Source: a virus
Strand: one strand, 5' to 3'
Virus record (IMG/VR): IMGVR_UViG_3300042402_001861
Location: 96,001 to 160,000 of that record
Length of the DNA stretch: 64,000 nt
Numbering within the stretch: position 1 is the first letter of the stretch; each line of letters starts with the position of its first letter. Below are positions 1 to 64,000 of the stretch, piece by piece. The notes beneath the pieces were generated by a model, which worked only from the letters and a program-made list of their open reading frames with translations, was not told where the DNA came from and did not search any database. Made by a program: the position numbers and the translations under genes.

Positions 1-58
1 CTTCGGGGGTGGTTTCCATTGACGAAAGTATAGGTGACGCTTGATTACCTGTCAAGGA

Positions 59-64
59 TAAATA
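59..64 (+). promoter_or_regulatory. T4-like late promoter core TAAATA
   Basis: GGATAAATAC 5 nt upstream of ATG 70; the motif recurs before many genes in the window. Confidence 0.6.
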
Positions 65-69
65 CGGGC

Positions 70-768
70 ATGAAGAGCCTGTTGGAACATCTTTTGCAGG
101 AGGATGACTGCGCCAAGATTTTTGGAAATGTGCTTTTTGGAAATCCTCCCGGCGAAGAGCGAGACAGCACCAAGGAAAGAGACATTAGAAAGGCAGTCAT
201 GTCCTTCTTCGGTGATAACTTGACCTACAAGCAGAAGCCCGAAACGGTGGTCAGAGCATTCCGTGAATTATTGAAATGCAAGGGCAAGTTCCCCGACGAA
301 CTTCAACCCAATGTCAGCCTGCTGTATCGGGGCATCCGCCTGAAAGAAAGTGAAATTGTGAAAATCAAGGATTGGAAGTTTGCCGACGATACAAAGCAGG
401 AATTGGTCGGCACCGGGACATACAAGTCCAAGTATCCGATTCAGTCATGGTCGGCAAGCAAGATCCGTGCAGAGTTCTTCTCAATCGACTTCCCCGAATG
501 GCGAAGACAGAAGATGCTGCCTGCAATCGTCATGGCGGTTCCTGACAAGTCCGAAATGCTCTTCAACACCAAGTTCGTCATGGAACTGAAGAAGAGCGCA
601 AGAGGAACGCAGAAGTACTACATGGAGCAGGAGATCGTCCGTGTCAGCGAGAAGAAGATCAACTGCAAGTTCTTCCTACCCACCCAATATGTCAGGATGG
701 TCGATGGCCTGTCACGAAAGACAATCGATCACCTCGTCAGCACGGCAGGTTTCCGCCCGACAGCCTAA
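70..768 (+). CDS. putative ADP-ribosyltransferase-fold protein (Alt/Mod-like)
   Basis: R-S-E-like motifs LYRGI, IQSWS, EQEIVRV; paralogous to 15656..16618; start at MKSLLEHLLQE. Confidence 0.55.
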   Translation: MKSLLEHLLQEDDCAKIFGNVLFGNPPGEERDSTKERDIRKAVMSFFGDNLTYKQKPETVVRAFRELLKCKGKFPDELQPNVSLLYRGIRLKESEIVKIKDWKFADDTKQELVGTGTYKSKYPIQSWSASKIRAEFFSIDFPEWRRQKMLPAIVMAVPDKSEMLFNTKFVMELKKSARGTQKYYMEQEIVRVSEKKINCKFFLPTQYVRMVDGLSRKTIDHLVSTAGFRPTA

Positions 769-1004
769 AGAATGTTCTTGGCCTTGAGCCGCTGCACGAT
801 CTGATCGAACTCTGTATTCTTGCCGTCGATCAGCAACTGAGCCGCATCGGCAAGGGCAAGAAGTTCCCTCAAGGATTCCACGGTCTGGTTCACGAAGGGG
901 TATGTCACCTCCATGAATATCTTGTTCCTCTCCGATTTCTTCTGCATCGCTGCGGCACTCTCAAGGCGATCAGCAAGTTCTCGGGCGGTGTGGTGGTGTC
1001 TCAT
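765..1004 (-). CDS. hypothetical protein
   Basis: ORF with GGAGG RBS before MRHH; TAAATA at 1044-1049 on the minus strand. Confidence 0.6.
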   Translation of the reverse strand: MRHHHTARELADRLESAAAMQKKSERNKIFMEVTYPFVNQTVESLRELLALADAAQLLIDGKNTEFDQIVQRLKAKNIL

Positions 1005-1055
1005 GGAACCTCCTTGGGTAAGACATGGCAAAGAGAACAAATGTATTTAACACGA

Positions 1056-1127
1056 AGCCATCTGCGGGAATCGAACCCGCGATCTGCTCATTACAAGTGA
1101 GCCGCATTACCACTCTGCTAAGATGGC
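1056..1127 (-). tRNA. tRNA-Thr(UGU)
   Basis: GCCATCT/AGATGGC acceptor stem, GCTCA-CTTGTAA-TGAGC anticodon arm, GTTCGATTC T-loop; CCA not encoded. Confidence 0.93.
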
Positions 1128-1132
1128 GTGAA

Positions 1133-1214
1133 TGGGAGCGGAAGGATTCGAACCTTCGTAGCCAATGGCAGCAGATTTACAGTCTGCCCTCGTTGTCCGC
1201 TTGAGTACACTCCC
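1133..1214 (-). tRNA. tRNA-Tyr(GUA)
   Basis: GGGAGTG/CGCTCCC acceptor, GCAGA-CTGTAAA-TCTGC anticodon arm, long variable arm, GGTTCGAATCC. Confidence 0.93.
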
Positions 1215-1219
1215 TGAAT

Positions 1220-1462
1220 TCAGAATGTCCGCAGGGCGATGATGAGACTCATCGTCATGAAGAATGCCGTCAGGATCGTCGTTGTGACGAGGGGATGATC
1301 GAATGCAAAGTACTGCGCTTGCGTCAATGTCTTCACCGTGTCAAACTTCTTTTTCATCTTTGTAACTCCTTTGGTGTCATGGTTCGCCAAGTGGTCAAGG
1401 GCATGGGAGTGCCTTCGATTCACTTCTTCTATTGATCTCAGCAACTTTTCCTTCGGTCGCAT
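1220..1462 (-). CDS. hypothetical protein with C-terminal TM helix
   Basis: ORF in leftward operon; hydrophobic C-terminus. Confidence 0.65.
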   Translation of the reverse strand: MRPKEKLLRSIEEVNRRHSHALDHLANHDTKGVTKMKKKFDTVKTLTQAQYFAFDHPLVTTTILTAFFMTMSLIIALRTF

Positions 1463-1471
1463 ATGTCGTTC

Positions 1472-1915
1472 CTATTCGCCGTCCGTCTTGCGAAATTGAC
1501 TGTTGTTTGCGTTTGCCTCTTCCAACTCAGCGAGTTTTTCCGATGCCCACTTGCGAACGGCTATCTCCCGATCAGTCGGGGGAACCTTGGTAGTCCCGTA
1601 CACAACCATCTTTTCGTGGACTTTGCGAATCTCATCGGCTACCAACTCGGCAAGGATCGGCTCACGGATTCGATATTGGTCTTCCATGAATTCGTCCGTG
1701 ATACGCATCCATGTATCGGTGGATCGATTCACCATGTCATACTTCACGAAGTACATGAACGGTGCGGTTTCGATCTTGATGAGTCGCCGCTCCAACTCAC
1801 CGATGGTGTGATATGCCTCGGAAAGAGTCTCAATGACTTCAGGAGCAAACAGATCGCTGCGCTTGGTCAACTCGCGAATCTTGTACGCGACCTCTTCGAC
1901 TTCTTTTCTGTTCAT
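1472..1915 (-). CDS. hypothetical protein
   Basis: ATGA-coupled to upstream MTase. Confidence 0.7.
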   Translation of the reverse strand: MNRKEVEEVAYKIRELTKRSDLFAPEVIETLSEAYHTIGELERRLIKIETAPFMYFVKYDMVNRSTDTWMRITDEFMEDQYRIREPILAELVADEIRKVHEKMVVYGTTKVPPTDREIAVRKWASEKLAELEEANANNSQFRKTDGE

Positions 1916-2667
1916 GGCGTATCCTTGTTTTCTTCAGCAAACAAAAGATCAAGTCCGTTCTTTGTAGTGCGCTGTCGTGCAATTCTACACGCTTCGGGAT
2001 TCTTGTCAACCAATACAAATTTTCGATTCATCTGCATCGCCGCCTCTCCCGTTGTTCCTGATCCACAGAAGAAGTCAAGGACAAGATCGCCCTCGTCGGT
2101 GTAGGATTTCAACAATCGCTTGAGCAATTCCAAGGGTTTCTGCGTTGGATAACCGTTTCGTTCCTTGGCGGTCGTTGACAGAATTCCTATCTGCCACCAA
2201 TCATTCATGATGCGTCCATCGGGATGGAATCCATCTCGGTCGCCGTAGTCACGGGGATAGGGTTCACGCTGAACATTGAACTTGCACTTATCCGCATCCT
2301 TGGAGAACACGAACAGGTTGTCATGCTTGCGTGAGAAGTGTCGCTTGGACGCACCTCCCGAAGAGTAGCACCAAATGATCTCGTTTCTGAAGTTGTCCTC
2401 CCCAAACACTTCCTCCAATGCAACACGGACATGATGCGCCCCGTGCCAATCGACATGGACGCAGATGTTGCCGTGATCCTTCAGCACCCGCTTGGATTCG
2501 ATGAACAGGGGCTTGAGCATCGATATGTACTCGCCCACATTCTCCCAATTGTCGTTGAACTGCCCGAAGTCCCGTTGGCAGTAGTAGGGTGGATCGATAT
2601 AGATGAAGTCATACTTCCCATCGGGTTCACCGATGAGAAAGTCGATTGCATCGGATTGGACAATCAT
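1912..2667 (-). CDS. DNA amino-methyltransferase (N6A/N4C, beta class)
   Basis: IYIDPPY catalytic motif before DFFCGSGTT SAM motif; YPTQKPLELL; TGATG-coupled start. Confidence 0.92.
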   Translation of the reverse strand: MIVQSDAIDFLIGEPDGKYDFIYIDPPYYCQRDFGQFNDNWENVGEYISMLKPLFIESKRVLKDHGNICVHVDWHGAHHVRVALEEVFGEDNFRNEIIWCYSSGGASKRHFSRKHDNLFVFSKDADKCKFNVQREPYPRDYGDRDGFHPDGRIMNDWWQIGILSTTAKERNGYPTQKPLELLKRLLKSYTDEGDLVLDFFCGSGTTGEAAMQMNRKFVLVDKNPEACRIARQRTTKNGLDLLFAEENKDTP

Positions 2668-2834
2668 CAGTCCATCCACTTCCCATGCTTGAACAGGTGC
2701 CACAGTCTATGGGACAGGATCGACCAACCAAGGCCAATCCAAGTCTTTGACTGATACACGCCTGCGGGACAGAGCATCGTGTATCTGCAAAGTTCCATGT
2801 CACTCATGTCTTTGATGCTTTTCTTCTTGCTCAC
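2667..2834 (-). CDS. hypothetical protein
   Basis: GTGA/TGATG coupling on both sides. Confidence 0.5.
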   Translation of the reverse strand: MSKKKSIKDMSDMELCRYTMLCPAGVYQSKTWIGLGWSILSHRLWHLFKHGKWMD

Positions 2835-3187
2835 TTGCCGTCCTCCTGTTTGAAGCAGTCCCAGCCACGCCGATTCGCAACTTGATTTGCCGTGCATGGC
2901 GGTGATGGTGAAGGACGATATGCTTCATCCCTGCATACCTCCCGCCGTGCCTCATCACGCTCATTGCGAAGTTTTTCAATCTCAATGCGGCAGTCGGTCA
3001 CGGTAGACCGCAGCAACTCAATCTCGCCCAATGCCTCGTTCCGTTCCTTCATCAGACGCAGAGCATCATCTTCCCATCGCTCTGCCTGTTCGGTCAGGTA
3101 TGCGATCTTCTTGTGGAGTTGTTCGGTTTGTGCCATCAACTCTTGATTTCTCATGAGAATGTCCTCGTACTCCATGCCCGTGTTCAT
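2831..3187 (-). CDS. coiled-coil hypothetical protein
   Basis: heptad-rich; C-terminal ERDEARR..GWDCF motif. Confidence 0.7.
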   Translation of the reverse strand: MNTGMEYEDILMRNQELMAQTEQLHKKIAYLTEQAERWEDDALRLMKERNEALGEIELLRSTVTDCRIEIEKLRNERDEARREVCRDEAYRPSPSPPCTANQVANRRGWDCFKQEDGK

Positions 3188-3432
3188 GGTGCTTCCTCTC
3201 TTGACAAATCATCCCCGCCCGTACTCATTCTTTCGTTTATTTGTTTCATTGCTGCATTTACAAGAGTATCTTCAGTATAGCCCGAAGATCGAAGACAAAC
3301 CATAAACCGTCTAATTGCATTTGAGAAAGTTGGATCGTTTTCCTCCGCAATTGTCAATGCTGTCAGCATATCCAACGCATACATTGGACTCATGCTGAAC
3401 TGAATTCGTGGAATTTCCTCGTTGTCGTTCAC
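3184..3432 (-). CDS. hypothetical protein
   Basis: GGAGG RBS, GTG start overlapping previous stop. Confidence 0.6.
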   Translation of the reverse strand: MNDNEEIPRIQFSMSPMYALDMLTALTIAEENDPTFSNAIRRFMVCLRSSGYTEDTLVNAAMKQINERMSTGGDDLSREEAP

Positions 3433-3953
3433 TTGGTTTCCTCCTTTGTGCCAAAGCAATCCCAACCAAGTTCCGCTGCATAGTCTTCCTTGGTCATCTT
3501 ACTTGCCGGTGGTTGATGCTGTGCATACATCTCGCAAAGTGTTCTCCTCGCCTCGTCCCTCTCTCTTTGCAACTCATCGGCATTTGGAACTGGAACGATG
3601 CTTGAGCCGTATCCATCGGGCAGGAATACCATCCTGTTTTTGTACATCTCTGCATCGGTGTAGATTGAATTGTGGATGTCAAGGTATCCACAGTCCATGC
3701 CGATTGAGTATGCATCGGGACCAAACCCGAACACGGTGTAAAGCACATAGCGATACGAACCGCGATCCTCCATGTCTCCCTTGTGAATTCGCTTGCAGAC
3801 GCTGTAGAAAGCCTTCAGGCGATCATCGTAGGAGAGGCCGTTCCAGAATGCATCGGCGGATGCGGAGAATGCCTGCTTGGACTCTTCAAGCCGGTCGGCC
3901 AAGGTCTTGCCCTCGCTGTCGGGACGGTTGATGATGTCGATGATGTCTTTCAT
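3429..3953 (-). CDS. hypothetical protein
   Basis: ATGA coupling; C-terminal ERDEARR..GWDCF motif. Confidence 0.7.
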   Translation of the reverse strand: MKDIIDIINRPDSEGKTLADRLEESKQAFSASADAFWNGLSYDDRLKAFYSVCKRIHKGDMEDRGSYRYVLYTVFGFGPDAYSIGMDCGYLDIHNSIYTDAEMYKNRMVFLPDGYGSSIVPVPNADELQRERDEARRTLCEMYAQHQPPASKMTKEDYAAELGWDCFGTKEETK

Positions 3954-4234
3954 GGTTCCCATCGTGTATTGTCCTGCATGTCGAAGATTCGGTCACGCAG
4001 GGATTCGATCTCTGCCTGCATGGAAAGAAAAGACTCCTTGAGGAAGTTGAAGTTCTTGCGCTCTGATGCCGAATATGCCTCCCTGTCGGCAAGAAGGCGG
4101 TCGATCACTTCGACGGGATTGACCTTCTTCTTCGGTTCCGGCTTGGGCTTGGGAGCATCCCATTCGATGTGGATGCCACGCTTGAGGCCGTTTGCGGTGC
4201 GAGAATTCCGTGGACGGTTGGGTGCGGTTGCCAT
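3950..4234 (-). CDS. hypothetical protein
   Basis: first gene after sigma70 promoter. Confidence 0.65.
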   Translation of the reverse strand: MATAPNRPRNSRTANGLKRGIHIEWDAPKPKPEPKKKVNPVEVIDRLLADREAYSASERKNFNFLKESFLSMQAEIESLRDRIFDMQDNTRWEP

Positions 4235-4240
4235 GGTGAA

Positions 4241-4269
4241 ATCATATCACCCATGGCCGAATCAGTCAA
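4241..4269 (-). promoter_or_regulatory. sigma70-type promoter
   Basis: TTGACT-17-TATGAT, 6 nt before ATG 4234. Confidence 0.65.
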
Positions 4270-4276
4270 GCAAAAC

Positions 4277-4426
4277 TTACCCGCACTCCAATTCGTAAAT
4301 TGCACGAATCTCCTGCTGCCGAATTGTCCTCTGATTTTCAAATTCCTGCCACTTCAGGAGTTTGGCGACGATCTGTTCGTCGGTTGCCAAAGTCAAAGAT
4401 TGAATCTCGGGCTGTTGCTCTTGCAT
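4277..4426 (-). CDS. small hypothetical protein (49 aa, below ORF-track cutoff)
   Basis: MQEQQPEIQSLTL...YELECG* fills the gap between genes. Confidence 0.5.
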   Translation of the reverse strand: MQEQQPEIQSLTLATDEQIVAKLLKWQEFENQRTIRQQEIRAIYELECG

Positions 4427-4429
4427 ATG

Positions 4430-4822
4430 TCAGGTATTGTACTGCAAAAGCCAGACAAGGCAAGCGATGTCGATGGTAGAAAGTTGGCTTCCCGTCCAGT
4501 TGGCTTCCATCTTTGAAACCGAAGACCCCTTGTATATCGCTCTTCGCGAGATGTTGTAGAGCGCCGTGCTTGTGCCTGCTCCCTTGTAGACGAGATTGCC
4601 CTTGATGGTGTAGAGGCAGTTGCTTGTGCCCGAGCCCGAGAAGACCTGGTTTCCGCGAAGGTTCATCAATGCCTTGGATGTGGACGATCCAAGGAAGACG
4701 ATGTTGCCACGAATCTTCAGCAATGCGTTTCCCGTGGATGACTGGTCATAGAAGATGTCACCGTACTTCTTGACGAAGGCGGTGCTTGTGCCGAGTCCCT
4801 TGTATACCTGTGTCAGTCCCAT
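4430..4822 (-). CDS. tandem beta-repeat protein (about 18-aa repeats)
   Basis: repeats GNIVFLGSSTSKALMNLR / GNQVFSGSGTSNCLYTIK / GNLVYKGAGTSTALYNIS. Confidence 0.75.
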   Translation of the reverse strand: MGLTQVYKGLGTSTAFVKKYGDIFYDQSSTGNALLKIRGNIVFLGSSTSKALMNLRGNQVFSGSGTSNCLYTIKGNLVYKGAGTSTALYNISRRAIYKGSSVSKMEANWTGSQLSTIDIACLVWLLQYNT

Positions 4823-4829
4823 TTCGTCC

Positions 4830-6215
4830 TCATTCCTCGTTGACGGGCTTTCGCGGATCAAATGGCTTCTTGCCCATCATCAGGCCGCTGTATATGTTGT
4901 TGTAGACATTCTGCATCTTGGTGCCATCGGTTCGCTTCATGTTGGCGATTGCCTTGTTGAATTCCTGAACGGTAGGAACCTTGCCCTGCGCCATTCGGGA
5001 ATTGTACTCGCTGATGATGTTTCTGACATCCTGCAAGAGCGAAACGGTTCGCGACAGGAACTTCTCCCTGCGCTTGGGTTCCTCAAGGAAGAACTTTGCC
5101 GTGCTGTATGCCTGCCACGAAACGAATATGAGGCAGAAGTTGCCCACCGCACCCATGTTGTACTTGTCGAGCCCGAACTTGGTCGCATGTTCCCTTGCCC
5201 AAGGCTCCGCGATTGCATCGGACATCTTCCGATACAGTTCCGCGACCACCACCTCGGCAACCTCCTTGCACCTTGCGGTGGGAGTCATGGTGTTGAAGTT
5301 TGAATTTGCGGCCAATGCCTTTGCGGCAGAGCGTTCATTGGTGGCAGCGATCAGGAACGACTGCACGGCATTCTCAACGATCTCAGCCGCACTCTGAAAG
5401 TATGCATTCCACTCCGCATCGCTTGTGTAGTAGTCCTTCTTGAAGACATCCTTGCTGTCATATGACGCATCGATTCCACGCTTGATGTTGCCGGGATGGC
5501 TTGACTTGGACTTGTACCGAAAGTCATCGAACAGGTGGATGAATTCGTGGATGTAGATGTCAGCCGTGTTGGACAATTCGGCCTCGAATTGGTCAAGCCA
5601 CTTGTTCAGGGGCCGTGCAAGTGCCTGAGCCGACTTTCCCTCAATCTTGCCACGAAGAGTCTGTATGATGGCATGGTGGAAGGGCTTGTCGGGCTTGAAC
5701 TGCAATGTCTCCATGTGGTGAATCTGAACCTCGGGATTGTTTCGTCCCATCTTTCCCGAATGGTAGGTTCCCTTGGCATTGCCGCTGCTGAACATGGACC
5801 GACCCGTGGTGCTTCGAAGCGTTGTCTGCAACAGGACGATGTTTCCCTTGTCAACCAACTGACGATACTGCTTCATCGTGATGTAGGAAGGCAGCACCAT
5901 CTGCGACTCGTCCCTGATGCACATGGCGATCACCACATCCCATCCGTTCTTTGTGGCAAGGACAAAGTGCGAGGAAGGCTGGTTCAGCGTGAAGGCATGG
6001 ATCAGGTTGTTGGCAATGGTATGGTCGCTGTCCATGGTGTAGTGGAAGACTCTGTTCTCTGCCATGTCCTTGACGAAGGCGGCGACCTGCCTGCGGAGTA
6101 TGACCATCAGGTTCTTCTTGAATCTTTCAAATGACTTCCTTGCCGCATCCCGTGTCGGGCGGTCAAGTTCACGCTCAAGCAGCAGGGCTTCCATCATCTC
6201 TTCGAAAGTCTTCAT
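4830..6215 (-). CDS. putative zinc metalloprotease (gluzincin), candidate internal head protein
   Basis: IHEFIH plus downstream YYTSDAEWNAY; N-terminus MKTFEEMMEALLLE. Confidence 0.6.
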   Translation of the reverse strand: MKTFEEMMEALLLERELDRPTRDAARKSFERFKKNLMVILRRQVAAFVKDMAENRVFHYTMDSDHTIANNLIHAFTLNQPSSHFVLATKNGWDVVIAMCIRDESQMVLPSYITMKQYRQLVDKGNIVLLQTTLRSTTGRSMFSSGNAKGTYHSGKMGRNNPEVQIHHMETLQFKPDKPFHHAIIQTLRGKIEGKSAQALARPLNKWLDQFEAELSNTADIYIHEFIHLFDDFRYKSKSSHPGNIKRGIDASYDSKDVFKKDYYTSDAEWNAYFQSAAEIVENAVQSFLIAATNERSAAKALAANSNFNTMTPTARCKEVAEVVVAELYRKMSDAIAEPWAREHATKFGLDKYNMGAVGNFCLIFVSWQAYSTAKFFLEEPKRREKFLSRTVSLLQDVRNIISEYNSRMAQGKVPTVQEFNKAIANMKRTDGTKMQNVYNNIYSGLMMGKKPFDPRKPVNEE

Positions 6216-6454
6216 CGCTTGCCCTTTTGCCCTATTCCGTACTTTCTGAAAATCTCGTCCCGCTTGGCCTGAAGTTCTCTCTGCCGTGGAGAACCCGCCA
6301 TGGCACGAAAGATCAACTTGGTCAGTCGATTGGCTTCCCGACGATCCTCGGGGGACATGACAGCCCAAGGATCCTTGAAACCCTTGAATGAATGGGAAGA
6401 GGAAGCCGACGAAGCCGACGAAGCCTCAAGGATGTGCTGCCGAAAACTCTGCAT
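6212..6454 (-). CDS. small candidate internal head protein
   Basis: MQSFRQHILE N-terminus; late promoter 6463-6468. Confidence 0.6.
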   Translation of the reverse strand: MQSFRQHILEASSASSASSSHSFKGFKDPWAVMSPEDRREANRLTKLIFRAMAGSPRQRELQAKRDEIFRKYGIGQKGKR

Positions 6455-6465
6455 GGCGAGGGTAT

Positions 6466-7179
6466 TTAGAAACCCATGGTCCGCAGCCCGTAGGCAGCGA
6501 CCATCTCGCCTGCAACCAAGTCGGAAGGAAAGTGGACTCCAAGGATCATTCGGCTGTCTGCGATCTTCCGTGCCATTGATTCAAATTCTGCCTTATGCTC
6601 AGGATGGAACTTGGAGAGCATCCCTGCCACGAAATGAGAATCGGCAGCATGGCCAGACGGATACGATGCGGTGTCGATGTTGCCGATGAGGCTCGAAAGC
6701 GTTCGGTTCATGTACGGGGCTATCTCGTAGGGACGAGGACGGCAGTACTTGATCTTGAGATGGTTGGTCAGCCCGTCAAGCCTTGAGGCATGGTCACGAA
6801 GCCAGCCGTAGCCATAGCCCTTGCCGGTGAGTCGGAAAGCCTCACGATCAAACCATTCATAGACTTCAAGAATGTCATCCATCTTTCTTGAAAATTCAAT
6901 CTCTTCGTGAGTGGCATCTGCCTGACGCTGAATCACGATGTCAAGTTCGATGCGAGTCTCGTTGGAGGAGTTTCGTGGAGGATCGGGAATGTGGCAGGGT
7001 TCATTGGAATTCAAATGATGCCACAGGGCCGTCGATGAATCCTTGGCCTGCCGCTTGACCTTGCTGACATACTTTGCAATGTCCCCGTCATGGCGAAGGG
7101 AGTCAAGGAAAGAGATGTGCGAAAGGTGAGGCAGGCTCATGGAATTATGTATCGGAAGGCGGTAACTGACTTGCCCCAT
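6466..7179 (-). CDS. PAP2/vanadium-haloperoxidase-family acid phosphatase
   Basis: KIKYCRPRP, SYPSGHA, SRMILGVHFPSD are the three PAP2 motifs; start uncertain. Confidence 0.85.
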   Translation of the reverse strand: MGQVSYRLPIHNSMSLPHLSHISFLDSLRHDGDIAKYVSKVKRQAKDSSTALWHHLNSNEPCHIPDPPRNSSNETRIELDIVIQRQADATHEEIEFSRKMDDILEVYEWFDREAFRLTGKGYGYGWLRDHASRLDGLTNHLKIKYCRPRPYEIAPYMNRTLSSLIGNIDTASYPSGHAADSHFVAGMLSKFHPEHKAEFESMARKIADSRMILGVHFPSDLVAGEMVAAYGLRTMGF

Positions 7180-7189
7180 TACCACTCTT

Positions 7190-7545
7190 TTTCAAATACT
7201 CAGGGAAAGAATTGTTGGAAGCGGTCATATGGGGGGAGAGTATAGGTCAAGGAGGGAAAGAAGTCAAAAACCACTCTGAGACATTGCAAATGAGGTTTGG
7301 GGGGAAAACGATTTGAAGAAAGTACTCTGCGCCCCCCGTGGGGGAGGGTGGGGGAATATGGGGATGAGTGGAGATGAATGGGGAAGAGGTGGGGAAAGAA
7401 AAGGTAAGTGTCCGTCTTAGGGGCCGAAATCCCGAGTCACTTCGGACGAAAATTTCACGAAATCCGTTGGGATTTTCCCAGAATTTATTTTCCGTTGTAA
7501 CTCGTTGTTGCGGCGTAACTTACGCTCACACACTCCCCCGAATTC
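7190..7545. other. G/purine-rich non-coding spacer, left flank of early island
   Basis: no credible ORF; strong G/A skew on + strand. Confidence 0.55.
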
Positions 7546-7552
7546 TTGTCAC

Positions 7553-7807
7553 TCAGATTTCGCCCTGCACTACAGCGCCGATGAAGGCACGAAACTTTTT
7601 CTCGTCGGCTCCGTTGGCAGTCACGAATCGCTGAAACACTTTGCCACTCTCCAAGTCAACCCATCCACAGTTGAAAGTGTACGCAGGATTCCCATAGAAA
7701 TCCTTGGTGTTGTAATGCTTGAGTATCTGTAGGAAGACATGCGGAGGAATCTCCACGAATTCCTGAGTCCACAAATCCTGAGCGATGAAGACGGTGCTTT
7801 CGTTCAT
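7553..7807 (-). CDS. hypothetical protein
   Basis: ORF preceded by TAAATA at 7814-7819 (minus). Confidence 0.6.
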   Translation of the reverse strand: MNESTVFIAQDLWTQEFVEIPPHVFLQILKHYNTKDFYGNPAYTFNCGWVDLESGKVFQRFVTANGADEKKFRAFIGAVVQGEI

Positions 7808-7874
7808 TGGATGTATTTATGACAACCCCCCTATGGTGAGGGGGGTGGCTGTGAGAGGGGGGGGGTGGTATGCC

Positions 7875-8486
7875 CTAGGGGGTAGGGTTGTTGTAGTTGA
7901 TGGGGTGGTACTGGGAGCGGTGGCTCCTGCGTGGCGGTGGGGGTGGGGTGGCCGCAGGCGGGGAGGAGTTGTCGAAGGCGTAGTAGGGGCCACCGAAGTA
8001 CTTGTTGGCCGACTGGATCGCGATATCGATGATGTGCGGCCACGCCATCCCCCCGTCATGCAACTTCAACAGTTCATCCTCAAACTCCTCGGCGGTGTCC
8101 ACGGTGCCCATGGTGTTGGAACCCTTGCAGCGGTAAGTCCACTCGGCATCGATCAGGCTCTCCCACAGGGAACGGGCGATGGGGGTCGGCAGGCTGTTGC
8201 ACACACCGTGCTTGTGGGGCAGTCCTGCTGCCTTGATCTCGGGGAAGGCATCCCACATAGGCGGGTCTTTGCCGTCACAGGTACGGTAGATGACCGTCAT
8301 CTCGCTGGTGTCTTTCGGAAGCAGGACACGGAGTTTCGTGAAGATGAGGAAGATGTTGGAATTGGTGGGATGCCACATTCGCCAGAAAGCCATGGGGCGA
8401 ATCTTGTTGTGCAACAGATGGTTGCTCCACTCTGCCCTAGGCATGGAGGGGTAGGTCAGGAATCTGGCAGTCGCACTCTTGTTCAC
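7875..8486 (-). CDS. hypothetical protein with Pro-rich tail
   Basis: GTGA-coupled to upstream ORF. Confidence 0.55.
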   Translation of the reverse strand: MNKSATARFLTYPSMPRAEWSNHLLHNKIRPMAFWRMWHPTNSNIFLIFTKLRVLLPKDTSEMTVIYRTCDGKDPPMWDAFPEIKAAGLPHKHGVCNSLPTPIARSLWESLIDAEWTYRCKGSNTMGTVDTAEEFEDELLKLHDGGMAWPHIIDIAIQSANKYFGGPYYAFDNSSPPAATPPPPPRRSHRSQYHPINYNNPTP

Positions 8487-8710
8487 TTCTGTCTCTTGGC
8501 CAGCAGGCGGTAGTACAGGCTCGGCAGGGCCATGATGGTGAAGCCGGTGGCGATCAGGGCATTGGATGACCAAAACCCGTAGCCACGGTCACGCAGGAAT
8601 TGGTAAATTCCAAAGAGCAGGCTCTGCCCGATGAAGACCACCGATGCGTACAGGGGAAGCACGACCAACATCGTGGTCAGGGTAATCAGAATGGGCTTCT
8701 TGGAATTCAC
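8483..8710 (-). CDS. small membrane protein
   Basis: two hydrophobic segments. Confidence 0.55.
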   Translation of the reverse strand: MNSKKPILITLTTMLVVLPLYASVVFIGQSLLFGIYQFLRDRGYGFWSSNALIATGFTIMALPSLYYRLLAKRQK

Positions 8711-8819
8711 TTGTTCATCTCCTCAAAGAGAAAGCCACAGACGACAATCCACAGCAGGATGATGACTGAAATCAAAAACAGTCCCAATCCCATGTTGAAG
8801 ACCACCGAAAGAAATGTCA

Positions 8820-9197
8820 TCACGGCTTCAACTCCTTCGTGAGAGTGCCAGCGAACGGCGGCAGGTTCTTCACCCACATCAGAATCTCAACCAACTCGTC
8901 AGGACTCACATGGCCCTTGACTTGCTGATCGTCGGAAAAGAGGATGAAGTCCTCGTTGGGATCGAAGATTGCAACTTCAACATTGGCAGCAGGCTCAAGT
9001 TCAAGATGCTCACTCGGTGCAGGGTACTTGTCCCTCTCATAAGTATTGCTTCGATGGGGTTCGCTGTACATGCCAACCCCATACACGACCGAAACCTTGT
9101 AGCCGTTACGGAAACGCATCACCATCGATCCCTTGGGATACTCTCCGGGACCGTGGCGTTGAACCATGAACAACTGCGGGAATTCTTGAATATCCAT
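8820..9197 (-). CDS. hypothetical protein
   Basis: adjacent to VWA gene, same codon style. Confidence 0.7.
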   Translation of the reverse strand: MDIQEFPQLFMVQRHGPGEYPKGSMVMRFRNGYKVSVVYGVGMYSEPHRSNTYERDKYPAPSEHLELEPAANVEVAIFDPNEDFILFSDDQQVKGHVSPDELVEILMWVKNLPPFAGTLTKELKP

Positions 9198-9199
9198 GT

Positions 9200-11557
9200 T
9201 CAGTCTCGCTTGCTCACTCGGGCGGCGATACGAGCCATCAGCGGACGGCTCGACTTGTTCTTGGAAATCTCGTCGGAGAGGGCACGGGCCAACTTGGCCT
9301 TCGTCGCCGTGGTGCCGTCGATGGCATCAAGGTAGTCCTCCTCGTCGGCCTCAAGGTCGGTCAGGCCGAACCACTCGGAGTAGCCCATCCACTCCTCGCC
9401 CGAAACCCAACCCTCGTCGCGGAGGAACTTCTTCTTGGCCGCGATGTAGGCCTCGCCGTTGACAACGGCCTTGGCATACTCCTTGGTCTTCTTGCTCATT
9501 CGGGCCACGCAAGTCTGCATGTAGGAGTTGAGGGCACGGGTTCCGTCGATGCGGAAGCCGATCACATTGCAGTCAGCCTCAACCCGAAGGTAGCGAAGGT
9601 AGGCATCCTCGGCACCCGTGTAGGCTTCCACCGCCCGCTTGCCCTGAATGTTGACTTCAGCGAAGTCGCGGCTGTAGCCCGTGGGCGAGTTATCGTCGGT
9701 CCACACATTCACCCAACGGTCAGCCACATAGCGGTAGCCCGTCCGATCCGTAGCCTCGCCATCGGTGAGGATGACGGTGTTCACGATCTGGACACCGGTC
9801 TTTGCACGGAACATCGGGACCACGGTAGCCATCGAAGCGATGGCCGCATTCAGCGGAGTGCCGTTGAGGTAGTACTTGGAGGCAAGGTGATCGCCCTTGG
9901 CATTCTTGCCAAACATCTCGTCGTGACGGTAGGACCGGCTGTGCTTGGCCCAAGCGAGGAGTCCCGCGAGGGCAGTACGAATCTGCACGGGCTTGGCCGA
10001 AGCCGACAAGATGTTCAGCAGGCGGAAGTCGGAGAAGATGAGTTCGCCGTCATTGCGAGTCCAAACCTTTTCCTTAACGATGCCGTGAGCATCGGAGAAA
10101 GCGTAGACTTCGCAGGGGATGTTCGCCGCAGCGCAGAACTGCACCAAGCAGCCCAACTGCATGATCGTGGGCTCAAGGATGCGATTCATGCTGCCCGACC
10201 AGTCAAGCAGGAACACAAGTCCGTGATTCTTGCCTTCCTTCTTGACTTCGTAGGAACCGAAGATTTCCTCCGAAATCCGATAGGCCCACAGGCGGCTGGG
10301 GTCGATGGCACCCGTATCGGCGGTGCGAGTGCGGTTAGCCTCGTCAGCGGCCTTGCGGCGCATGAATTCCTGAACAAGCGCCGTGATCGAACGGCGATTC
10401 TTGGCCATGAACTGCTGATAGAGGGCGAAGCCGTCACCCTTCTCGGCCATCAGCCGAAGATCATCGATAACCTCGCTGAAGGGCAGGATGCCCTTGGCGG
10501 CATCGAAGGTCGGCATTCTGACCGTGGAAGTCCCATAGTTGGAATGCTCGTCGCGGTTCTGCTTGGCAAGTTCCTCGAAAGCCGAATCCGTCACCGACTC
10601 ACGGGGAGTCCGATTCTTGGATTCCTTCGTTGACTTGCCCTGAGCCTCGCCCTCGCTCTCATCGTCCGAATCCGACTCCGACTCCTCGCCCTCGTCGCTG
10701 GCGTTATCGGACTCCTCGCCCTCCTCGCCACCTTCGGTGCTTTCGTCGGCGTTTTCGTTCTCGCCCTCGTCGGCGGTATCGCCCCGCTCCTCGCCCTCTT
10801 CGGACTCGTCAGAACCCGACGAATCGCCCTGCTCCTCGTCGGACTCCTGCTTTTGGTTGTCCTGCGGACTGCCGCTGCCCTCGCCTTCCTCACCGTCCTG
10901 CGGCTCGGACATGTCGCCGTCCTCGCCCTGCGACTCTTCCTGCGAGGAGTAGTCGAAGAGTTCCTTGGCAAGGGCAACAACCTCGTCCCAAGACTTGGTA
11001 GTCGCGACCCGCTTGACAAGGGGAAGTTCAGCGGCAGAGAACGGGACATTGACCGCGAAACCAACCTTATAGTGAATGTTGATTCGGTCAATCAGCGGGA
11101 GTTCCGAAAGATCCTTGTCAAGGGCAAGCAACTTCGGGTTCGTGATCGTCAGACTACGGTACGCCTTGGCGAAGGTCGAACGCAGGCCGGGATAGGTATC
11201 CTTCATGCTGCGTTCGATTCGGGCATCCTCAACGATGTTCACATAGCCCTTGAAGGAGTTGAAGCCTTCCTTGCCGACGAGTTCGGTGAGTTCCTTCACC
11301 CATGCGTCACCCTTGGGGCTGTGCATGGCGTGGCCGACTTCGTGAGCGACGAGCATGTCGTACAGGTCGCCGTCCATCGCCTTCCAAACAGGAAGGGTCA
11401 GAAGACGGGTCTTGGTGTCAAACGATGCGGTCGCGGCCCGATGCGAGTGCTGCACCCGAATGTTTTCGGTCGCAAGCAGACGGGCCAGAAGCGAAAGAGC
11501 CTCAACCTGACGGCGGTTCAGGTTTGGCTTCGGGGTGTTGGCTAGGGTAGGGGTCAC
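9200..11557 (-). CDS. CobT-like VWA protein with N-terminal HEXXH domain and acidic linker
   Basis: HEVGH; E/D/S-rich linker; MIDAS DWSGSM, GTPL, ILTDG. Confidence 0.85.
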   Translation of the reverse strand: MTPTLANTPKPNLNRRQVEALSLLARLLATENIRVQHSHRAATASFDTKTRLLTLPVWKAMDGDLYDMLVAHEVGHAMHSPKGDAWVKELTELVGKEGFNSFKGYVNIVEDARIERSMKDTYPGLRSTFAKAYRSLTITNPKLLALDKDLSELPLIDRINIHYKVGFAVNVPFSAAELPLVKRVATTKSWDEVVALAKELFDYSSQEESQGEDGDMSEPQDGEEGEGSGSPQDNQKQESDEEQGDSSGSDESEEGEERGDTADEGENENADESTEGGEEGEESDNASDEGEESESDSDDESEGEAQGKSTKESKNRTPRESVTDSAFEELAKQNRDEHSNYGTSTVRMPTFDAAKGILPFSEVIDDLRLMAEKGDGFALYQQFMAKNRRSITALVQEFMRRKAADEANRTRTADTGAIDPSRLWAYRISEEIFGSYEVKKEGKNHGLVFLLDWSGSMNRILEPTIMQLGCLVQFCAAANIPCEVYAFSDAHGIVKEKVWTRNDGELIFSDFRLLNILSASAKPVQIRTALAGLLAWAKHSRSYRHDEMFGKNAKGDHLASKYYLNGTPLNAAIASMATVVPMFRAKTGVQIVNTVILTDGEATDRTGYRYVADRWVNVWTDDNSPTGYSRDFAEVNIQGKRAVEAYTGAEDAYLRYLRVEADCNVIGFRIDGTRALNSYMQTCVARMSKKTKEYAKAVVNGEAYIAAKKKFLRDEGWVSGEEWMGYSEWFGLTDLEADEEDYLDAIDGTTATKAKLARALSDEISKNKSSRPLMARIAARVSKRD

Positions 11558-11563
11558 GACCCA

Positions 11564-11592
11564 ATTGTAACAGATTCGCCCTCGCTCCGCAA
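11564..11592 (-). promoter_or_regulatory. sigma70-type promoter for the VWA operon
   Basis: TTGCGG-17-TACAAT. Confidence 0.6.
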
Positions 11593-11610
11593 GAGCCTAC
11601 CCCCGTAGAA

Positions 11611-11741
11611 GGTTATAGGACGAAAAACAAATAATAGACGATATTGTATTCTGTAATTACCGCTATCGGACGCTGATAAGTTATCGGACTCTGTGCCGCC
11701 CCCCTCTACTATAGAGAGAGTTGACCGAAAGTTATCGGACT
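11611..11741 (+). repeat. four copies of a (G)TTATCGGAC-like motif
   Basis: GTTATAGGAC 11612, GCTATCGGAC 11662, GTTATCGGAC 11680 and 11731. Confidence 0.7.
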
Positions 11742-11784
11742 TTAAGAAAAAAGATTATTGGCTAGCAAAACGCACCCATGGGGA

Positions 11785-11813
11785 TTGACTTTTGAGAATG
11801 CTTCGTTTACACT
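11785..11813 (+). promoter_or_regulatory. sigma70-type promoter for cobS
   Basis: TTGACT-17-TACACT; AAAGGAG RBS before ATG 11842. Confidence 0.7.
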
Positions 11814-11841
11814 TTGGTCAGCCAAAGGAGCAATCGACCCC

Positions 11842-13110
11842 ATGAAGCGTTCTGAAGCCAAGTCCAAGTTCCTCACCGCCGCCTACGCCATTACGGGCGG
11901 CTCCCGTGAGATTACCCGCCCACAAGTAGTTCAGGCCGCCGATGACGCAGGGCTTCCGATCCCTGCGTGGTTCGTCAACGACCGCGAGTATCGGGTCGCT
12001 TGGGGACGCTACCGCCTGCCGCTACAGGATGGCGTGGTCGCTCCTCGCAAGGCGACTGCCCCGTCCGTGACCGTCCGTCCCGCCCCCGTGGCGACTCCCG
12101 TTCAGGTGGCCCCGCCGCCGATGGTTGAGTCCGCTCCCGTGGCTCAGACTTCCCTTGACCTTGCCATCCTGAGTGGCGAGGCCGTTGTTCCGACCGTGGA
12201 TCCCAACTATGTGGCTTGGGGCAACCACGACACGATTTACGAAATCGTCAAGAGCGGACGGTTCTTCCCCGTCTATGTGTGGGGTCTGTCCGGTAACGGC
12301 AAGACCTTCACTACCGAACAGGTCTGCGCCATGCTTGGCCGCGAGTACTATCGGGTGAACATCACCCCCGAGACTTGCGAAGACGATTTGCTTGGCGGGT
12401 TCCGACTCGTCAGCGGCGAAACCAAGTTCGTGTACGGGCCGGTGTCCCTCGCGATGGAGCGGGGCGGCGTTCTCCTGCTTGACGAGGTTGACCTTGGGTC
12501 GGATAAGATCATGGCGCTTCAGCCCGTCCTTGAGGGCAAGCCCGTGTATCTGAAGAAAATCAACAAGTGGGTCCGTCCCGCCCCCGGCTTCACGGTCGTG
12601 ATGACCGGTAACACCAAGGGTCTTGGCGACGAGACTGGCAAGTTCGCGGGAACTCGCATCCTGAACACGGCCTTCCTTGAGCGAGTGAACATCATGCTCA
12701 AGCAGGAATACCCCCGTCCCACGGTTGAGAAGAAGATTCTCACGAAGATGATGGAATCTTCGGGTTGCGTGGACGAGAAGTTCGCTGATGCGCTGGTCCG
12801 TTGGGCCGAGGCCATCCGCAAGACCTACGACGAAGGCGTGAGCGAGGAAGTCATCACGACCCGCCGCCTCGTCCAGATCGTCAGCGGGTACTGCATCTTC
12901 AAGGATCGCCTGACCGCCGTTCGTCACGGCGTGGGCCGGTTCGATGATGTCACGGCTGAAGCCTTCCTCAATCTCTACCAGAAGATTGACGCTGAGGCTA
13001 CCGCCGCCGATCCCGATGCGTCCAAGGCGGGTGCAGCCCCTGATGAACACCTTCAGGCTCACGCTGCCGCCGCTGCGGCCACGGCTTCCACGACCAAGGC
13101 TCCCTTCTGA
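11842..13110 (+). CDS. cobS: MoxR/CobS-like AAA+ ATPase with N-terminal accessory domain
   Basis: Walker A GLSGNGKT, Walker B LLLDEVD, TGNTKG, ILNTAFLER; typical of T4-like aquatic phages. Confidence 0.9.
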   Translation: MKRSEAKSKFLTAAYAITGGSREITRPQVVQAADDAGLPIPAWFVNDREYRVAWGRYRLPLQDGVVAPRKATAPSVTVRPAPVATPVQVAPPPMVESAPVAQTSLDLAILSGEAVVPTVDPNYVAWGNHDTIYEIVKSGRFFPVYVWGLSGNGKTFTTEQVCAMLGREYYRVNITPETCEDDLLGGFRLVSGETKFVYGPVSLAMERGGVLLLDEVDLGSDKIMALQPVLEGKPVYLKKINKWVRPAPGFTVVMTGNTKGLGDETGKFAGTRILNTAFLERVNIMLKQEYPRPTVEKKILTKMMESSGCVDEKFADALVRWAEAIRKTYDEGVSEEVITTRRLVQIVSGYCIFKDRLTAVRHGVGRFDDVTAEAFLNLYQKIDAEATAADPDASKAGAAPDEHLQAHAAAAAATASTTKAPF

Positions 13111-13130
13111 GAAATTAAGAAAGGCAAGCC

Positions 13131-13412
13131 ATGGAACTACCTGACGAGCGTACATTCTCCGTAACTGACTACTACCAAGGAACAGTCAACCTTTGGATGC
13201 ATTCTGATTGGCAGGATAATCCAAAGAGTTTCCACAACCTCCGTTCCTTGATAGAGTACTTCGTGCTGGCCCTTGAGAACAATCCCTTCCTCTGGCTTAT
13301 GGATGAGGAAGAGGAGTTGGTCCGTGCCATCGCTGAGGATGTCAAACTTTCCAAGTTCTACCCTGAACGATTTCATCCCATTGAGGAATGGGGAAACCCG
13401 CCTCAAAAATAA
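13131..13412 (+). CDS. hypothetical protein
   Basis: ORF downstream of cobS. Confidence 0.6.
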   Translation: MELPDERTFSVTDYYQGTVNLWMHSDWQDNPKSFHNLRSLIEYFVLALENNPFLWLMDEEEELVRAIAEDVKLSKFYPERFHPIEEWGNPPQK

Positions 13413-13436
13413 AACTTCCCTTTGACGAAATACCTC

Positions 13437-13464
13437 TTGACAAACGGTTTGTCAGGGGTACAAT
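13437..13464 (+). promoter_or_regulatory. sigma70-type promoter
   Basis: TTGACA-16-TACAAT with AT-rich upstream element. Confidence 0.75.
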
Positions 13465-13494
13465 CTACGCAACATCTCTTCGGAGAACTTCACC

Positions 13495-13788
13495 ATGACG
13501 ATGAACACCATCAACCTGAACAAGCGCCAGATCAACTTCCTCGCCGCCTTTGAGGCCGCTAACGGCCAGCCGGACACGGTGACGAGGCAGGAACTGCTCA
13601 ACTTCAAGAATTCACTTGGCCCGAATCAGACTGGCCCCCTTGGCTATGTGATTCGTTGGCCTGCATGGCTTACCAACAGCGGCACCTTTACCACTTCCCG
13701 AGCGGTCTATACCCTCCCGTGGGGGAAGTACAACGAATGGAAGGCAGCAAACGCCGCCTCCGTCACTCCCGCCGCCGCTGTTGCGTGA
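13495..13788 (+). CDS. stand-alone homolog of the CobS N-terminal domain
   Basis: FL.A...G...TR...PAW..N...Y.LP pattern shared with 11842 N-terminus. Confidence 0.65.
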   Translation: MTMNTINLNKRQINFLAAFEAANGQPDTVTRQELLNFKNSLGPNQTGPLGYVIRWPAWLTNSGTFTTSRAVYTLPWGKYNEWKAANAASVTPAAAVA

Positions 13789-13929
13789 TGAGGGTCGCTT
13801 CAGATCAGAGCGTAGGGGTCATGCTCTGATCAATCGTCGTGTGGAGAGGGAAACCTCTCCTCACGATTTCCCAACCTAGCCAACCGTCAGGGCTGACGGA
13901 TATTGGCGCAACTCTTTTAGGAGATACTA

Positions 13930-14234
13930 TGCCCACGATGACCGTGAATGGACCGAATGTCAAGATCCGCAACCGCAGCCGCATCGCTGTTCAGAACCTC
14001 ATGGAGGGCGATGAGTTCCTTCTGCGTGGTGAGCCGAGCCTGGTGGTCGATTCGATCACCCGCAACGAGGACAAGGGCACCGTCAAGGTGACCTTCGACA
14101 CCGGCGAGTCTCGTCGGTTCGCTTGGAACTCCAAGGTTTCGATCAAGGAGACTGCCGAGCGTAACTCGTTCCGTCGCAACTCGCTGCGTCGGTACGGCTA
14201 CCCCAACTACATGGATTACATCTACGGCGGCTAA
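13930..14234 (+). CDS. hypothetical protein
   Basis: AGGAG RBS before ATG 13930. Confidence 0.75.
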
Positions 14235-14352
14235 TCGCCCGTAGTCCATGCGGCGGGGCAGGAGCCAATAGATGATGGCTTTCCTGTGACGGCTCCTGCC
14301 CCCGCCGTTGGGTGACATTCAAATTTCCCTGAAGCCCTAGTCTTCTGGGTTT

Positions 14353-14378
14353 GCCCCGCCGAAAGGCGGGGCTTTCTT
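14353..14378 (+). terminator. Rho-independent terminator
   Basis: CCCCGCC-GAAA-GGCGGGG followed by CTTTCTT. Confidence 0.75.
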
Positions 14379-14596
14379 ATACCCATTTTGCATTTTCAAA
14401 AGTCCGCGGCAACTGTAGCCGGGGCAGCCTGACCTGCTGTTCGAGTAGCCCCACAGTCTCAACCCAACTTCAACGCATTCGTTGGATTCAACTCCAAATG
14501 ACCTCAACTTGCCCTCCGGCGGAGTCACCGGCTGTACCGGTTTTGGATGTGCCCGCCGGTCACGAGAACTCCTGCTCGCTACATACTTTCAACCCA

Positions 14597-15091
14597 ATGC
14601 TTGAGAAACTGCTCCAATCCCTCAACAAAGCCAACGAATACCTCAACTCTTCGTTGCATTTAAACGCTGTCGAGAAGACATCGAGCGAGCCAACCAGCAG
14701 ACAATCAAGCCAGTCTCAAGCCAATTACAACGACTCCAACGACGATCTCACCGAAGCCCCAATTTCAAAGATACTGAATGTAAACGGGAAGGCAGCAAAG
14801 ACTCTGGACTTCTCCTCCAACCCCAACGACCCCAATGTCAATGTCTTTGGTCTAGGCACATACAGCCTTTCAAATCTCAAGAAGATGACAATCATGGATG
14901 CAAAGAAACTTGCGGAAATCATCGCAAGCGACAATGCAGACTATGGGAGAGTCCTGAAGATGATGTCTGATGTAGAGGGCAAGGACTCATCTGTCTACCT
15001 AGCCTACAGGTTGCTTGCATTGGCAGAGGTACAGCAGTACATGAAGCAGCCTGCCACCAAGAGAAGAATCACCCTGATGAAGAGAGGGTGA
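14597..15091 (+). CDS. hypothetical protein
   Basis: ORF from MLEKLLQS; start uncertain. Confidence 0.55.
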   Translation: MLEKLLQSLNKANEYLNSSLHLNAVEKTSSEPTSRQSSQSQANYNDSNDDLTEAPISKILNVNGKAAKTLDFSSNPNDPNVNVFGLGTYSLSNLKKMTIMDAKKLAEIIASDNADYGRVLKMMSDVEGKDSSVYLAYRLLALAEVQQYMKQPATKRRITLMKRG

Positions 15092-15600
15092 CTCTCGCAG
15101 TCAACTGCGGAGCAGAGTGTGTGCGAGGATGTGTGCGAGGGCTTGAGTGATTTCATATTTTGGAATGCGGACCCCCACCTTATATTTTGGAAAATGGTTT
15201 TGAAGGAGTGGGGTTTAGGTCTACCGAACCTTCGCACAAAAGGGTTCCCATTCCACACTTAAACCCCCGCCCATCCCATAGTCACAACTCAACTCTCCCC
15301 GTCGATCCCCGCATATGACTTGGGCATCCCCCTCTCTCTCCCAAACCACTTACGGCTTCCCCAAAACACTTACCTAGCCGCCCCCTCTCCCCAAACCACT
15401 TATTCCGATCTCTCATTCCAATCTGTCCTTCCCATACGGCCAGATTTCCCCCAAACTGTCCTTCTCAGACGGCCACTTTTGAAACCTTCGTGAAATCAAA
15501 TTCCCAAAATTTGCAAAAATCCCTTGGTACATTTTTGGCCAAAACAGGTCGCACTCCCCTCACCACATATCCCTCTCTCCTTCACCCCTTTCCTAAATAT
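15092..15600. other. C/pyrimidine-rich non-coding spacer with CCAAA(C/A)CACTTA repeats
   Basis: copies at 15341, 15361, 15391; mirror skew of 7190-7545. Confidence 0.55.
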
Positions 15601-15655
15601 CCCTTGTCATGTTGCGTCTGCATTCTCTGCATCCCCATCTTCCCTGCACAGCCCC

Positions 15656-16618
15656 ATGAGAAGTTTCTACGATTTCTCAAAGTCTGTCCCTGTCACTCCT
15701 GTCACTCCTGTCAATTTGAAACTTGACGAGGCGAGCAGGGTGAAGTCTTCAGAGGACTTGCAGAAATTGGCAAAGAAGATTCGTCCCATCACCGTATGCG
15801 ACATCTTCTCTGATTCCACTCCCAAGCGTCTGTATGAATTGATGGACGAGAATCTTTGGCATCAGACACTTGTTTCAAATGGCATCATCTCAAGCAGGGG
15901 GTATTCCTACGATTATGATGCTCCTGCATGGATGGAAAGGCTCAAGCGTGACATCTGGTCACCCTTTGTTGAATGGTTCGAAGCCGAGGGTGGTTCCAAG
16001 CAGGGGATGATTCCCAAGATCGCGGCGATGGCCTCATGCAGGAAGAGGGCAGCATGGGCGAACTGGTCGGGAACCGCCTATCGCGGACTCAGCCGAAGCC
16101 TTGCACGGATCGCCAAGTACGAGTACACCAGCAAGACCGAGGCTGTCGGTGGCAGGACATGGCTTGTGGCAAGTGTCTCCTATCAGAGCAAGTATGCCAT
16201 TCAGTCATGGACGAGTGAACCTAAGGTTGCCAAGAACTTTGCCGATGGCGGCATGGATGTTGCCGTGATGTTGCAGATGGACATAAAAAAAGGCGAGGGG
16301 TTCCTGTCGCCCGAGGTGAGCAACAGATTGGGCAAGCACTACAAGGAGAGCGAGGTGCTGCGAATCGGCAACGCCAAGACGAGGGTGAAGGCTCTGGTTG
16401 ACATGAGAGACTTGCTGAACGAACTTGACGAGATCCTTGGTGTCATGCGTCTTCCCGCATCATGGGATACGATGCCCACGAAGATGCGTAAGCAGGCATG
16501 GCCCGAGGCCGTGGCGGCGAAGATGATTCGACTTGGATTCTCAAAGTCCTCTGTCGCAAGCCTCATGTCTTCGGGGCATCCATTTTACGCATCGGTGATG
16601 AAGAGGGTGCCATGGTAA
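15656..16618 (+). CDS. putative ADP-ribosyltransferase-fold protein, candidate internal head protein
   Basis: AYRGL, IQSWTS, ESEVLRI; late promoter 15594-15599; paralog of 70..768. Confidence 0.55.
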   Translation: MRSFYDFSKSVPVTPVTPVNLKLDEASRVKSSEDLQKLAKKIRPITVCDIFSDSTPKRLYELMDENLWHQTLVSNGIISSRGYSYDYDAPAWMERLKRDIWSPFVEWFEAEGGSKQGMIPKIAAMASCRKRAAWANWSGTAYRGLSRSLARIAKYEYTSKTEAVGGRTWLVASVSYQSKYAIQSWTSEPKVAKNFADGGMDVAVMLQMDIKKGEGFLSPEVSNRLGKHYKESEVLRIGNAKTRVKALVDMRDLLNELDEILGVMRLPASWDTMPTKMRKQAWPEAVAAKMIRLGFSKSSVASLMSSGHPFYASVMKRVPW

Positions 16619-16917
16619 ACTTCAAGTCATACATCAGCGAGGCAAAGGTCAGGATGTCGTGGAAGCGATATGTCATGAAGACTGTTGATGGAAAGATTGC
16701 AGATTGGATAGAGGCTGCTTACGAAAGCAGCAACAAACGATTTGTCATCAAGAAGCACAGACGAAGTTCGACATATGAACTGTTTGACAGACGGCATCCG
16801 AGGACATCTTTTGGATCATATGAAACCCTTGATGCGGCAAAGGAGAGTGCAGAGTGGGCATTGCTGAACGATCCACGGACAGAGTGGCATCCTTCTCTGC
16901 GTGAGGGCACGGCATGA
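16612..16917 (+). CDS. candidate internal head protein
   Basis: MVNFKSYISE N-terminus. Confidence 0.65.
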   Translation: MVNFKSYISEAKVRMSWKRYVMKTVDGKIADWIEAAYESSNKRFVIKKHRRSSTYELFDRRHPRTSFGSYETLDAAKESAEWALLNDPRTEWHPSLREGTA

Positions 16918-17654
16918 AGTCTTTCCGTGGCCACATCACCGAGGTGTTCGACACGACACACTCATGGGAGCCTGTGTCCACGGGAGGCAACCATTGGGTC
17001 TATCGCTTTGCCTTGGCAAAGGTTCGCCGTGGTTTGTTCCTTCCTGCTCCCCTGCGTGGCGAGGAGATCGTCAAGTTCTACGAAAAGCAGGGAATGAGAA
17101 TCACGGGCAAGGATGGGCAGAACCGTCCCTTGGTAAACGGCAAGGACATTGCAAGCACTCCTCTTGCGGGTGCGATGTACGAGGTTGGCTTTCGTTCATT
17201 GGGACACAACATGGAGAAGTATTCCGAGTTGTTCAAGCGTTCCAACCTTGGCGGCAACGACAAGTATCTCCTGTGGGAAATAGACTTTGCACGAAACGAT
17301 TCGATGCTCAAGTGGTCAAACGGAAACTGGCAATGGGACTATGAATCGAATTCAGGGGGTTCTGACGAGGATCTTGGAATCATGGGAGGCGGCGATGCTG
17401 CTGCCATACTGTCCACGGTGGTCGCCATCGCCAAGGAATTCGTCGCCAAGGTCAAGCCCATGGGAATTCTCCTTGGCACGAAGATGGACGCAAAGGGAGC
17501 AAGGAGCCGAATCTATGCTGGCCTTGCAAGCAGAAACAATGCACGGATGATTCCCATTCCCTACTCGCCAAGGTCAGGCATGGGCAATGCGAACATGCTG
17601 TGGTTTGGCAAGGACAAGGACTTCCAGCCCGTCAGCAAGGAAGGCAAGCCATGA
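16914..17654 (+). CDS. candidate internal head protein
   Basis: MKSFRGHITE N-terminus; ATGA coupled. Confidence 0.7.
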   Translation: MKSFRGHITEVFDTTHSWEPVSTGGNHWVYRFALAKVRRGLFLPAPLRGEEIVKFYEKQGMRITGKDGQNRPLVNGKDIASTPLAGAMYEVGFRSLGHNMEKYSELFKRSNLGGNDKYLLWEIDFARNDSMLKWSNGNWQWDYESNSGGSDEDLGIMGGGDAAAILSTVVAIAKEFVAKVKPMGILLGTKMDAKGARSRIYAGLASRNNARMIPIPYSPRSGMGNANMLWFGKDKDFQPVSKEGKP

Positions 17655-18298
17655 AGTCATTCATCGCATTCATCAGCGAGGCACAGTCCTTCGCACAATG
17701 GGTTGCACGGAATGCCGAGAAGCGCAAGGCACCCGCATCGGGTTCTCCCCGCAGTTCCTTCCCGTGGATGCAGAATGCCAACATGGTTCCCGGTTGGTGG
17801 CATCCGACCAAGCAATGGTTCACTTTCGCCCACGGCAAGCAGGGCTACCATGTCACGCATCTTGTGAACAACCTCTCAAAGTTCGGCATTTCCGAAAAGG
17901 AGTTGATGGCTGCTGCGGCGAAGGAAGCGCAGAGGCCATATTGGGACAACGAATTGAGAAAGCAACGGGGACACAATCTTGTCGATGCCGAGCGGGTGAT
18001 CCACATGATCAAGAACGAGAACATCGACAACTCCTATCCGATCATGGCACTAGCCTACAAGCGTGGATGGCTCAAGGCATACGGCGGGAAGTTCCACACC
18101 GGCGACCGTGGCGGCGCAATCGAAGGTTCCGACAAGAAGAGCATCAAGGCCGCGATCCGCGAGATAGAGCAGGCGGCATCCATGGCAGGAATCGATGACA
18201 TCCGTATCGATGCAACGGAGCGGTCAAACACCACATACGAGCCAAAGTTCTTCGTTCTGGATTCAAAGTTCAAGCGTGATGGATACATGAGGCAATGA
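17651..18298 (+). CDS. candidate internal head protein
   Basis: MKSFIAFISE N-terminus; ATGA coupled. Confidence 0.7.
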   Translation: MKSFIAFISEAQSFAQWVARNAEKRKAPASGSPRSSFPWMQNANMVPGWWHPTKQWFTFAHGKQGYHVTHLVNNLSKFGISEKELMAAAAKEAQRPYWDNELRKQRGHNLVDAERVIHMIKNENIDNSYPIMALAYKRGWLKAYGGKFHTGDRGGAIEGSDKKSIKAAIREIEQAASMAGIDDIRIDATERSNTTYEPKFFVLDSKFKRDGYMRQ

Positions 18299-18299
18299 C

Positions 18300-18773
18300 A
18301 TGAGCAACCACTTTTCACAACTTCGTTTCTCTCCCGTCAGCAAGAGGAAGGTTCTGTATTCCTTCTATGACCTGACCATCCGCCCGATGCGGACCATGCC
18401 GCCATTCTCCTACGGTGTCAACAACATCGAAGGGCTCCGTGTCGTTACGATGACACCCGATGGCAAGGAGACTTCCAACACAGCATCCAAGGGAGACATC
18501 ATCATGAGCGGGGTAAGCCGCGAGAAGTATGTCATCCGTGGGGCGAAGTTCGGGAAGTTGTATGTGGGCACCATCGGTTCCACCGTATATCCCGAGCAGT
18601 CACCGAGGATGGTCGCAAGGTATGACGGTCCCAATGTCACATTCAAGGCTCCGTGGGGCGAGGACATGGTTGCCAAGAAGGGCGACTACATCGTCCGCGA
18701 GGGCGATGGTGCAGGATTCTACCGTGTGGCCAAGGCCGAATTCGAGAAGACCTACAACCCTCTGCCGAAATAA
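18300..18773 (+). CDS. PGDYG-like protein
   Basis: duplicated GDII/GDYI motifs, FKAPWGEDMVAKKGDYIV, FEKTY. Confidence 0.65.
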   Translation: MSNHFSQLRFSPVSKRKVLYSFYDLTIRPMRTMPPFSYGVNNIEGLRVVTMTPDGKETSNTASKGDIIMSGVSREKYVIRGAKFGKLYVGTIGSTVYPEQSPRMVARYDGPNVTFKAPWGEDMVAKKGDYIVREGDGAGFYRVAKAEFEKTYNPLPK

Positions 18774-18794
18774 ATACAAAAACAGGAGAACGCC

Positions 18795-19271
18795 ATGGGA
18801 TTCAACGACAACTGGGACGGAGTGAAGCGCATCGACCTCAACGAAAAGTTGATCGGCAAGCAGCACAAACTTGACTTCAACAAGGACGGCAAGTTGACCA
18901 AGACCGACTTCGACATCCTCAAGGGAATCCGCAAGGATGCCGAGAAGAAGAAGGACAAGAAGGAGTCCGTCGAAGAAGTCGATGAGGCCACGAATCAGGC
19001 ACCGAGACTGCCGCACTTCACCGACCTGAAGGACTTCGCTGCCAATGTCCGAAAGACAGCAATGACAGTCAAGTCTTCGGACATGCAGAACTATCTCCTG
19101 CAAGTCTCGGGTTCACTTGCTCATGCCGGTCAGCAGCAGGCATATTTCTTTGAAGGACTCATCAGTTCCCTTACGGACATTCACCGCAAGACCATGAGTC
19201 CTTCCAAGCACGGCAACATGGAAATACTGAAAGACCTTGAGATGGTGATCAAGGAACTCAAGAAGTATTGA
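18795..19271 (+). CDS. late protein with EF-hand-like DFNKDGKLTKTDF motif
   Basis: late promoter 18771-18776, AGGAG RBS, KKESVEEVDEA linker. Confidence 0.7.
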   Translation: MGFNDNWDGVKRIDLNEKLIGKQHKLDFNKDGKLTKTDFDILKGIRKDAEKKKDKKESVEEVDEATNQAPRLPHFTDLKDFAANVRKTAMTVKSSDMQNYLLQVSGSLAHAGQQQAYFFEGLISSLTDIHRKTMSPSKHGNMEILKDLEMVIKELKKY

Positions 19272-19356
19272 AATAGGCATTCGTGGGGTTGCGACATTTG
19301 ACTTGCATTCGGCGGTTCATGCTGTATACTTGTCGCAACCATCAAGGACAAACACC

Positions 19357-19539
19357 ATGCAGAAAGCGGAAAATACGATTCAGCGGCTCCTTGCCCTGCG
19401 AGACAAGTACGAGTACAACGACGATATTCGTGATGTGTGCAATCTCGCGATTTCTCAACTTCAGATGTTCGTCAAGGAAGATCGAAACACGATTGATCGT
19501 TTCTTCTTCCGTGGATGGGGAAAGGGAAAGGACGAGTGA
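19357..19539 (+). CDS. hypothetical protein
   Basis: MQKAENTIQ start downstream of a TTGCAT-16-TATACT element. Confidence 0.55.
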   Translation: MQKAENTIQRLLALRDKYEYNDDIRDVCNLAISQLQMFVKEDRNTIDRFFFRGWGKGKDE

Positions 19540-19793
19540 TGATGGATATTGCAAGATATCGCTTCCTGTCCAATGGGACGGGACCGTGTGTGAGGCTGAC
19601 GAGGGAAGAGCAAGAGCAGGGATGGCATTGGTGTTGGGAGTGGGATGACATGCTTGTCGGTCCCCACATGGCCGAGGCTTTCTCATGCACCTGTGGCGTG
19701 AAGAATCTTGAGGAGTGGAAGAACTCCCCCGAGGGAAAGAAGTTCGAAGAGGAACAGTTCAAGTGCGAACCCTTGGACGGTGGAACTTTCTGA
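19539..19793 (+). CDS. hypothetical protein
   Basis: TGATG coupling. Confidence 0.55.
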   Translation: MMDIARYRFLSNGTGPCVRLTREEQEQGWHWCWEWDDMLVGPHMAEAFSCTCGVKNLEEWKNSPEGKKFEEEQFKCEPLDGGTF

Positions 19794-20004
19794 TTTCCTA
19801 AACACTTGGGTGAAAGAACCCGAGCGAAGAAACATCCGCACCGTAAACTTCAAGATCGAAGGCGGTATCTCTGCAACTCTCGCAAGCAACATGATGATCC
19901 GTGAGAGCAACCGTGCCAAGGCTGAGGGATGGGAACAGGTATTGCTTGAAGTCCACACCAAGAACAACACATTTCAGTTGACCCTGACGGGCATCAAGTA
20001 CTGA
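19780..20004 (+). CDS. hypothetical protein
   Basis: GTG start overlapping previous gene. Confidence 0.5.
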   Translation: MELSDFLNTWVKEPERRNIRTVNFKIEGGISATLASNMMIRESNRAKAEGWEQVLLEVHTKNNTFQLTLTGIKY

Positions 20005-21282
20005 TTACTTGACGCAGCCCCAGAAAAGGTCTGCGCCAGCCTTGCTTGTTATGTCTATGCCCTTTTTGGCGGTAGTCTTTGACTTCGAACCCTCAACACG
20101 GGGAGCGATGGCAAAGGTCACTCTTGCCTTCTTGCTCTCTATTGTGCAAGACACATCAAATACGGACATTGATCTAGCCTGACGGTTTATGTCGGTTGCC
20201 TTTGTCGGAGTTGAGTGTACTTGTGTTATCTTTCCGATTTCTAGGTTTCCTGATGTTGCAGGGAACGGTTTCATGCTATAGATGTACTGTTGACCGTTCA
20301 CCTTGATCGTCTTGCTTGATGTGTTGAAGTCCACGGCTCCTGTCTTGGCAAGATTCGACAGGACTTTCTCTTCCATGTAGACGGGCTTCCCTACCTTTAT
20401 ATCGTTTATGGATGCCGCTTGGATTCTTATCCTTCTTTTCAGGGCAACCGTGGTTTCGCTCAATGATCCTCGCTTGAGGCGAACCTCCATCTCTCTCGCA
20501 GAATCATCCATCTTGTCAAGTGAGGAAATCGATGGGACTGTTCCGCCAACAAACCACGAAGGAAGTTTGGCACCAGAGTAAAGAAGCCCGATGTTTTCAA
20601 TATAGACAAAGTGGTCACCGCCATTCTTTGCAAGACCTTGCAAAGTTGCCCAGTAACTGTCTAGGGTGATTCTCCACTTTTCGCCGCTTTCCTGTGTCGT
20701 GTACTTCTTCAGTATTGGATTCCATATTTCCTTTGTGACCCAGAAGTGTATGTTTCCCGAGATAGTGGATTGATCGTTCATCCACTTTCCGATAGTCGGC
20801 AACATGACATCAAGTCTGGCTTCCACGGTTGTCAACTTCTTGAGTACCGACTTTCGGTTTATCTCACTCATGGAGTTCCACTTGCCAAGGGACACCTCTG
20901 TGGGGCTCCACTTCTTGTTGTTTCGATTGAGAGTGATGCTGACTCCCTGTGCTTCTTCTTTCTTCACTTCGATCACGATAGGATCGCTGAGTCTCTTTCC
21001 GTTCTTGTCTAGTTTGTAGATTGTAATGTCAGGCTGTACAGAACCAATTCCCTTGTCTCCTCCACCTTGAGAGAAATTGCTTACGACCTCTATCTTTCCC
21101 TGAAGATGCGAAGGCATTTCCTTGAGAAGTGCCTTGGCTATTTTGTTCTGCAACACACCGCCAGCCTGCCCACGAATCGACTTCTGCGGAGCCTTGGCTT
21201 CGAGGAACATACGGGCAGCAGGGGACAGCAGAGGAGAACTCTCGTCCAGATGGATGAACTGTTTTAGGGTTAGTGGCTTCAT
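20005..21282 (-). CDS. putative PD-(D/E)XK nuclease-like protein, candidate internal head protein
   Basis: QPDITIY...VIEVKK; MKPLTLKQFIHLDE; AT-rich; late promoter 21289-21294. Confidence 0.5.
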   Translation of the reverse strand: MKPLTLKQFIHLDESSPLLSPAARMFLEAKAPQKSIRGQAGGVLQNKIAKALLKEMPSHLQGKIEVVSNFSQGGGDKGIGSVQPDITIYKLDKNGKRLSDPIVIEVKKEEAQGVSITLNRNNKKWSPTEVSLGKWNSMSEINRKSVLKKLTTVEARLDVMLPTIGKWMNDQSTISGNIHFWVTKEIWNPILKKYTTQESGEKWRITLDSYWATLQGLAKNGGDHFVYIENIGLLYSGAKLPSWFVGGTVPSISSLDKMDDSAREMEVRLKRGSLSETTVALKRRIRIQAASINDIKVGKPVYMEEKVLSNLAKTGAVDFNTSSKTIKVNGQQYIYSMKPFPATSGNLEIGKITQVHSTPTKATDINRQARSMSVFDVSCTIESKKARVTFAIAPRVEGSKSKTTAKKGIDITSKAGADLFWGCVK

Positions 21283-21288
21283 GCTCGG

Positions 21289-21302
21289 TATTTATCTAAA
21301 TA
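21289..21302. promoter_or_regulatory. back-to-back late promoters
   Basis: TATTTATCTAAATA gives TAAATA on both strands. Confidence 0.7.
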
Positions 21303-21320
21303 AAAACCGAGGATACCCCC

Positions 21321-21578
21321 ATGAAGAGTTTCAAGAAACTTAAGGAAGAGTTGGCAGGCCGTGTTCAGGTTCACTACGGATCGAAGGACGGCTTTGGTAA
21401 GGATGTCAAGATCATCGCCACGGTTCCCCCGATGACTGAACCTGCCATCGAAAACAAGTACGACCTCATGCGAAAAATTGAAAAGTACATCAAAGACATG
21501 AAGACAAAGGGGTTGATCAAGGGGAATGGCTACAAAATCGTATACCCACATGACCCACAATGGCGTGGGAGTAAGTGA
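21321..21578 (+). CDS. candidate internal head protein
   Basis: MKSFKKLKEE N-terminus. Confidence 0.65.
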   Translation: MKSFKKLKEELAGRVQVHYGSKDGFGKDVKIIATVPPMTEPAIENKYDLMRKIEKYIKDMKTKGLIKGNGYKIVYPHDPQWRGSK

Positions 21579-21748
21579 GCAAACATGGGAAGAGAGCGTA
21601 AGGGAAAGATGGACAAGGGGGGCAAGAAGCCCGGACTTTCGTTGCAGGGACTGCCGAAGATTTATCCACCCAATGGTCAACCCATAAGCAAGGAACTTCG
21701 TGCTTGGGCAGAGCGGAAGATTGCCGCCAACAAGGCAGCAGGCAAGCG

Positions 21749-22048
21749 TTAACGGTAGCGGACGATCAGGGTCTTCTGCCAGATCGACCAAGTGACCTTC
21801 TCGTCATCGCCAACGATGTCCGAGAGAAGTTGCTCCACTTTTTGCCGAGCAGACTTGCGTAGTTCTGAATCGTCCTGCCGTTGCGAGTCACCAATTGGAA
21901 TCTGTCCGTTGAGTCCCTGTATCAGGTTGAAGTCGGGTGCATTCCTGAATTCAGGTATCTCCATCATTAGCCAACTAATGTCATAGGTCTTGATGACATC
22001 GGGACACATGAGCATCAGGCTCGTAAGCAGGACGGGAAGAATCTGCAT
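21749..22048 (-). CDS. secretin N-domain-like small protein
   Basis: signal-like N-terminus; KTYDISWL..IPEFRNAPDFNL; ends TLIVR. Confidence 0.45.
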   Translation of the reverse strand: MQILPVLLTSLMLMCPDVIKTYDISWLMMEIPEFRNAPDFNLIQGLNGQIPIGDSQRQDDSELRKSARQKVEQLLSDIVGDDEKVTWSIWQKTLIVRYR

Positions 22049-22323
22049 CAGTATTGCTCCGAATAGGGCTTGGCCCATGACAGGGCGATGATGTCCTCTA
22101 TGCCTAGAGGATTTGCGATCCTACGCAGCACACCCTTTTCCGTGGATGTTGGCTCTCCCGGCGTACCATTACGCATGGCACGGACGCACTTTTCAAGTGT
22201 TGCCTCGTCCAAGGATTTCAAAATTTCAAGGTATTCCTCGGGAATCGAAGCGGATTCGGGGACAGCCTCGTAGGCAATTTCAATCGGAGGCATTGAGATG
22301 TTTCCGTATCGGAATCTTGGCAT
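22048..22323 (-). CDS. hypothetical protein
   Basis: GAGGAG RBS; ATAGATAC upstream. Confidence 0.6.
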   Translation of the reverse strand: MPRFRYGNISMPPIEIAYEAVPESASIPEEYLEILKSLDEATLEKCVRAMRNGTPGEPTSTEKGVLRRIANPLGIEDIIALSWAKPYSEQY

Positions 22324-22389
22324 GGAAGTCTCCTCTGTATCTATGGGGGCAGGCGAATTTGAGGAATAGATACAGTAGAGGAATTCCCC

Positions 22390-22860
22390 ATGGCATATGC
22401 ACACAAGTTGGCAGAACTAGCCAACCAAATCACTAATCTCACCGAGGCTCCGATGCTTGCTCCAAGCACGGACACCGGCATGTTCGGCTACAGCAAGTCG
22501 CAGTTTGAGATGAAGATTCGCCAACTGCTTCAGAGAATGGGATTTGAGAAGGGCATCAACAAGATGGAGATCGGCTCCAACGGTAAGATGATGCTCCACT
22601 TCGCCAATGCAGCGAAGGCACGGGACTTCATGATCACATTCAACGGCATGGTTCGTCGCATGGCCAAGGGCGGTGCCACGGCTGCACAGATGGTGACTTC
22701 CTTCGACAAGAACAAGTCTCCCGGCACGGCTGCCGTTGTATCCGTTGACTTCTCCGTGATGATGAAGAAGGAAGGTGTCGAGGTCACCGAGGACATCTTC
22801 GTGATGCTCGAAAGCCTGCACGATTCGTTCATCAAGGAACAAACTTCTACGGAAGAATAA
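22390..22860 (+). CDS. hypothetical late protein
   Basis: GAGGA RBS; divergent ATAGATAC inverted pair at 22330-22381. Confidence 0.7.
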   Translation: MAYAHKLAELANQITNLTEAPMLAPSTDTGMFGYSKSQFEMKIRQLLQRMGFEKGINKMEIGSNGKMMLHFANAAKARDFMITFNGMVRRMAKGGATAAQMVTSFDKNKSPGTAAVVSVDFSVMMKKEGVEVTEDIFVMLESLHDSFIKEQTSTEE

Positions 22861-23174
22861 TGCACTATCGTGACTTGAAGAAAAAGTTGGAAGAGGAGAT
22901 TGCCAACACCACGGCGATCATCAATTATCCCGCAGGGTTCCAAGTAGACACGGTTCCATCTGACTTCGATGTCGAAGACTTTCCCGAGGATGATGAGTGG
23001 AGCAGAGACAGAAAAGACCTTGGCGACAAGTGGGAAGTTGCAAATGCAGCGGCAGCACGGGAACGCCGTGAGACTGTACTTCGCTGGCTTAAAGCCGCCT
23101 CTGGCAATCAGTTAAATGCGGTTGACAACAAGAGCCTCCCCAAGGTTCCCGGTTGGCAATCCGAGAAGTATTAA
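22860..23174 (+). CDS. candidate internal head protein
   Basis: MHYRDLKKKLEEE; TAATG coupling. Confidence 0.6.
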   Translation: MHYRDLKKKLEEEIANTTAIINYPAGFQVDTVPSDFDVEDFPEDDEWSRDRKDLGDKWEVANAAAARERRETVLRWLKAASGNQLNAVDNKSLPKVPGWQSEKY

Positions 23175-23262
23175 ACTTGACACGAATTGTGGGGTGAATG
23201 TAGACTCCCTCCCTATACATACCTATCCCTATCCATTGTGGGTCGGGAGTTACAAAGGAGAA

Positions 23263-24033
23263 ATGATGAAGAAAGTAATTACCTACGCTGCGGCTATGGT
23301 TGCCGCTCTTTCCTTCGGCCACATGGCTGCTGCTCAGGAGGCTGCTGCTCCTGCCGCTGCTCCGGTGTTCGAAGTCAAGAATTGGTACTTCCGCGAGAGC
23401 ATCGATGTGAATGCCCTCAAGGATAACGGCGGCACCTTCGTTGGACTGAACCAGACCCTAGGATTCGACATCATGAAGGATGTGACTGTCGATTTCAATG
23501 TTCCCGTGTATGCACAGAATGGCTACACCTCGGTGGCCAACCTCATGCTCGGTGCAAATTGGGCTGCGTTCAAGGGCAACAACAGCGTCCTTGGTGACTG
23601 GATGCTGAACTTCGGTGGCGGTTTCTACATTCCCGTTGGTACGGAATACTTCCGCAATGCGAATGTGAACCCGTTCGTGAACACCAAGTTCGGCTTCGAT
23701 CTGTGGAAGTTCGACTTCGCACAGACCGTTGACTACCGCTTCAACGGTGGAGAGTCCTACATCACTTGGCTCGGAGCCAAGACCGATTCGGATGTCCTCA
23801 CCCTTGTGTCGGATCTGTCCTATGCTTGGAACGCTTGGAACTTCGGCCTACAGTTTGACCAGTTGTACTATGTCAACAGCGGCGAGTACCAGTTGTTCCT
23901 TGGTCCGGTTGCTTCGTGGGAGGTTGCTTCGAATGTTTCGTTCGACGCTGCCATCCTCATCCCTGTTGCACAACAGGTCACTAGCGCCGAGTCCAATGCC
24001 TTCGTGAAGGCTGGCATCGAAGTCAAGTTCTGA
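23263..24033 (+). CDS. outer-membrane beta-barrel protein (porin/transporter-like)
   Basis: Sec signal peptide, alternating amphipathic strands, C-terminal AGIEVKF; AAAGGAG RBS; TTGACA-18-TAGACT at 23177-23206. Confidence 0.75.
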   Translation: MMKKVITYAAAMVAALSFGHMAAAQEAAAPAAAPVFEVKNWYFRESIDVNALKDNGGTFVGLNQTLGFDIMKDVTVDFNVPVYAQNGYTSVANLMLGANWAAFKGNNSVLGDWMLNFGGGFYIPVGTEYFRNANVNPFVNTKFGFDLWKFDFAQTVDYRFNGGESYITWLGAKTDSDVLTLVSDLSYAWNAWNFGLQFDQLYYVNSGEYQLFLGPVASWEVASNVSFDAAILIPVAQQVTSAESNAFVKAGIEVKF

Positions 24034-24057
24034 TTTCAAATTTCTGCTACTTCAACG

Positions 24058-24087
24058 GCAGGGAGTCGAAAGACTCCCTGCTGTTTT
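24058..24087 (+). terminator. Rho-independent terminator
   Basis: GCAGGGAGTC-GAAA-GACTCCCTGC-TGTTTT. Confidence 0.85.
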
Positions 24088-24100
24088 CCTAAATATCCAT

Positions 24101-24985
24101 ATGCGTAGATTCCGAAGTTTCGTTTCCGAAGGTTACAACGGCGATGGCGATTGCATGGAAGCCGCCGCCAACCTAATGATGCGTTTTCACACTCCTTTCT
24201 TCGGAAAGCAGTTGCAGTCCAAGTCGGGAAATCCCATTCTCGTCCATGCCCTCGTCTACGGACAGGGGCCGGTGAAGAATCTTCGGTTCCCCCATGCATG
24301 GGTTGAGGATGGAGATACCGTCATCGACCAATCCAACGGTCGCGATATCCAAATGGACAAGCGAGTTTACTACGCAGTAGGCAAGATTGATCCCAAGCAG
24401 AAGGGTGCCTACAAGACATATACCTTCAAGGAAATGAAGAAGAAGTTGACATCTACAGGTCACTACGGACATTGGGACTTGGATGAGAAACTTGAGGAAG
24501 TCACTTCGCGAATTGGCAAGATGCGAAAGCCGGTTGGACGCAAGGTGATGGACATCCTGAAGGAAGCAATCGTCAGCGGAGTGGGCGGTGGCGTAAGAAA
24601 GCCGATGCCCCCTTCATCCCCCGTCAAGAAGATTGAGTGGAACGAGTTGAAGCGGCTTGAGTCGATGCTTGACAATCTGTTCGCCGCTGCAAAGTTGGAC
24701 ATCAAGTTCACCAAGCACTTCCTTGAGAGAGTCAACGGTTCCCGTGGGTACGGCGGCACCGTGACGATGGGTGAGATTCAGGATGCCTTCAACAAGACAT
24801 TCAAGAAGTATGCAAGCGTCATTCAGAACAAGCCCGTCGATTGGAAGGCAGTCATCAACGATGTCTCCAAGAATCTCAACATGCCGTTTGCGTTGGATTG
24901 GGACGCAAGCAAGAAAAGCATGGTGATCCTGACGGCGATGAAGAAACCCAACTTTGCCTCGCCCGACCCAAAGTTGAAGGTCTGA
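24101..24985 (+). CDS. two-domain protein: transglutaminase-like plus RegB/RelE-like
   Basis: GDCME..PHAWVE..VID; LDIKFTKHFLERVN; MRRFRSFVSE; late promoter 24090-24095. Confidence 0.55.
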   Translation: MRRFRSFVSEGYNGDGDCMEAAANLMMRFHTPFFGKQLQSKSGNPILVHALVYGQGPVKNLRFPHAWVEDGDTVIDQSNGRDIQMDKRVYYAVGKIDPKQKGAYKTYTFKEMKKKLTSTGHYGHWDLDEKLEEVTSRIGKMRKPVGRKVMDILKEAIVSGVGGGVRKPMPPSSPVKKIEWNELKRLESMLDNLFAAAKLDIKFTKHFLERVNGSRGYGGTVTMGEIQDAFNKTFKKYASVIQNKPVDWKAVINDVSKNLNMPFALDWDASKKSMVILTAMKKPNFASPDPKLKV

Positions 24986-25029
24986 TAACAAACAAAGTTA
25001 TTGGTCAAATTCCGCAGCATCCAAGGGGG

Positions 25030-25058
25030 TTGACGGCGAGAACGGATTTTGCTAAACT
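25030..25058 (+). promoter_or_regulatory. sigma70-type promoter
   Basis: TTGACG-17-TAAACT. Confidence 0.6.
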
Positions 25059-25070
25059 TGGGTCAGACAA

Positions 25071-25943
25071 ATGACCACGACGATGACCGCCAACTCCCCA
25101 ACCGTCACGAACCGCCCCCTGCTGCCCGAGATGCAACCGGACTTCGCGACGATGGCGGTGCCTTCGACCGCCGATTGGGATTTTGTCAGGGAAACGGTTT
25201 CTATGACAAATTTTGTCAGGGAAACCTACCGTGGTGTCGTGTTCAGCGCCAAAAAGGTGGAAGATGCCCTAGAGCAACTACGCTCTCGCGGGGAAGTCTA
25301 CGCCGCCGTCATGACGGTCGATGTTGATGAGTCCCGCCCCGTATCCTCCGACTACGATCCTACCGTGTTTGGTAGGGTCTACCTTCGGGTGGCTTATCGG
25401 AACAACGCAACACCGAACAATCCCGTCGATGTCACCGCCATTCCCTTGGCTTCGATGTACACGCAGTTCTATCCGACCGCGAGTGACCGTGAGCGGCTGA
25501 GGGCCACCGTCACCGAGATGGTGGAAACCGTCAGTCCGCTGACGGATTATTGGAAGTCCCTGCTCACCACGGCCAAGTCGATGGTGGCTTCTCCCGACCG
25601 TGTTGAAGCAGCACGGACGGAATTGATCCTTGGGATGATGGAGCAAATCCGCAACGATATGCGGGCTGCTCTCAACGACAAAATGCGCCGTGGCTGCAAC
25701 ATCGGAGTCAAGGTCGTGAGAGGACGCAAGGTTCCTGTTGGCACCATGGGCAAGGTCTTTTGGGCAGGCAAGAATCAATGGGGTCTTCGGGTCGGGCTGA
25801 AGACGGACAAGGGAACCGTCTATTGGACCAGCGTGGCAAATGTTGAAGTCACCGACCAGCCCAACGAAATGGAAGTCCTGGCCACGGCTAGGCAGCGATA
25901 CACCAACATCTACTCCGACCTGTTCGGTTCCGCCCGAGACTAA
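25071..25943 (+). CDS. hypothetical early protein with SH3-like C-terminal region
   Basis: VVRGRKVPVGTMGKVFW; own promoter and terminator. Confidence 0.7.
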   Translation: MTTTMTANSPTVTNRPLLPEMQPDFATMAVPSTADWDFVRETVSMTNFVRETYRGVVFSAKKVEDALEQLRSRGEVYAAVMTVDVDESRPVSSDYDPTVFGRVYLRVAYRNNATPNNPVDVTAIPLASMYTQFYPTASDRERLRATVTEMVETVSPLTDYWKSLLTTAKSMVASPDRVEAARTELILGMMEQIRNDMRAALNDKMRRGCNIGVKVVRGRKVPVGTMGKVFWAGKNQWGLRVGLKTDKGTVYWTSVANVEVTDQPNEMEVLATARQRYTNIYSDLFGSARD

Positions 25944-25962
25944 CAAAAGTTTGTCTTTGCTG

Positions 25963-25990
25963 CCCCGCCCAAGAGGCGGGGTTTTTCTTT
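25963..25990 (+). terminator. Rho-independent terminator
   Basis: CCCCGCC-CAAGA-GGCGGGG-TTTTTCTTT. Confidence 0.8.
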
Positions 25991-25991
25991 G

Positions 25992-26019
25992 TTGACATCA
26001 ACCCCCCATGGGGTATAAT
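25992..26019 (+). promoter_or_regulatory. consensus sigma70 promoter of tRNA cluster
   Basis: TTGACA-16-TATAAT, 9 nt before first tRNA. Confidence 0.85.
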
Positions 26020-26028
26020 CCCGACAAT

Positions 26029-26101
26029 GGCACGGTAGACCAACGGCAGAGTCAGTTGACTCAAAATCAACATAGTGTGGGTTCGAATCCCACCCGTGCT
26101 A
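26029..26101 (+). tRNA. tRNA-Leu(CAA), short variable arm
   Basis: GGCACGG/CCGTGCT; GTTGA-CTCAAAA-TCAAC; GTGGG-TTCGAAT-CCCAC. Confidence 0.85.
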
Positions 26102-26113
26102 CTATAGATACTT

Positions 26114-26185
26114 GCGAATGTAACTCAGCGGTAGAGTCTCGGTTTTCCAAACCGATGGTCGTGGGTTCGAATCCCATCATTCGCT
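26114..26185 (+). tRNA. tRNA-Gly(UCC)
   Basis: GCGAATG/CATTCGC; TCGGT-TTTCCAA-ACCGA. Confidence 0.92.
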
Positions 26186-26190
26186 TATAT

Positions 26191-26295
26191 GCGTAGTTAA
26201 GCAGCAGGGGATAAACCGCTAGGCTTACTAGGGTCGCCTACTTGCAAGGGGTGATCTGATACAGAGCAACAGAGGTGCAAGTCCTCCGCTACGCT
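26191..26295 (+). ncRNA. tRNA-like element with expanded interior
   Basis: GCGTAGT/GCTACGC acceptor, GAGG-TGCAAGT-CCTC T-arm, no canonical anticodon arm. Confidence 0.5.
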
Positions 26296-26299
26296 TCGA

Positions 26300-26371
26300 T
26301 GGCCCATAGCACAACGGTAGTGCGATCCGCTGTTAACGGATAGGTTGAAGGTTCGAATCCTTCTGGGCCAG
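26300..26371 (+). tRNA. tRNA-Asn(GUU)
   Basis: TGGCCCA/TGGGCCA; ATCCG-CTGTTAA-CGGAT. Confidence 0.93.
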
Positions 26372-26373
26372 TT

Positions 26374-26381
26374 TATAAATA
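26374..26381 (+). promoter_or_regulatory. canonical T4 late promoter TATAAATA
   Basis: exact match upstream of protease gene. Confidence 0.75.
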
Positions 26382-26416
26382 ACCGTGTATGAGCCGATGT
26401 TGAAAGGAGGCTCACC

Positions 26417-27214
26417 ATGCGGATGCGTAATCTAGCGGCGGCTGCACTTGCGGTCGCTCTTCCCACGGTAGGGCTGAATGCCTGCAAAGGTGTCAGCCCT
26501 TTGTCTTTCCATGAGTCGATGGAGGCACAGCGAACGGTGGTGATACGCAGGATAATTTCCTGCAATATTGCAATCTCGTACAACAATGCATTGGGTTCGG
26601 GTGTTGTGTATCGCAAAGATGGAAAGTTGTATGCACTTACCGCTGCCCATGTCGTTGAAGACGAACCCACCACGGTCGCAGCATTTTCGGTAAACGGTTC
26701 AGCACCGATTCCTTTCGTCACAAAGACCCACGGAACCAAGGACATACTTGTGTTTGCCGTGGAGGAAAATGGAACGAATGTGTATTATGCCTGCAAGGCA
26801 GACATTGTTCTTGTGGTTCCAGAAGAGGACATAGCGGTCTTGCAGTTGCAGGAAATACCCGGCTTGGTTGAAAACATTGGCAATTCAACTTTTGACTTTT
26901 CGACTCCAACCATTGGTGAAAGAGTCTTTGCCGTTGGCAACACCTCTTTCGAAATTGGAACTTTGTCGGCAGGGATAGTTCAGCATGGAAACAGAAAGCC
27001 CGCAGGAAGCACAGGAGAACAAAGATTCGTACAGAGCGACTGTGCAGGAGGACCGGGGATGAGTGGTGGTGGGCTGTTCCTGCAAAGCACGGGAGAGTGC
27101 ATCGGAATCGTGTCCATGAAGAGCGATATCACGGGAAGCATTTATGCCATCCCTATGAGCAAAGTCAAAACTTCAATTTTGAATTCCCTTCGGAAGGATG
27201 TCTGTCCCGACTGA
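26417..27214 (+). CDS. trypsin-like (S1) serine protease, probable lipoprotein
   Basis: LTAAHV, EDIAVL, GPGMSGGG; lipobox-like LNAC. Confidence 0.85.
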   Translation: MRMRNLAAAALAVALPTVGLNACKGVSPLSFHESMEAQRTVVIRRIISCNIAISYNNALGSGVVYRKDGKLYALTAAHVVEDEPTTVAAFSVNGSAPIPFVTKTHGTKDILVFAVEENGTNVYYACKADIVLVVPEEDIAVLQLQEIPGLVENIGNSTFDFSTPTIGERVFAVGNTSFEIGTLSAGIVQHGNRKPAGSTGEQRFVQSDCAGGPGMSGGGLFLQSTGECIGIVSMKSDITGSIYAIPMSKVKTSILNSLRKDVCPD

Positions 27215-27256
27215 ACATCCATTGTCTCTATCTCGTACTTCTAGCAGGAGATCACC

Positions 27257-28663
27257 ATGCTGCTACCTCTAGCAACCACCCTGTCGCTTCTCGCCCCTCC
27301 ACAGATTGCCGAAGTTCCGCAAGTGGATACCATGTTCATCCAATGGAAGCAGTCAGCAGACAAGGCACGAATACTTTCCTCGCTTGATGGCATTGAATCC
27401 GTACACCACTACGAGAACATTCCCAACCTTACTTTGGTTGACATGGTTGATGTTTCGTCAATGCAGCAGGCAACATCTAAACTTTCGGGAAATCCAAGCA
27501 TTGAATTCATCGAAGAGGATCGATGGGTCATCGTTGAGAGGCAGACTTTCCCACCACCGAATGATCCCGGCTTCTCTCAATGTTGGGGTCTTCGCAACAC
27601 CGGCTCAAGTGGCGGTCAGGCGGGATGGGACATGAATGCCTTGGGTGCTTGGGATGTAACCACGGGGAATCCTGCCGTCAGAGTGATGATCATCGAAACG
27701 GGAGTGGATGAGACACATGCTGACCTGAACCTAGACCAAGGCAGGGACTTTACCACAGGTGCCGTAAATGGCATCTTGGGTGGGGGGCCAAGCAATCAAT
27801 GTGACAATCATGGCACAGCCGTGGCAGGATGCATCTCCGCAAGGATCAACAACGCATCAGGCACGGTCGGGATCGCTCCCAATTGCAAGGTGGTATCGGC
27901 AAAGGTAGGCATTGCAACTACGCCATGCAGCGGCTCATGGAATGGACAGATCAGTTGGACGGTGAATGCCTTGAATTGGGCAATCGGTGCAGGCATAAAG
28001 GTGACCAACAACAGCAACGATTACGGCACATCCTCCAATGCAATGAGCAGCGCATATTCGGCAGGCCGTGCAGCAGGCATCGTGCATTTTGCAAGTGCAG
28101 GCAACGGAGGAACGGAGGGCATGGGATTCCCCGCAAGATTGAGCAGCGTCAATGCTGTAGGCTCTGCCTCAAGGAATGGAACCAAGTCTTCTTTCTCAAG
28201 TTACGGCAACGGAATTGCATTCGTTGCTCCCGGTCAGTCCATCTATACAACCGACAGAACAGGAAGTGCAGGATACAATTCAACAAATTGGGTTACCATC
28301 GACGGCACATCGTTCTCGTCGCCATATGCAGCCGGTGTCGCTGCCCTGCTGTTTTCCGTAAATCCAACCTTGACTCCCACGCAAGTTGAAAATGCGATGA
28401 AGTCAACAGCCGATGACATGGGAACCGCAGGCTATGACACACTTACGGGATGGGGAATGATCGATGCAGCAAAGGCCGTGCAGGCAGTTGCACCACAGCC
28501 CTGTCCTGCCGACTTGAACGGGGATTCAATCGTAGACGGAAATGATCTTGGAATTTTCCTGAGCCTGTGGGGGCAGTCAAATTCAGCAGCCGATTTCAAC
28601 AATGACAATTTTGTAGATGGAATCGATCTTGGAATTTTGCTAAACGCTTGGGGTGGCTGCTGA
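27257..28663 (+). CDS. S8 subtilase with signal peptide, prodomain and C-terminal dockerin-like repeats
   Basis: IIETG, HGTAVAG, SAGNG, GTSFSSP; CPADLNGDSIVDGNDLGIFLSLWG and ADFNNDNFVDGIDLGILLNAWG. Confidence 0.9.
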   Translation: MLLPLATTLSLLAPPQIAEVPQVDTMFIQWKQSADKARILSSLDGIESVHHYENIPNLTLVDMVDVSSMQQATSKLSGNPSIEFIEEDRWVIVERQTFPPPNDPGFSQCWGLRNTGSSGGQAGWDMNALGAWDVTTGNPAVRVMIIETGVDETHADLNLDQGRDFTTGAVNGILGGGPSNQCDNHGTAVAGCISARINNASGTVGIAPNCKVVSAKVGIATTPCSGSWNGQISWTVNALNWAIGAGIKVTNNSNDYGTSSNAMSSAYSAGRAAGIVHFASAGNGGTEGMGFPARLSSVNAVGSASRNGTKSSFSSYGNGIAFVAPGQSIYTTDRTGSAGYNSTNWVTIDGTSFSSPYAAGVAALLFSVNPTLTPTQVENAMKSTADDMGTAGYDTLTGWGMIDAAKAVQAVAPQPCPADLNGDSIVDGNDLGIFLSLWGQSNSAADFNNDNFVDGIDLGILLNAWGGC

Positions 28664-28680
28664 AAGAAACCGAGAGTGGC

Positions 28681-28708
28681 TTGACTTTGCTGTCCCTGTC
28701 GTTATACT
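28681..28708 (+). promoter_or_regulatory. sigma70-type (middle-like) promoter
   Basis: TTGACT-16-TATACT before gp45. Confidence 0.7.
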
Positions 28709-28735
28709 GTGAGCAACACTTTGGAGAACTACACC

Positions 28736-29443
28736 ATGAAGATCAGCCAAGACACACTCGCAATCCTCAAGAACTTCAGCACGATCAACAGCAATCTGCT
28801 CGTTCGTCCGGGAAACACCCTGACCACGATCAGCCCCACCAAGAACATCCTCGCTGAAGCCACCGTCACCGAGACATTTGATGTTGAGTTTGGAGTTTGG
28901 GATTTGTCCAAGTTCCTCGCCACCATCAGCCTGTTCAAGGATCCCGAGTTTGACTTCAGCGATTCCTATGTGGAGATTTCCTCCACCGGCAGCAAGGCTT
29001 CGGTGAAGTACTACTACAGCGAACCCGAACTGCTCGTCAAGGCCGATAAGAAGTTGAAGATGCCGGGGACTCCCGTGAACTTCACCCTCACGGCCAAGGA
29101 CTACACGGAGTTGCAGAAGGCTGCATCCGTCCTTCAGGCACCTGACCTTGCATTGGAGTCCACCGACGATGACCGCATGGTTCTCCGTGTCTTTGATCGC
29201 AAGGACAGCACAAGCCACTCCTACAGCATCGATGTCGGAGAGAACAAGAGCGGTGCGGCTTTCTCTTTCCTCTTCAAGACCGAGAACCTGAAGATGATTC
29301 CTGGCACCTACGAGGTGGGCATCAGCGAGAAGAAGGTGAGTCAGTTCCGCAACAGCAACGGCATCACCTATTGGATTTCACTAGAGGCAGACAGCGAGTA
29401 CGAGGCTTCCAACAACAAGATCGCCAATGTCGCTTCTCGTTGA
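28736..29443 (+). CDS. gp45: sliding clamp
   Basis: MKISQDTLAILKNFSTINSNL, ENLKMIPGTYEV, YWISLE. Confidence 0.95.
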   Translation: MKISQDTLAILKNFSTINSNLLVRPGNTLTTISPTKNILAEATVTETFDVEFGVWDLSKFLATISLFKDPEFDFSDSYVEISSTGSKASVKYYYSEPELLVKADKKLKMPGTPVNFTLTAKDYTELQKAASVLQAPDLALESTDDDRMVLRVFDRKDSTSHSYSIDVGENKSGAAFSFLFKTENLKMIPGTYEVGISEKKVSQFRNSNGITYWISLEADSEYEASNNKIANVASR

Positions 29444-30356
29444 AAAGTATCGTCCCGCCAAAATTGCCGATTGCGTCCTGCCCAAGAACATCAAGAAGAT
29501 GTTTGAGGATATCGCCAAGACTGGCGACATCCCCAACTTGATTCTCAACGGCGGTGCGGGTTGCGGCAAGACTACGGTAGCCAAGGCACTATGCAACGAA
29601 CTAGGCATCGACTACCTGTTCGTGAATGCTAGTGAGGACAGCGGCATCGATGTGCTGCGGACTCGCATCCGCAACTTTGCATCGACCGTTGCCCTTGGTG
29701 GAGGGAAGAAGGTTGTCATCCTTGATGAGGCTGACTATCTCAATCCGCAGTCCACGCAACCCGCACTCCGTGGGTTCATCGAAGAGTTCGCGGCAAACTG
29801 TCGCTTCATCATGACTTGCAACTTCAAGAGTCGGATCATCGAACCGCTGCACTCCCGCTGCACGATGATCGACTTCAAGATTCCAAGCAAGGAGAAGCCA
29901 ACGCTTGCATCGGAGTTTCTTGAACGGGCGAAGTTCGTGCTTGGCAGCGAGGGGATCGCTTATGACGAGAAGGTGGTTGCCCAACTCATCGTAAAGAACT
30001 TCCCCGATTTCCGCAAGGTTCTCAACCTGATTCAGCGTTATTCTGTGTCGGGTGCGATTGACTCGGGCATCCTGTCTGCATCTACGGACATCACGGTCAA
30101 CTCCCTCATCGAATCGATGAAGAAGAAGGACTTCAATGGCATCCGCAAGTGGGCAGTAGACAACGCCGACAAGGAGATGGCAGGAATTTTCCGCCGTATT
30201 TATGATTCTCTGCAAGACCACATCGACGCTCCATCGATTCCACAGGCCGTGCTGATTCTGTCGGAGTATCAGTACAAGTCTGCGTTCGTCGCGGATCAGG
30301 AAATCAACCTAGTCGCTTGCTGTCTCATGCTTGCTTCCGATTGCACCTTTCGATAA
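29427..30356 (+). CDS. gp44: clamp loader large subunit
   Basis: LVEKYRP, GAGCGKTT, ILDEAD, SRIIEPLHSRC. Confidence 0.96.
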   Translation: MSLLVEKYRPAKIADCVLPKNIKKMFEDIAKTGDIPNLILNGGAGCGKTTVAKALCNELGIDYLFVNASEDSGIDVLRTRIRNFASTVALGGGKKVVILDEADYLNPQSTQPALRGFIEEFAANCRFIMTCNFKSRIIEPLHSRCTMIDFKIPSKEKPTLASEFLERAKFVLGSEGIAYDEKVVAQLIVKNFPDFRKVLNLIQRYSVSGAIDSGILSASTDITVNSLIESMKKKDFNGIRKWAVDNADKEMAGIFRRIYDSLQDHIDAPSIPQAVLILSEYQYKSAFVADQEINLVACCLMLASDCTFR

Positions 30357-30379
30357 ATAGAGAGCGAAGGGAGGTCGGT

Positions 30380-31099
30380 ATGGACAAGAAGATCCCTAGC
30401 CTCAATGACCTGTCGATCAATCTGCACTTGATCAACAAGAAGTACAAGATCAAGGACTTCATCGCGGAGTACCGCGAGGAGATATCCAAGATCAATGATC
30501 TTCTTCGGCAGGAACTCATCACTTCGGATGGTCTGACCAATCCCGTGCAGAAAGTTGTGCAAATCAGCCAAATGCTCACGGAAGAGGAGTTGGATCAGAC
30601 GATAGAAGTAGTGGAGAAGTTGTCTCACAAGTACGACTACACCTCCTACATTGAAGAGTGCGAAACCATTCGCAGAAACTTCATGGTTGACCGCGAGAAC
30701 TACTTTGCGGTGAAGGCAACCAAAAGCCAAGCCAAGATAGTTGATGAAGTGACCACGATCTTTGAATTGACGGGAACCTCGGAGATAATTTTCTCAAAAT
30801 GGATGGACAAGATCCTAGAGAAGATACAGCCCAAGACCCTTGAGATTGACTACGAAGACATCGACGGCAAGCGCAAGAAGGCCAAGGCAAAGCACAAAGT
30901 TGCCTCAATGAGCGATGACTTTGTTGAAGCACCACTCATTGATCGCTATCATGGCATCAATGCATACGACTCGTTCCTACTGCACTCGTTCTTTGATGTG
31001 TATCAGAACAAGTGGATTTACATACCAGTAAAGTTAATCATCTCATTGAGATGCGATGACGATATCGATGACCTTGATGTCGGTGAAGGGAAAAAATGA
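30380..31099 (+). CDS. hypothetical protein inserted between gp44 and gp62
   Basis: TAAATA at 30354-30359, GGAGG RBS. Confidence 0.7.
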   Translation: MDKKIPSLNDLSINLHLINKKYKIKDFIAEYREEISKINDLLRQELITSDGLTNPVQKVVQISQMLTEEELDQTIEVVEKLSHKYDYTSYIEECETIRRNFMVDRENYFAVKATKSQAKIVDEVTTIFELTGTSEIIFSKWMDKILEKIQPKTLEIDYEDIDGKRKKAKAKHKVASMSDDFVEAPLIDRYHGINAYDSFLLHSFFDVYQNKWIYIPVKLIISLRCDDDIDDLDVGEGKK

Positions 31100-31482
31100 A
31101 CCCGTTTGAGTTTGTGAAGAGCATCAACGAAAAGACCGGAAACATCCTTGAGCAGAATTCAGACCTAGAGAAGGCATACACTCCCTTCTTGGTCAACCGT
31201 GGGCTGTCGTTCACTCCCGACACGATCCTCTCTGCCAACGAGATGAATGCCGCTCCATTCCTTGACAAGCGAATGCAGTATGACTATCTGTATTCAACGG
31301 TTCGCAAGAAGAAGCGGTATGCCAAGTGGATCAAGGCAGAGCAGGACGATCTTGAGGATTTGGTGGTCGAACACTTTCAGGTCAGTCGCCGTAGGGCAGC
31401 AGAATATCTTGCCTTGCTGACCGATAGGGACTTGCAGGAAATCAAGGAAAGAAACAACAAGGGCGGAATTCGCAAATCCTGA
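31096..31482 (+). CDS. gp62: clamp loader small subunit
   Basis: MNPFEFVKSIN, PFLVNRGLS, KKKRYAKW. Confidence 0.9.
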   Translation: MNPFEFVKSINEKTGNILEQNSDLEKAYTPFLVNRGLSFTPDTILSANEMNAAPFLDKRMQYDYLYSTVRKKKRYAKWIKAEQDDLEDLVVEHFQVSRRRAAEYLALLTDRDLQEIKERNNKGGIRKS

Positions 31483-31530
31483 AACACGGATTGACTAAAT
31501 ATCTCCTGTATGCCCAACTAGGAGATCGTC

Positions 31531-31938
31531 ATGGATTTGTCAACATTCATTGAGGTGACCCTGCCACAGCAGGAGAACTTCCTAAAGGTCAAGGAAACGC
31601 TTACCCGAATCGGGATTTCGTCCAAGACCGAAAATAAACTCTACCAGTCCTGCCACATTCTCCACAAGAAGGGCAAGTACTACATCGTCCATTTCAAGGA
31701 ATTGTTCATGCTTGACGGAATGCCAACGACATTCCCCGAGAGCGACATTGCCCGACGAAATACCATCGCAAACCTATTGGCCGAGTGGGGCTTGGTCAAA
31801 CTTGTCGAAACTGCCAAGAGCAAGGAACCTGTAGTGCCCGTGTCGTATTTGAAAATTCTGCCTTACGGGGAAAAGAAGGATTGGGAATTGGTTCCCAAGT
31901 ACAACATCGGCAGAAAAAAGTCACCTGACAGCGAGTGA
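31531..31938 (+). CDS. regA: translational repressor RegA
   Basis: FLKVKETLTRIGI, LYQSCHILHKKGKYYIVHFKELF, RRNTIANLL. Confidence 0.96.
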   Translation: MDLSTFIEVTLPQQENFLKVKETLTRIGISSKTENKLYQSCHILHKKGKYYIVHFKELFMLDGMPTTFPESDIARRNTIANLLAEWGLVKLVETAKSKEPVVPVSYLKILPYGEKKDWELVPKYNIGRKKSPDSE

Positions 31939-31942
31939 TTGC

Positions 31943-31971
31943 TTGACGGGGGTTGATTGCTGCGATACAAT
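31943..31971 (+). promoter_or_regulatory. sigma70-type promoter
   Basis: TTGACG-17-TACAAT before dut. Confidence 0.65.
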
Positions 31972-31980
31972 GTCTGAACT

Positions 31981-32532
31981 ATGAACAACGATGAACCAAG
32001 GACGCTTCGTTACCTGAAGTTGCATCCGAAGGTGGCCGATCTCGCTTTGGCCACGCAGGAATCCGCCTGCTTTGACCTTCGGGCATTCTTTCATCCCAAC
32101 CTCAAGAAGATCGATGGCTTTAATGCTGATTCGACTTCCATCTCCTCCCCAATTTCAACGATTGAATGGAAAAAGGCAGACAGTCCAAGAGCGGTAGTCA
32201 TCAATCCCGGCGAGAGAATGATGGTTCCCACGGGGATCATCTTTGACATTCCCAAGGGTTACTCTGTTCGCATCCATGCCCGCTCTGGTCTTGCCCTGAA
32301 GGCGGGTCTTGTGATGGGCAATGCCGAAGGCATCATTGATTCGGACTATACCGATGAGACTAAGATCATCGTGCTGAACATCAGCAACATTCCGATTCGA
32401 ATCAACCACGGTGACCGCATCGCACAGGCCGAGATGGTTCCTGTACTGAACTACAACCTCGTACCCACCACCGAGGACATTGCCCAAAAGACCAACAGAG
32501 CGGGTGGCTTTGGCTCTACCGGAGTTTCATAA
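31981..32532 (+). CDS. dut: trimeric dUTPase
   Basis: ACFDL, ARSGLA, GIIDSDY, RIAQ, RAGGFGSTG. Confidence 0.93.
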   Translation: MNNDEPRTLRYLKLHPKVADLALATQESACFDLRAFFHPNLKKIDGFNADSTSISSPISTIEWKKADSPRAVVINPGERMMVPTGIIFDIPKGYSVRIHARSGLALKAGLVMGNAEGIIDSDYTDETKIIVLNISNIPIRINHGDRIAQAEMVPVLNYNLVPTTEDIAQKTNRAGGFGSTGVS

Positions 32533-33038
32533 TGAACCGAGAAGAACTTCTGAATATGCACTCGACCCTCTGCGATAAGTCACGCAACCTGATGAGAAAG
32601 AAGAATGCTGACTACGCAGGAAAGCATGGTGTGGAGCCGTTTGCCAACTTCACCCGTGTGGAGTCGATGGGCATCTGCAAGACTGAGGCAGGAATGCTCG
32701 TTCGAATGACCGATAAGATGAGCAGACTGTCATCTTTTCTTGAGGCCGGTAAGTTTGAGGTCAAGGATGAGTCCCTTGAGGACACCATTCTTGACATGAT
32801 TAATTATTCGGTACTTCTGTACTCCTACATTTCCGATAAGAAAAAGAGTCAGGAAAATTTCATCTCTGTGGGCGGGAATGCCGATACCAGTAATAGGGAA
32901 CCCCCTGTTTACCTAACGGAGAACCATGAAAATGAAAAGTGCGAGATTGATCCTGTCGGCCCTCCTCATTTACGCAACGGTTGCTGTGGCGGCGGTGCCA
33001 ACCTTTTCACGACACGAACGCCTCTTGCAGGCGATTGA
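32532..33038 (+). CDS. DUF1599-like (nucleotide-modification-associated) protein
   Basis: KKNADYA, FANF, RMTDKMSRL, ESLEDTILDMINY. Confidence 0.7.
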   Translation: MNREELLNMHSTLCDKSRNLMRKKNADYAGKHGVEPFANFTRVESMGICKTEAGMLVRMTDKMSRLSSFLEAGKFEVKDESLEDTILDMINYSVLLYSYISDKKKSQENFISVGGNADTSNREPPVYLTENHENEKCEIDPVGPPHLRNGCCGGGANLFTTRTPLAGD

Positions 33039-33345
33039 GCAAGTTGAGTCGCGAGGAAACGCAAAGGCTGTGGGCGACAATGGACGAGCAATCGGTCCAT
33101 TTCAGATTTGGCGTTCTTACTGGCAGGATGCCGTTGAGCATGACAAGAACATCGGAGGTCGTTACGAGGATTGCTTCGACAAGGAGTATGCCAAGCGAAT
33201 CGTCCTTGCCTATTGGGATCGTTATGCTCCTAAGAATGCAACAGATGAGCAATTGGCTAGGATCCACAACGGTGGCCCGAAAGGCCACCGAAACCCGAAG
33301 ACTCTAGAGTATTGGACAAAGGTAAAGAGAGAACTACTGAAATGA
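32926..33345 (+). CDS. lysozyme-like muramidase (destabilase/SLT-like)
   Basis: signal peptide; AIEQVES, GPFQIW..YWQDA, ARIHNGGP. Confidence 0.75.
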   Translation: MKMKSARLILSALLIYATVAVAAVPTFSRHERLLQAIEQVESRGNAKAVGDNGRAIGPFQIWRSYWQDAVEHDKNIGGRYEDCFDKEYAKRIVLAYWDRYAPKNATDEQLARIHNGGPKGHRNPKTLEYWTKVKRELLK

Positions 33346-33740
33346 CAAACAACCCATTCGGATACTCATACTACTTGGATATGTACAACTGCCGTGCAGG
33401 AGCAGCCGATGACTTGGAACTCACCTACCGATTCCTTGAGCGGGTGGTTGACCGCATCGGCATGACTCGCATGAGTCAGCCCATTGTCATTCATGGGCCT
33501 ACTCATTACGGCAAGGAACTGTATCCACAGAAGGCCGGTGTGAGCGGTTGGGTTCCGCTGATTGAAAGTGGAATTCAGATTCATTCCATGGAACCAACTC
33601 ACTTCATCACTCTTGATGTTTATTCTTGCAACAAGTTCGACAAGAACATCATTCTTGAGTATGCCAAGGAGTGCTTCGATTTCACCGACTTCGAAGAAAA
33701 CTTCTTTGTTCGTGGCAGGGGATACGGCAATATCGTCTGA
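33342..33740 (+). CDS. speD: S-adenosylmethionine decarboxylase proenzyme
   Basis: GVSGWVPLIES.IQIHS, ITLDVYSC. Confidence 0.85.
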   Translation: MTNNPFGYSYYLDMYNCRAGAADDLELTYRFLERVVDRIGMTRMSQPIVIHGPTHYGKELYPQKAGVSGWVPLIESGIQIHSMEPTHFITLDVYSCNKFDKNIILEYAKECFDFTDFEENFFVRGRGYGNIV

Positions 33741-33753
33741 TGCGGGGTGAGGT

Positions 33754-34437
33754 ATGCCGTATAAAGACAAAGAAAAGGCGAAGGCTGCTGCAAAGGCAAG
33801 ATACCTTGCAAACAGAGATAAGAAAATTGCACAAGCAAAAGCATGGGCAGAAGCCCATCGTGAACAGGTAAGAGAAAATCATAGAAGATGGCAGAAAGAA
33901 AACAGGAATCGGGTTAACAGATCAAAGAGGAAATACGAATCAAAAGATCCCCAAAAATGGAAGAAGTGGAGAAATAAATGGAGAAAAGATTGGTGGAGAA
34001 ACAATCCCGAACAAGCAGCGGAGTTGTGTAGAAGAAAGAAATATCGGAAAACCCAAAGTTTAGTGCCACTTACAGTTAAAGAAATACAAGCAGTTCTTTT
34101 ACTAGAGCGAACACGAAAGCAACTTCAAAAAAAGACAGGGCAAACCTACCACATAGATCACATTCTGCCGATTATTCACGGCGGCATTCATCACCCCGTC
34201 AATTTGAGAATACTTCATGCGAGTTACAATTGTTCAAAACGACATAAACTTCTTCCCGAAGCGATTGATCTTGCACATGAACACTATAAGTTGTACTATG
34301 AGCGGATCGGTACTGAAAGAGCAGAGGAGTTCGTGAAGCAACTCGCAAAAGCCATTGGGCTGAACGAGATAGACCCGAAGAGAGGCGTTTTGTCTTCCCT
34401 TCCAAAAAGAGTAACACTAGAGGATTTAATGGAATGA
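33754..34437 (+). mobile_element. free-standing HNH homing endonuclease
   Basis: HIDHILP..HGG.HHPVNL.IL...YNCSK; AT-rich, Lys/Arg-rich. Confidence 0.8.
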
Positions 34438-34649
34438 ACACGCATCGGATCATCCAAGGTGACTGCATCAAGGGCATGGCAACATTGCCCGAAGGATGCA
34501 TTAATACTTGCATCACATCTCCTCCCTATTTTGGCCTGCGTTCATATTTGCCCGATGGTGTAAAACTCCGAGAGGATTTGACACCCGAACAGGTGGAGTA
34601 TGTGTTAACTGAATTAAAAAATAGAGGTATTGACCATATTTCGGAGTGA
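34434..34649 (+). CDS. DNA amino-methyltransferase, N-terminal fragment
   Basis: IIQGDC..CITSPPYFGLRSY then stop. Confidence 0.8.
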   Translation: MNTHRIIQGDCIKGMATLPEGCINTCITSPPYFGLRSYLPDGVKLREDLTPEQVEYVLTELKNRGIDHISE

Positions 34650-34677
34650 TCTTCCATATATAGTATGGAGAAACTAT

Positions 34678-35244
34678 ATGGGTCAAAAAAGAAAACCTGA
34701 TGGAACATTTGAGAAAAACAGCCATTGGAGAACCCCCAATAAACTGTGGGACAAACAATGGCTTGAAGAACAATATTTGTCAAAGCAGCGATCCATGCAA
34801 GACATAGCATCCGAAATGGGTGTATCAGAACCTGCTGTTCGTCATTGGATCAAAAAGCATCAAATACCATCACGAAAAATATCCGAAGCAAGAGCAATCA
34901 AATATTGGGGTTCGTTTGGAGCGGACAATCCAATGTGGAACCGTAAAGGTGAACTAAATCCGAACTGGAAAGGTGGGGTAACACCAGAAAGACAGGCATT
35001 CTATACGAGCAAGGAATGGAAGACTGCCTGTAGAACTGTTTGGAATCGTGATGGTGCGTGTTGTAGAAGATGTGGATTGCATAAATGCGAAGCAGAAGAT
35101 GTTCCTTTTCACATCCACCACATAAGACCATTTAGTGAATCGATTGAGTTAAGAACAGATGTCAACAATCTTGCTTTGGTTTGTGAAATATGTCACCATT
35201 GGATACACTCAAAACAAAACACACAGAAAGAGTTTTTGGTATGA
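34678..35244 (+). mobile_element. HNH endonuclease inserted in the MTase gene
   Basis: N-terminal HTH, CRRC..HIHHIRPF..NNLALVCEICH; GGAG RBS. Confidence 0.85.
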
Positions 35245-36134
35245 TCTATAAGAAGTCTGACATCCCCGATGATCTCATGAAGTTTTTTGAACCCGCCGAG
35301 ATAGGGCAGGAGGACACCGTTGAGGGATATGTAAAGAAAATGGTTGAAGTCTTCCGTGGGGTTCGTCGCATTCTTCGTGATGATGGAACTTTGTGGCTCA
35401 ATTTGGGGGACTCTTACATGTCGGCTACTTGCGTTCCTCCTCCACAGACGGTGGCAAATGGCAACAATCGTGGGATGCCAACCGACTCCATCCCTGCCAA
35501 TCGACAGAAGCAGAACGGTCTGAAGCAGAAGGACTTGATCGGCATTCCTTGGCGGGTGGCACTTGCTCTTCAGGCGGATGGTTGGTATCTCCGTCAGGAC
35601 ATTATCTGGCACAAGCCAAACCCGATGCCCGAAAGCGTGGAAGACCGTTGCACCAAGGCACACGAATATATCTTCTTGCTGTCCAAGAAGCCAAAGTATT
35701 ATTATGACCACAATGCAATCAAGGAACCACACAAGTGGAGTCATGTTGGGGAAATGCGTAAAGGCAAGGAAAGTAAAAATGGAGGAAGCATCGAAGAACC
35801 CATAAAGGGCAGAGGAAACACCACCGGCAGTTTCAGAGCCTTTGGGGAAGGCGGCAAGAACAAGCGTTCTGTTTGGACTGTCACCACCAAGCCTTTCCGT
35901 GGGGCACATTTTGCAACTTTCCCAAAAGAACTTATCGAACCTTGTGTCTTGGCAGGATGCCCCAAGGGAGGAACGGTATTCGATCCCTTCACGGGCAGCG
36001 GCACAACGGCGGTAGTTGCATTGAACAACGAAAGGAACTATATTGGTACGGAACTGAATCCCGACTACATCGCCCTTGCAGAGGGCCGCATTCGGGATGA
36101 GGTGACTGCCAGCCTTTCGGAGTTCCTTGCTTGA
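35241..36134 (+). CDS. DNA amino-methyltransferase, C-terminal fragment
   Basis: EIGQE, GTLWLNLGDSY, IIWHKPNPMPES, HFATFP, DPFTGSGTT. Confidence 0.88.
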   Translation: MIYKKSDIPDDLMKFFEPAEIGQEDTVEGYVKKMVEVFRGVRRILRDDGTLWLNLGDSYMSATCVPPPQTVANGNNRGMPTDSIPANRQKQNGLKQKDLIGIPWRVALALQADGWYLRQDIIWHKPNPMPESVEDRCTKAHEYIFLLSKKPKYYYDHNAIKEPHKWSHVGEMRKGKESKNGGSIEEPIKGRGNTTGSFRAFGEGGKNKRSVWTVTTKPFRGAHFATFPKELIEPCVLAGCPKGGTVFDPFTGSGTTAVVALNNERNYIGTELNPDYIALAEGRIRDEVTASLSEFLA

Positions 36135-38680
36135 AGCCCTTCTATACGAACATCTCTATTCGTGGCAACAGCATCCTTCACCGTGGCTATGATGCCAACG
36201 GCAAGCGGGTGCATGAGAAGGTTTCCTACAGCCCGACCCTATTCGTCCCGAGCAAGGGAGGAAATCCCGAGTGGCATACTCTTGATGGCCGTGGGGTGGA
36301 GCCGTTCAAGCCGGGAGACATCAAGGATTGCCGCGAGTTCGTGGAAGAATACCGAGATGTCGGTGGGTTCGAAATCTTCGGCAACACCGAGTACATCTAC
36401 CAATACATCGGTGACACCTTTGAGGGCGAGGTTGAGTATGATCCTTCTCTCCTACGCATTGGATTCATCGACATCGAAACGGAGTCCGAGGAAGGATTTC
36501 CGCAGATCAATACCGCCAACGAGCGGGTGAATGCAATCACCCTGAAGTTCAGGGACAAGACATTCGTGTTTGGTCTTGGACAGTTCTCTATCCCTGACGA
36601 GAATGTCAAGTGCTTTCAGTACGACGATGAGGGACGGATGCTGCGGGAGTTTCTTGCGGCATGGGAGTCCCTTGATCTTGACATCATCACGGGGTGGAAT
36701 GTCAACTTCTTCGACATTCCTTATCTTGTCAATCGCATCACTCGCCTGTTTGGCGAGAAGGAAGCCATGCGGCTGTCGCCGTGGCGGGTCATCAAGAGCC
36801 GAATCGTTGAGGTCATGGAGCGAGAGAACGAGGTGTATGATCTGATCGGCATGTCGATCCTTGACTACTTCGACCTGTATCGCAAGTTCACCTATGTCAC
36901 ACGGGAGTCCTACAAACTAGACCACATCGCATGGGTTGAATTGTCCGACCGAAAGATCGCCTACGATGGATCGTTGGCAGACTTCTACCGCAATGACTTT
37001 CAGCGGTTCATTGAGTACAACATCCACGACACCAATCTCGTTGACCGTCTTGAGCAGAAGTTGAAGTTGATGGAACTTGCCCTTGCGCTTGCTTACAGCG
37101 CAAAGGTGAACCTGAACGATGTCTTCTCCCAAGTCCGCACATGGGACGCAATCATCTACCACGAACTCTGCAAGCGAAAGATCGCCATCCCCATGAAGCG
37201 GGGAGGGATCGAAAAGGAGGACAAGTTCGAAGGTGCATATGTCAAGGAGCCCATCGTCGGGGAGCATCAATGGGTGGCATCCTTCGACTTGGATTCCCTG
37301 TACCCACACCTGATGATGCAGTACAACCTCAGCCCCGAGACAAAGACCAATCATGGCAAGCGTAATGCTTTTCCCGTGGATCAGTTCCTGTCTGGCCCGT
37401 GGCAGGAGGATTCGGACATAGCCAAGCAGATGGCCAAGTGGCAGGACAATGACTTGTCGGTTGCCGCCAATTGCATCACCTTCCGCCGCGATGTGCAGGG
37501 CATGTTGCCTTACCTCATGGAAGTGATGTATGAGGAACGCAAGATGTACAAGGGCAAGTTGCTTGATGCCAAGCGCAGGCTCAAGACCTTGGGCGATGAT
37601 GCGGATCCAGAGGAAGTCAAGAAAGTCAAGAACGACATCTCCAAGTTTCACAACTTCCAACTTGTGCGTAAGATTCAGTTGAACTCGGCATTCGGTGCCT
37701 GCGGTAACGAGTACTTCCGCTATTACGATCAGGACATTGCGGAAGCCATCACGCTGTCGGGTCAGTTGTCCATCCGTTGGATCGAACGCCATCTCAATGA
37801 CTTCCTGAACAAGAGCCTGAAGACCAAGAAGACCGAAGACTTCATCATTGCCGCAGACACGGACTCCGTTTATCTGCGGTTGGGAAAGTTGGTCGAACAG
37901 GTAATGCCGCAGGAAACAGACAAGCAGAAGATCACCAAGTTCCTTGACAAGTTCTGCAACGATGTATTGCAGCCCTTCATCAACAAGAAGTATGAAGACC
38001 TCGCCAAGCAGCAGAATGCCTACGGTCAGAAGATGCACATGAAGCGGGAGGCGATTGCATCCAAGGGCATATGGACGGCAAAGAAGCGGTACATGCTCAA
38101 TGTCTTCATGGGAGAGGAGAATGTTCTGCTTGGCACTCCCGACCTGAAGATCATGGGTATCGAAACTTCGCGGTCATCGACCCCACAGATTGTTCGTGAT
38201 GCCTTGAAGGAATCGATTCGGATCATCATGAACGGCACCGAGGAGCAGTTGATAGCCTTCGTCGCGGACTTCCATGATCGCTTCCGCAAGTCCCCGATCC
38301 ACGAAATTGCCTTCCCCCGTTCCTGCAAGAAGATGTCCGAATACAGAGACTCTTCCTCCATCTACCGCAAGTCAACTCCCATCGCGGTCAAGGGCTCGCT
38401 CGTATACAATCATTGGTTGAAGGAGAAGGGATTGTCGAAGAAGTATCCTCTCATCAGCGAGGGCGAGAAGATCAAGTTCGTGTACCTGAAGATTCCCAAT
38501 ACGATTCGTGAACATGTGATCTCGTTTTCTTCGGCGTTTCCAAGCGAGTTGGGCTTGGATAAATACATTGACTATGATACGCAGTTCGAAAAGTCCTTTC
38601 AGGAACCCCTGCGGACAATCATCAACTGCATCGGATGGAAGATGGAGAAGACAAGTTCATTGGAAGACCTGTTCGCATGA
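36131..38680 (+). CDS. gp43: family B DNA polymerase
   Basis: FIDIETE, SFDLDSLYP, KIQLNSAFG, AADTDS, KKRY. Confidence 0.98.
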   Translation: MKPFYTNISIRGNSILHRGYDANGKRVHEKVSYSPTLFVPSKGGNPEWHTLDGRGVEPFKPGDIKDCREFVEEYRDVGGFEIFGNTEYIYQYIGDTFEGEVEYDPSLLRIGFIDIETESEEGFPQINTANERVNAITLKFRDKTFVFGLGQFSIPDENVKCFQYDDEGRMLREFLAAWESLDLDIITGWNVNFFDIPYLVNRITRLFGEKEAMRLSPWRVIKSRIVEVMERENEVYDLIGMSILDYFDLYRKFTYVTRESYKLDHIAWVELSDRKIAYDGSLADFYRNDFQRFIEYNIHDTNLVDRLEQKLKLMELALALAYSAKVNLNDVFSQVRTWDAIIYHELCKRKIAIPMKRGGIEKEDKFEGAYVKEPIVGEHQWVASFDLDSLYPHLMMQYNLSPETKTNHGKRNAFPVDQFLSGPWQEDSDIAKQMAKWQDNDLSVAANCITFRRDVQGMLPYLMEVMYEERKMYKGKLLDAKRRLKTLGDDADPEEVKKVKNDISKFHNFQLVRKIQLNSAFGACGNEYFRYYDQDIAEAITLSGQLSIRWIERHLNDFLNKSLKTKKTEDFIIAADTDSVYLRLGKLVEQVMPQETDKQKITKFLDKFCNDVLQPFINKKYEDLAKQQNAYGQKMHMKREAIASKGIWTAKKRYMLNVFMGEENVLLGTPDLKIMGIETSRSSTPQIVRDALKESIRIIMNGTEEQLIAFVADFHDRFRKSPIHEIAFPRSCKKMSEYRDSSSIYRKSTPIAVKGSLVYNHWLKEKGLSKKYPLISEGEKIKFVYLKIPNTIREHVISFSSAFPSELGLDKYIDYDTQFEKSFQEPLRTIINCIGWKMEKTSSLEDLFA

Positions 38681-39429
38681 TCGACTCATTTCTGCGCCAT
38701 AATGCCAAGGCTTATCTGTCGGAGTTCGCAAAGCGACTCCCAAGCGGCTATGCACACACATACGCAGGATCGGTCAGCATCTTCCACCCCGAGAATCCGA
38801 ATCCCAATCTTCCATCCATGCTTGTGGCAACCGGTTGGCACGGTGATGAGGAAGCGGCTACCCTAGGTTTGATGGATTTTGTTGGTTACGATGATTCCAA
38901 GTTCTTCGCTAAGAACATCAACATTTCCTACATGCCTTTGGTTTCCGTGGAGGGAAACATGATGGGAATGCGGAACAACATCCGTAGCCAAGACCCCAAC
39001 TATGCCGAACCCGAGAACCGCAAGTTGATACAGAGCGTAATTGAGCCATCCTCCGAGGCCCAAGGTCTATTTGATAATTTGGATCTTGTCCTGCGTCTTG
39101 CTAGGAATGGCTATTACACTATGCACGAAGACATGAGGAATCGCTATGGTGGTGCATACATCTACTATGCCGGGGATGATGATGCCCTGCCTTTCACGCT
39201 TGTGAACGAATTGGAGCAATGGATGGAGGTCAGCGACAGCAACACGATCATCGAAACCCACAAGAAGGGGTCTTTTGAAAGTTTCATGCACGATCAGGGG
39301 GTTCCTGAAGTGGTCTGCACGGAAACAATTGCCTGTCAGCAATGCAATGTTCCCGAACGAGTCCGTCGAATTGCCCATGTCAACTGTCTGCGAATTTACT
39401 GCGAACACATCGTTGCACTTGGCACATGA
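38677..39429 (+). CDS. M14/succinylglutamate-desuccinylase-like zinc hydrolase
   Basis: GWHGDEEA, RNN..DPN, TMHED, VCTET. Confidence 0.6.
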   Translation: MIDSFLRHNAKAYLSEFAKRLPSGYAHTYAGSVSIFHPENPNPNLPSMLVATGWHGDEEAATLGLMDFVGYDDSKFFAKNINISYMPLVSVEGNMMGMRNNIRSQDPNYAEPENRKLIQSVIEPSSEAQGLFDNLDLVLRLARNGYYTMHEDMRNRYGGAYIYYAGDDDALPFTLVNELEQWMEVSDSNTIIETHKKGSFESFMHDQGVPEVVCTETIACQQCNVPERVRRIAHVNCLRIYCEHIVALGT

Positions 39430-39440
39430 TGTGATATAAT
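39413..39440 (+). promoter_or_regulatory. sigma70-type (middle-like) promoter
   Basis: TTGCAC-16-TATAAT before uvsX. Confidence 0.65.
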
Positions 39441-39463
39441 CACTCAACAATGAGGTCTACACT

Positions 39464-40516
39464 ATGAGCAACTTTCTGAAGAGCATTCTCAAGGATTCTG
39501 GCAACGAACACGCATCTCTGGCAGTCGATGGATTGGAGTCCGATGTATCGGGCTTCGTTGATACCGGCTCCTATTCATTCAATGCCCTGCTGTCAGGGAC
39601 GATCTACGGCGGTATGCCCGACAACAAGATCCTCGGCATCGCTGGCGAGTCGGCAACGGGTAAGACATACTTTGCCTTGGGCATTGCCCGCAAGTTCCTA
39701 GAGGAAAAGAAGGACGGGGCAATCCTGTACTTTGACACGGAGCAGGCCGTGACAAGCGACATGATCAACGACCGTGGGCTTGATCCCAAGCGGGTTGCCG
39801 TTTTCCCTGTTGCAACGGTTGAGCAGTTCCGCCACCAGATGTTGCAGATTCTTGACAGTTACGGCAAGATGAAGGAAGAGGATCGCAAGCCGATCCTGGT
39901 TGTACTTGACTCTCTCGGGATGCTTTCCACCAGCAAGGAAATGAACGACGGTCTTGAAGGCAAGGAAGTCCGCGACATGACCCGTTCGCAGATTATCAAG
40001 TCGGTCTTCCGTACCGTGACCCTGAAGTTGGGCAAGTACAACATTCCCCTGATCGTCACCAACCACACCTACGATGTGATTGGTGCCTATGTCCCAACCA
40101 AGGAGATGGGCGGCGGCACGGGACTCAAGTACGCAGCCTCCACCATCGTGTACCTTTCCAAGAAGAAGGAGAAGGTGGACAACGAGGTGATCGGCAACAT
40201 CATCCATTGCAAGTTGTACAAGGGTCGCCTTACCCGCGAGAACAAGATGATCGATACCCTGTTGACCTTCGACAAGGGCTTGGACAAGTACTATGGACTC
40301 GTCCCGCTTGCCATCAAGCACGGGGTCTTCAAGAAGAGTTCGACCAAGATCGAACTGCCCGATGGCAAGTCCGTCTTTGAGTCACAGATCAACAAGAACC
40401 CGGAAAAGTATTACACCGAGGAAATCCTAAAGGCCATCGATGCCGCAGCCTCCAAGGAATTCAAGTATGGCATGGAAGAGGTGGAAGCCGATGGAGCGGA
40501 AAAGACTGCTGATTAA
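39464..40516 (+). CDS. uvsX: RecA-like recombinase
   Basis: GESATGKT, FDTE, DSLGML, NHTY, MGGGTGLKY. Confidence 0.96.
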   Translation: MSNFLKSILKDSGNEHASLAVDGLESDVSGFVDTGSYSFNALLSGTIYGGMPDNKILGIAGESATGKTYFALGIARKFLEEKKDGAILYFDTEQAVTSDMINDRGLDPKRVAVFPVATVEQFRHQMLQILDSYGKMKEEDRKPILVVLDSLGMLSTSKEMNDGLEGKEVRDMTRSQIIKSVFRTVTLKLGKYNIPLIVTNHTYDVIGAYVPTKEMGGGTGLKYAASTIVYLSKKKEKVDNEVIGNIIHCKLYKGRLTRENKMIDTLLTFDKGLDKYYGLVPLAIKHGVFKKSSTKIELPDGKSVFESQINKNPEKYYTEEILKAIDAAASKEFKYGMEEVEADGAEKTAD

Positions 40517-41165
40517 GTTCCCTTCCCGGTCAAGGCCGGGTCGGTTCATGGAGACATTCGGGCTGTACAAGAACATGCTTTCGGGTATGCACGATGTCAC
40601 ATTCGTCTTGTCATTTGACAAGGATGACATCACCATGAACAACAAGGGGATGCACAGTTGGCTTGAGAGGCAAGGAGAGAATGTCAAGTGGTTCTATGGG
40701 GAATCCAATTCCAAGATTTCCGCAGTCAATGCTGATCTTGATCGTGGATGGGATTACGATGTTCTTCTCCTTGCCTCTGATGACATGATTCCCGTCAAGG
40801 CAGGATACGATGACATCATCATGAAGGACATGGTTCTATGTTATCCTGACTTTGATGGAGTGCTGCACTACAACGATGGGCGGCGAGGAGAAAGCCTCAA
40901 CACCCTGTGCATCCTCGGCAAGAAGTACTATGATCGCTTCGGGTACATTTACCATCCTTCCTACAAGAGTGTCTACTGCGACAACGAATTCACGGATGTC
41001 AGCAGAATCCTCCACAAGGTGACCTATATCGACAACACTATCATCAAGCACTATTGGATTGACATTGGTGTCGATGCCTTGTACATGAGGAACGAGAATC
41101 CTGCGTTCTATTCCGTCGATGGGGAGAACTACAAGAACCGAAGAGACAAGAACTTCGGGCTTTGA
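40491..41165 (+). CDS. GT-A fold glycosyltransferase
   Basis: KFPSRSRP, SKISAVN, ASDDM, RFGYIYHP; paralog of 43727. Confidence 0.75.
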   Translation: MERKRLLIKFPSRSRPGRFMETFGLYKNMLSGMHDVTFVLSFDKDDITMNNKGMHSWLERQGENVKWFYGESNSKISAVNADLDRGWDYDVLLLASDDMIPVKAGYDDIIMKDMVLCYPDFDGVLHYNDGRRGESLNTLCILGKKYYDRFGYIYHPSYKSVYCDNEFTDVSRILHKVTYIDNTIIKHYWIDIGVDALYMRNENPAFYSVDGENYKNRRDKNFGL

Positions 41166-42158
41166 GTGGATAAGGTAGCAGTCATCACCGGAGTGAATGG
41201 GCAGGATGGTTCCTATCTTGCCGAATTCTTGCTTGGCAAGGGCTATCGTGTGGTCGGACTGCGCCGTTCTCCGTCCTCAAGCACCCACAGGATCGAATCC
41301 ATCCTGAGCAATCCGAACTTTGAGTTGGAGATATGCGATGTCAGCGATGTGTCTCGTACCAACCACATAGTGAAGACATATCTGCCCGATGAGATATACA
41401 ACCTTGCAGCGCAGTCCCATGTGGGGATTTCCTTCCAGATGCCCGAACATACGGCGGAAACGATATGCCAAGGCACGATGAACTTGCTCAATGTCATCAA
41501 GTCGGTGTCGCCCAAGACAAAGTTTTACCAAGCATCCTCCTCTGAGATGTTCGGCATCAGCAAGGGATCGGGACCGAATGGATTCAACGAGAACAGCCCA
41601 TTCAAGCCCGTTTCCCCGTATGCATTGTCCAAGGTCTACGCACACTATTGCGCTCAGATGTATCGATCTGCCTACGGACTCTATGCCTCAAGCGGCATCC
41701 TGTTCAACCATGAGAGCCCACGCCGTGGAGAGACATTCGTGACTCGCAAGATCACGATTGGAGCAGCAAGGATACGGGAGGGATTGCAGGACAACCTTGT
41801 GTTGGGAAACATCGATGTCAAGCGTGATTGGGGCTTTGCGGGGGATTATGTCGAAGCCATGTGGCTGATGATGCAGCAGACGGAAGCGGATGATTTCGTG
41901 ATATCCACGGGGAAGGAACACACAGTCAGAGAATTCCTTCAAGTGGTATTCGATCATGCGGGACTTGGTTCGTATGAGGATTATGTGGTGGTCGATCCGA
42001 AGTTGTTTCGACCAAACGAGATACCATCCCTTGTTGGGGATTCGTCAAAGGCACATTCCATCCTTGGGTGGAAACCAGAGGTTGACTTTGCAACCTTGGC
42101 GAAAATGATGTATGATTACGACCTTTCAAAGGTGAGGAAAGACCATGCCAACAGATAG
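41166..42158 (+). CDS. gmd: GDP-mannose 4,6-dehydratase
   Basis: ITGVNGQDGSYL, NLAAQSHV, YQASSSEMFG, YALSK, LFNHESPRRG. Confidence 0.96.
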   Translation: MDKVAVITGVNGQDGSYLAEFLLGKGYRVVGLRRSPSSSTHRIESILSNPNFELEICDVSDVSRTNHIVKTYLPDEIYNLAAQSHVGISFQMPEHTAETICQGTMNLLNVIKSVSPKTKFYQASSSEMFGISKGSGPNGFNENSPFKPVSPYALSKVYAHYCAQMYRSAYGLYASSGILFNHESPRRGETFVTRKITIGAARIREGLQDNLVLGNIDVKRDWGFAGDYVEAMWLMMQQTEADDFVISTGKEHTVREFLQVVFDHAGLGSYEDYVVVDPKLFRPNEIPSLVGDSSKAHSILGWKPEVDFATLAKMMYDYDLSKVRKDHANR

Positions 42159-42750
42159 AAACAATGTCCTGTTCACCGTGATGATCCTGTCGATTCCGAG
42201 CAGGATCGAAAAGTACTATCTTCCATTGCAGGAAAAGTTGGAGAAGCAAATCACGGATGGCAGCGTGGAGGTTCTTACGCTCATCGATAATAAGTGCATG
42301 ACCATCGGAGAGAAGCGGCAGGCTCTTCTTGGGGCTGCACGGGGCAAGTGGATGGGGTTTCTTGACGATGATGACATGGTTTCCAATGATTATGTCTCGT
42401 CCCTCACCGAGGCGATGCAAAAAACGCCTGCGGATGTGATCACCTTTGACCAACATTGCTCCGTGAATGGCGAGGAATTCATGGTGAACTTCAAAGTTGG
42501 CAACCCGCATGAGCCGTGGGTGCCGGGATCGGGCATGAGGACGATTCGTCGGCCTCCATACCACATGTGCTTCTGGCGCTCCAAAATCACAAAGAACATT
42601 CCGTTTCGCCCATCGTCATATGGCGAGGACTTGGATTGGGTCATGCGGATGCTTCCGTATGTGACTTCCGAAACCCACATAGATAAAGTGCTGCATCACT
42701 ACCGATACAGCGACAGTACATCTGAATCCATACAGTATGCAGGAAGGTGA
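42145..42750 (+). CDS. GT2-like glycosyltransferase
   Basis: IGEKRQALL, FLDDDD, GED; paralog of 45054. Confidence 0.8.
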   Translation: MPTDRNNVLFTVMILSIPSRIEKYYLPLQEKLEKQITDGSVEVLTLIDNKCMTIGEKRQALLGAARGKWMGFLDDDDMVSNDYVSSLTEAMQKTPADVITFDQHCSVNGEEFMVNFKVGNPHEPWVPGSGMRTIRRPPYHMCFWRSKITKNIPFRPSSYGEDLDWVMRMLPYVTSETHIDKVLHHYRYSDSTSESIQYAGR

Positions 42751-42760
42751 AATCTAGATC

Positions 42761-43726
42761 ATGGCTCAAAATGCGGTAGTTACATACATGTCTTGCATGA
42801 GGGACTTGCCGATTCTTCATCGGAGTCTCGTCATGCTGTTCAAGAACTGGAAGTACGCACAGCAGTATCCTGTCCTTGTCTTTCATGATGACTTGAATCG
42901 TGTGGCAATGTCAAGTCTCATGGTTGCCCTGCACCGTGAACTTGGATTCATGCCAAAGATAAACTTCGAAGAGTTGAAGTGGGAGATGCCTTCGTGGGTT
43001 TCTCCTGATCCATCGAAGTACACCACATCCCTCAACGAGTTCTGGATGGGGTATCGTCATATGTGTCGGTTCTATTCGGGTGGGATCTATCGCCATCCAA
43101 GCATGGCTCAGTATGATTGGTACTGGCGATTGGATTCAGACTCATACATTCTCTCTCCCGTGGATTACGATCCATTCCAAAGAATGGCAGACAACGGATA
43201 CGAGTATGCCTACATGGGAGATACTGATGAGAAGGATTTGCCCCGTGTCTGTATGGGGCTGTGGGATACAACCATGGACTTCATGAAGAAGAATGGCATA
43301 TCCATGAGCAAGCAGTTGAAGGAACATTCCTTGGAAGATGGCAAGACATGGGATCACACCATGTATTACACCAACTTTGAAATTGGAAAGTTGTCATTCT
43401 TCCGAGGCAACGATTACATGGCATACTTTGACCATCTTGATCAGACGGGACAGATTTACTACAACCGATGGGGCGACAATGTGATCCATTGGCTAGGAGT
43501 CAACATGCTCATGGACGAAAGCAAGACATGGGCAGTCAAGGACATGACCTATCAGCACAACAATTGGCTGAGAAATCTGAGTTCCCTGAAGGATGGAAAG
43601 GTTTCGGATGACATTCTCCGCTATGTTGATGGGGACAGCAATCCCAAGGGAAGAAGAGCGAGGCTTCTATATGCCTTGGATCGATACGCAAAGACTGGAA
43701 TTGACGGCTGCAATTGGAGCGATTAA
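42761..43726 (+). CDS. GT15 (Kre2/Mnt1-like) alpha-mannosyltransferase
   Basis: YRHMCRFYSG, YDWYWRLDSD, YTNFEI, YNRWGD. Confidence 0.85.
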   Translation: MAQNAVVTYMSCMRDLPILHRSLVMLFKNWKYAQQYPVLVFHDDLNRVAMSSLMVALHRELGFMPKINFEELKWEMPSWVSPDPSKYTTSLNEFWMGYRHMCRFYSGGIYRHPSMAQYDWYWRLDSDSYILSPVDYDPFQRMADNGYEYAYMGDTDEKDLPRVCMGLWDTTMDFMKKNGISMSKQLKEHSLEDGKTWDHTMYYTNFEIGKLSFFRGNDYMAYFDHLDQTGQIYYNRWGDNVIHWLGVNMLMDESKTWAVKDMTYQHNNWLRNLSSLKDGKVSDDILRYVDGDSNPKGRRARLLYALDRYAKTGIDGCNWSD

Positions 43727-44446
43727 ATGCACATACTATTGAAATACCCGACTCGTCAGCGACCACAAAAGTTTGTCACCAACTTCTTGGGATACATGGA
43801 TCGCATCTCCGAGAAGCATGAGATCACCGTTGTAATCAGCATGGACAGCGATGATCCCCTCATGAACAACGACAGGATTCGTGGGTTCCTTGCCAAGCAG
43901 AACCAAAGGGGTACTGCCAAGATCATGTACCATTACGGCGAAAGCAAAGGCAAGATCAACGCAATCAATCGTGACATTCCCTTGGATGTTCCTTGGGATG
44001 TTGTGGTGGCAACAGCCGATGACATGGAGCCGCAGGAAAATGGTTGGGATGACATCATCGCCAATGACATGCTCACCGAATTCCCTGATACCAACGGTGC
44101 CATCAACTACAATACCGATCCTAGGCTTGAAACCAAGATTGATGGGCGACCTGAAGGATGGAAGGGACTCATCACCCTGCCTGTGATTGGCCGCAAACTG
44201 TATGATCGCTTCGGATACATCTATCATCCCGACTATGTTTCGGAGTCCTGTGATGACGAACAGACTCTGGTATTCACGAAGTTGGGAGTGTTGCGTCATA
44301 TCGACCGAAGACCCATCTTCCACAATTTCGTCCCATGGCATGATGAGTTGATGGTTCGGAACATGAGAATCGGGCAGACCGTTGATCGTCAGAAGTTCTT
44401 GGAGAGAAAGGCAATCAACTTTGGGTTGCCTGTGGAGATTTCGTGA
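43727..44446 (+). CDS. GT-A fold glycosyltransferase
   Basis: KYPTRQRP, KINAINRD, TADDM, RFGYIYHP. Confidence 0.75.
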   Translation: MHILLKYPTRQRPQKFVTNFLGYMDRISEKHEITVVISMDSDDPLMNNDRIRGFLAKQNQRGTAKIMYHYGESKGKINAINRDIPLDVPWDVVVATADDMEPQENGWDDIIANDMLTEFPDTNGAINYNTDPRLETKIDGRPEGWKGLITLPVIGRKLYDRFGYIYHPDYVSESCDDEQTLVFTKLGVLRHIDRRPIFHNFVPWHDELMVRNMRIGQTVDRQKFLERKAINFGLPVEIS

Positions 44447-45057
44447 TGTTCTACTCGCAACAGTCAGAGGATGTCATTCTGTGGAAGAAGTACCTGAACT
44501 ACCGCAACGGATTCTTCGTTGAACTTGGTGCGATGGATGGGGTGACCTATTCGAACACGAAGTTCTTTGAAGATGAACTTGGTTGGACCGGCATTCTCAT
44601 TGAACCCGAACCCAACCAGTACAAGCGTCTGTGGGCAAACAGGCCGAATTGCAAGAACTTCAACTACGCAGTATCTGAGGTTGATGGAACGGTACTGTTC
44701 TACTCAAGAAACGGTGGTGATTCCGGTGGCGGGATCAAGGACACCCACATAGAAACGAATCTGTATGGAAAGGAACACGAAATACCCGTACAGAGCAAGC
44801 CATTCCATGCCATCCTTGCCGAGGCAGGAAAGCCCAACAGAATCGACCTCTTGGTGGTTGATGTTGAGGGTGGCGAGTATGGTGTTCTCAAGACATTTGA
44901 TTGGTCGATACCGACTTATGTTGTTCTGGTAGAGTTTCATCAGAATAATCATGCCACAGAAGAATGTAAGCGAATGCTTTCTGAAAATGGCTTCGAATAC
45001 GGCATGACGATTGGCTGCAACGAAGCATGGATAAATCACAAGGTGGGAAACGCATGA
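44446..45057 (+). CDS. FkbM-family methyltransferase
   Basis: FVELGAMDG..SNT, GILIEP, VDVEGGE. Confidence 0.85.
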   Translation: MFYSQQSEDVILWKKYLNYRNGFFVELGAMDGVTYSNTKFFEDELGWTGILIEPEPNQYKRLWANRPNCKNFNYAVSEVDGTVLFYSRNGGDSGGGIKDTHIETNLYGKEHEIPVQSKPFHAILAEAGKPNRIDLLVVDVEGGEYGVLKTFDWSIPTYVVLVEFHQNNHATEECKRMLSENGFEYGMTIGCNEAWINHKVGNA

Positions 45058-45713
45058 CTGACATCAAACTTTCAATATGCATTCCGAGCATCCCCAATCG
45101 CCTGAGAATGTACTTGCATCCTCTGTATTCTCGCCTGCTCACACAGATTGGCGACAGCAAGGACATAGAGGTTCTGTCTTTGGTTGACAACAAGATGATG
45201 AGCATAGGAAGAAAGAAGTCCCTGTTGCTCTCCATGGCAACCGGAAAGTATTCATGCATCATTGATGATGACGATGATGTGGTTGGTGACTACATCGCAA
45301 CCATGCGTGGACTCATCACGGAAGAAATGGATATGGATGTGATTTGCTACAATCAAGAAGCCACCATCAACGGCAAGACATGGTTGGTGAAGACGAGCCT
45401 TGACCATAACAGAGTTCATCCTTTCGACCAACTTGAAGTTGATTCCAAGGGCAACACTATTCCTTGCAAGCGTCCTCCTTGGCAATGGTGTGCATGGAAG
45501 ACTTCCATGATAAAGACGGTTCCGTTTGGTGACAGCAATTGGGCCGAGGATGCCGCATTCACTCTCGGTGCATTGGAGAAGGCCAAGACGCAATATGTCT
45601 TGGATAAGGTGATGTGCGTATACAGATGGTCACCCCAAGTCACGGAAACACAACGGCCAACAGAACAGACAAACATTCAGGAAATGCGGAAAGTGAATTT
45701 GACAAATGGCTGA
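45054..45713 (+). CDS. GT2-like glycosyltransferase
   Basis: SIGRKKSLLL, IIDDDDD, AED. Confidence 0.8.
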   Translation: MTDIKLSICIPSIPNRLRMYLHPLYSRLLTQIGDSKDIEVLSLVDNKMMSIGRKKSLLLSMATGKYSCIIDDDDDVVGDYIATMRGLITEEMDMDVICYNQEATINGKTWLVKTSLDHNRVHPFDQLEVDSKGNTIPCKRPPWQWCAWKTSMIKTVPFGDSNWAEDAAFTLGALEKAKTQYVLDKVMCVYRWSPQVTETQRPTEQTNIQEMRKVNLTNG

Positions 45714-46653
45714 GAATGCCGCGATCATCTATATGTCACGAAAGCGTGACTTGCCCCTGCTTTACCGCAGTCTCAGTTTGCTTTGCTACAACTTCAAGCA
45801 AGCACGGGAATATCCGATCATCGTGTTCCATGATGACATAACCAAGACTGATGTTGCCAACCTGACGGTTCAGTTGCATCGTCAACTTGGCTACATTCCG
45901 AGCATTCGCTTTGAACTTCTTTCTTTCGAAATGCCTTCTTGGGTATCTGCCGATGAAAGCAAGTACATCGTGCCATTGAGCGAGGCTTGGATGGGTTACC
46001 GACACATGTGTCGCTTCCATTCGGGAGGAATCTATCGGGATGAGAGATTGCTCAAGTATGATTGGTATTGGAGGCTTGATTCCGATTCCTACATCTACTC
46101 CCCCATTTCTTACGATCCATTTGAGCGAATGAAGAATGAAGGCTATGAATATGCCTACATGAGTGAGGAAGATGGAGAGGTTCCTAGCGTTGCACAGGGT
46201 CTATGGGAAGAAACCGAGAACTTCCTGAAGACAAACAACATCGAAATGAGCGAGTATTTCAAGAGTTGCTTGGTGGATGGAAAGTGGAACTATCGGCTCT
46301 TCTACACGAACTTTGAGATTGCAAAGTTCTCTTTCTTCCGAGGCAAGGAGTACATGGATTACTTCGATCATCTTGACCGGACAGGAAACATTTATTATCG
46401 ACGGTGGGGGGATGCACCCATCCATTGGTTGGGTGTAAAGATGTTCCTTGATCCCAAGAAGACATGGGCGGTCAAGGACATAGCATATCACCACAACGCA
46501 TGGGTAAGGAATTTGAGTGCCATACCCAACAAGCAAGTCCCTGAAAAAATCTGGCAAATCTTGCAGGGAGATGACTACAGGATGAACCGTTTGTCGCAAG
46601 GGATGGCTAAATACATTTCGGGCGGCAATGATGGCCTGAATTGGGGTGAATGA
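45706..46653 (+). CDS. GT15 (Kre2/Mnt1-like) alpha-mannosyltransferase
   Basis: YRHMCRFHSG, YDWYWRLDSD, YTNFEI, YRRWGDAPIH. Confidence 0.85.
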   Translation: MAENAAIIYMSRKRDLPLLYRSLSLLCYNFKQAREYPIIVFHDDITKTDVANLTVQLHRQLGYIPSIRFELLSFEMPSWVSADESKYIVPLSEAWMGYRHMCRFHSGGIYRDERLLKYDWYWRLDSDSYIYSPISYDPFERMKNEGYEYAYMSEEDGEVPSVAQGLWEETENFLKTNNIEMSEYFKSCLVDGKWNYRLFYTNFEIAKFSFFRGKEYMDYFDHLDRTGNIYYRRWGDAPIHWLGVKMFLDPKKTWAVKDIAYHHNAWVRNLSAIPNKQVPEKIWQILQGDDYRMNRLSQGMAKYISGGNDGLNWGE

Positions 46654-47264
46654 TGTATTCGCAAGCATTTCAAGATGAATTCGTAGACATTCTTCTGTCT
46701 CGTCCCACCAAGGGGTTCTTTGTGGATGTCGGTGCTGGATATGACCAAGCCATCGACATAAACAGCAATTCTTTGATGTTTGAGGAAAGAGGGTGGGAAG
46801 GTATAGCCATAGATGGAAGCATGGAGCGAATGTTGGGTAGAAAGTGCAAATGTGTTTCTTGCTTCATCGGGGATGGGTCAGAAGGAACAGTCCTTCTTTC
46901 CGATGTTCTCTCTGCAAATGGATGCCCAACTGTGGTTGACTATCTGTCCGTGGATATAGAAGGAAATGACTACAAGGCCATTGAGTCTTTTGTTGGTGGT
47001 GGTTATGAATTCAAGATCGCAACCATAGAACACAATTTATATTCTCGTAATGCTGGAGTGGATGAACTCAAGAGAGATGTGTTTGACCTCTTGACTCGCA
47101 ACGGTTACATAAGAATCGTTGACAATGTGGGTCACATGGCGATTTCCTCGGATCTACACAGAGGATGGCCGTTCGAAGACTGGTACATCAATCCGAAATA
47201 TGTGAAGTATAAAGAGACAATGAACACAATAAAGACCATGAAGGAAAATGGAGAAGCAAGATGA
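46650..47264 (+). CDS. FkbM-family methyltransferase
   Basis: FVDVGAG..SNS, LSVDIEG, ATIEHN, EDWY. Confidence 0.75.
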   Translation: MMYSQAFQDEFVDILLSRPTKGFFVDVGAGYDQAIDINSNSLMFEERGWEGIAIDGSMERMLGRKCKCVSCFIGDGSEGTVLLSDVLSANGCPTVVDYLSVDIEGNDYKAIESFVGGGYEFKIATIEHNLYSRNAGVDELKRDVFDLLTRNGYIRIVDNVGHMAISSDLHRGWPFEDWYINPKYVKYKETMNTIKTMKENGEAR

Positions 47265-48169
47265 AACTCGACAAAGTGGTGTTTGGATGCTCCGAGACAT
47301 TTAGCCCGTGGTGGAACATTCAGTCCCGTGTATGGAAGACCAAGTTCAATGTTGAACCGGTATGCCTGTTGTTTGGTGACAAGAACAAGTGTGGCATGTC
47401 TGAGAAATATGGGCAAGTAGTGGAGATGCAGTTTGACAAAGACTTGCCGGACATCATTCAGATACAGTTCTGCAAATTTTACTATCCAAAGACCGAGCCA
47501 GACAAGACATGGATCATTGGTGACATTGATCAGATACCTTTGCAGACCGAGTACTTCTTGGAAGACCTTCCTAGCATTCCCGACGATGCCTATGCTCACC
47601 TGAACTATACTCTTACTGCACAGATGCGTCCCGATGCTCGAACGGATGGATTCCCCGGAATCCCCGCCGATACCTTTATGAAGTTGGGATCGTATGCAAA
47701 TGGTGGCTTTGATCTTCCCGGACATTACCATGTTGCAAAGGGTCATCTTTATGAAAAGTTGTTCTTCAACGGTCGTTCCTTCAAGGAAGTTGTTCAATAT
47801 GTGATTGAAGCACAGAGGCATGGGATGATAAAGGAGGATGCCAGAAAGACCCTCAATCAGAACATTCATGGTATGTACTGGATTGCTGAGGAAGGCTATA
47901 CCTCCGAACAGATATGGTATGGATTGAAGTCCAAGAAGATCAGCGGCTTCTACGGCAAGGAATACCACATTTGGAATCAGAAGATCGACAGAGTAGGAAG
48001 ACTGTTTGATGCTCAGGGAAGATTTACACCTCAATGGACAGGTAGCAACTATCTGTATGATGAGAACAAATTGAGGAACAAGGGATACATGGATTTGCAT
48101 TGCCATCGGCCTTATCACGAACAGGAAAGGCCCATGATGCGTATTCTTGAAATCGCTGAGATGATCTGA
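47261..48169 (+). CDS. putative glycosyltransferase
   Basis: IIGDIDQIP DxD motif, DLHCHRP; operon context. Confidence 0.55.
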   Translation: MKLDKVVFGCSETFSPWWNIQSRVWKTKFNVEPVCLLFGDKNKCGMSEKYGQVVEMQFDKDLPDIIQIQFCKFYYPKTEPDKTWIIGDIDQIPLQTEYFLEDLPSIPDDAYAHLNYTLTAQMRPDARTDGFPGIPADTFMKLGSYANGGFDLPGHYHVAKGHLYEKLFFNGRSFKEVVQYVIEAQRHGMIKEDARKTLNQNIHGMYWIAEEGYTSEQIWYGLKSKKISGFYGKEYHIWNQKIDRVGRLFDAQGRFTPQWTGSNYLYDENKLRNKGYMDLHCHRPYHEQERPMMRILEIAEMI

Positions 48170-49575
48170 TGGCATTCATCTGCATATCCGGCAGTTCGGG
48201 TGTGGGAAAGACCACGATATCGACTTTGATGCAGTCGGTATTGGGTGCGGAGAATTGCACCACTCTGAGCGGAGATGATCTACACAGATGGGAAAGAACA
48301 AGTCCCGTGTGGAAGATCAAAACTCACTTGGATCCAGAAGAGAACGACTTGGAGCGAGGCTATGCTGACATACGGGCTCTCATGGACGGCAAAACCATCG
48401 AACGGAGAAAGTACAACCACGACACGGGAATATGGGATTCTCCAATTTTGGTTCAACCAAGGGAACATGTTCTGTACGAAGGGCTTCATGCCCTGTACCA
48501 CATTCCGACCTATAGCCTTGCTGACCTGACGATCTTTGTTGATACGGATGATACGCTGAAGACCGAGTGGAAGGTGAAGCGAGATACGAAGAAGAGGGGC
48601 TACACGGAAAGCCAAGTTCTTGAAACGATGAAGAGGCGAAAGAAGGACGAGGAATTGTACATCACGCCGCAGAAAGAGAGAGCGGATGTGGTGGTGAAGT
48701 TCACGAAGGGAAGGGACGGATCGATATCGCTAGAGTACATCTCTGTGAACGGCAAGGGAATTGCATTGATGGACAGGATGAAGGAATTCTACGATTCTCT
48801 TCGGGATTACATGAATCTCTGCAAGTGGATATCGCTTGATCCTTCCTTAGTACAGGGACCGGGAGGAAATGTTTCCGTGAAGTCAAAGAGCGGAATCATT
48901 ATCAAGTCATCAGGTGCGAGAATGTCCGATGTAAATCTACATCACGGATTCAGTCTTTGTGACATAGATGGGGACTTTCCTGAATTTCAGTCGGAGGAGG
49001 AATACACGGAGTTCGTTCATCGTTCACGGAAAATGGGCAGCAGGCCATCTATGGAAACAGGATTCCATGTAGTGTTGCCCGAGCGAGTGGTAGTACATAC
49101 GCATCCTATCCATCTCAATGCCATCCTTTGCAGCAAGGAGGCTAGGGGAACCATCAGGGACATCTTCCACGATCTTTCATACGATTTCATTGAATACACA
49201 AGACCCGGCATGATGCTCACCAACAGGTTGATAGAAGACATGCCAGCGAACATCATATTTCTAGAGAACCACGGACTGATCGTGTGTTCCGAAAGCCCGC
49301 AGGAGGCATTGGAGACAACCGAAAGAATAAACAACCGATGCAAGAGATGGCTTGCTAATCATGTTGAGTCTTTCGTTGATCTTGAAGATTGCAAGCAAGA
49401 ATCTCTGCCACTTTTCCCCGATGCTGCCGTCTTGCCTGATGAAATGCGCTCAACCAACAACTACATACTTGGTCTGCTGAATGCAGCCTGTCTATCTCCG
49501 AATTACCTTTCGGAGGAAGAGGCAACGGCACTCAACTCAATGATTTCAGAAAAGTATAGGAAGGCTATAGCATGA
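48169..49575 (+). CDS. phosphoribulokinase/uridine-kinase-like domain fused to class II aldolase domain
   Basis: GSSGVGKTT, GDDLH, YEGLH; GPGGNVS, RPSMETGFH, VHTHP, LENHG. Confidence 0.85.
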   Translation: MAFICISGSSGVGKTTISTLMQSVLGAENCTTLSGDDLHRWERTSPVWKIKTHLDPEENDLERGYADIRALMDGKTIERRKYNHDTGIWDSPILVQPREHVLYEGLHALYHIPTYSLADLTIFVDTDDTLKTEWKVKRDTKKRGYTESQVLETMKRRKKDEELYITPQKERADVVVKFTKGRDGSISLEYISVNGKGIALMDRMKEFYDSLRDYMNLCKWISLDPSLVQGPGGNVSVKSKSGIIIKSSGARMSDVNLHHGFSLCDIDGDFPEFQSEEEYTEFVHRSRKMGSRPSMETGFHVVLPERVVVHTHPIHLNAILCSKEARGTIRDIFHDLSYDFIEYTRPGMMLTNRLIEDMPANIIFLENHGLIVCSESPQEALETTERINNRCKRWLANHVESFVDLEDCKQESLPLFPDAAVLPDEMRSTNNYILGLLNAACLSPNYLSEEEATALNSMISEKYRKAIA

Positions 49576-50408
49576 AGATTGTGATTCCGATGGCAGGGAC
49601 GGGGAATCGGTTCGTGGAAAAGGGTTATGCCGATCCCAAGCCGCTCATTCGTGTGAACGGCAAGCGCATTATCGATTACATTCTTGATATGTTCGACACG
49701 GAAAACGATGAGTTCGTCTTCATCTGTAATGATGTTCACTTGGCAACGACCAACATGGAGAAAATCCTTCGGGCAATCGTCAAGAATGCAACCATCATTT
49801 CGATGCCGCAGCACAAGTTGGGCCCGGTCTACACGGTTCAGGCTGCTTACGATCACATCAAGGATGACGAGGAAGTCATCATCTCGTACTGCGATAACCC
49901 ACATCTGTGGGATCGCAAGGACTTCGAAACCAAGATGCATGAGGGAGGATATGCCGGTTGCGTACTCACGCACACGGGATTCCATCCACACACCCTTGCT
50001 CACACGAAGATGGCTTTCGTCAAGGGAAGCAACAATATCCTTGAGGAGATCAAGGAGAAGGCTTGCTACACGGACAATCCGATGGATGAACATGCATCCA
50101 CGGGAGTCTATTACTTCAGCAAGGGTGCCTATATCAAGAAGTATTTTGACCAAGCAGTAGCCGAGAAGATACAGTACAACGGCGAGTTCTATGTTACGCT
50201 TGTCTACAATCTTCTCGTTCGTGATGGATTGAAGGTTGGATACTACGATACACCCTATGTCACGGTGTTTGGGACTCCAGAGGAAGTAGAGAATTTTGAG
50301 GCTTGGGCCACGATTCTCAAGGGAACGCAAGTGAAGAATGTCATCGATCTTGTGGCCTGCTATCAATATTGGAAGAAGTACCATGAGGAGGAAGCAACAG
50401 TACTATGA
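49572..50408 (+). CDS. sugar/polyol nucleotidyltransferase
   Basis: VIPMAGTGNRF..GY..PKPLI, YCD, GEFYV, FGTPEE. Confidence 0.85.
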   Translation: MKIVIPMAGTGNRFVEKGYADPKPLIRVNGKRIIDYILDMFDTENDEFVFICNDVHLATTNMEKILRAIVKNATIISMPQHKLGPVYTVQAAYDHIKDDEEVIISYCDNPHLWDRKDFETKMHEGGYAGCVLTHTGFHPHTLAHTKMAFVKGSNNILEEIKEKACYTDNPMDEHASTGVYYFSKGAYIKKYFDQAVAEKIQYNGEFYVTLVYNLLVRDGLKVGYYDTPYVTVFGTPEEVENFEAWATILKGTQVKNVIDLVACYQYWKKYHEEEATVL

Positions 50409-50875
50409 TCTACATTTCACACAGAGGAAATCTCAACGGCATCAAGCCTGAACTTGAGAATGCCCCAACCTACATCGATGAGTGCATCCATCGTGGCTTT
50501 GACTGTGAGATAGACCTACGGATGCGGGATGGTATGCCTCACTTGGGGCACGACACACCCGACTTTGTTGTTTCTGCCTCTTGGCTGAACAATCGAAAGG
50601 ACAGGCTATGGATTCATGTCAAGGAATACGAGGCTTTGGTGTGGCTGATGGAGAATTGCCCTGATTGTAAGTTTTTCTGCCACGAAAGTGATCGATACAC
50701 ATTGATAAGCAATGGATGGATATGGTCGCATGATTTGACAAATAAAATGACAGAGAAGTGCGTGGTTCCATTGCTTTCAAAAGAATCGATAGAGGCGTAT
50801 TCTCAAGAACCAACATTCGGTGCAGTCTGTTCGGATTTTGTGTTTGATTGCATGGAGAAGTTCGATCTGGACTGA
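50405..50875 (+). CDS. GDPD/PLC-like phosphodiesterase
   Basis: ISHRGN, DCEIDL, LGHD, WIHVK, VCSDF. Confidence 0.75.
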   Translation: MIYISHRGNLNGIKPELENAPTYIDECIHRGFDCEIDLRMRDGMPHLGHDTPDFVVSASWLNNRKDRLWIHVKEYEALVWLMENCPDCKFFCHESDRYTLISNGWIWSHDLTNKMTEKCVVPLLSKESIEAYSQEPTFGAVCSDFVFDCMEKFDLD

Positions 50876-50882
50876 ACCTGTC

Positions 50883-50910
50883 TTGACTTCGGTGTTGGGT
50901 GCTGTATACT
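50883..50910 (+). promoter_or_regulatory. sigma70-type (middle-like) promoter
   Basis: TTGACT-16-TATACT before gp41. Confidence 0.7.
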
Positions 50911-50917
50911 TTGCCCA

Positions 50918-52339
50918 ATGACTTCTGATCGAATCGAAACCCTTGTACTTCGTTCGCTGATTCACGATGATGAGTTCGCTCGTCGGGCTTTGCCGTTCAT
51001 CAAGCCCGAGTACTTCATGGATCGAAACGAGAAGGTGGTCTATGAAACCATCCACTCGTTCATCACTACCTATAACAAGACTCCTACCGCAGAATCACTC
51101 TGCATCGACCTATCGAACCGTGATGGACTTTCCGAAGAAGAGTTCAAGCAGGCAAAGAAGGTAATCGAAGAGATCGCGGAGTACAACAAGCCCGACACAG
51201 ACTGGCTTGTCAAAAGCACCGAGAAGTTCTGCCGGGACAAGGCCATCTACAATGCCATCATGGAGTCGATTCAGATCATCGATGGCAAGGGCAATAAGAC
51301 ACAGAACGCCATTCCCGAGATTCTATCTGATGCCTTGGCTGTTTCGTTCGACACACACATCGGCCATGACTTCATCGATGACCACAACGAACGGTACGAC
51401 TTCTACCACAAGATCGAACGGAAGATGCCGTTTGACCTTGAATACCTGAACAAGATCACTCAAGGAGGTGTACCGAGCAAGACACTCAATGTCATCCTCG
51501 CGGGCACGGGTGTGGGCAAGAGCCTCTTCATGTGCCATCATGCCGCCCAATGCCTTATCGGTGGGAACAATGTCCTGTACATCACCTGTGAGATGGCAGA
51601 GGAGAGGATCGCAGAACGCATCGATGCCAATCTCATGGACATCTCCCTTGATGACCTGAAGAAGTTGCCCAAGGACATCTACACCCGAAAAATGCAGAGG
51701 ATCATGTCCTCCACTTCATCGAAGTTGATCATCAAGGAGTATCCCACAGCAACGGCAAATGCTATGCACTTTGAACACCTGTTGGATGAACTGCGGCTGA
51801 AGAAGAACTTCAAGCCCGATATCGTGTTCATCGACTATCTCAACATCTGTGCATCAAGTCGCTTCAAGGCTAACTCCAATGTGAACTCCTACACTTATGT
51901 CAAGGCGATTGCCGAGGAACTTCGTGGCATGGCCGTCAAGTACGATGTTCCCATCTTCACGGCAACACAGACCAATCGCGAAGGGTTCGGAAACAGCGAT
52001 GTGGAACTCACCAACACAAGCGAGTCCTTCGGTCTTCCCGCCACGGCTGACTTCATGGTTGCCCTGATTTCCACCGAGGAACTTGAGGAACTTGGACAGT
52101 TGATGGTAAAGCAGTTGAAGAATCGATATGGTGACCCGTCAAGTAACAGGCGATTCGTTGTCGGTGTTGACCGCAGCAAGATGAAGTTGTTTGATTTGGA
52201 TGCCTCCGCACAGCAAGGCATTTCTAAAATGGGCGATGCCGAGAAGGACGAGGAGCAGGAACAGGGAGGATTCAGGACTTTCCGTCAGCGGATGGAGGAC
52301 AAGTTTGTCAAGAAGAATAATTTCGATGACTGGTCTTGA
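50918..52339 (+). CDS. gp41: replicative DNA helicase
   Basis: AGTGVGKSLFMC, FIDYLNI, KAIAEELRG, SESFGLPATAD, KQLKNRY. Confidence 0.97.
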   Translation: MTSDRIETLVLRSLIHDDEFARRALPFIKPEYFMDRNEKVVYETIHSFITTYNKTPTAESLCIDLSNRDGLSEEEFKQAKKVIEEIAEYNKPDTDWLVKSTEKFCRDKAIYNAIMESIQIIDGKGNKTQNAIPEILSDALAVSFDTHIGHDFIDDHNERYDFYHKIERKMPFDLEYLNKITQGGVPSKTLNVILAGTGVGKSLFMCHHAAQCLIGGNNVLYITCEMAEERIAERIDANLMDISLDDLKKLPKDIYTRKMQRIMSSTSSKLIIKEYPTATANAMHFEHLLDELRLKKNFKPDIVFIDYLNICASSRFKANSNVNSYTYVKAIAEELRGMAVKYDVPIFTATQTNREGFGNSDVELTNTSESFGLPATADFMVALISTEELEELGQLMVKQLKNRYGDPSSNRRFVVGVDRSKMKLFDLDASAQQGISKMGDAEKDEEQEQGGFRTFRQRMEDKFVKKNNFDDWS

Positions 52340-52370
52340 ACTTGTCAACATACAAGGTATACTTTACACC

Positions 52371-52610
52371 ATGACATATCGCCTACACATTGACATTCCG
52401 ATTGAAGCCTGCTCCGTGGAGGAGGCTCAAGAGAAGGCAAGAGGAATCCTGAATGAACTTTCGATTCGTGAAGATGCCCAAATGGGTCATCTCGTTGAAG
52501 AGATCAATTACAGATTGGGTCATGACGATGATCGGCAGCGTTCGAATTATCTGGACATCGATACTAGAGGGCATTGCTCAAGCAAGAAGAGCAAAGTACG
52601 GTTCAGATAA
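52371..52610 (+). CDS. hypothetical protein
   Basis: conserved-looking INYRLGHD.DRQRSNYL. Confidence 0.6.
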   Translation: MTYRLHIDIPIEACSVEEAQEKARGILNELSIREDAQMGHLVEEINYRLGHDDDRQRSNYLDIDTRGHCSSKKSKVRFR

Positions 52611-52875
52611 GTATCCCACCAACGGGCCGACTTGCCTGAATTGCGGCTGTGCCACGCTTCGAACATTGCGAGATCATCAGTTTGAGATCGGAAGCAGGGA
52701 AAATGCACGGACAGAACCATTGGTCAAGGCAACCATCGTCTACAACCTTCCCGTATATCAATGCGTCAATGCCAAGTGTGGCTACTACTACACCGATGAG
52801 GAGGCAATGCTCATAGTCGATCCAATCTACAAAGCCTTGCTGAAGCACATACAGAGAACCAAGTCACTTGAGTGA
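52522..52875 (+). CDS. YgiT/MqsA-type zinc-finger protein (start uncertain)
   Basis: CLNC...VYNLPVYQC..KCG.YY. Confidence 0.55.
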   Translation: MTMIGSVRIIWTSILEGIAQARRAKYGSDKYPTNGPTCLNCGCATLRTLRDHQFEIGSRENARTEPLVKATIVYNLPVYQCVNAKCGYYYTDEEAMLIVDPIYKALLKHIQRTKSLE

Positions 52876-52883
52876 CACCGAAT

Positions 52884-52957
52884 GGGGCGAGGGGGTCTTT
52901 GGTTGGCCCAGGAGAGTTTATACCTCTCTGGCGCAGGTTCGAATCCTGATCGCCCTA
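52884..52957 (+). tRNA. tRNA-Ile(UAU)
   Basis: GGGGCGA/TCGCCCT; GAGAG-TTTATAC-CTCTC; CAGG-TTCGAAT-CCTG; atypical D-arm. Confidence 0.75.
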
Positions 52958-52992
52958 CTTGACGGATAAATACCACCACAAAGGAGATTGCC

Positions 52993-53382
52993 ATGCTTAT
53001 TCCAAATACTGACTACATCATCATCGAAACCACCAAGGAAGAATTCGAGAAGCGAACTGACAGAAGCAACGCCAACTTCACCACGGACATGCTCTACAAT
53101 GTCACGGGCCGAATCTATGCTGTGGGTGACAGCAAGTTCTCTGACAGCCCTGTGATGGGAGATGGACGGTCTTTCTCTTGGGCACGGAGGCCGGACGAGT
53201 TCCCGCTGAAGAACGGCGAGGAAGTCGTATGTGGTTCTTGGGAACACGCCACGGTCCATGAGGGAAAGCACTTGTTCCTCGTCCGCAAGGACACCGTGCT
53301 TGCTGTTTATCGTGAACGGGAACAGGTCGAAGCGACTTTGTTTGACACCGCAGAGGAACAGGAAGTCCAACTTAACGCTTGA
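52993..53382 (+). CDS. GroES/gp31-like co-chaperonin
   Basis: LIPNTDYIII, GRIYAVG, LKNGEEVV, LFLVRKDTVLAV align with GroES strands; late promoter 52967-52972. Confidence 0.65.
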   Translation: MLIPNTDYIIIETTKEEFEKRTDRSNANFTTDMLYNVTGRIYAVGDSKFSDSPVMGDGRSFSWARRPDEFPLKNGEEVVCGSWEHATVHEGKHLFLVRKDTVLAVYREREQVEATLFDTAEEQEVQLNA

Positions 53383-53426
53383 AATTCAATAAATGCACCC
53401 CGCCAGAGATAGCATCTCCGGCCCGA

Positions 53427-53457
53427 CAGCCCCCGCTAGCAGGGGGCTGTTTCTTTA
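53427..53457 (+). terminator. Rho-independent terminator
   Basis: ACAGCCCCC-GCTAGCA-GGGGGCTGT-TTCTTT. Confidence 0.8.
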
Positions 53458-53488
53458 AATCAGGATGGGGGAAAGGATAAATATGACC

Positions 53489-54736
53489 ATGATAAGGACT
53501 TTCTCAAGCCTGATCGAAGAGCGGCAACCCGTCATGGAGGCGGTGCAGTCGCAGCATCTTGATCACCTTGAGGACTTGATCTTTTTGGATGGAGGGGTAA
53601 AGAAAGCCACCGAAATCCTTAAGAATCTGGTGAAGTCCTTGGCTTCAGCCACCCCTACGGCAAAGATGGTCATCACCACGAAGTGGGATGGGGCACCGGC
53701 AATAGTGGCAGGAATCCACCCGGCAACTAAGAAGTTCTTCGTGGCACTCAAGGGAGCAACCCTTTCTGCCAATCCCAAGATTTGCTATACACAGGCAGAC
53801 ATCAACCGGGAGTATGGAGACAAGGCGGAACTTGCATCCAAACTTTCAGTTTGCCTGAAGAACCTTCCCTCCGTGTTGCCTGCAAAGGGAATCTATCATG
53901 GGGACTTGCTCTTCACAGACAACAAGAAGATCGCCACAATTGACGGTACATCTATGGTGACTTTCCGACCAAACACGATCATGTATGCCGTTCCTGCTGA
54001 CAGCCCAATGGGAGTGAAGATAAAGGCTGCAAAGATGGGAATCGTATTCCATACGCAGTACACGGGCACGGGCAAGGAACTCAAGGATCTGTCCAAGTCT
54101 CCCCTTTCCTCGCTGCAAGGGTTCAAGCAGACAACTGCCGTATGGTTCACGGGTGCCACTTTGCCGTCCCCGCCATCAGGATCAACCTTCCTCACGGCAA
54201 GCAACGCCAAGCAGATAGTTGACCTTATTGGATTGATTGCGGCATCGGCAACCCAAGTCAACTCATTTCTCAAGATTGTGAAGAAGTCCCACGAAAAGGA
54301 CATCTACGCAGAACTGATGCCCTTCATCAATTCGGGGGTTCGGGCAGGAATTTCAAAATACGATTCCGCCAAGTTGAAGGTGTTCATCGAAGGTAAATAC
54401 AATGCAGCAATCGCGAAGTTGAAGACACAGACAAAGATAGCAGAGAAACAAAACGACAAGAAGAAGGCAATTGCCTTCATCGATGCATACGCAGGGCAGT
54501 TTGATCAGTTGTTCAAGGTTCACTCGTTGGTGTCGGAAGCAAAGATGGTGGTAATCAGCAAGTTGTCTGAAGTAAAGACGATAGGAACATACTTGCCAAC
54601 CGCATCCGGCTTGAAGGCAACCAATCCCGAAGGATTCGTTGCCGTGTGTGGAAAGACTTGTTCAACCATCAAGTTGATAGACAGATTGGTGTTCGCAAAC
54701 GCAAACATGAACATAACCAAGGATTGGAAGAAATGA
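53489..54736 (+). CDS. conserved T4-like protein with ligase-type KxDG motif (DUF6267-like)
   Basis: HLDHLED, TTKWDGAPA, PEGFV, KLIDR; MIRTFSSLIEE. Confidence 0.7.
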   Translation: MIRTFSSLIEERQPVMEAVQSQHLDHLEDLIFLDGGVKKATEILKNLVKSLASATPTAKMVITTKWDGAPAIVAGIHPATKKFFVALKGATLSANPKICYTQADINREYGDKAELASKLSVCLKNLPSVLPAKGIYHGDLLFTDNKKIATIDGTSMVTFRPNTIMYAVPADSPMGVKIKAAKMGIVFHTQYTGTGKELKDLSKSPLSSLQGFKQTTAVWFTGATLPSPPSGSTFLTASNAKQIVDLIGLIAASATQVNSFLKIVKKSHEKDIYAELMPFINSGVRAGISKYDSAKLKVFIEGKYNAAIAKLKTQTKIAEKQNDKKKAIAFIDAYAGQFDQLFKVHSLVSEAKMVVISKLSEVKTIGTYLPTASGLKATNPEGFVAVCGKTCSTIKLIDRLVFANANMNITKDWKK

Positions 54737-57700
54737 AAACCTTCTCGGAAGCAACAAAGAACTTCAAGCCAAAGGGCAAGTCCGTAGTAGTGGCTGTTGG
54801 GAGGTTCAATCCCCCCACCACAGGGCATGAACTTCTTCTCAAGAAGGTCAAGGAAGTGCAGTCTGCAAAGGGTGCCGATGCTCATGTCATCTACTACAGT
54901 TATTCCAACGATCCTAAGAAGAATCCCCTGACTGCGGCGCAGAAAGCCAAGTATCTCAAGCAATTCTTCCCCGGCTACAAGTTCAAGCAGATGCCCAAGC
55001 CTTCGGCAAAGGGTTCGGGTGTATATGCCTGTATGCAGGAGTTGAGCGACCAAGGCTACACACAGGTTTATGTTGTGACCGGTGCCGATCACATGACGGA
55101 ATACCAACTTGTCAAGAAGTACATCAAGAAGACCCCGACACAGAAGGACGGGTACAACTTCAGCAAGTACGAGATAATCAGCGCAGGAGAGCGTGATCCC
55201 GATTCTGAGGGAGTGGTCGGCATGTCTGCAAGCAAGATGCGTAAGGCCGCATTCGATAAGGACATCAAGACCTTCATGACGGGCATTCCTTCAGGAGTTT
55301 CCAAGACGGTAGCAAAGCAGATGTACAATGATGTCCGCAAGGGAATGAGCCTAAAGGAAGAGGTGATCGTAGAGGAAACCAAGACACCCGTGACGATCAT
55401 CGCTCTCACTTCAAGCATGGAAGAGAGCGAGAAAAGCACAATCGGAAAGATGGAGGAAGCCTGCAAGAAGTACAAGGTGAACTTCCATCCGATCCGCATC
55501 AAGACCGCCACCATCAACATCGCCAAGGCAAGTCCCGACAAGATCACCATAGAGAACTTCGATGGCGAAGGAAATGATGTCACCATCATCCCGAACCAGA
55601 CCCTGTGCGTTGTCCGTGGTGGCACGATGAACAGCGAAGTCGGCATTGCCCTCCTCATGTTGTTGCAGAACAACGGCGTATTCATGGTGAACGAACGAGG
55701 CGGCATGGATCTGTGTGCAAACAAGTTGCAGACTGCCATCACGCTAAAGCGACACAACATTCCTCACCCAAAGACTGCATTCGTCGCAGATGCTGAATCC
55801 ATTCCCGATGCCCTGAAGCAGATCGGAGGGAAGTTCCCCGTCATCGTCAAAACCCTGACGGGAGCGGAGGGAATTGGCGTATCGATCATCGAAAGCGAAA
55901 AGTCACTTGTGTCCGTGCTGCAAAGCCTGTGGAAGTACGGTGCCGAGATCATTCTTCAGGAATTCATTCCCGGCTTCACCCATGATGTCCGAAGCATCTG
56001 TCTCAACGGCAAGATTTTCGCATCTGCCAAGCGAGACAAGGCCAAGGGAGACTTCAGAACGAATATTGCCCGTGGTTCAAAGGGCGGTTCATTCGAACTA
56101 TCTGAGGACGAGATCAAGTTGGTGGAAACCGTGGCGAGGGTTTCCAAGTGCTACTATGTCGGAGTCGATCATGTGGTCGCTGGTGGAAAGCCTTACATCA
56201 TAGAGATGAATGCGAGCCCCGGAAGCGGAAATGTCTACACTCTGTATGAGGACGGAAAGCCGACAAAGGATGTTGATGGCGATGAACTTGTCGAAGAACT
56301 CGTCAAGCACCTGTCCAACAAGCAGAATTGGAAGTTGTTCAGTTCCGTCGCGGTGGTCGAACCAATAAAGGTCGCAGGCGAGGAATTCTACGGCAAGGTG
56401 GATACGGGCAACAGCGGTTACAACTCAATCCATGCCACGGACATTAAGATCAACGAGAAGAACCACACAGTCACCTTCAAGTTCAATGGCGAGAAGGAGA
56501 TGACCAAGCCCATACAGAGCCGTATTCGTCTTCGCCATGGTTCTTCCAAGGAAGAGGCAGTCCGTCCGACTGTCCTGTTTGATGTTGAATTTAATGGCAG
56601 GGAATTCAAGAATGTCAAGTTCAGTCTTGCCGACAGAAGCCACATGAACTACAAGGTTCTTCTTGGTCTTCGTTTCCTCGTTCAGGCCGGTGTCATGGTC
56701 GATCCCAAGGACATGTCGGCTTCGAAGACGAAGATCGATGAGGAGAAACTTGCCATGCAAGGCAAGGAAATGAAGAGTCACCTTGACGGTCTGATTTCAA
56801 AGATCAGGGAAAAGCATGGAAGCACAAATGTGACCTATTCGCAGGCTATGAAGATCGTAGGTGCGACAGGTGCTGCTCGTCTTGCTGCCCGTGGAATGAT
56901 TAAGCGTGACAGCGGCAAGAAGGAAAAGGGAGAACTTGGCAAGGAATCCGTGGAGGAATCCAAGTACACAACCAAGACCGGAAAGGCCGTGTCTCCTGCA
57001 AGAGACACGAAGGCCGACTTGCCGAAGAAGTATGTCGCTGGCCTGAGCAAGACGCAGAAGGCAAAGCGAAAGGCACAATTTGACAAGCGCAAGGACATTC
57101 CCGACAGCGATCCCCGTGCATGGAAGAAGTTGCCGGGTGATCCAAAGGAAACCAAGAGAAAGTCCAAGTACACTCAATTGTTTGCCAAGAAGTTTGGGAA
57201 GAAGGTTGAAGAGGCAATCGATCAATTGATGAAGATCGATTCACTCTCCATCCCCATGTCGGAAAAGGTCGAACGAGTCAGGGAATACCAATCCAAGTTG
57301 CAGACGAAGGAAGAAAGAGACATCTGCACGGTCTTTATTGAAGTCGTCAAGAACGAGATGTACGAACCATATTCCAACATCAAGACAACCTTGGACGAGG
57401 ATTTCGAGTGGATGATGTACAACAGTACGGATTCAGAGTCCACGGCAAGAATCATTAAGAAGAAGTTGCAGGAAGTTCTTGAAATCGGAACCAACGAAAT
57501 CGTCAAGGCGTATTCCAAGATGACTCCGGGGCAGAAGTACTACACCGAGGACAAGGCCAAGGAAGAGCAGGATGCCCTTTACAAGGAATGGGAAAAGTTG
57601 GTCAACATGGGTCCAAAGGAGTTGGAGTCCTTCATCGATTCAGATGAGGGCGAAGAAGCAGGACTTTCCCGCAAGGAGGCTTCCAAAGCAGGAGCCAAGG

Positions 57701-57918
57701 GCGGAAAGATCAAGTCCGGACGAGACTCGGCCCGTGCCATTGTACGCATGTTGCAGACCAAGAAGAAGGATTGGACACCCAACGATTGGGAATGGGCACG
57801 AAGACAGGTCAATTTCATCACACGCATGAAGGGAGCCCAAGGACCGATGCGTGACGAAAAGGGTCGCCCAACAAGGAAACTTCTGGCTCTGAAGATTTGG
57901 GGCCACAACCCGGAATAA
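54733..57918 (+). CDS. multidomain protein: HIGH-family cytidyltransferase-like, RimK ATP-grasp, RimK-associated aspartyl protease, small C-terminal domains
   Basis: GRFNPPTTGH, SASKMR; NKLQT, IVKTLTG..G.GV, LQEFI, DVRS, FRTN, IEMNASPG; KVDTG, RP.V, VLLG; WGHNP. Confidence 0.85.
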   Translation: MKTFSEATKNFKPKGKSVVVAVGRFNPPTTGHELLLKKVKEVQSAKGADAHVIYYSYSNDPKKNPLTAAQKAKYLKQFFPGYKFKQMPKPSAKGSGVYACMQELSDQGYTQVYVVTGADHMTEYQLVKKYIKKTPTQKDGYNFSKYEIISAGERDPDSEGVVGMSASKMRKAAFDKDIKTFMTGIPSGVSKTVAKQMYNDVRKGMSLKEEVIVEETKTPVTIIALTSSMEESEKSTIGKMEEACKKYKVNFHPIRIKTATINIAKASPDKITIENFDGEGNDVTIIPNQTLCVVRGGTMNSEVGIALLMLLQNNGVFMVNERGGMDLCANKLQTAITLKRHNIPHPKTAFVADAESIPDALKQIGGKFPVIVKTLTGAEGIGVSIIESEKSLVSVLQSLWKYGAEIILQEFIPGFTHDVRSICLNGKIFASAKRDKAKGDFRTNIARGSKGGSFELSEDEIKLVETVARVSKCYYVGVDHVVAGGKPYIIEMNASPGSGNVYTLYEDGKPTKDVDGDELVEELVKHLSNKQNWKLFSSVAVVEPIKVAGEEFYGKVDTGNSGYNSIHATDIKINEKNHTVTFKFNGEKEMTKPIQSRIRLRHGSSKEEAVRPTVLFDVEFNGREFKNVKFSLADRSHMNYKVLLGLRFLVQAGVMVDPKDMSASKTKIDEEKLAMQGKEMKSHLDGLISKIREKHGSTNVTYSQAMKIVGATGAARLAARGMIKRDSGKKEKGELGKESVEESKYTTKTGKAVSPARDTKADLPKKYVAGLSKTQKAKRKAQFDKRKDIPDSDPRAWKKLPGDPKETKRKSKYTQLFAKKFGKKVEEAIDQLMKIDSLSIPMSEKVERVREYQSKLQTKEERDICTVFIEVVKNEMYEPYSNIKTTLDEDFEWMMYNSTDSESTARIIKKKLQEVLEIGTNEIVKAYSKMTPGQKYYTEDKAKEEQDALYKEWEKLVNMGPKELESFIDSDEGEEAGLSRKEASKAGAKGGKIKSGRDSARAIVRMLQTKKKDWTPNDWEWARRQVNFITRMKGAQGPMRDEKGRPTRKLLALKIWGHNPE

Positions 57919-57923
57919 TTCAA

Positions 57924-58190
57924 ATGCAAAGATTCAAAAACTACATCTCCGAAGACAAGCCAGCCGCACATACATCCTTGGAGAAGAAGTCCAAGGCTTC
58001 AGGCATCCCTTACCGCTTCCTCAAGCAAGTCTATGACCGTGGAGTGGTCGCATGGAAGGGAGGCCATAGGCCGGGGGCTGGCCCCGAGCAATGGGGTCTG
58101 GCAAGAGTCAACAGTTTCATCGTCGGCGGCAAGACTCGTCATACCGCCGATGCAGACATTTGGAAAAAGTACAAGGGCAGCAAGCGTTAA
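57924..58190 (+). CDS. small conserved protein (DUF5824-like)
   Basis: LKQVYDRG..AW..GHRPG..QWG.ARVNSF; MQRFKNYISE. Confidence 0.75.
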   Translation: MQRFKNYISEDKPAAHTSLEKKSKASGIPYRFLKQVYDRGVVAWKGGHRPGAGPEQWGLARVNSFIVGGKTRHTADADIWKKYKGSKR

Positions 58191-58234
58191 ATTTCGCTAA
58201 ATACCCAAGCATCAACTTCACCTAGAGGTAAACA

Positions 58235-59152
58235 ATGCACAGTAACAAAATCTCTGCCAATTTGCAAAATGACATTCTGAAGGTTCTTCGTGGCGAAACT
58301 ATTTCGAAGACCGAACTCCCGACCGCCATCATGGAGGCCGCAAAGCAGGCTTCCATCGATCTGGGTCATGCCTTCCTTGACGAGGGCTATCTGTCGGCAG
58401 AACGCCGCCGCGACATCCTTCGCCGCAACCTCGCAGAGGGGTTGAAGAAGTGCGGATGCACTCCGACCACGGAAATGATCAACCGCTACGAGGAAGAGGC
58501 TTCCAAGCCCGTTCAGGTTGATGCTAAGAAGGAAGTTGCCGAGGAAACCAAGAAGGAAGAAGTCGTTGATGAGGCAGTAGTGACCGAAACCGAAGAAGAA
58601 ACTCTTACCGAAAGCAAGGCTAAGGTCACACAAACAAAAGATGGCCGTTATTTCTTCGAATATCCAGGAATGAGTGCAACAACACGGGCTGGACTTATGC
58701 TCTGGGTAAGAGAGGTGTTTGGAACAAACGACAAAACCTACACCTCGGCTAATACTAAGAAAGCATATGACACACTTGCCAAACATGCAGATGGAATCAA
58801 TGCATGGATGAAAAAGAACAATTTCGGATCATTTGCCAACGGTACGCACCCTAACTATAAGCACCTTATTGGTTATTATCTGAAGAACCTAAAGGGTGTA
58901 AATATTAAGGGCAAGTACGATGTTAAGAATGATCTCGGAGCCGGTAAGACTTTAAAGAAGGAAGAAGTCGTTGATGAGGCTGCATCCGACATGATGCTTC
59001 GCTCTTGGATTCGCAACAATTATCCAAGCGCCGACAACACCAAGTTCAACAAGATCCTCGCAGCAATGCAGAAGCAGTACAACAAAGACCCCAAGGGCTA
59101 TACCTACGGTGGCGGCTTCAGCAAGGTTGCAAAGGACGCAGGGATCAAGTAA
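58235..59152 (+). CDS. late modular protein with duplicated KKEEVVDEA linkers
   Basis: late promoter 58198-58203; 26-bp direct repeat. Confidence 0.75.
   Translation: MHSNKISANLQNDILKVLRGETISKTELPTAIMEAAKQASIDLGHAFLDEGYLSAERRRDILRRNLAEGLKKCGCTPTTEMINRYEEEASKPVQVDAKKEVAEETKKEEVVDEAVVTETEEETLTESKAKVTQTKDGRYFFEYPGMSATTRAGLMLWVREVFGTNDKTYTSANTKKAYDTLAKHADGINAWMKKNNFGSFANGTHPNYKHLIGYYLKNLKGVNIKGKYDVKNDLGAGKTLKKEEVVDEAASDMMLRSWIRNNYPSADNTKFNKILAAMQKQYNKDPKGYTYGGGFSKVAKDAGIK
58550..58980 (+). repeat. 26-bp exact direct repeat flanking an AT-richer segment
   Basis: AAGAAGGAAGAAGTCGTTGATGAGGC at 58550-58575 and 58955-58980. Confidence 0.9.
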
Positions 59153-59200
59153 TCCCTTTCCGAGAGACTAAATAACAGAGCCCCCAAAGGAGAACCATAG

Positions 59201-60082
59201 ATGCCACTCTGGAAGAACAACAATCGCGAAGAGTCGAAGCCGTCATGGCTGAACAAGATCGAGAAGAGACTTTGCGTCCGCACCGTCCGTGGTTGGGAGA
59301 AGCCCCTTGATGGGTCTTTCTTCAGCCAAGGAACCACCGCAACCAACTCGGTTCCTGTTCAGATGGAACTCCTTGTCACCATGCCTTATGATCCTTCGAT
59401 CACGGGTGGCGTAAACAGCGCATATGCCTACAGAACAGTAGGCGGGCTCTCCTCGGACAGCCGTGGCATCACTTCGTCCACCGAAGTGCAGTATTCTCCC
59501 TACTTCTCGACTCCTTTCGATGGAGACAGCGCCACCGCAGGCGGTCCTGCTGGTGTTGGAGTCACCCACGACAACATCACCTATGTTGTTCCCAATGGTG
59601 CAACTCGCGGTGCTGGAGTCGGCTACCAGTATGGCGTGAATGCCTATGGCGTGTCCACCCTCGGTGGCCTGACCGGCGTTACCGCTTACATCAAGATTGT
59701 TGCCAACGATACCAACCTGACACAGAACCTAACTATCGGTCTGTCGGGAACCTACAACGGAATGGCTCTCTACACCGGCATCGGACTGACTGTCGGCAAT
59801 GCCGCTCCTGCCATTCCAGAGGTTGTGTACAACGCCTTCTTCGGTGCAACCGGAGATGATCCGGGGATCAAGCAGTATCGTCAAGACAACATCGCTGTTC
59901 TTGTTGTCGGTGGCCAGACTGCTGCCGGTACAAAGGTTGTTGATCTAATCGTTCGCGACAACTCGGGTGTCACCTTCGGCACCATCAACGGTCTGACGGG
60001 AGCAACCGGCTTTGCCGAATTCACGCTGTCGTTCGACCGTAATGCCGCCGATGCCAAGTGGATCACTTCGTACTCGAAGTAA
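59201..60082 (+). CDS. probable virion structural protein (Gly/Thr-rich)
   Basis: late promoter 59169-59174, AAAGGAG RBS, MPLW start. Confidence 0.7.
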   Translation: MPLWKNNNREESKPSWLNKIEKRLCVRTVRGWEKPLDGSFFSQGTTATNSVPVQMELLVTMPYDPSITGGVNSAYAYRTVGGLSSDSRGITSSTEVQYSPYFSTPFDGDSATAGGPAGVGVTHDNITYVVPNGATRGAGVGYQYGVNAYGVSTLGGLTGVTAYIKIVANDTNLTQNLTIGLSGTYNGMALYTGIGLTVGNAAPAIPEVVYNAFFGATGDDPGIKQYRQDNIAVLVVGGQTAAGTKVVDLIVRDNSGVTFGTINGLTGATGFAEFTLSFDRNAADAKWITSYSK

Positions 60083-60095
60083 GTAAGGAGTCAAG

Positions 60096-60692
60096 ATGCG
60101 TTTCAAGGACTTGCGTAAGAAGATTGAGGAAGCAATGCTTCCTACCGACTACTACGGTGGGTATGTTGTCGGCACAAAGGTTGGACCCTTGGACTCTCAG
60201 GACAATGCAGTTGATGCTCCCGAGGCCAGCGTCCACAAACTCACGCATCAGGAATTGAAGAGACTCAACACCTTCCTTGGTGCTTCAGAGGACAAGGCTT
60301 ACATTGATGTGAATGTAGCCATCAACAACATGAAGCAGAAGTTGCAGACACAGGGCATTTCGTTTGACTTCAAGCCCGATGATGTGATGGAAGACGGCGA
60401 TCACATCTTCCCGCTGAAGCAGTTCGGCGGACGCTACGGAATGGACGGGACATCCTACAATCCAATCAACGACGATGGCATCACCCATCGTCTTGGTCAC
60501 GGATTGAACCTGATGATCACCACCATGCGTCAGTCAAACGGCCTCACCAACATGTGTGCCAAGATTTGTCCTGCCAATGAAATGCCAACCTCTCCCGAGA
60601 TGAAGCCCAAGAATGCACCCATGAACATGTCGGCAAGCACGGTAATGGCAAACAAGAATCCATTCACCAACCCGACATTCTCCAAGCAATAA
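60096..60692 (+). CDS. candidate internal head protein
   Basis: MRFKDLRKKIEE; AAGGAG RBS. Confidence 0.7.
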   Translation: MRFKDLRKKIEEAMLPTDYYGGYVVGTKVGPLDSQDNAVDAPEASVHKLTHQELKRLNTFLGASEDKAYIDVNVAINNMKQKLQTQGISFDFKPDDVMEDGDHIFPLKQFGGRYGMDGTSYNPINDDGITHRLGHGLNLMITTMRQSNGLTNMCAKICPANEMPTSPEMKPKNAPMNMSASTVMANKNPFTNPTFSKQ

Positions 60693-60707
60693 TCGAAGAT
60701 ATGAAGA

Positions 60708-60742
60708 AAGGGGCATCAGTTTCGGCTGGTGCCCCTTGTTAT
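60708..60742 (+). terminator. Rho-independent terminator
   Basis: AAGGGGCATCAG-TTTCGG-CTGGTGCCCCTT-GTT. Confidence 0.7.
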
Positions 60743-60774
60743 TTGGATAGATAATGGTGTATCAATGACTCATC

Positions 60775-61164
60775 ATGCAATTCAAGAAACTAGACAATGA
60801 CAACTACTCGCTGTATGCAGCGAAATACTACGACAATCCAACTTGTCGTGGAGTTGAGGAATTCAACGAGGATTTGACCCGCCTGATATACCTCAAGCGT
60901 CTGTTTCGCCGCTATCGAAGGACGGGTGAATTGCGTGAGCGATTGATACTGAATCATTTGATTACTTTCTACAATGTCTTTGGTGTGGAAGCCGCAACTC
61001 GGCTTCTCTTTTTCAAAATAGACCCCGATTTGTATGATGTGTTGAAGACCTTCATTGTGTTCCTGAACTACATGGACCCAAAGACAAACACCATAGATGG
61101 CATAGATATTATTGCAATTCAGTTGGATCAGACGATCATAGATCGATTAAGGACACTCGGGTGA
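60775..61164 (+). CDS. conserved T4-like hypothetical protein
   Basis: YAAKYYDNP.C...EF.EDL.R..YLKRLF, ERLILNH. Confidence 0.8.
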   Translation: MQFKKLDNDNYSLYAAKYYDNPTCRGVEEFNEDLTRLIYLKRLFRRYRRTGELRERLILNHLITFYNVFGVEAATRLLFFKIDPDLYDVLKTFIVFLNYMDPKTNTIDGIDIIAIQLDQTIIDRLRTLG

Positions 61165-61889
61165 AGAGCAAGGCACAAGACAAACTCATACAGCATCGCC
61201 TGCTTGATCTTGTGCTGACCTCTTGGACAGAACAGCCTGCCTTCATGTGGGGCATCATCAACGAGCATGGGGCGATTCTACGCAATCGTGTATCCCTTAT
61301 GACCAAGGAAGAGAAGGCTGCATATCCAAGCAACTTCTATGCTCTTGCATGGAAATTCAAGAAACTCCTTGAGACAGCCAAGACTCCAACCGAGATTGCC
61401 AAGGCCATCGTCGCTCTCTACGACATCCGCGAGAAGACGAAGGAAGACATGGTGAATCCAAAGTCCATCGATGAAGCCGCAAGGATCATCTTCAAGGAAA
61501 CAAACATCGACCTACAGTCGCTACTTGAAGAGAACCACGATGCCCGTCCGCTTATCGGAAAGTATGAACTAGACGGAAAGCCCGTGTCATTCGAAAAGCC
61601 AGTCATGCCGATTGATGAAATCCTTGGATTCCCAATTTACAGAAATGGTGAAGACTTGTTCCTGACTCTTGAGGCAAAGAAGACTAGCAGCGAGGATGGA
61701 GCAGCAGCCGTGGCTGTTCCTGCCAACAATGTCGGATCAGGAAACATCGCCGGTGTGTCGCCGGGTCAGGAACCGCCGGGTCCAAAGGGTGGGTTCAAGG
61801 CATTGGCCAAGATGAAGAAGAAAAGGATCATGCAACTCAGGAGGGATTCAAAGACCCTCAATGTGATTGCCAAAGAAGACAAGGAGTAA
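61161..61889 (+). CDS. conserved T4-like hypothetical protein
   Basis: GTGA coupling; AF.WGII...G; PANNVGSGNIAG. Confidence 0.7.
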   Translation: MKSKAQDKLIQHRLLDLVLTSWTEQPAFMWGIINEHGAILRNRVSLMTKEEKAAYPSNFYALAWKFKKLLETAKTPTEIAKAIVALYDIREKTKEDMVNPKSIDEAARIIFKETNIDLQSLLEENHDARPLIGKYELDGKPVSFEKPVMPIDEILGFPIYRNGEDLFLTLEAKKTSSEDGAAAVAVPANNVGSGNIAGVSPGQEPPGPKGGFKALAKMKKKRIMQLRRDSKTLNVIAKEDKE

Positions 61890-61892
61890 GAC

Positions 61893-62783
61893 ATGCTTTT
61901 TAGATGCTTTGCCGTGGTGTTGGGGGCAACCATCCTATTTGCAAATGGCTGCAAGAGCCTTCCTCCTGTCGAACCTTCCACGGGTGCAGCATCCGCAACC
62001 CTCAATTCCGTGGTTGACAGAACCAACGATGAGGTGGCAAACATCAAGCGAGATGCCTTGGAGATCAAGGAAAATACCAAGAGTGCAATGCTGTCAAAGA
62101 GTGGACCAGAGATGGTGTTGGGCAAGATCGACAGCGAGGCAGACGCAATCGTTGCCTCTGCCAATGACATACAGAAGGAAACCGCCAAACTCAAGAAACT
62201 CACGGCAGAGGTGACTAAACTTGAAAAGTCCCTGACTACCTTGAGGATTGCCATGGAAGAAGCCAAGGCCGCTGCACTTGAACGGCTTTATGGCTACATC
62301 ACTTTGTTCTGGGTAATCGGCTTCATCTTGATCGCGGCTGGCGCTGCGGTTGCGTTCTTTCTCAACAAGACATATGGTGGGATGTTGGCGCTCCTAGGTG
62401 CCCTGATGCTTGGGTTTGCCTCTGCATCGCATCGCTATCTTGACGAGATCGCCATGGTCGGTGCCATACTTCTTGTGGCAGGGTTCATCACGGCTGTGGG
62501 AATGATTGTCTGGTCAACCATCAACAGCAAGAGAAGCAGCATTGCCGTCAAGGAAATCGTGGAGATGATGCAGATTCTCAAGGAAACCATGACAGACGAT
62601 GAGAGAAATCGAATCTTCGGGCCGGATGGGATTGCAAGCAAGGTGCAGTCCGATCTGACCAAGGAGATCATCGCAAAGGTCAAGGAGAAGAATGGTTTCA
62701 AGCGGCTTGAGGAAATCCGCAATGCCATGAAGGAGTCGGAGAAGACAGGAGCAACGGGGGCAGCACCGCCCGAGTCAAAGTGA
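61893..62783 (+). CDS. lipoprotein-signal, coiled-coil, 3-TM membrane protein
   Basis: LFANGC lipobox, heptads, three hydrophobic helices. Confidence 0.75.
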   Translation: MLFRCFAVVLGATILFANGCKSLPPVEPSTGAASATLNSVVDRTNDEVANIKRDALEIKENTKSAMLSKSGPEMVLGKIDSEADAIVASANDIQKETAKLKKLTAEVTKLEKSLTTLRIAMEEAKAAALERLYGYITLFWVIGFILIAAGAAVAFFLNKTYGGMLALLGALMLGFASASHRYLDEIAMVGAILLVAGFITAVGMIVWSTINSKRSSIAVKEIVEMMQILKETMTDDERNRIFGPDGIASKVQSDLTKEIIAKVKEKNGFKRLEEIRNAMKESEKTGATGAAPPESK

Positions 62784-62906
62784 CGCTATGTATGCGTGAC
62801 CGTTGCTGAAAATCCCACTTTTTCGGGCAGTTACAACAATTATTTTTGCGGCGAGAAAAAGAGGGCGGAAGTCAACTTTTAGTGAGCGAATCGTTGAGAT
62901 TTGCTG

Positions 62907-62934
62907 TTGACTGTCTTCGTTGGTGGTGTATACT
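62907..62934 (+). promoter_or_regulatory. sigma70-type (middle-like) promoter
   Basis: TTGACT-16-TATACT before gp61. Confidence 0.7.
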
Positions 62935-62945
62935 TTCCGAACCAC

Positions 62946-63986
62946 ATGAGCAACTACATCGACAGCAAGTACATCAACATCATCTCCCCTAGGCTGCAAC
63001 GCTTTGGGTGGAAGAAGCAGAGCCTTGCTGTCTGTCGATGCCCCATCTGTGGAGACAGCCAGAAGTCCAAGAGCAAGACGAGGTTCTACTTCTACGAGAA
63101 GAAGGGCGGATTCTTCGTCCGTTGCCACAATTGCGACTATGGCACCACCTTGGGGAAGTTCATCGAATACATCGATCCGTTCGTGTACAAGCAGTACATG
63201 CTTGAGAAGTACCGTGATGGTCTTGAGGGTCGCCATGACGGAAAGGCCGATGCCGAGAAGCAGTTCAAGTTTGAAAAGCCCGTGTTCGAAAGCAAGCGCA
63301 GGGAACTTCTGCTTGAATCCCTTGAGCCCTTGACCGATCTGCCCGATGACCACAAGGCGGTGGAATTCGTCAGGAACCGAAGGATTCCCGTGGAGCAATG
63401 GGAGAGGCTTTACTTCACGGAGGACTTTGGGTGGTGGGCCAAGCAAGTCGATCCCGAGATCGAATCCCCTCCCGACGAGCGGTTGGTCATTCCAATCATG
63501 CGTGGCAATCGATTGGTTGCAGCACAGGGAAGATCGCTGTCTTCCACGGCTTCCGGCAGGATCATTCGCTACATCACCATCAAGCGAGACAAGGACTTGC
63601 AGTCCATCTGGTTCGGCTTGGAGCGCATCGACAAGACCAAGCCCGTGATTGTGGTCGAAGGACCGCTCGATTCGCTGTTCCTTCCCAACTGCGTGGCAAT
63701 GCTTGGAGCAAAGCACATCGGTGAACTGCCTGCGGAACTTGAGGGATGCAACATTACCTTTGCCCTTGACAATGAGCCAAGGAACAAGGAAGTGGTGGGA
63801 ATTTATCAAAAACTCGTGGAAGACGGATACCGTGTCTGCTTCTGGCCTGAGAACATTCGGGTGAAGGACATCAACGACATGGTGATTGCAGGACACGAAC
63901 CCAAGGAAATTGAAAGAACGATACGGGAAAATTCGTCAAGTGGGCTGATTGCCAGACTGAAACTGTCCACATGGCGGCATACATGA
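62946..63986 (+). CDS. gp61: DNA primase
   Basis: CRCPICGDS..SK..R.Y, RCHNC, QGR, VVEGPLDSLF, DNEPRN, KDINDM. Confidence 0.97.
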   Translation: MSNYIDSKYINIISPRLQRFGWKKQSLAVCRCPICGDSQKSKSKTRFYFYEKKGGFFVRCHNCDYGTTLGKFIEYIDPFVYKQYMLEKYRDGLEGRHDGKADAEKQFKFEKPVFESKRRELLLESLEPLTDLPDDHKAVEFVRNRRIPVEQWERLYFTEDFGWWAKQVDPEIESPPDERLVIPIMRGNRLVAAQGRSLSSTASGRIIRYITIKRDKDLQSIWFGLERIDKTKPVIVVEGPLDSLFLPNCVAMLGAKHIGELPAELEGCNITFALDNEPRNKEVVGIYQKLVEDGYRVCFWPENIRVKDINDMVIAGHEPKEIERTIRENSSSGLIARLKLSTWRHT

Positions 63987-64000
63987 ACTAAATACCAACA

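Follow-up and report, generated by a model that had tools for sequence, protein, structure and literature searches.

Late genes of an uncultured lake myovirus share a leader resembling the T4 capsid targeting sequence and encode candidate packaged cargo

We analysed a window of 64,000 nucleotides (positions 96,001 to 160,000 of IMG/VR record IMGVR_UViG_3300042402_001861) from an uncultured T4-like lake myovirus with a genome of 177 kb and 197 predicted genes. The lineage of this phage is Kyanoviridae-like and distant from T4; compared with cultured relatives, its MCP is about 60-63% identical and its DNA polymerase 49% identical. The N-terminal leader common to genes of the window was scored in a strict form, M-x-x-F-x-x-[Y/F/H]-[I/V]-x-E (M..F..[FYH][IV].E), and in a loose form, M..[FYL].{2,9}[LIV].E. 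The carriers and their late boxes are as follows (a slash marks the end of the leader):

59..64, plus strand: late box TAAATA, 5 nt before the ATG of W70; leaderless-type
70..768, plus strand: W70, basic ART-like protein, 232 aa; leader MKSLLEHLLQE/DD; pI 9.5
4830..6215, minus strand: basic protein, 461 aa, with HEFIH (zincin-type) motif; leader MKTFEEMMEALLLE/RE
6212..6454, minus strand: very basic protein, 80 aa; strict leader MQSFRQHILE/AS
6463-6468, minus strand: TAAATA, 8 nt upstream of ORF 6212..6454
15594..15599, plus strand: late box heading a four-gene leader operon
15656..16618, plus strand: W15656, ART-like paralogue of W70, 320 aa; long leader MRSFYDF...NLKLDE/AS
16612..16917, plus strand: basic protein, 101 aa; strict leader MVNFKSYISE/AK
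16914..17654, plus strand: basic ORFan, 246 aa; strict leader MKSFRGHITE/VF
17651..18298, plus strand: basic protein, 215 aa; strict leader MKSFIAFISE/AQ
20005..21282, minus strand: basic protein, 425 aa, possible PD-(D/E)xK-type nuclease; leader MKPLTLKQFIHLDE/SS
21289-21294, minus strand: TAAATA, 6 nt upstream of ORF 20005..21282
21321..21578, plus strand: basic protein, 85 aa; leader MKSFKKLKE/E; TAAATA at 21297-21302
22860..23174, plus strand: W22860, acidic protein, 104 aa, doubtful member; start MHYRDLKKKLEE; pI 4.9
24090..24095, plus strand: late box, 5 nt before the ATG of W24101
24101..24985, plus strand: W24101, basic two-domain protein, 294 aa; strict leader MRRFRSFVSE/GY
53478..53483, plus strand: late box, 5 nt before the ATG at 53489
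53489..54736, plus strand: DUF6267, ligase-like, 415 aa; leader MIRTFSSLIEERQPVME/AV; Pfam 3.9e-89
54733..57918, plus strand: W54733, polyvalent protein, 1061 aa, weak member; short N-terminal extension MKTFSE/A
57924..58190, plus strand: DUF5824 C-half as a separate ORF, 88 aa; own strict leader MQRFKNYISE/DK
60096..60692, plus strand: W60096, 198 aa, doubtful member; start MRFKDLRKKIEE; pI 6.5

All twelve N-termini named in the original prediction lie where it had placed them, three of them (6215, 6454 and 21282) on the minus strand; two or three of its listed members are doubtful. Its list did not contain W22860, W15656 (where the gene preceding 16612 actually starts) or two genes that lie beyond the window, one NT5C-like (MRDFHQHINE) and one for a zeta-toxin-like kinase (MKEFQGLKDYLEE). 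A possible MTM start has its second Met at 53489, and the late box speaks for this ATG as the start. The weakest members are W54733, with MKTFSE only, and W60096 and W22860, which are of the MxxxDLxKKxEE type and not basic; W60096 has only a weak M43 match, and W22860 lies outside any TAAATA-headed unit. These three may belong to the loose set by chance.

The strict leader was found at 7 of 197 gene starts, where the frequency over all internal positions would predict 0.01 (binomial P about 1e-17), and at 0 of 1123 internal Met positions. Written as a degenerate DNA pattern, it matched the genome seven times, always at an ORF start, compared to one match for the reversed-pattern control; as a positive control, the same pattern picked up T4 ipII and ipIII. 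The loose leader was present in 15 of 197 genes versus 3.1 expected (P about 7e-7); therefore, about a dozen members exceed chance, and two to four loose members are possibly chance matches. An [LIV]xE at positions 8-14 occurred in 27 of 197 N-termini, against 13 expected. A resemblance arising from chance or N-terminal composition bias (Met-Lys starts, common Glu), with no shared function, would fit the roughly three expected loose matches and the commonness of MK starts, but it is highly improbable in light of the strict-leader counts, the independent association with high pI and late units, and the conservation of the pattern in orthologues. For the strict members, chance is effectively refuted by the motif statistics and the reversed-pattern control.

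The T4 capsid targeting sequence (CTS) is MKTYQEFIAE, in which targeting depends on residues 4 and 7 and processing on residues 8 and 10 (PMC9026906), and T4 gp21 cuts after L/I-x-E (PMC8442874). The invariant positions of the lake-phage leaders, F4, [Y/F/H]7, [I/V]8 and E10, are these four functionally mapped positions. Furthermore, the phage encodes a gp21 protease (Peptidase_S77, 2.5e-36) as well as gp22 scaffold and gp23, and the propeptide of its capsid protein ends in YLKE/AA. In the AF2 model of W24101 (pLDDT 87.5), leader residues 1-10 form a low-confidence appendage outside the fold. The gp21 cleavage rule is itself short and common, which counts against the packaging reading, and W31096 (MNPFEFVKSINE), a replication-cluster gene that fits the loose pattern, was likewise counted against it. 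In addition, T4 gp61.1, which is apparently early and not known in heads, also begins with a CTS-like decamer, so packaging is not proven by the motif alone.

The (C)TAAATA late box occurs 63 times in the genome, in 46 cases no more than 150 nt ahead of a start on the same strand, and the genes it heads include those for sheath, tube, scaffold and MCP. Most carriers had been placed behind such boxes, and this proved correct: 8 of 17 carriers have a TAAATA of their own no more than 60 nt away, and TAAATA-headed units contain 16 of 17, versus 95 of 180 other genes (P 5e-4), with no carriers among the replication genes. A pI above 9 is seen in 15 of 17 carriers and in 18% of the remaining proteins (P 6e-9). 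The carriers are also otherwise unrelated, as had been claimed; BLASTP among them found a single paralogous pair, W70 and W15656 (E 1e-4), with YRG, QSW[ST] and E-x-E aligned.

The late transcripts of five carriers are of the leaderless type (TAAATA-to-ATG 5-8 nt), which would suit a non-capsid signal such as a 'downstream box' or translation-initiation element on leaderless late mRNAs. Other candidates for such a signal are a tag for stability or degradation and a peptide that docks on a different phage or host machine, and the motif on T4 gp61.1, without known packaging, also favours a non-capsid signal. However, the motif is equally found on operon-internal genes with ordinary Shine-Dalgarno sites, is lacking from six other leaderless-type genes, and conserves just the T4 targeting and cutting positions. 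Different codons are used for the same residues: Ser9 is written AGC or TCC, and in orthologues the pattern persists although the leader sequence has diverged, indicating selection on the protein and not on the DNA. Since the leader is moreover conserved at the protein level across hundreds of diverged homologues, we consider a non-capsid signal unlikely.

This divergence is evident in W24101, whose orthologues start M[IL]NFKTYISE/GYNGDGDC, so that MRRFRSFVSE and MLNFKTYISE both precede an identical GYNGDGDC. The G001 orthologue of ORF 17651..18298 is 57% identical in the core, yet its leader differs (MKTYSQLILE); that of ORF 4830..6215 starts MKTFGNWLLLE/RELDRP, the G001 homologue of W15656 starts MKDFKKYISE, and ORF 6212..6454 is homologous to the N-terminus of a G001 protein with MKSFLTHITE. 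Orthologues of ORF 21321..21578 begin with MKTYKQLKEE or MKTFKELKEE, and their TAAATA lies 5 nt upstream. ORF 16914..17654 has only three homologues in 5.8 billion proteins, and they retain the leader as MKSFR[GS]HITE. All 11 homologues of W70 retain the leader, YRG, SWS and EQE unchanged. An exact 10-mer leader is present in 59 of 106 anchored homologues of the DUF6267 protein, and a few have no leader at all. DUF6267 and the two domains of W24101, Cys and BECR, each occur with the leader and without it, also in stand-alone homologues, and the leader is carried by whichever domain stands first.

The enzyme classes proposed for the cargo fared differently. The ART class is upheld by the motifs R, S-x-S and E-x-E and by fold matches to ARTs only: long alignments of the W70 model to representative solved chains were all with ADP-ribosyltransferases (Z 2.4-3.9). 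This fold evidence is weak, with Z below 4 and a model pLDDT of 66. W24101 combines a papain/transglutaminase-like Cys domain (13-156) with a RegB/RelE-like BECR domain (168-294), and its AF2 model matches T4 RegB (Z 6.9), LapG (Z 5.0) and C8orf32 (Z 5.2), in agreement with the RegB-like class. The ligase-like class is borne out by the KxDG motif of DUF6267 (TKWDG), and the RimK class by a Pfam match. For the zincin class the HExxH motif stood and nothing beyond it; ORF 4830..6215 gave no match in Pfam, PHROG or PDB, and Atlas offers a weak lead to LPD domains. The nuclease class likewise goes no further than a weak Atlas lead from ORF 20005..21282 to restriction endonucleases (score 0.85-0.86). 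W54733 contains cytidylyltransferase, RimK ATP-grasp, Zn_protease, DUF5824 and DUF3140/DUF6321 domains (Pfam, PHROGs), with candidate [LIV]xE sites between domains. An enzyme of 1061 aa is odd as injected cargo, and so is a dNMP nucleotidase-like protein.

The leader might instead target the prohead core while the carriers serve as accessories of assembly or scaffold, or condense DNA; they would be degraded and expelled, or be kept with the DNA and leave the host untouched, and would form no effector arsenal. In T4, gp21 degrades gp22, gp67 and gp68, and no role has yet been assigned to IPII or IPIII (PMC9026906); the loose set of the lake phage includes its own gp21 protease (MKLFCDLNE start) and gp22 scaffold (MDSFKNNEVEE start), and many carriers are small, very basic ORFans without an enzyme signature. 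Against this explanation, which we judge unlikely, several carriers have enzyme signatures or folds (ART, RegB/BECR-like, papain-like, KxDG ligase-like, RimK, NT5C) and domains common to polyvalent proteins, and the repertoire varies among close relatives, as arms-race cargo would predict.

Ejected cargo has parallels in known systems. The ~10-residue N-terminal propeptide with aromatics at 4 and 7, I/L at 8 and E at 10 is that of T4 IPI, IPII, IPIII and Alt; as in T4, one leader type is common to unrelated basic mature proteins, late genes are accompanied by a gp21-family protease and gp22 scaffold, and the repertoire varies between related phages. Alt is gp21-processed (PMC9026906), packaged and injected (PMC5512222), and its parallel here is two ART-like carriers. 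In contrast to the three IPs plus Alt of T4, the lake phage has about 15 carriers, with larger, enzyme-rich cargo, leaders of 10-25 residues and many leaderless-type late genes, and it is known from sequence alone. The predicted larger scale than T4 holds modestly: strict leaders number 7, versus 3 in T4 and 0-2 in eight cultured Kyanoviridae. Iyer, Burroughs, Anand, de Souza and Aravind (2017, PMC5512222) predict that polyvalent proteins are packaged and then injected together with the DNA when infection begins; these proteins share DUF5824, DUF3140, a BECR-type RNase, a Cys-peptidase-like domain and ARTs with the lake phage. Both W24101 domains recur in them, and there the cargo domains co-occur with ART-PolyVal, DUF3140, DUF5661, GNAT and NUDIX. 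W54733 is itself a multi-domain polyvalent protein, whereas the lake-phage domains are mostly separate small ORFs with their own leaders and no single giant polypeptide, and the ART-like proteins have R-S-E motifs, not the ART-PolyVal type. In the giant phages phiKZ, 201phi2-1 and SPN3US, many head-internal proteins also lose a propeptide, which a gp21-related prohead protease removes after Glu, and a large mass of inner-body or ejection proteins is ejected, but the cleavage motif is S/A-x-E, and phage family and capsid size are unrelated to the lake phage. To our knowledge, no common 10-residue N-terminal tag has been defined for these phages.

Taken together, the CTS positions, gp21/gp22/gp23, late units, basic charge and leader portability partly support the capsid-targeting inference of the original prediction, and every in silico expectation of it that could be tested was borne out. 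We put at roughly 70% the probability that about 14-17 late genes (13-16 of which lie in the window) code for mostly basic proteins, unrelated to one another, that are packaged, cut and ejected by means of a portable T4-CTS-type propeptide. Packaging, docking, cleavage, retention, ejection and effector roles we infer by analogy with T4 IPI-III and Alt. The propeptide of 10-25 residues would form an N-terminal amphipathic helix whose aromatics at 4 and 7 dock the carrier on the gp22 scaffolding core during prohead assembly; the gp21-family protease would then cleave after [I/L/V]-x-E, and the mature basic protein would stay in the head beside the DNA. At infection the cargo would exit with the DNA and act on the host ahead of any phage gene expression. 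It would comprise ART-like enzymes, the Cys-peptidase-like and RegB/BECR-like RNase protein, ligase-like DUF6267, the RimK polyvalent protein, DUF5824, a nucleotidase-like protein and several ORFans. Cultured cyanophages carry DUF6267 and cytidylyltransferase genes without leaders and without virion-protein annotation; therefore, packaging of these families would be lineage-specific. With a T4-style tag on about fifteen unrelated enzymes, this phage probably carries an unusually large protein arsenal in its capsid.

By sequence, the phage is a T4-like myovirus. The source record is 177,364 bp long, 98% complete and 50% G+C. Cyanomyovirus DNA polymerases share 49% identity with that of the phage, and identity between its major capsid protein (MCP) and the counterparts in Kyanoviridae myophages of Pelagibacter, Methylophilales and Synechococcus is 60-63%. 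A megablast search with 14 kb against GenBank phages found no close cultured relative; the same DNA was found again in more than 20 lake-water metagenome studies from 2016-2025. A codon model self-trained on the whole genome called 197 genes. Among these are a prohead protease of the gp21 (S77) type and the gp22 scaffolding core, with Pfam matches for the head machinery at 2.5e-36 (Peptidase_S77), 1.5e-74 (T4_CASP) and 3e-151 (Gp23). The protease (genome 70633-71280) begins with MKLFCDLNE and the scaffold with MDSFKNNEVEE, and the N-terminal extension of the MCP ends in YLKE/AA (slash, predicted cut site) immediately ahead of the Gp23 domain. Two further gene groups were seen in the window, the tRNA genes being dispersed amid cargo and replication genes.

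Other gene groups (window coordinates)
1056-1214 (-), 26029-26371 and 52884-52958: six tRNA genes (Thr-TGT, Tyr-GTA, Leu-CAA, Gly-TCC, Asn-GTT, Ile-TAT)
40491-50875: extended series of glycosyltransferase-like and sugar-nucleotide genes, between uvsX and gp41

Seven open reading frames start with the strict motif M-x-x-F-x-x-[Y/F/H]-[I/V]-x-E. From its frequency over all internal positions, 0.01 N-terminal occurrences were expected, and the motif follows 0/1123 internal methionines. A degenerate DNA version matches the genome seven times, always at one of these seven starts, and a reversed-pattern control matches once.

Genes starting with the strict motif (window coordinates)
6454 (-)
16612
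16914
17651
24101
57924
Just upstream of the window: NT5C-like gene, MRDFHQHINE

A looser form, with F, Y or L at position 4 and [LIV]-x-E two to nine residues further, was found at 15 gene starts vs 3.1 expected. Correcting the starts of two genes, that upstream of 16612 (now 15656, MRSFYDF...NLKLDE/A) and the DUF6267 gene (now 53489), gave further members. The carriers, as we call genes whose product begins with such a leader (W plus window coordinate), number seven strict and about ten looser, W60096, W22860 and W54733 being the least convincing of the latter. Two other candidates were dropped: g189 (MAKFRDFIGKE), a paralogue of a fibre-like protein, and W31096 (MNPFEFVKSINE), a small gene sited in the replication cluster and matching the loose pattern only. 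The original prediction had described a large family of otherwise unrelated genes with T4-like starts. All the N-terminal peptides it quoted were confirmed in place (those at 6215, 6454 and 21282 on the minus strand), and by BLASTP the carriers are mutually unrelated, with the paralogous pair W70/W15656 as the sole exception. No replication gene has the strict motif; the equal frequency there that was to count against a packaging role was not found for this motif.

The leader agrees with the capsid targeting sequence (CTS) of T4, which in IPII and IPIII reads MKTYQEFIAE (PMC8442874). Amber-suppression mapping in T4 assigned targeting to residues 4 and 7 (Y4 and F7) and processing to residues 8 and 10; gp21 cuts after L/I-x-E, and the propeptides of internal proteins (IPs) are 10-19 residues long (PMC9026906). 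The four invariant leader positions in our phage are F4, [Y/F/H]7, [I/V]8 and E10. In T4, aspartate at position 10 blocks processing. Position 4 is F, rarely Y, and position 7 is Y, F or H in seven of the phage's own leaders, six from relatives and 30 distinct leaders of the DUF6267 family; in strict members position 8 is always I or V and position 10 always E, and longer leaders end in L-x-E or V-x-E. As in the T4 system, a short predicted propeptide at the extreme N terminus has putative targeting residues at 4 and 7 and ends in a gp21-type cleavage motif, and one leader type is common to unrelated mature proteins.

As a control, the strict DNA pattern was run on T4; it recovered ipII and ipIII, and also gp61.1 (NC_000866 18966-19130 (-)), a 54-aa product that starts with MKTFKEFIKE and adjoins the primase gene. 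It fits the CTS pattern equally well as ipII and ipIII. gp61.1 is not a known head protein, and its place among the T4 matches calls for caution on motif specificity: it is either an overlooked internal protein or a warning on that specificity. The latter case would suit one main rival explanation, that the tag serves some different function; agreement with the residues mapped in T4 argues for capsid targeting.

We found TAAATA, mostly with a preceding C, 63 times in the genome, and in 46 cases a gene on the same strand starts no more than 150 nt downstream; genes for sheath, tube, scaffold, capsid and baseplate are among them. Given this placement ahead of head and tail genes, we take it to be the late promoter box; cyanophages, for comparison, have NATAAATA (PMC2984593). 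Enrichment of carriers behind late promoters, which had been anticipated, was borne out: 16/17 carriers lie in (C)TAAATA-headed units vs 95/180 other genes (P 5e-4), eight with their own box and eight more directly following in a box-headed unit. Under the stricter own-box criterion the counts are 8/17 vs 39/180 (P 0.025). Having the same box as MCP, scaffold, sheath and tube, the carriers are predicted to be expressed late, with the head genes. Like the internal proteins of T4, which are highly basic, the mature carrier proteins are basic, with pI > 9 in 15/17 carriers vs 18% of all other proteins (Fisher P 6e-9).

In 11 genes, five of them leader-bearing cargo genes, (C)TAAATA lies only 5-9 nt (mode 5) ahead of the ATG, and there is no Shine-Dalgarno sequence. 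By the T4 spacing rule, this distance predicts that transcription begins at the start codon or no more than 1-3 nt from it, and such genes would yield leaderless late mRNAs. In the 38-bp gap at window 21282-21321, between two diverging cargo genes, two late boxes stand back to back and form a near-palindrome, TATTTATCTAAATA.

Short-spaced late-box sites (window coordinates)
59-72
6452-6468 (-)
7805-7819 (-)
21280-21294 (-)
24090-24103
53478-53491
63989-64000
Outside the window: five more elsewhere in the genome

The leader behaves as a portable module at the protein level. The same residues are written in different codons (three genes use AGC for Ser9 and two use TCC), and a nucleotide-level repeat or recombination box was rejected on this ground. 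Orthologues keep the pattern with other residues: the W24101 orthologue in three related IMG/VR contigs begins with M[IL]NFKTYISE vs MRRFRSFVSE here, followed by an identical GYNGDGDC; that of W17651 has MKTYSQLILE vs MKSFIAFISE; that of W6215 has MKTFGNWLLLE vs MKTFEEMMEALLLE; and W21321 orthologues have MKTYKQLKEE and MKTFKELKEE. Among 106 DUF6267 homologues with a locatable conserved H-x-H-x-E-D block, 59 have an exact decamer directly before the domain (for example MKSFRTYINE, MKTFGKYISE and MKVFTTFIAE); in most of the others the leader is a longer variant, and a few start at the domain, leaderless. The protein is leaderless in the cultured cyanophages P-HM2, S-CRM01, S-RIM8 and S-RIM44, and in Syn19 it has a longer N terminus outside the leader pattern. 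Stand-alone homologues of the W24101 N-domain begin at its G-D-C motif or with a decamer ahead of it, those of its C-domain often have their own decamer, and the C-half of DUF5824, fused to a 'cytidylyltransferase' in other phages, is here a separate ORF with its own leader. The leader is present or absent among orthologues and is placed on the first domain, whichever that is. In the AlphaFold model of W24101 (pLDDT 87.5), residues 1-10 are of low confidence and appended outside the fold. Taken together, the N-terminal module is statistically solid, conserved and portable, and it matches the T4 code in a fitting genomic, regulatory and physicochemical context.

We compared genomes by counting matches to the strict DNA pattern, for which the control gives 0-2 matches per genome.

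Strict-pattern matches per genome
This phage (177 kb): 7
Related IMG/VR contig G001 (49 kb): 5
T4: 3
S-SRM01: 2
P-HM2, Melnitz and S-RIM8: 1 plausible each
Syn19: 1 (MSKFVLLVME; counted as a DNA match)
P-SSM2, S-CRM01, HTVC008M, Mosig and S-RIM44: 0

As judged from these genomes, the leader expansion is real but is a trait of the present uncultured lake lineage; the family as a whole does not share it. Some of the five strict leaders of G001 are on cargo that our genome is without, and two cargo genes of our genome are missing from G001. The repertoire is therefore variable, resembling in this the IP loci of T-even phages.

Pfam and PHROGs assigned no family to the ten main carriers, apart from one C-terminal PHROG match in W24101. 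PDB sequence searches with W24101, W70, W4830-6215, W20005-21282 and a W70 profile gave no meaningful match, and Foldseek, which had been proposed for the folded cargo, returned no PDB match at E 0.001 or better for the W70 and W24101 models. W16914 has no relatives by tblastn or IMG/VR scan. W70, itself without a Pfam, PDB-sequence or Foldseek match, has R-S-E motifs of ADP-ribosyltransferases (ARTs) of the Alt/ModA/ModB and C3/VIP2-like kind that are invariant in 12 sequences (Y86-R87-G88, S126-W-S128 and E186-Q-E188); YRG, S-W-S/T and E-x-E occur in the same order, and aligned, in W15656. When its model (pLDDT 66) was compared with representative solved chains, all alignments >120 residues were to ARTs (Vis, Tre1-type, iota, VIP2, C2-I, HopU1, ExoS and C3), at Z of only 2.4-3.9. 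With such Z values on such a model, the assignment of W70 and W15656 as ART-like is probable, not established.

The N-domain of W24101 resembles papain/transglutaminase-like Cys-His-Asp proteins (LapG, Z 5.0; C8orf32, Z 5.2; SpvD; SseI). Its C-domain (168-294), a candidate BECR-fold (RelE/RegB-like) endoribonuclease domain, has T4 RegB (2hx6) as top structural match, at Z 6.9, rmsd 5.4 and 116 aligned residues, followed by RelE/ParE toxins (RelE, Z 6.5-5.0), all below the tool's caution line of Z 8. Each domain recurs in proteins of 500-1500 residues with ART-PolyVal, DUF5824, DUF3140, DUF5661, GNAT and NUDIX. These large proteins belong to the polyvalent proteins, for which Iyer et al. predicted packaging and injection (PMC5512222). 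W54733 is of this kind, joining in one polypeptide, in a late context, disparate domains matched in Pfam: cytidylyltransferase-like, RimK, Zn_protease, DUF5824, DUF3140 and DUF6321. DUF6267 has a ligase-type motif I, KxDG (TKWDG), with its lysine at K63. W4830-6215 has an HExxH motif only, with a weak ESM Atlas lead to LPD domains; the nuclease reading of W20005-21282 comes from a weak ESM Atlas lead to restriction endonucleases. Leaders are also present outside the window, on an NT5C-like protein and on a P-loop protein of the zeta-toxin-like type.

At window 53489-58190, a late operon encodes DUF6267, the polyvalent RimK protein and DUF5824. It shows synteny with the cyanophage 'T4-GC 71 / cytidylyltransferase' pair; here every polypeptide is extended at its N terminus, and the C-half of DUF5824 forms an ORF of its own. 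Elsewhere (genome 81715-84189 (-)), a late, basic 824-aa polyprotein of small modules has repeated linkers of the KKEEVEV[A/S/V]E type, fitting an [LIV]-x-E protease rule.

The best explanation of the carriers is that they would be internal proteins, many of them enzymes, targeted to the prohead core and processed by gp21; they are probably ejected with the DNA. The leader would dock a carrier on the scaffold, cleavage would leave the mature protein retained in the head, and ejection would bring it to act as an effector. We put targeting and cleavage of most strict members at a probability of roughly 0.7. For ejection with host-directed activity the odds are about even or marginally better. 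The other main rival, core targeting without an effector role, sits easily with the lack of family matches in most carriers, and the ART-like and RegB-like readings point to effectors. Beyond the reading of carriers as processed internal proteins, we tentatively suggest, at slightly under even odds, both that the T4 code (aromatic 4 and 7, I/L 8, E 10) was kept across the deep split between Straboviridae and aquatic Kyanoviridae-like phages and that the lake lineage 'unbundled' a polyvalent arsenal into at least 15 cargo proteins, each addressed on its own, and a protease-linked polyprotein.

The mechanism, including the idea of diverse IPs that share only a CTS, is already known from T-even coliphages (PMC3012670; PMC9026906). 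In the literature searched we found no earlier report of CTS-type leaders in Kyanoviridae-like phages or cyanophages, on DUF6267 or on polyvalent-protein domains; a cyanophage review does not discuss internal proteins (PMC2984593).

If the leaders act as in T4, a ten-residue motif would reveal by sequence alone which proteins of uncultured aquatic T4-like phages are packaged and injected, a class of anti-restriction and host-takeover factors that only virion proteomics could otherwise show. This would extend a mechanism so far known from T-even coliphages alone to a distant, ecologically dominant phage group, and would provide testable candidates: the two Alt-like ARTs, the fusion protein with a RegB-like RNase, and DUF6267, a ligase-like protein that thousands of marine phages have. 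The 'polyvalent protein' hypothesis would be tied to a concrete targeting signal, and phage-based protein delivery would gain alternative CTS tags. If the unbundling reading is also true, injection would deliver from the virion activities of ART, RNase, peptidase, nuclease-like, ligase-like and RimK type, and the decamer, as a portable packaging tag, would let injected proteins be read off the genomes of uncultured phages.

Follow-up and report, generated by a model that had tools for sequence, protein, structure and literature searches.

The stretch of DNA analysed here (64,000 nt, hereafter the window) corresponds to positions 96001-160000 of a 177,364-bp IMG/VR virus record, which is 98% complete and represents an uncultured T4-like myovirus from lake/freshwater. 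A T4-type DNA polymerase, a DnaB-type helicase and a UvsX-like RecA are all encoded in the window, and the head genes (portal, Peptidase_S77 (gp21-type) prohead protease, scaffold and gp23-like) are located at 67-74 kb of the genome. The gene under study encodes a protein of 305 amino acids, is far from these head genes and occupies the third place in a conserved gene order (~1000-aa polyprotein, small DUF5824 gene, 305-aa gene, ~300-aa gene); the polyprotein upstream contains nucleotidyltransferase, RimK and RimB-like protease domains. DNA and protein searches of the INPHARED phages with the locus gave no match, and the genome is without a close relative among deposited phages. The sequencing runs found to hold the locus were lake-water and freshwater metagenomes. 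The features referred to below are as follows (all on the + strand; positions are those of the window).

18972-18988, +: related linker DNA GAAGAAGTCGATGAGGC (EEVDEA), in the two-module ORF 18795..19271
39464..40516, +: UvsX-like RecA recombinase, candidate agent of exchange (Pfam RecA, E 2e-14)
58197..58203, +: CTAAATA motif, late-promoter-like, 38 nt upstream of the ATG of the 305-aa ORF
58235..59152, +: ORF of 305 aa, N1 - linker - B - linker - C, no Pfam or PHROG family
58235..58519, +: module N1, aa 1-95, four predicted helices (at aa 8-89; AlphaFold2 model), the constant part of the family
58550..58575, +: repeat copy 1, KKEEVVDE(A), in predicted disordered linker 1 (aa 95-125)
58576..58954, +: unique part of the cassette, 379 bp, low GC and GC3, contains module B, absent from contig L003
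58616-58888, +: module B, aa ~128-218, predicted hairpin and helices (AlphaFold2 model)
58955..58980, +: repeat copy 2, KKEEVVDE(A), in predicted disordered linker 2 (aa 220-250)
58976..59149, +: module C, aa 248-305 (SDMMLRSWIRNNYP...), three predicted helices (to aa 302; AlphaFold2 model)

A second copy of the CTAAATA motif was found at 59168, 33 nt upstream of the next gene, and the motif occurs nine times in the window compared to 1.5 expected. We take it to resemble the core of T4-type late promoters, as in those of T4-like phages and cyanomyoviruses.

The sequence AAGAAGGAAGAAGTCGTTGATGAGGC forms an exact 26-bp direct repeat with two copies in the window (58550-58575 and 58955-58980, + strand). 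The spacing of the copies is 405 bp (135 codons), both are in frame in ORF 58235..59152, and each encodes KKEEVVDE together with the first two bases of an Ala codon; a sequence scan thereby confirmed the exact, in-frame KKEEVVDEA repeat at 58550 and 58955 which had been reported in an initial annotation of this DNA. When the whole 177-kb genome was scanned for copies of the linker DNA, the exact 26-mer was found at these two places only, and no further copy was present in the window at up to 3 mismatches (0 expected by chance). Identity between the copies ends abruptly on either side of the 26 bp. Given the codon usage of the genome itself, the probability that two independent encodings of KKEEVVDE come out identical is approximately 0.0026, and for this reason the repeat is attributed to a duplication of DNA and not solely to conservation of the peptide.

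The stretch between the repeats was also found to differ in composition from the remainder of the gene, in agreement with the earlier description of an AT-richer middle domain with a different codon style. Its GC content is 0.417 and its GC3 0.41, compared to 0.54 and 0.65 in the N-terminal flank and 0.51 and 0.73 in the C-terminal flank, and a GC content this low is reached in only 1.6% of genome windows of the same size. On composition the cassette is foreign and would have come from a lower-GC source. A 20-mer from the repeat had no match in IMG/VR and 14 matches in metagenome contigs; all 14 were single copies in unrelated contexts and therefore no cassette donor was identified.

The 305-aa protein was modelled with AlphaFold2, and module B was also modelled alone. 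Three folded parts (N1, B and C) were distinguished in the model, with pLDDT values below 50 at aa 95-125 and 220-250; the repeat copies, at aa 106-114 and 241-249, both fall within these low-confidence stretches. The three modules are predicted in this model to fold separately, with the repeats located in disordered linkers. Modelled alone, B gave a pLDDT of 87.6 and a pTM of 0.81.

No significant fold or family match was obtained for any module in Pfam, PHROG, fold and Atlas searches. Pfam and PHROG scans of the ORF and of all 14 family members returned nothing meaningful, a fold search with the whole model in PDB and BFVD gave no match at E <= 0.001, Foldseek with B alone against PDB gave no match, the best score in a VIA wide fold search with B alone (Z 4.4) was within noise, and the ESM Atlas gave no usable match. 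A HMMER search with B over 1.8 billion representatives recovered B itself, P0017 and a spurious repeat-protein match (P0016) only, and no relatives of B were found in a scan of IMG/VR and JGI metagenomes. B is thus far rare, with two homologues recorded, both distant and in different architectures: P0005, which is N1-B-D at the syntenic locus, and P0017, in which an unrelated N-terminus is followed by B at another locus. No longer fused forms of the 305-aa protein were found, which constitutes weak evidence. A reading of the cassette as an intein or intron was rejected; B is translated and is conserved as a protein domain in other architectures.

A search for relatives without the cassette identified L003, a 667-bp contig from an independent freshwater metagenome, which encodes a protein of 170 aa (P0003) corresponding to the 305-aa protein without its middle part. 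L003 aligns to window positions 58132-59203 with 97% identity (20 SNPs in 667 nt) and with a single clean gap of 405 bp, such that a single repeat copy joins the left flank of repeat 1 to the right flank of repeat 2. As the contig was assembled at k=127 and carries 20 SNPs, it is attributed to another strain and not to a collapsed repeat or a chimera of the reads behind the window. When the window and L003 are compared, the longest stretch without a SNP is 227 nt in length and spans the junction (P = 0.004, permutation), which suggests a recent exchange tract centred on the linker.

The cassette was also examined in Logan unitigs (k=31), where the graph of lake run X6 forks at each repeat and shows a left-flank unitig which ends exactly at 58575 and a right-flank unitig which begins exactly at 58955, together with a cassette unitig spanning 58546-58984 at a depth of 7. 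A further unitig of 34 nt and depth 2 fits 58546-58575 as well as 58955-58984, and its length is that expected for the deletion junction (4 nt + 26-nt repeat + 4 nt); the junction was identified from this length and double fit alone, not from its letters. Each flank consists of one unbranched unitig (4.1 and 3.2 kb), with depths of 9.7 and 8.6, approximately 7+2. Both forms appear to coexist in X6, with approximately one fifth of an otherwise identical population being without the cassette, although this is treated as supporting and not decisive because the letters of the 34-mer were not read and the depth is low. In other independent lake runs repeat 1 was crossed without a branch (X13 and X20), as was repeat 2 (X13 and X16), while coverage gaps in X13, X16 and X20 reflect low depth and were not counted as absence of the cassette.

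Mis-assembly or PCR template switching at the repeat could in principle have produced either the cassette or its absence, and the depth of only 2 for the X6 junction and the shortness of the L003 contig are what such an artefact might leave. However, the assembly k values (31 for Logan and 127 for L003) both exceed the 26-bp repeat, so that the junctions need real spanning reads, L003 belongs by its SNPs to another strain, and in four runs the unitigs cover the cassette form unbranched. Since unitigs from independent runs traverse the repeats unbranched, the cassette form is not an assembly artefact, and an artefactual origin of the polymorphism as a whole is considered extremely improbable.

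The next relative out, L012 (P0004, 88% aa identity), is also without B and carries a linker which differs slightly, KKEEVSVDES. The absence of B from L012 and the foreign composition of the cassette favour a gain of B in the lineage of the window, followed by at least one precise loss (the minority form in X6), an order of events for which parsimony and composition are the sole basis.

Relatives at the syntenic locus displayed at least 12 architectures built from approximately nine modules. N1 is kept in P0003-P0011 and L005-L010. The architectures are as follows.

N1 alone: 98 aa, five IMG/VR loci
N1-D: syntenic locus
N1-C: syntenic locus
N1-B-C: 305 aa, the window
N1-B-D: P0005
N1-C-D: syntenic locus
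N1-C-X-D: L018
N1-X-C-D: L019
N1-Y-D: syntenic locus
N1-Z-D: syntenic locus
N2-C-F: module C behind a different N-terminal module
N2-C-W-F: module C behind a different N-terminal module

L018 and L019 share 80% identity in the DNA of module X, but the module is placed after C in the former and before C in the latter. L020 is a three-way mosaic, being 99.4% identical to L013 through N1. Its first switch, to an L018-like linker, falls in a block at the end of N1 which is conserved in all three sequences (…GAAGAGGCCATGAAGCC…), and its second switch, directly after ELDE|SS, leads to a module Z of its own, while its end is an L018-like D (91.5% identity). In addition, a 20-nt stretch encoding EMVDEA is identical in L018 and L020 and is located at different junctions in the two genes. 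The alignments place the breakpoints of the family in conserved linker DNA. The expectation that relatives would carry other domains at the same locus was borne out by these many module sets; the architecture is not fixed among relatives, nor is the repeat an artefact.

The linker type was also found in other genes of the genome. The related linker in ORF 18795..19271, to which the initial annotation had drawn attention, is encoded by GAAGAAGTCGATGAGGC at 18972-18988 (chance expectation 0.02). Among relatives of this ORF, P0020 and P0027 are without the N-proximal module, and in L021 direct repeats of 26 nt (85% identical) enclose an in-frame insert of 411 bp; one module inserted in this family is homologous to a module of the 824-aa polyprotein of the genome. 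As judged from these alignments, the family of ORF 18795..19271 also gains and loses modules. The 824-aa gene itself repeats a linker of the form KKEEVE..xE[A/S] approximately seven times. When the 305-aa, 824-aa and 158-aa proteins were compared with all ORFs of the genome using blastp, no common modules were detected at E 0.01, and the three proteins have the linker type alone in common.

Taken together, the explanation which we regard as probable is that the linker DNA serves as an in-frame crossover point in a beads-on-a-string protein, with general recombination as the agent. That linker-coding DNA is the site of in-frame domain gain, loss and swap is well supported by the sequence comparisons, and the idea of the linker as a recombination handle, first put forward in the initial annotation, was upheld by the precise natural deletion in L003, the X6 graph and the mosaic relatives. 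Under this mechanism three small, independently folding modules would be joined by disordered K/E-rich linkers ending V-D-E|A, and module B with one linker copy would constitute a 405-bp in-frame cassette of lower-GC origin. Homologous recombination between the two repeat copies would remove the cassette precisely, while recombination with similar linker DNA in other genes or in co-infecting phages would insert or exchange modules, through either strand invasion with annealing or the re-integration of excised ~400-bp circles. Because the linker would contain the crossover and the length of the unit is divisible by three, all products would be in frame with a complete linker at each junction. 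The agent of the exchanges is most likely general homologous recombination, UvsX being present, and would thus comprise UvsX and associated functions and not a dedicated site-specific recombinase.

The same annotation had likened the arrangement to an integron-like shuffling system. In the strict sense this was not sustained and the likeness is one of analogy only, since the genome has no integrase or resolvase and the repeats have no attC-like hairpin. A search of the 98%-complete genome for tyrosine recombinases (PF00589) was without a match (14/14 genomes matched in the control search), and a search for serine recombinases (PF00239) in the same genome was likewise negative. No hairpin or inverted repeat was found at the repeats, and their folding was no better than that of shuffled sequence (z = 0.7 and -1.3). 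A dedicated site-specific system, with a recombinase recognising the linker DNA, would account for a cassette-like unit with identical boundaries and for the occurrence of similar units (405 and 411 bp) with 26-nt repeats in two unrelated genes. Against it are the recombinase searches with their positive controls, the lack of hairpin or inverted symmetry in the repeats, and the junctions themselves, which differ between the families (KKEEVVDEA vs NWDGVKR) so that no single recognition site exists; we give such a system only the slightest chance.

Selection acting as a filter was also weighed, namely that modules are joined at random by illegitimate events in which the linker DNA plays no special part, that only in-frame junctions in disordered linkers survive, and that the 26-bp repeat is a by-product of one such event. 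Linkers tolerate insertions and deletions, the linker sequences are quite variable between relatives, and the same 26-mer was found nowhere else in a related context, all of which would fit. Illegitimate joining, however, leaves no perfect 26-bp duplication at both ends; two independent data sets (L003 and X6) show a loss exact to the base, the switches in L020 lie in conserved DNA blocks, and a second family displays the same anatomy (the 411-bp insert of L021 with its 26-nt repeat at 85% identity). A filter of this kind as the sole explanation is consequently judged improbable, and crossover in linker DNA by general recombination is preferred.

The linkers were further examined as possible protease sites. 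The genome has a PF03420 match (Peptidase_S77, gp21 family) at 70699-71136 of the whole genome (E 2e-37, above cut-off), within the gp21 homologue at 70633-71280, and genes for portal, scaffold and a gp23-like protein adjoin this prohead protease gene. The gp21 protease of T4 cuts after Glu in L/I-X-E; the bond is often Glu-Ala, where the activity was first seen, and core proteins are cleaved to several fragments (PMC9026906). In the 305-aa protein VVDE|A is present at aa 111-115 and 246-250, with V in place of the L/I of T4, and the same junctions in relatives read LDE|S/A, IEE|S and VDE|S/A, with none of these inside modules. The pattern [LIVM][DE]E|[ASNT] is confined to module junctions in 12/14 family members, and the motif is kept before C while the linker is otherwise variable; after C, relatives with several modules have I-K-E. 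Proteins of the head region have similar motifs at their starts, with …KEVLDE|A in the 149-aa ORF adjoining the protease and MDLTISE|A in the capsid protein. Motifs as short as [LIV]xE are frequent in linkers rich in E.

The gene for the N2-C-W-F protein is located between the portal and prohead protease genes in other lake phages, and in L016 and L017 a module C protein is encoded at this place. T4 keeps core genes 67 and 68 between its portal and prohead protease genes. A T4-type capsid-targeting leader of ~10 residues (M-K-x-F/Y...hydrophobic-x-E) was not found at the N-terminus MHSNKISANLQNDILKVLRGE of the 305-aa protein, which starts MHSNKISANLQ..., while the upstream neighbour does carry a leader-like start (MQRFKNYISE).

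A head-associated protein which is cut up is proposed because the linker carries the cutting motif of the phage's own gp21-type protease. On this reading the 305-aa protein is likely to be made late, to be associated with the head and to be cut into separate small proteins; for cleavage by gp21 combined with head association of the 305-aa protein in particular, our confidence is tentative and falls a little short of even. Packaging and delivery of the products as injected cargo is plausible. Putative fragments ending …VVDE would have a C-terminal Glu, and the adjoining polyprotein has a RimK-type glutamate ligase, although any link between the two is purely speculative.

An ordinary multidomain cytoplasmic protein with plain flexible linkers, which is neither cut, packaged nor injected and in which [LIV]xE arises by chance from acidic composition, is a possibility which we doubt but take seriously. 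It would agree with the lack of a capsid-targeting-type leader on N1, with the lack of a fold or family match for any module and with the distance of the gene from the head genes in the same genome. It would not be expected to show the motif with A or S after Glu at junctions only, never inside modules, in 12/14 members, or to conserve that motif before C in an otherwise variable linker. In other phages, moreover, the head-morphogenesis cluster includes a gene with module C, the 305-aa gene is preceded by a late-promoter-like motif, and the 824-aa gene of the same genome repeats the linker type, all of which count against an ordinary cytoplasmic protein.

A more far-reaching proposal, which combines both lines and which we consider rather unlikely in its full form, is that one linker of ~26 bases is a dual-use element under selection at the DNA level, acting both as a protease cut site and as a portable, frame-preserving crossover. 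Domain-linker units of ~400 bp would then circulate between genes and between co-infecting phages, possibly as mini-circles, and would continually re-assort the capsid-loaded, injected proteins of these phages without an integrase.

Phage mosaicism is usually described per gene, and the features which make domain shuffling within proteins clean and frequent are largely unexplained. The locus presents one domain-shuffling event at base resolution, polymorphic among near-clonal wild phages. If the linker is also a protease cut site, then head loading, separation and renewal of proteins would be tied to one short sequence; if true, this would offer a concrete, testable route by which early-acting or injected proteins of the phage are renewed rapidly during the arms race with the host, as well as a simple rule for designing cargo which can be exchanged in frame in T4-type packaging vectors.

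No published description of such a coding-linker cassette arrangement was found in the literature searched, although several known systems share parts of it. Domain mosaicism within phage proteins is documented (PMC10684548), in an account where linkers are not mentioned. In the tail-fibre adhesins of T-even phages, exchange occurs at His boxes (gp37) and glycine-rich motifs (gp38) (Tetart et al. 1996, 1998, in Trojet et al. 2011, PMC3157838). Short conserved coding motifs there separate variable segments, as they do here, and in-frame swaps occur in or near the motifs; the adhesin motifs are structural parts of one folded domain and the swaps alter receptor specificity. By contrast, the linker at the present locus is predicted to be disordered and to lie between autonomous domains, and whole domains are gained or lost.

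The internal proteins IPI, IPII, IPIII and Alt of T4, together with the core proteins gp22, gp67 and gp68, are processed by the gp21 prohead protease (PMC9026906, PMC3012670). The present genome likewise has a gp21-family protease, the junctions fit (hydrophobic)-x-Glu followed by Ala/Ser, and the family resembles the T-even internal proteins as a highly diverse set of small proteins. Unlike the T4 internal and core proteins, the 305-aa protein has no recognisable 10-residue capsid-targeting sequence and carries several modules in one chain. Polyvalent proteins combine several unrelated domains in a single polypeptide of the phage, for which entry alongside the DNA and proteolytic release have been proposed (Iyer et al. 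2017, PMC5512222; the word 'linker' is absent from that paper). The 305-aa protein is similar in that three unrelated modules, predicted to fold separately, occur in different combinations. Polyvalent proteins, however, are defined by known conflict-related enzyme domains, often with an embedded MPTase peptidase, whereas the 305-aa ORF is without a known domain or a peptidase of its own in the Pfam, PHROG, fold and Atlas searches.

As with integron cassettes, discrete units with repeated boundaries are added to or dropped from a fixed platform, but an IntI-type recombinase, attC hairpins and promoterless whole-gene cassettes are lacking and exchange is apparently homology-driven. The closest documented mechanism is the shuffling mediated by PeSLs (promoter-early stem-loops) in T4-type phages, in which cassettes recombine between short flanking repeats with no dedicated recombinase known and excision can give circles of ~400-800 bp; the authors draw the integron analogy themselves (Arbiol et al. 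2010, PMC2839356; see also Comeau et al. 2014, PMC4122927). In both cases direct repeats flank a small unit which is present or absent between near-identical phages, and the breakpoint is inside the repeat. The PeSL is an intergenic sigma-70-type early promoter with a terminator stem-loop and moves whole ORFs, whereas the 26-bp repeat described here, which has no hairpin, is coding, lies within one ORF, would move a domain in frame and is at the same time a candidate protease site.

When the window was compared with L003, a 97%-identical freshwater contig which lacks the 405-bp cassette and retains a single repeat copy at the junction, all SNPs (20/20) were found to lie outside one tract centred on that junction (P = 0.004):

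Window 58424-58575 and 58981-59055: SNP-free tract between the window and L003, 227 nt in total.

This distribution of the SNPs suggests a recent exchange of sequence around the linker.

The repeat-flanked cassette anatomy has a second example in another gene family. At L021:119-555, in a relative of window ORF 18795..19271, an in-frame insert of 411 bp carrying two modules was identified, which is bounded by a 26-nt direct repeat (beginning GAtAATTGGGACGGC..., copies 85% identical) encoding the peptide (D/E)NWDG(I/V)(Q/K)R. The unit and repeat are nearly equal in size to those of the window (411 versus 405 bp, and 26 nt versus 26 bp). A module found within this insert (FKAGDKVKVPHKG...) was also present in an 824-aa ORF located outside the window on the minus strand of the whole phage genome (G000 81715-84189), which contains approximately seven linkers of the form K(K)EEVE..xE[A/S].

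Module C was also observed behind a different N-terminal module in another lake T4-like phage (L016/L017:4001-4720), where the gene for a 239-aa N2-C-W-F protein lies between those of the portal and the prohead protease, accompanied by four further small ORFs with no families. The copies of module X (GVPAGAGEDKFKAAREIIKKAG...) at L018:3001-3768 and L019:1501-2274, two loci from other phages, share 80% DNA identity; this module follows module C in one phage and precedes it in the other.

The motif CTAAATA occurs at nine sites in the window (1.5 expected, a six-fold excess), including 58197 and 59168; several of these precede a start codon by 12-38 nt, and the motif is therefore a candidate late-promoter core. 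The conserved downstream gene (window 59201-60082), which is preceded by its own CTAAATA motif and has no family assignment, may encode a structural protein; its product is 293 aa here versus 314-345 aa in relatives, the length variation falling in the Gly/Thr-rich middle part.

Upstream, DUF5824 is matched in two halves, with DUF3140 and DUF6321 located between them: the N-terminal half (profile positions 1-62) corresponds to residues 793-860 of a 1090-aa polyprotein (window 54646-57918), while a small ORF (window 57897-58190) matches the C-terminal half only (profile positions 52-123). The true start of this small ORF is probably the ATG at 57924, giving the N-terminus MQRFKNYISE, which is similar to the T4 capsid-targeting leader.
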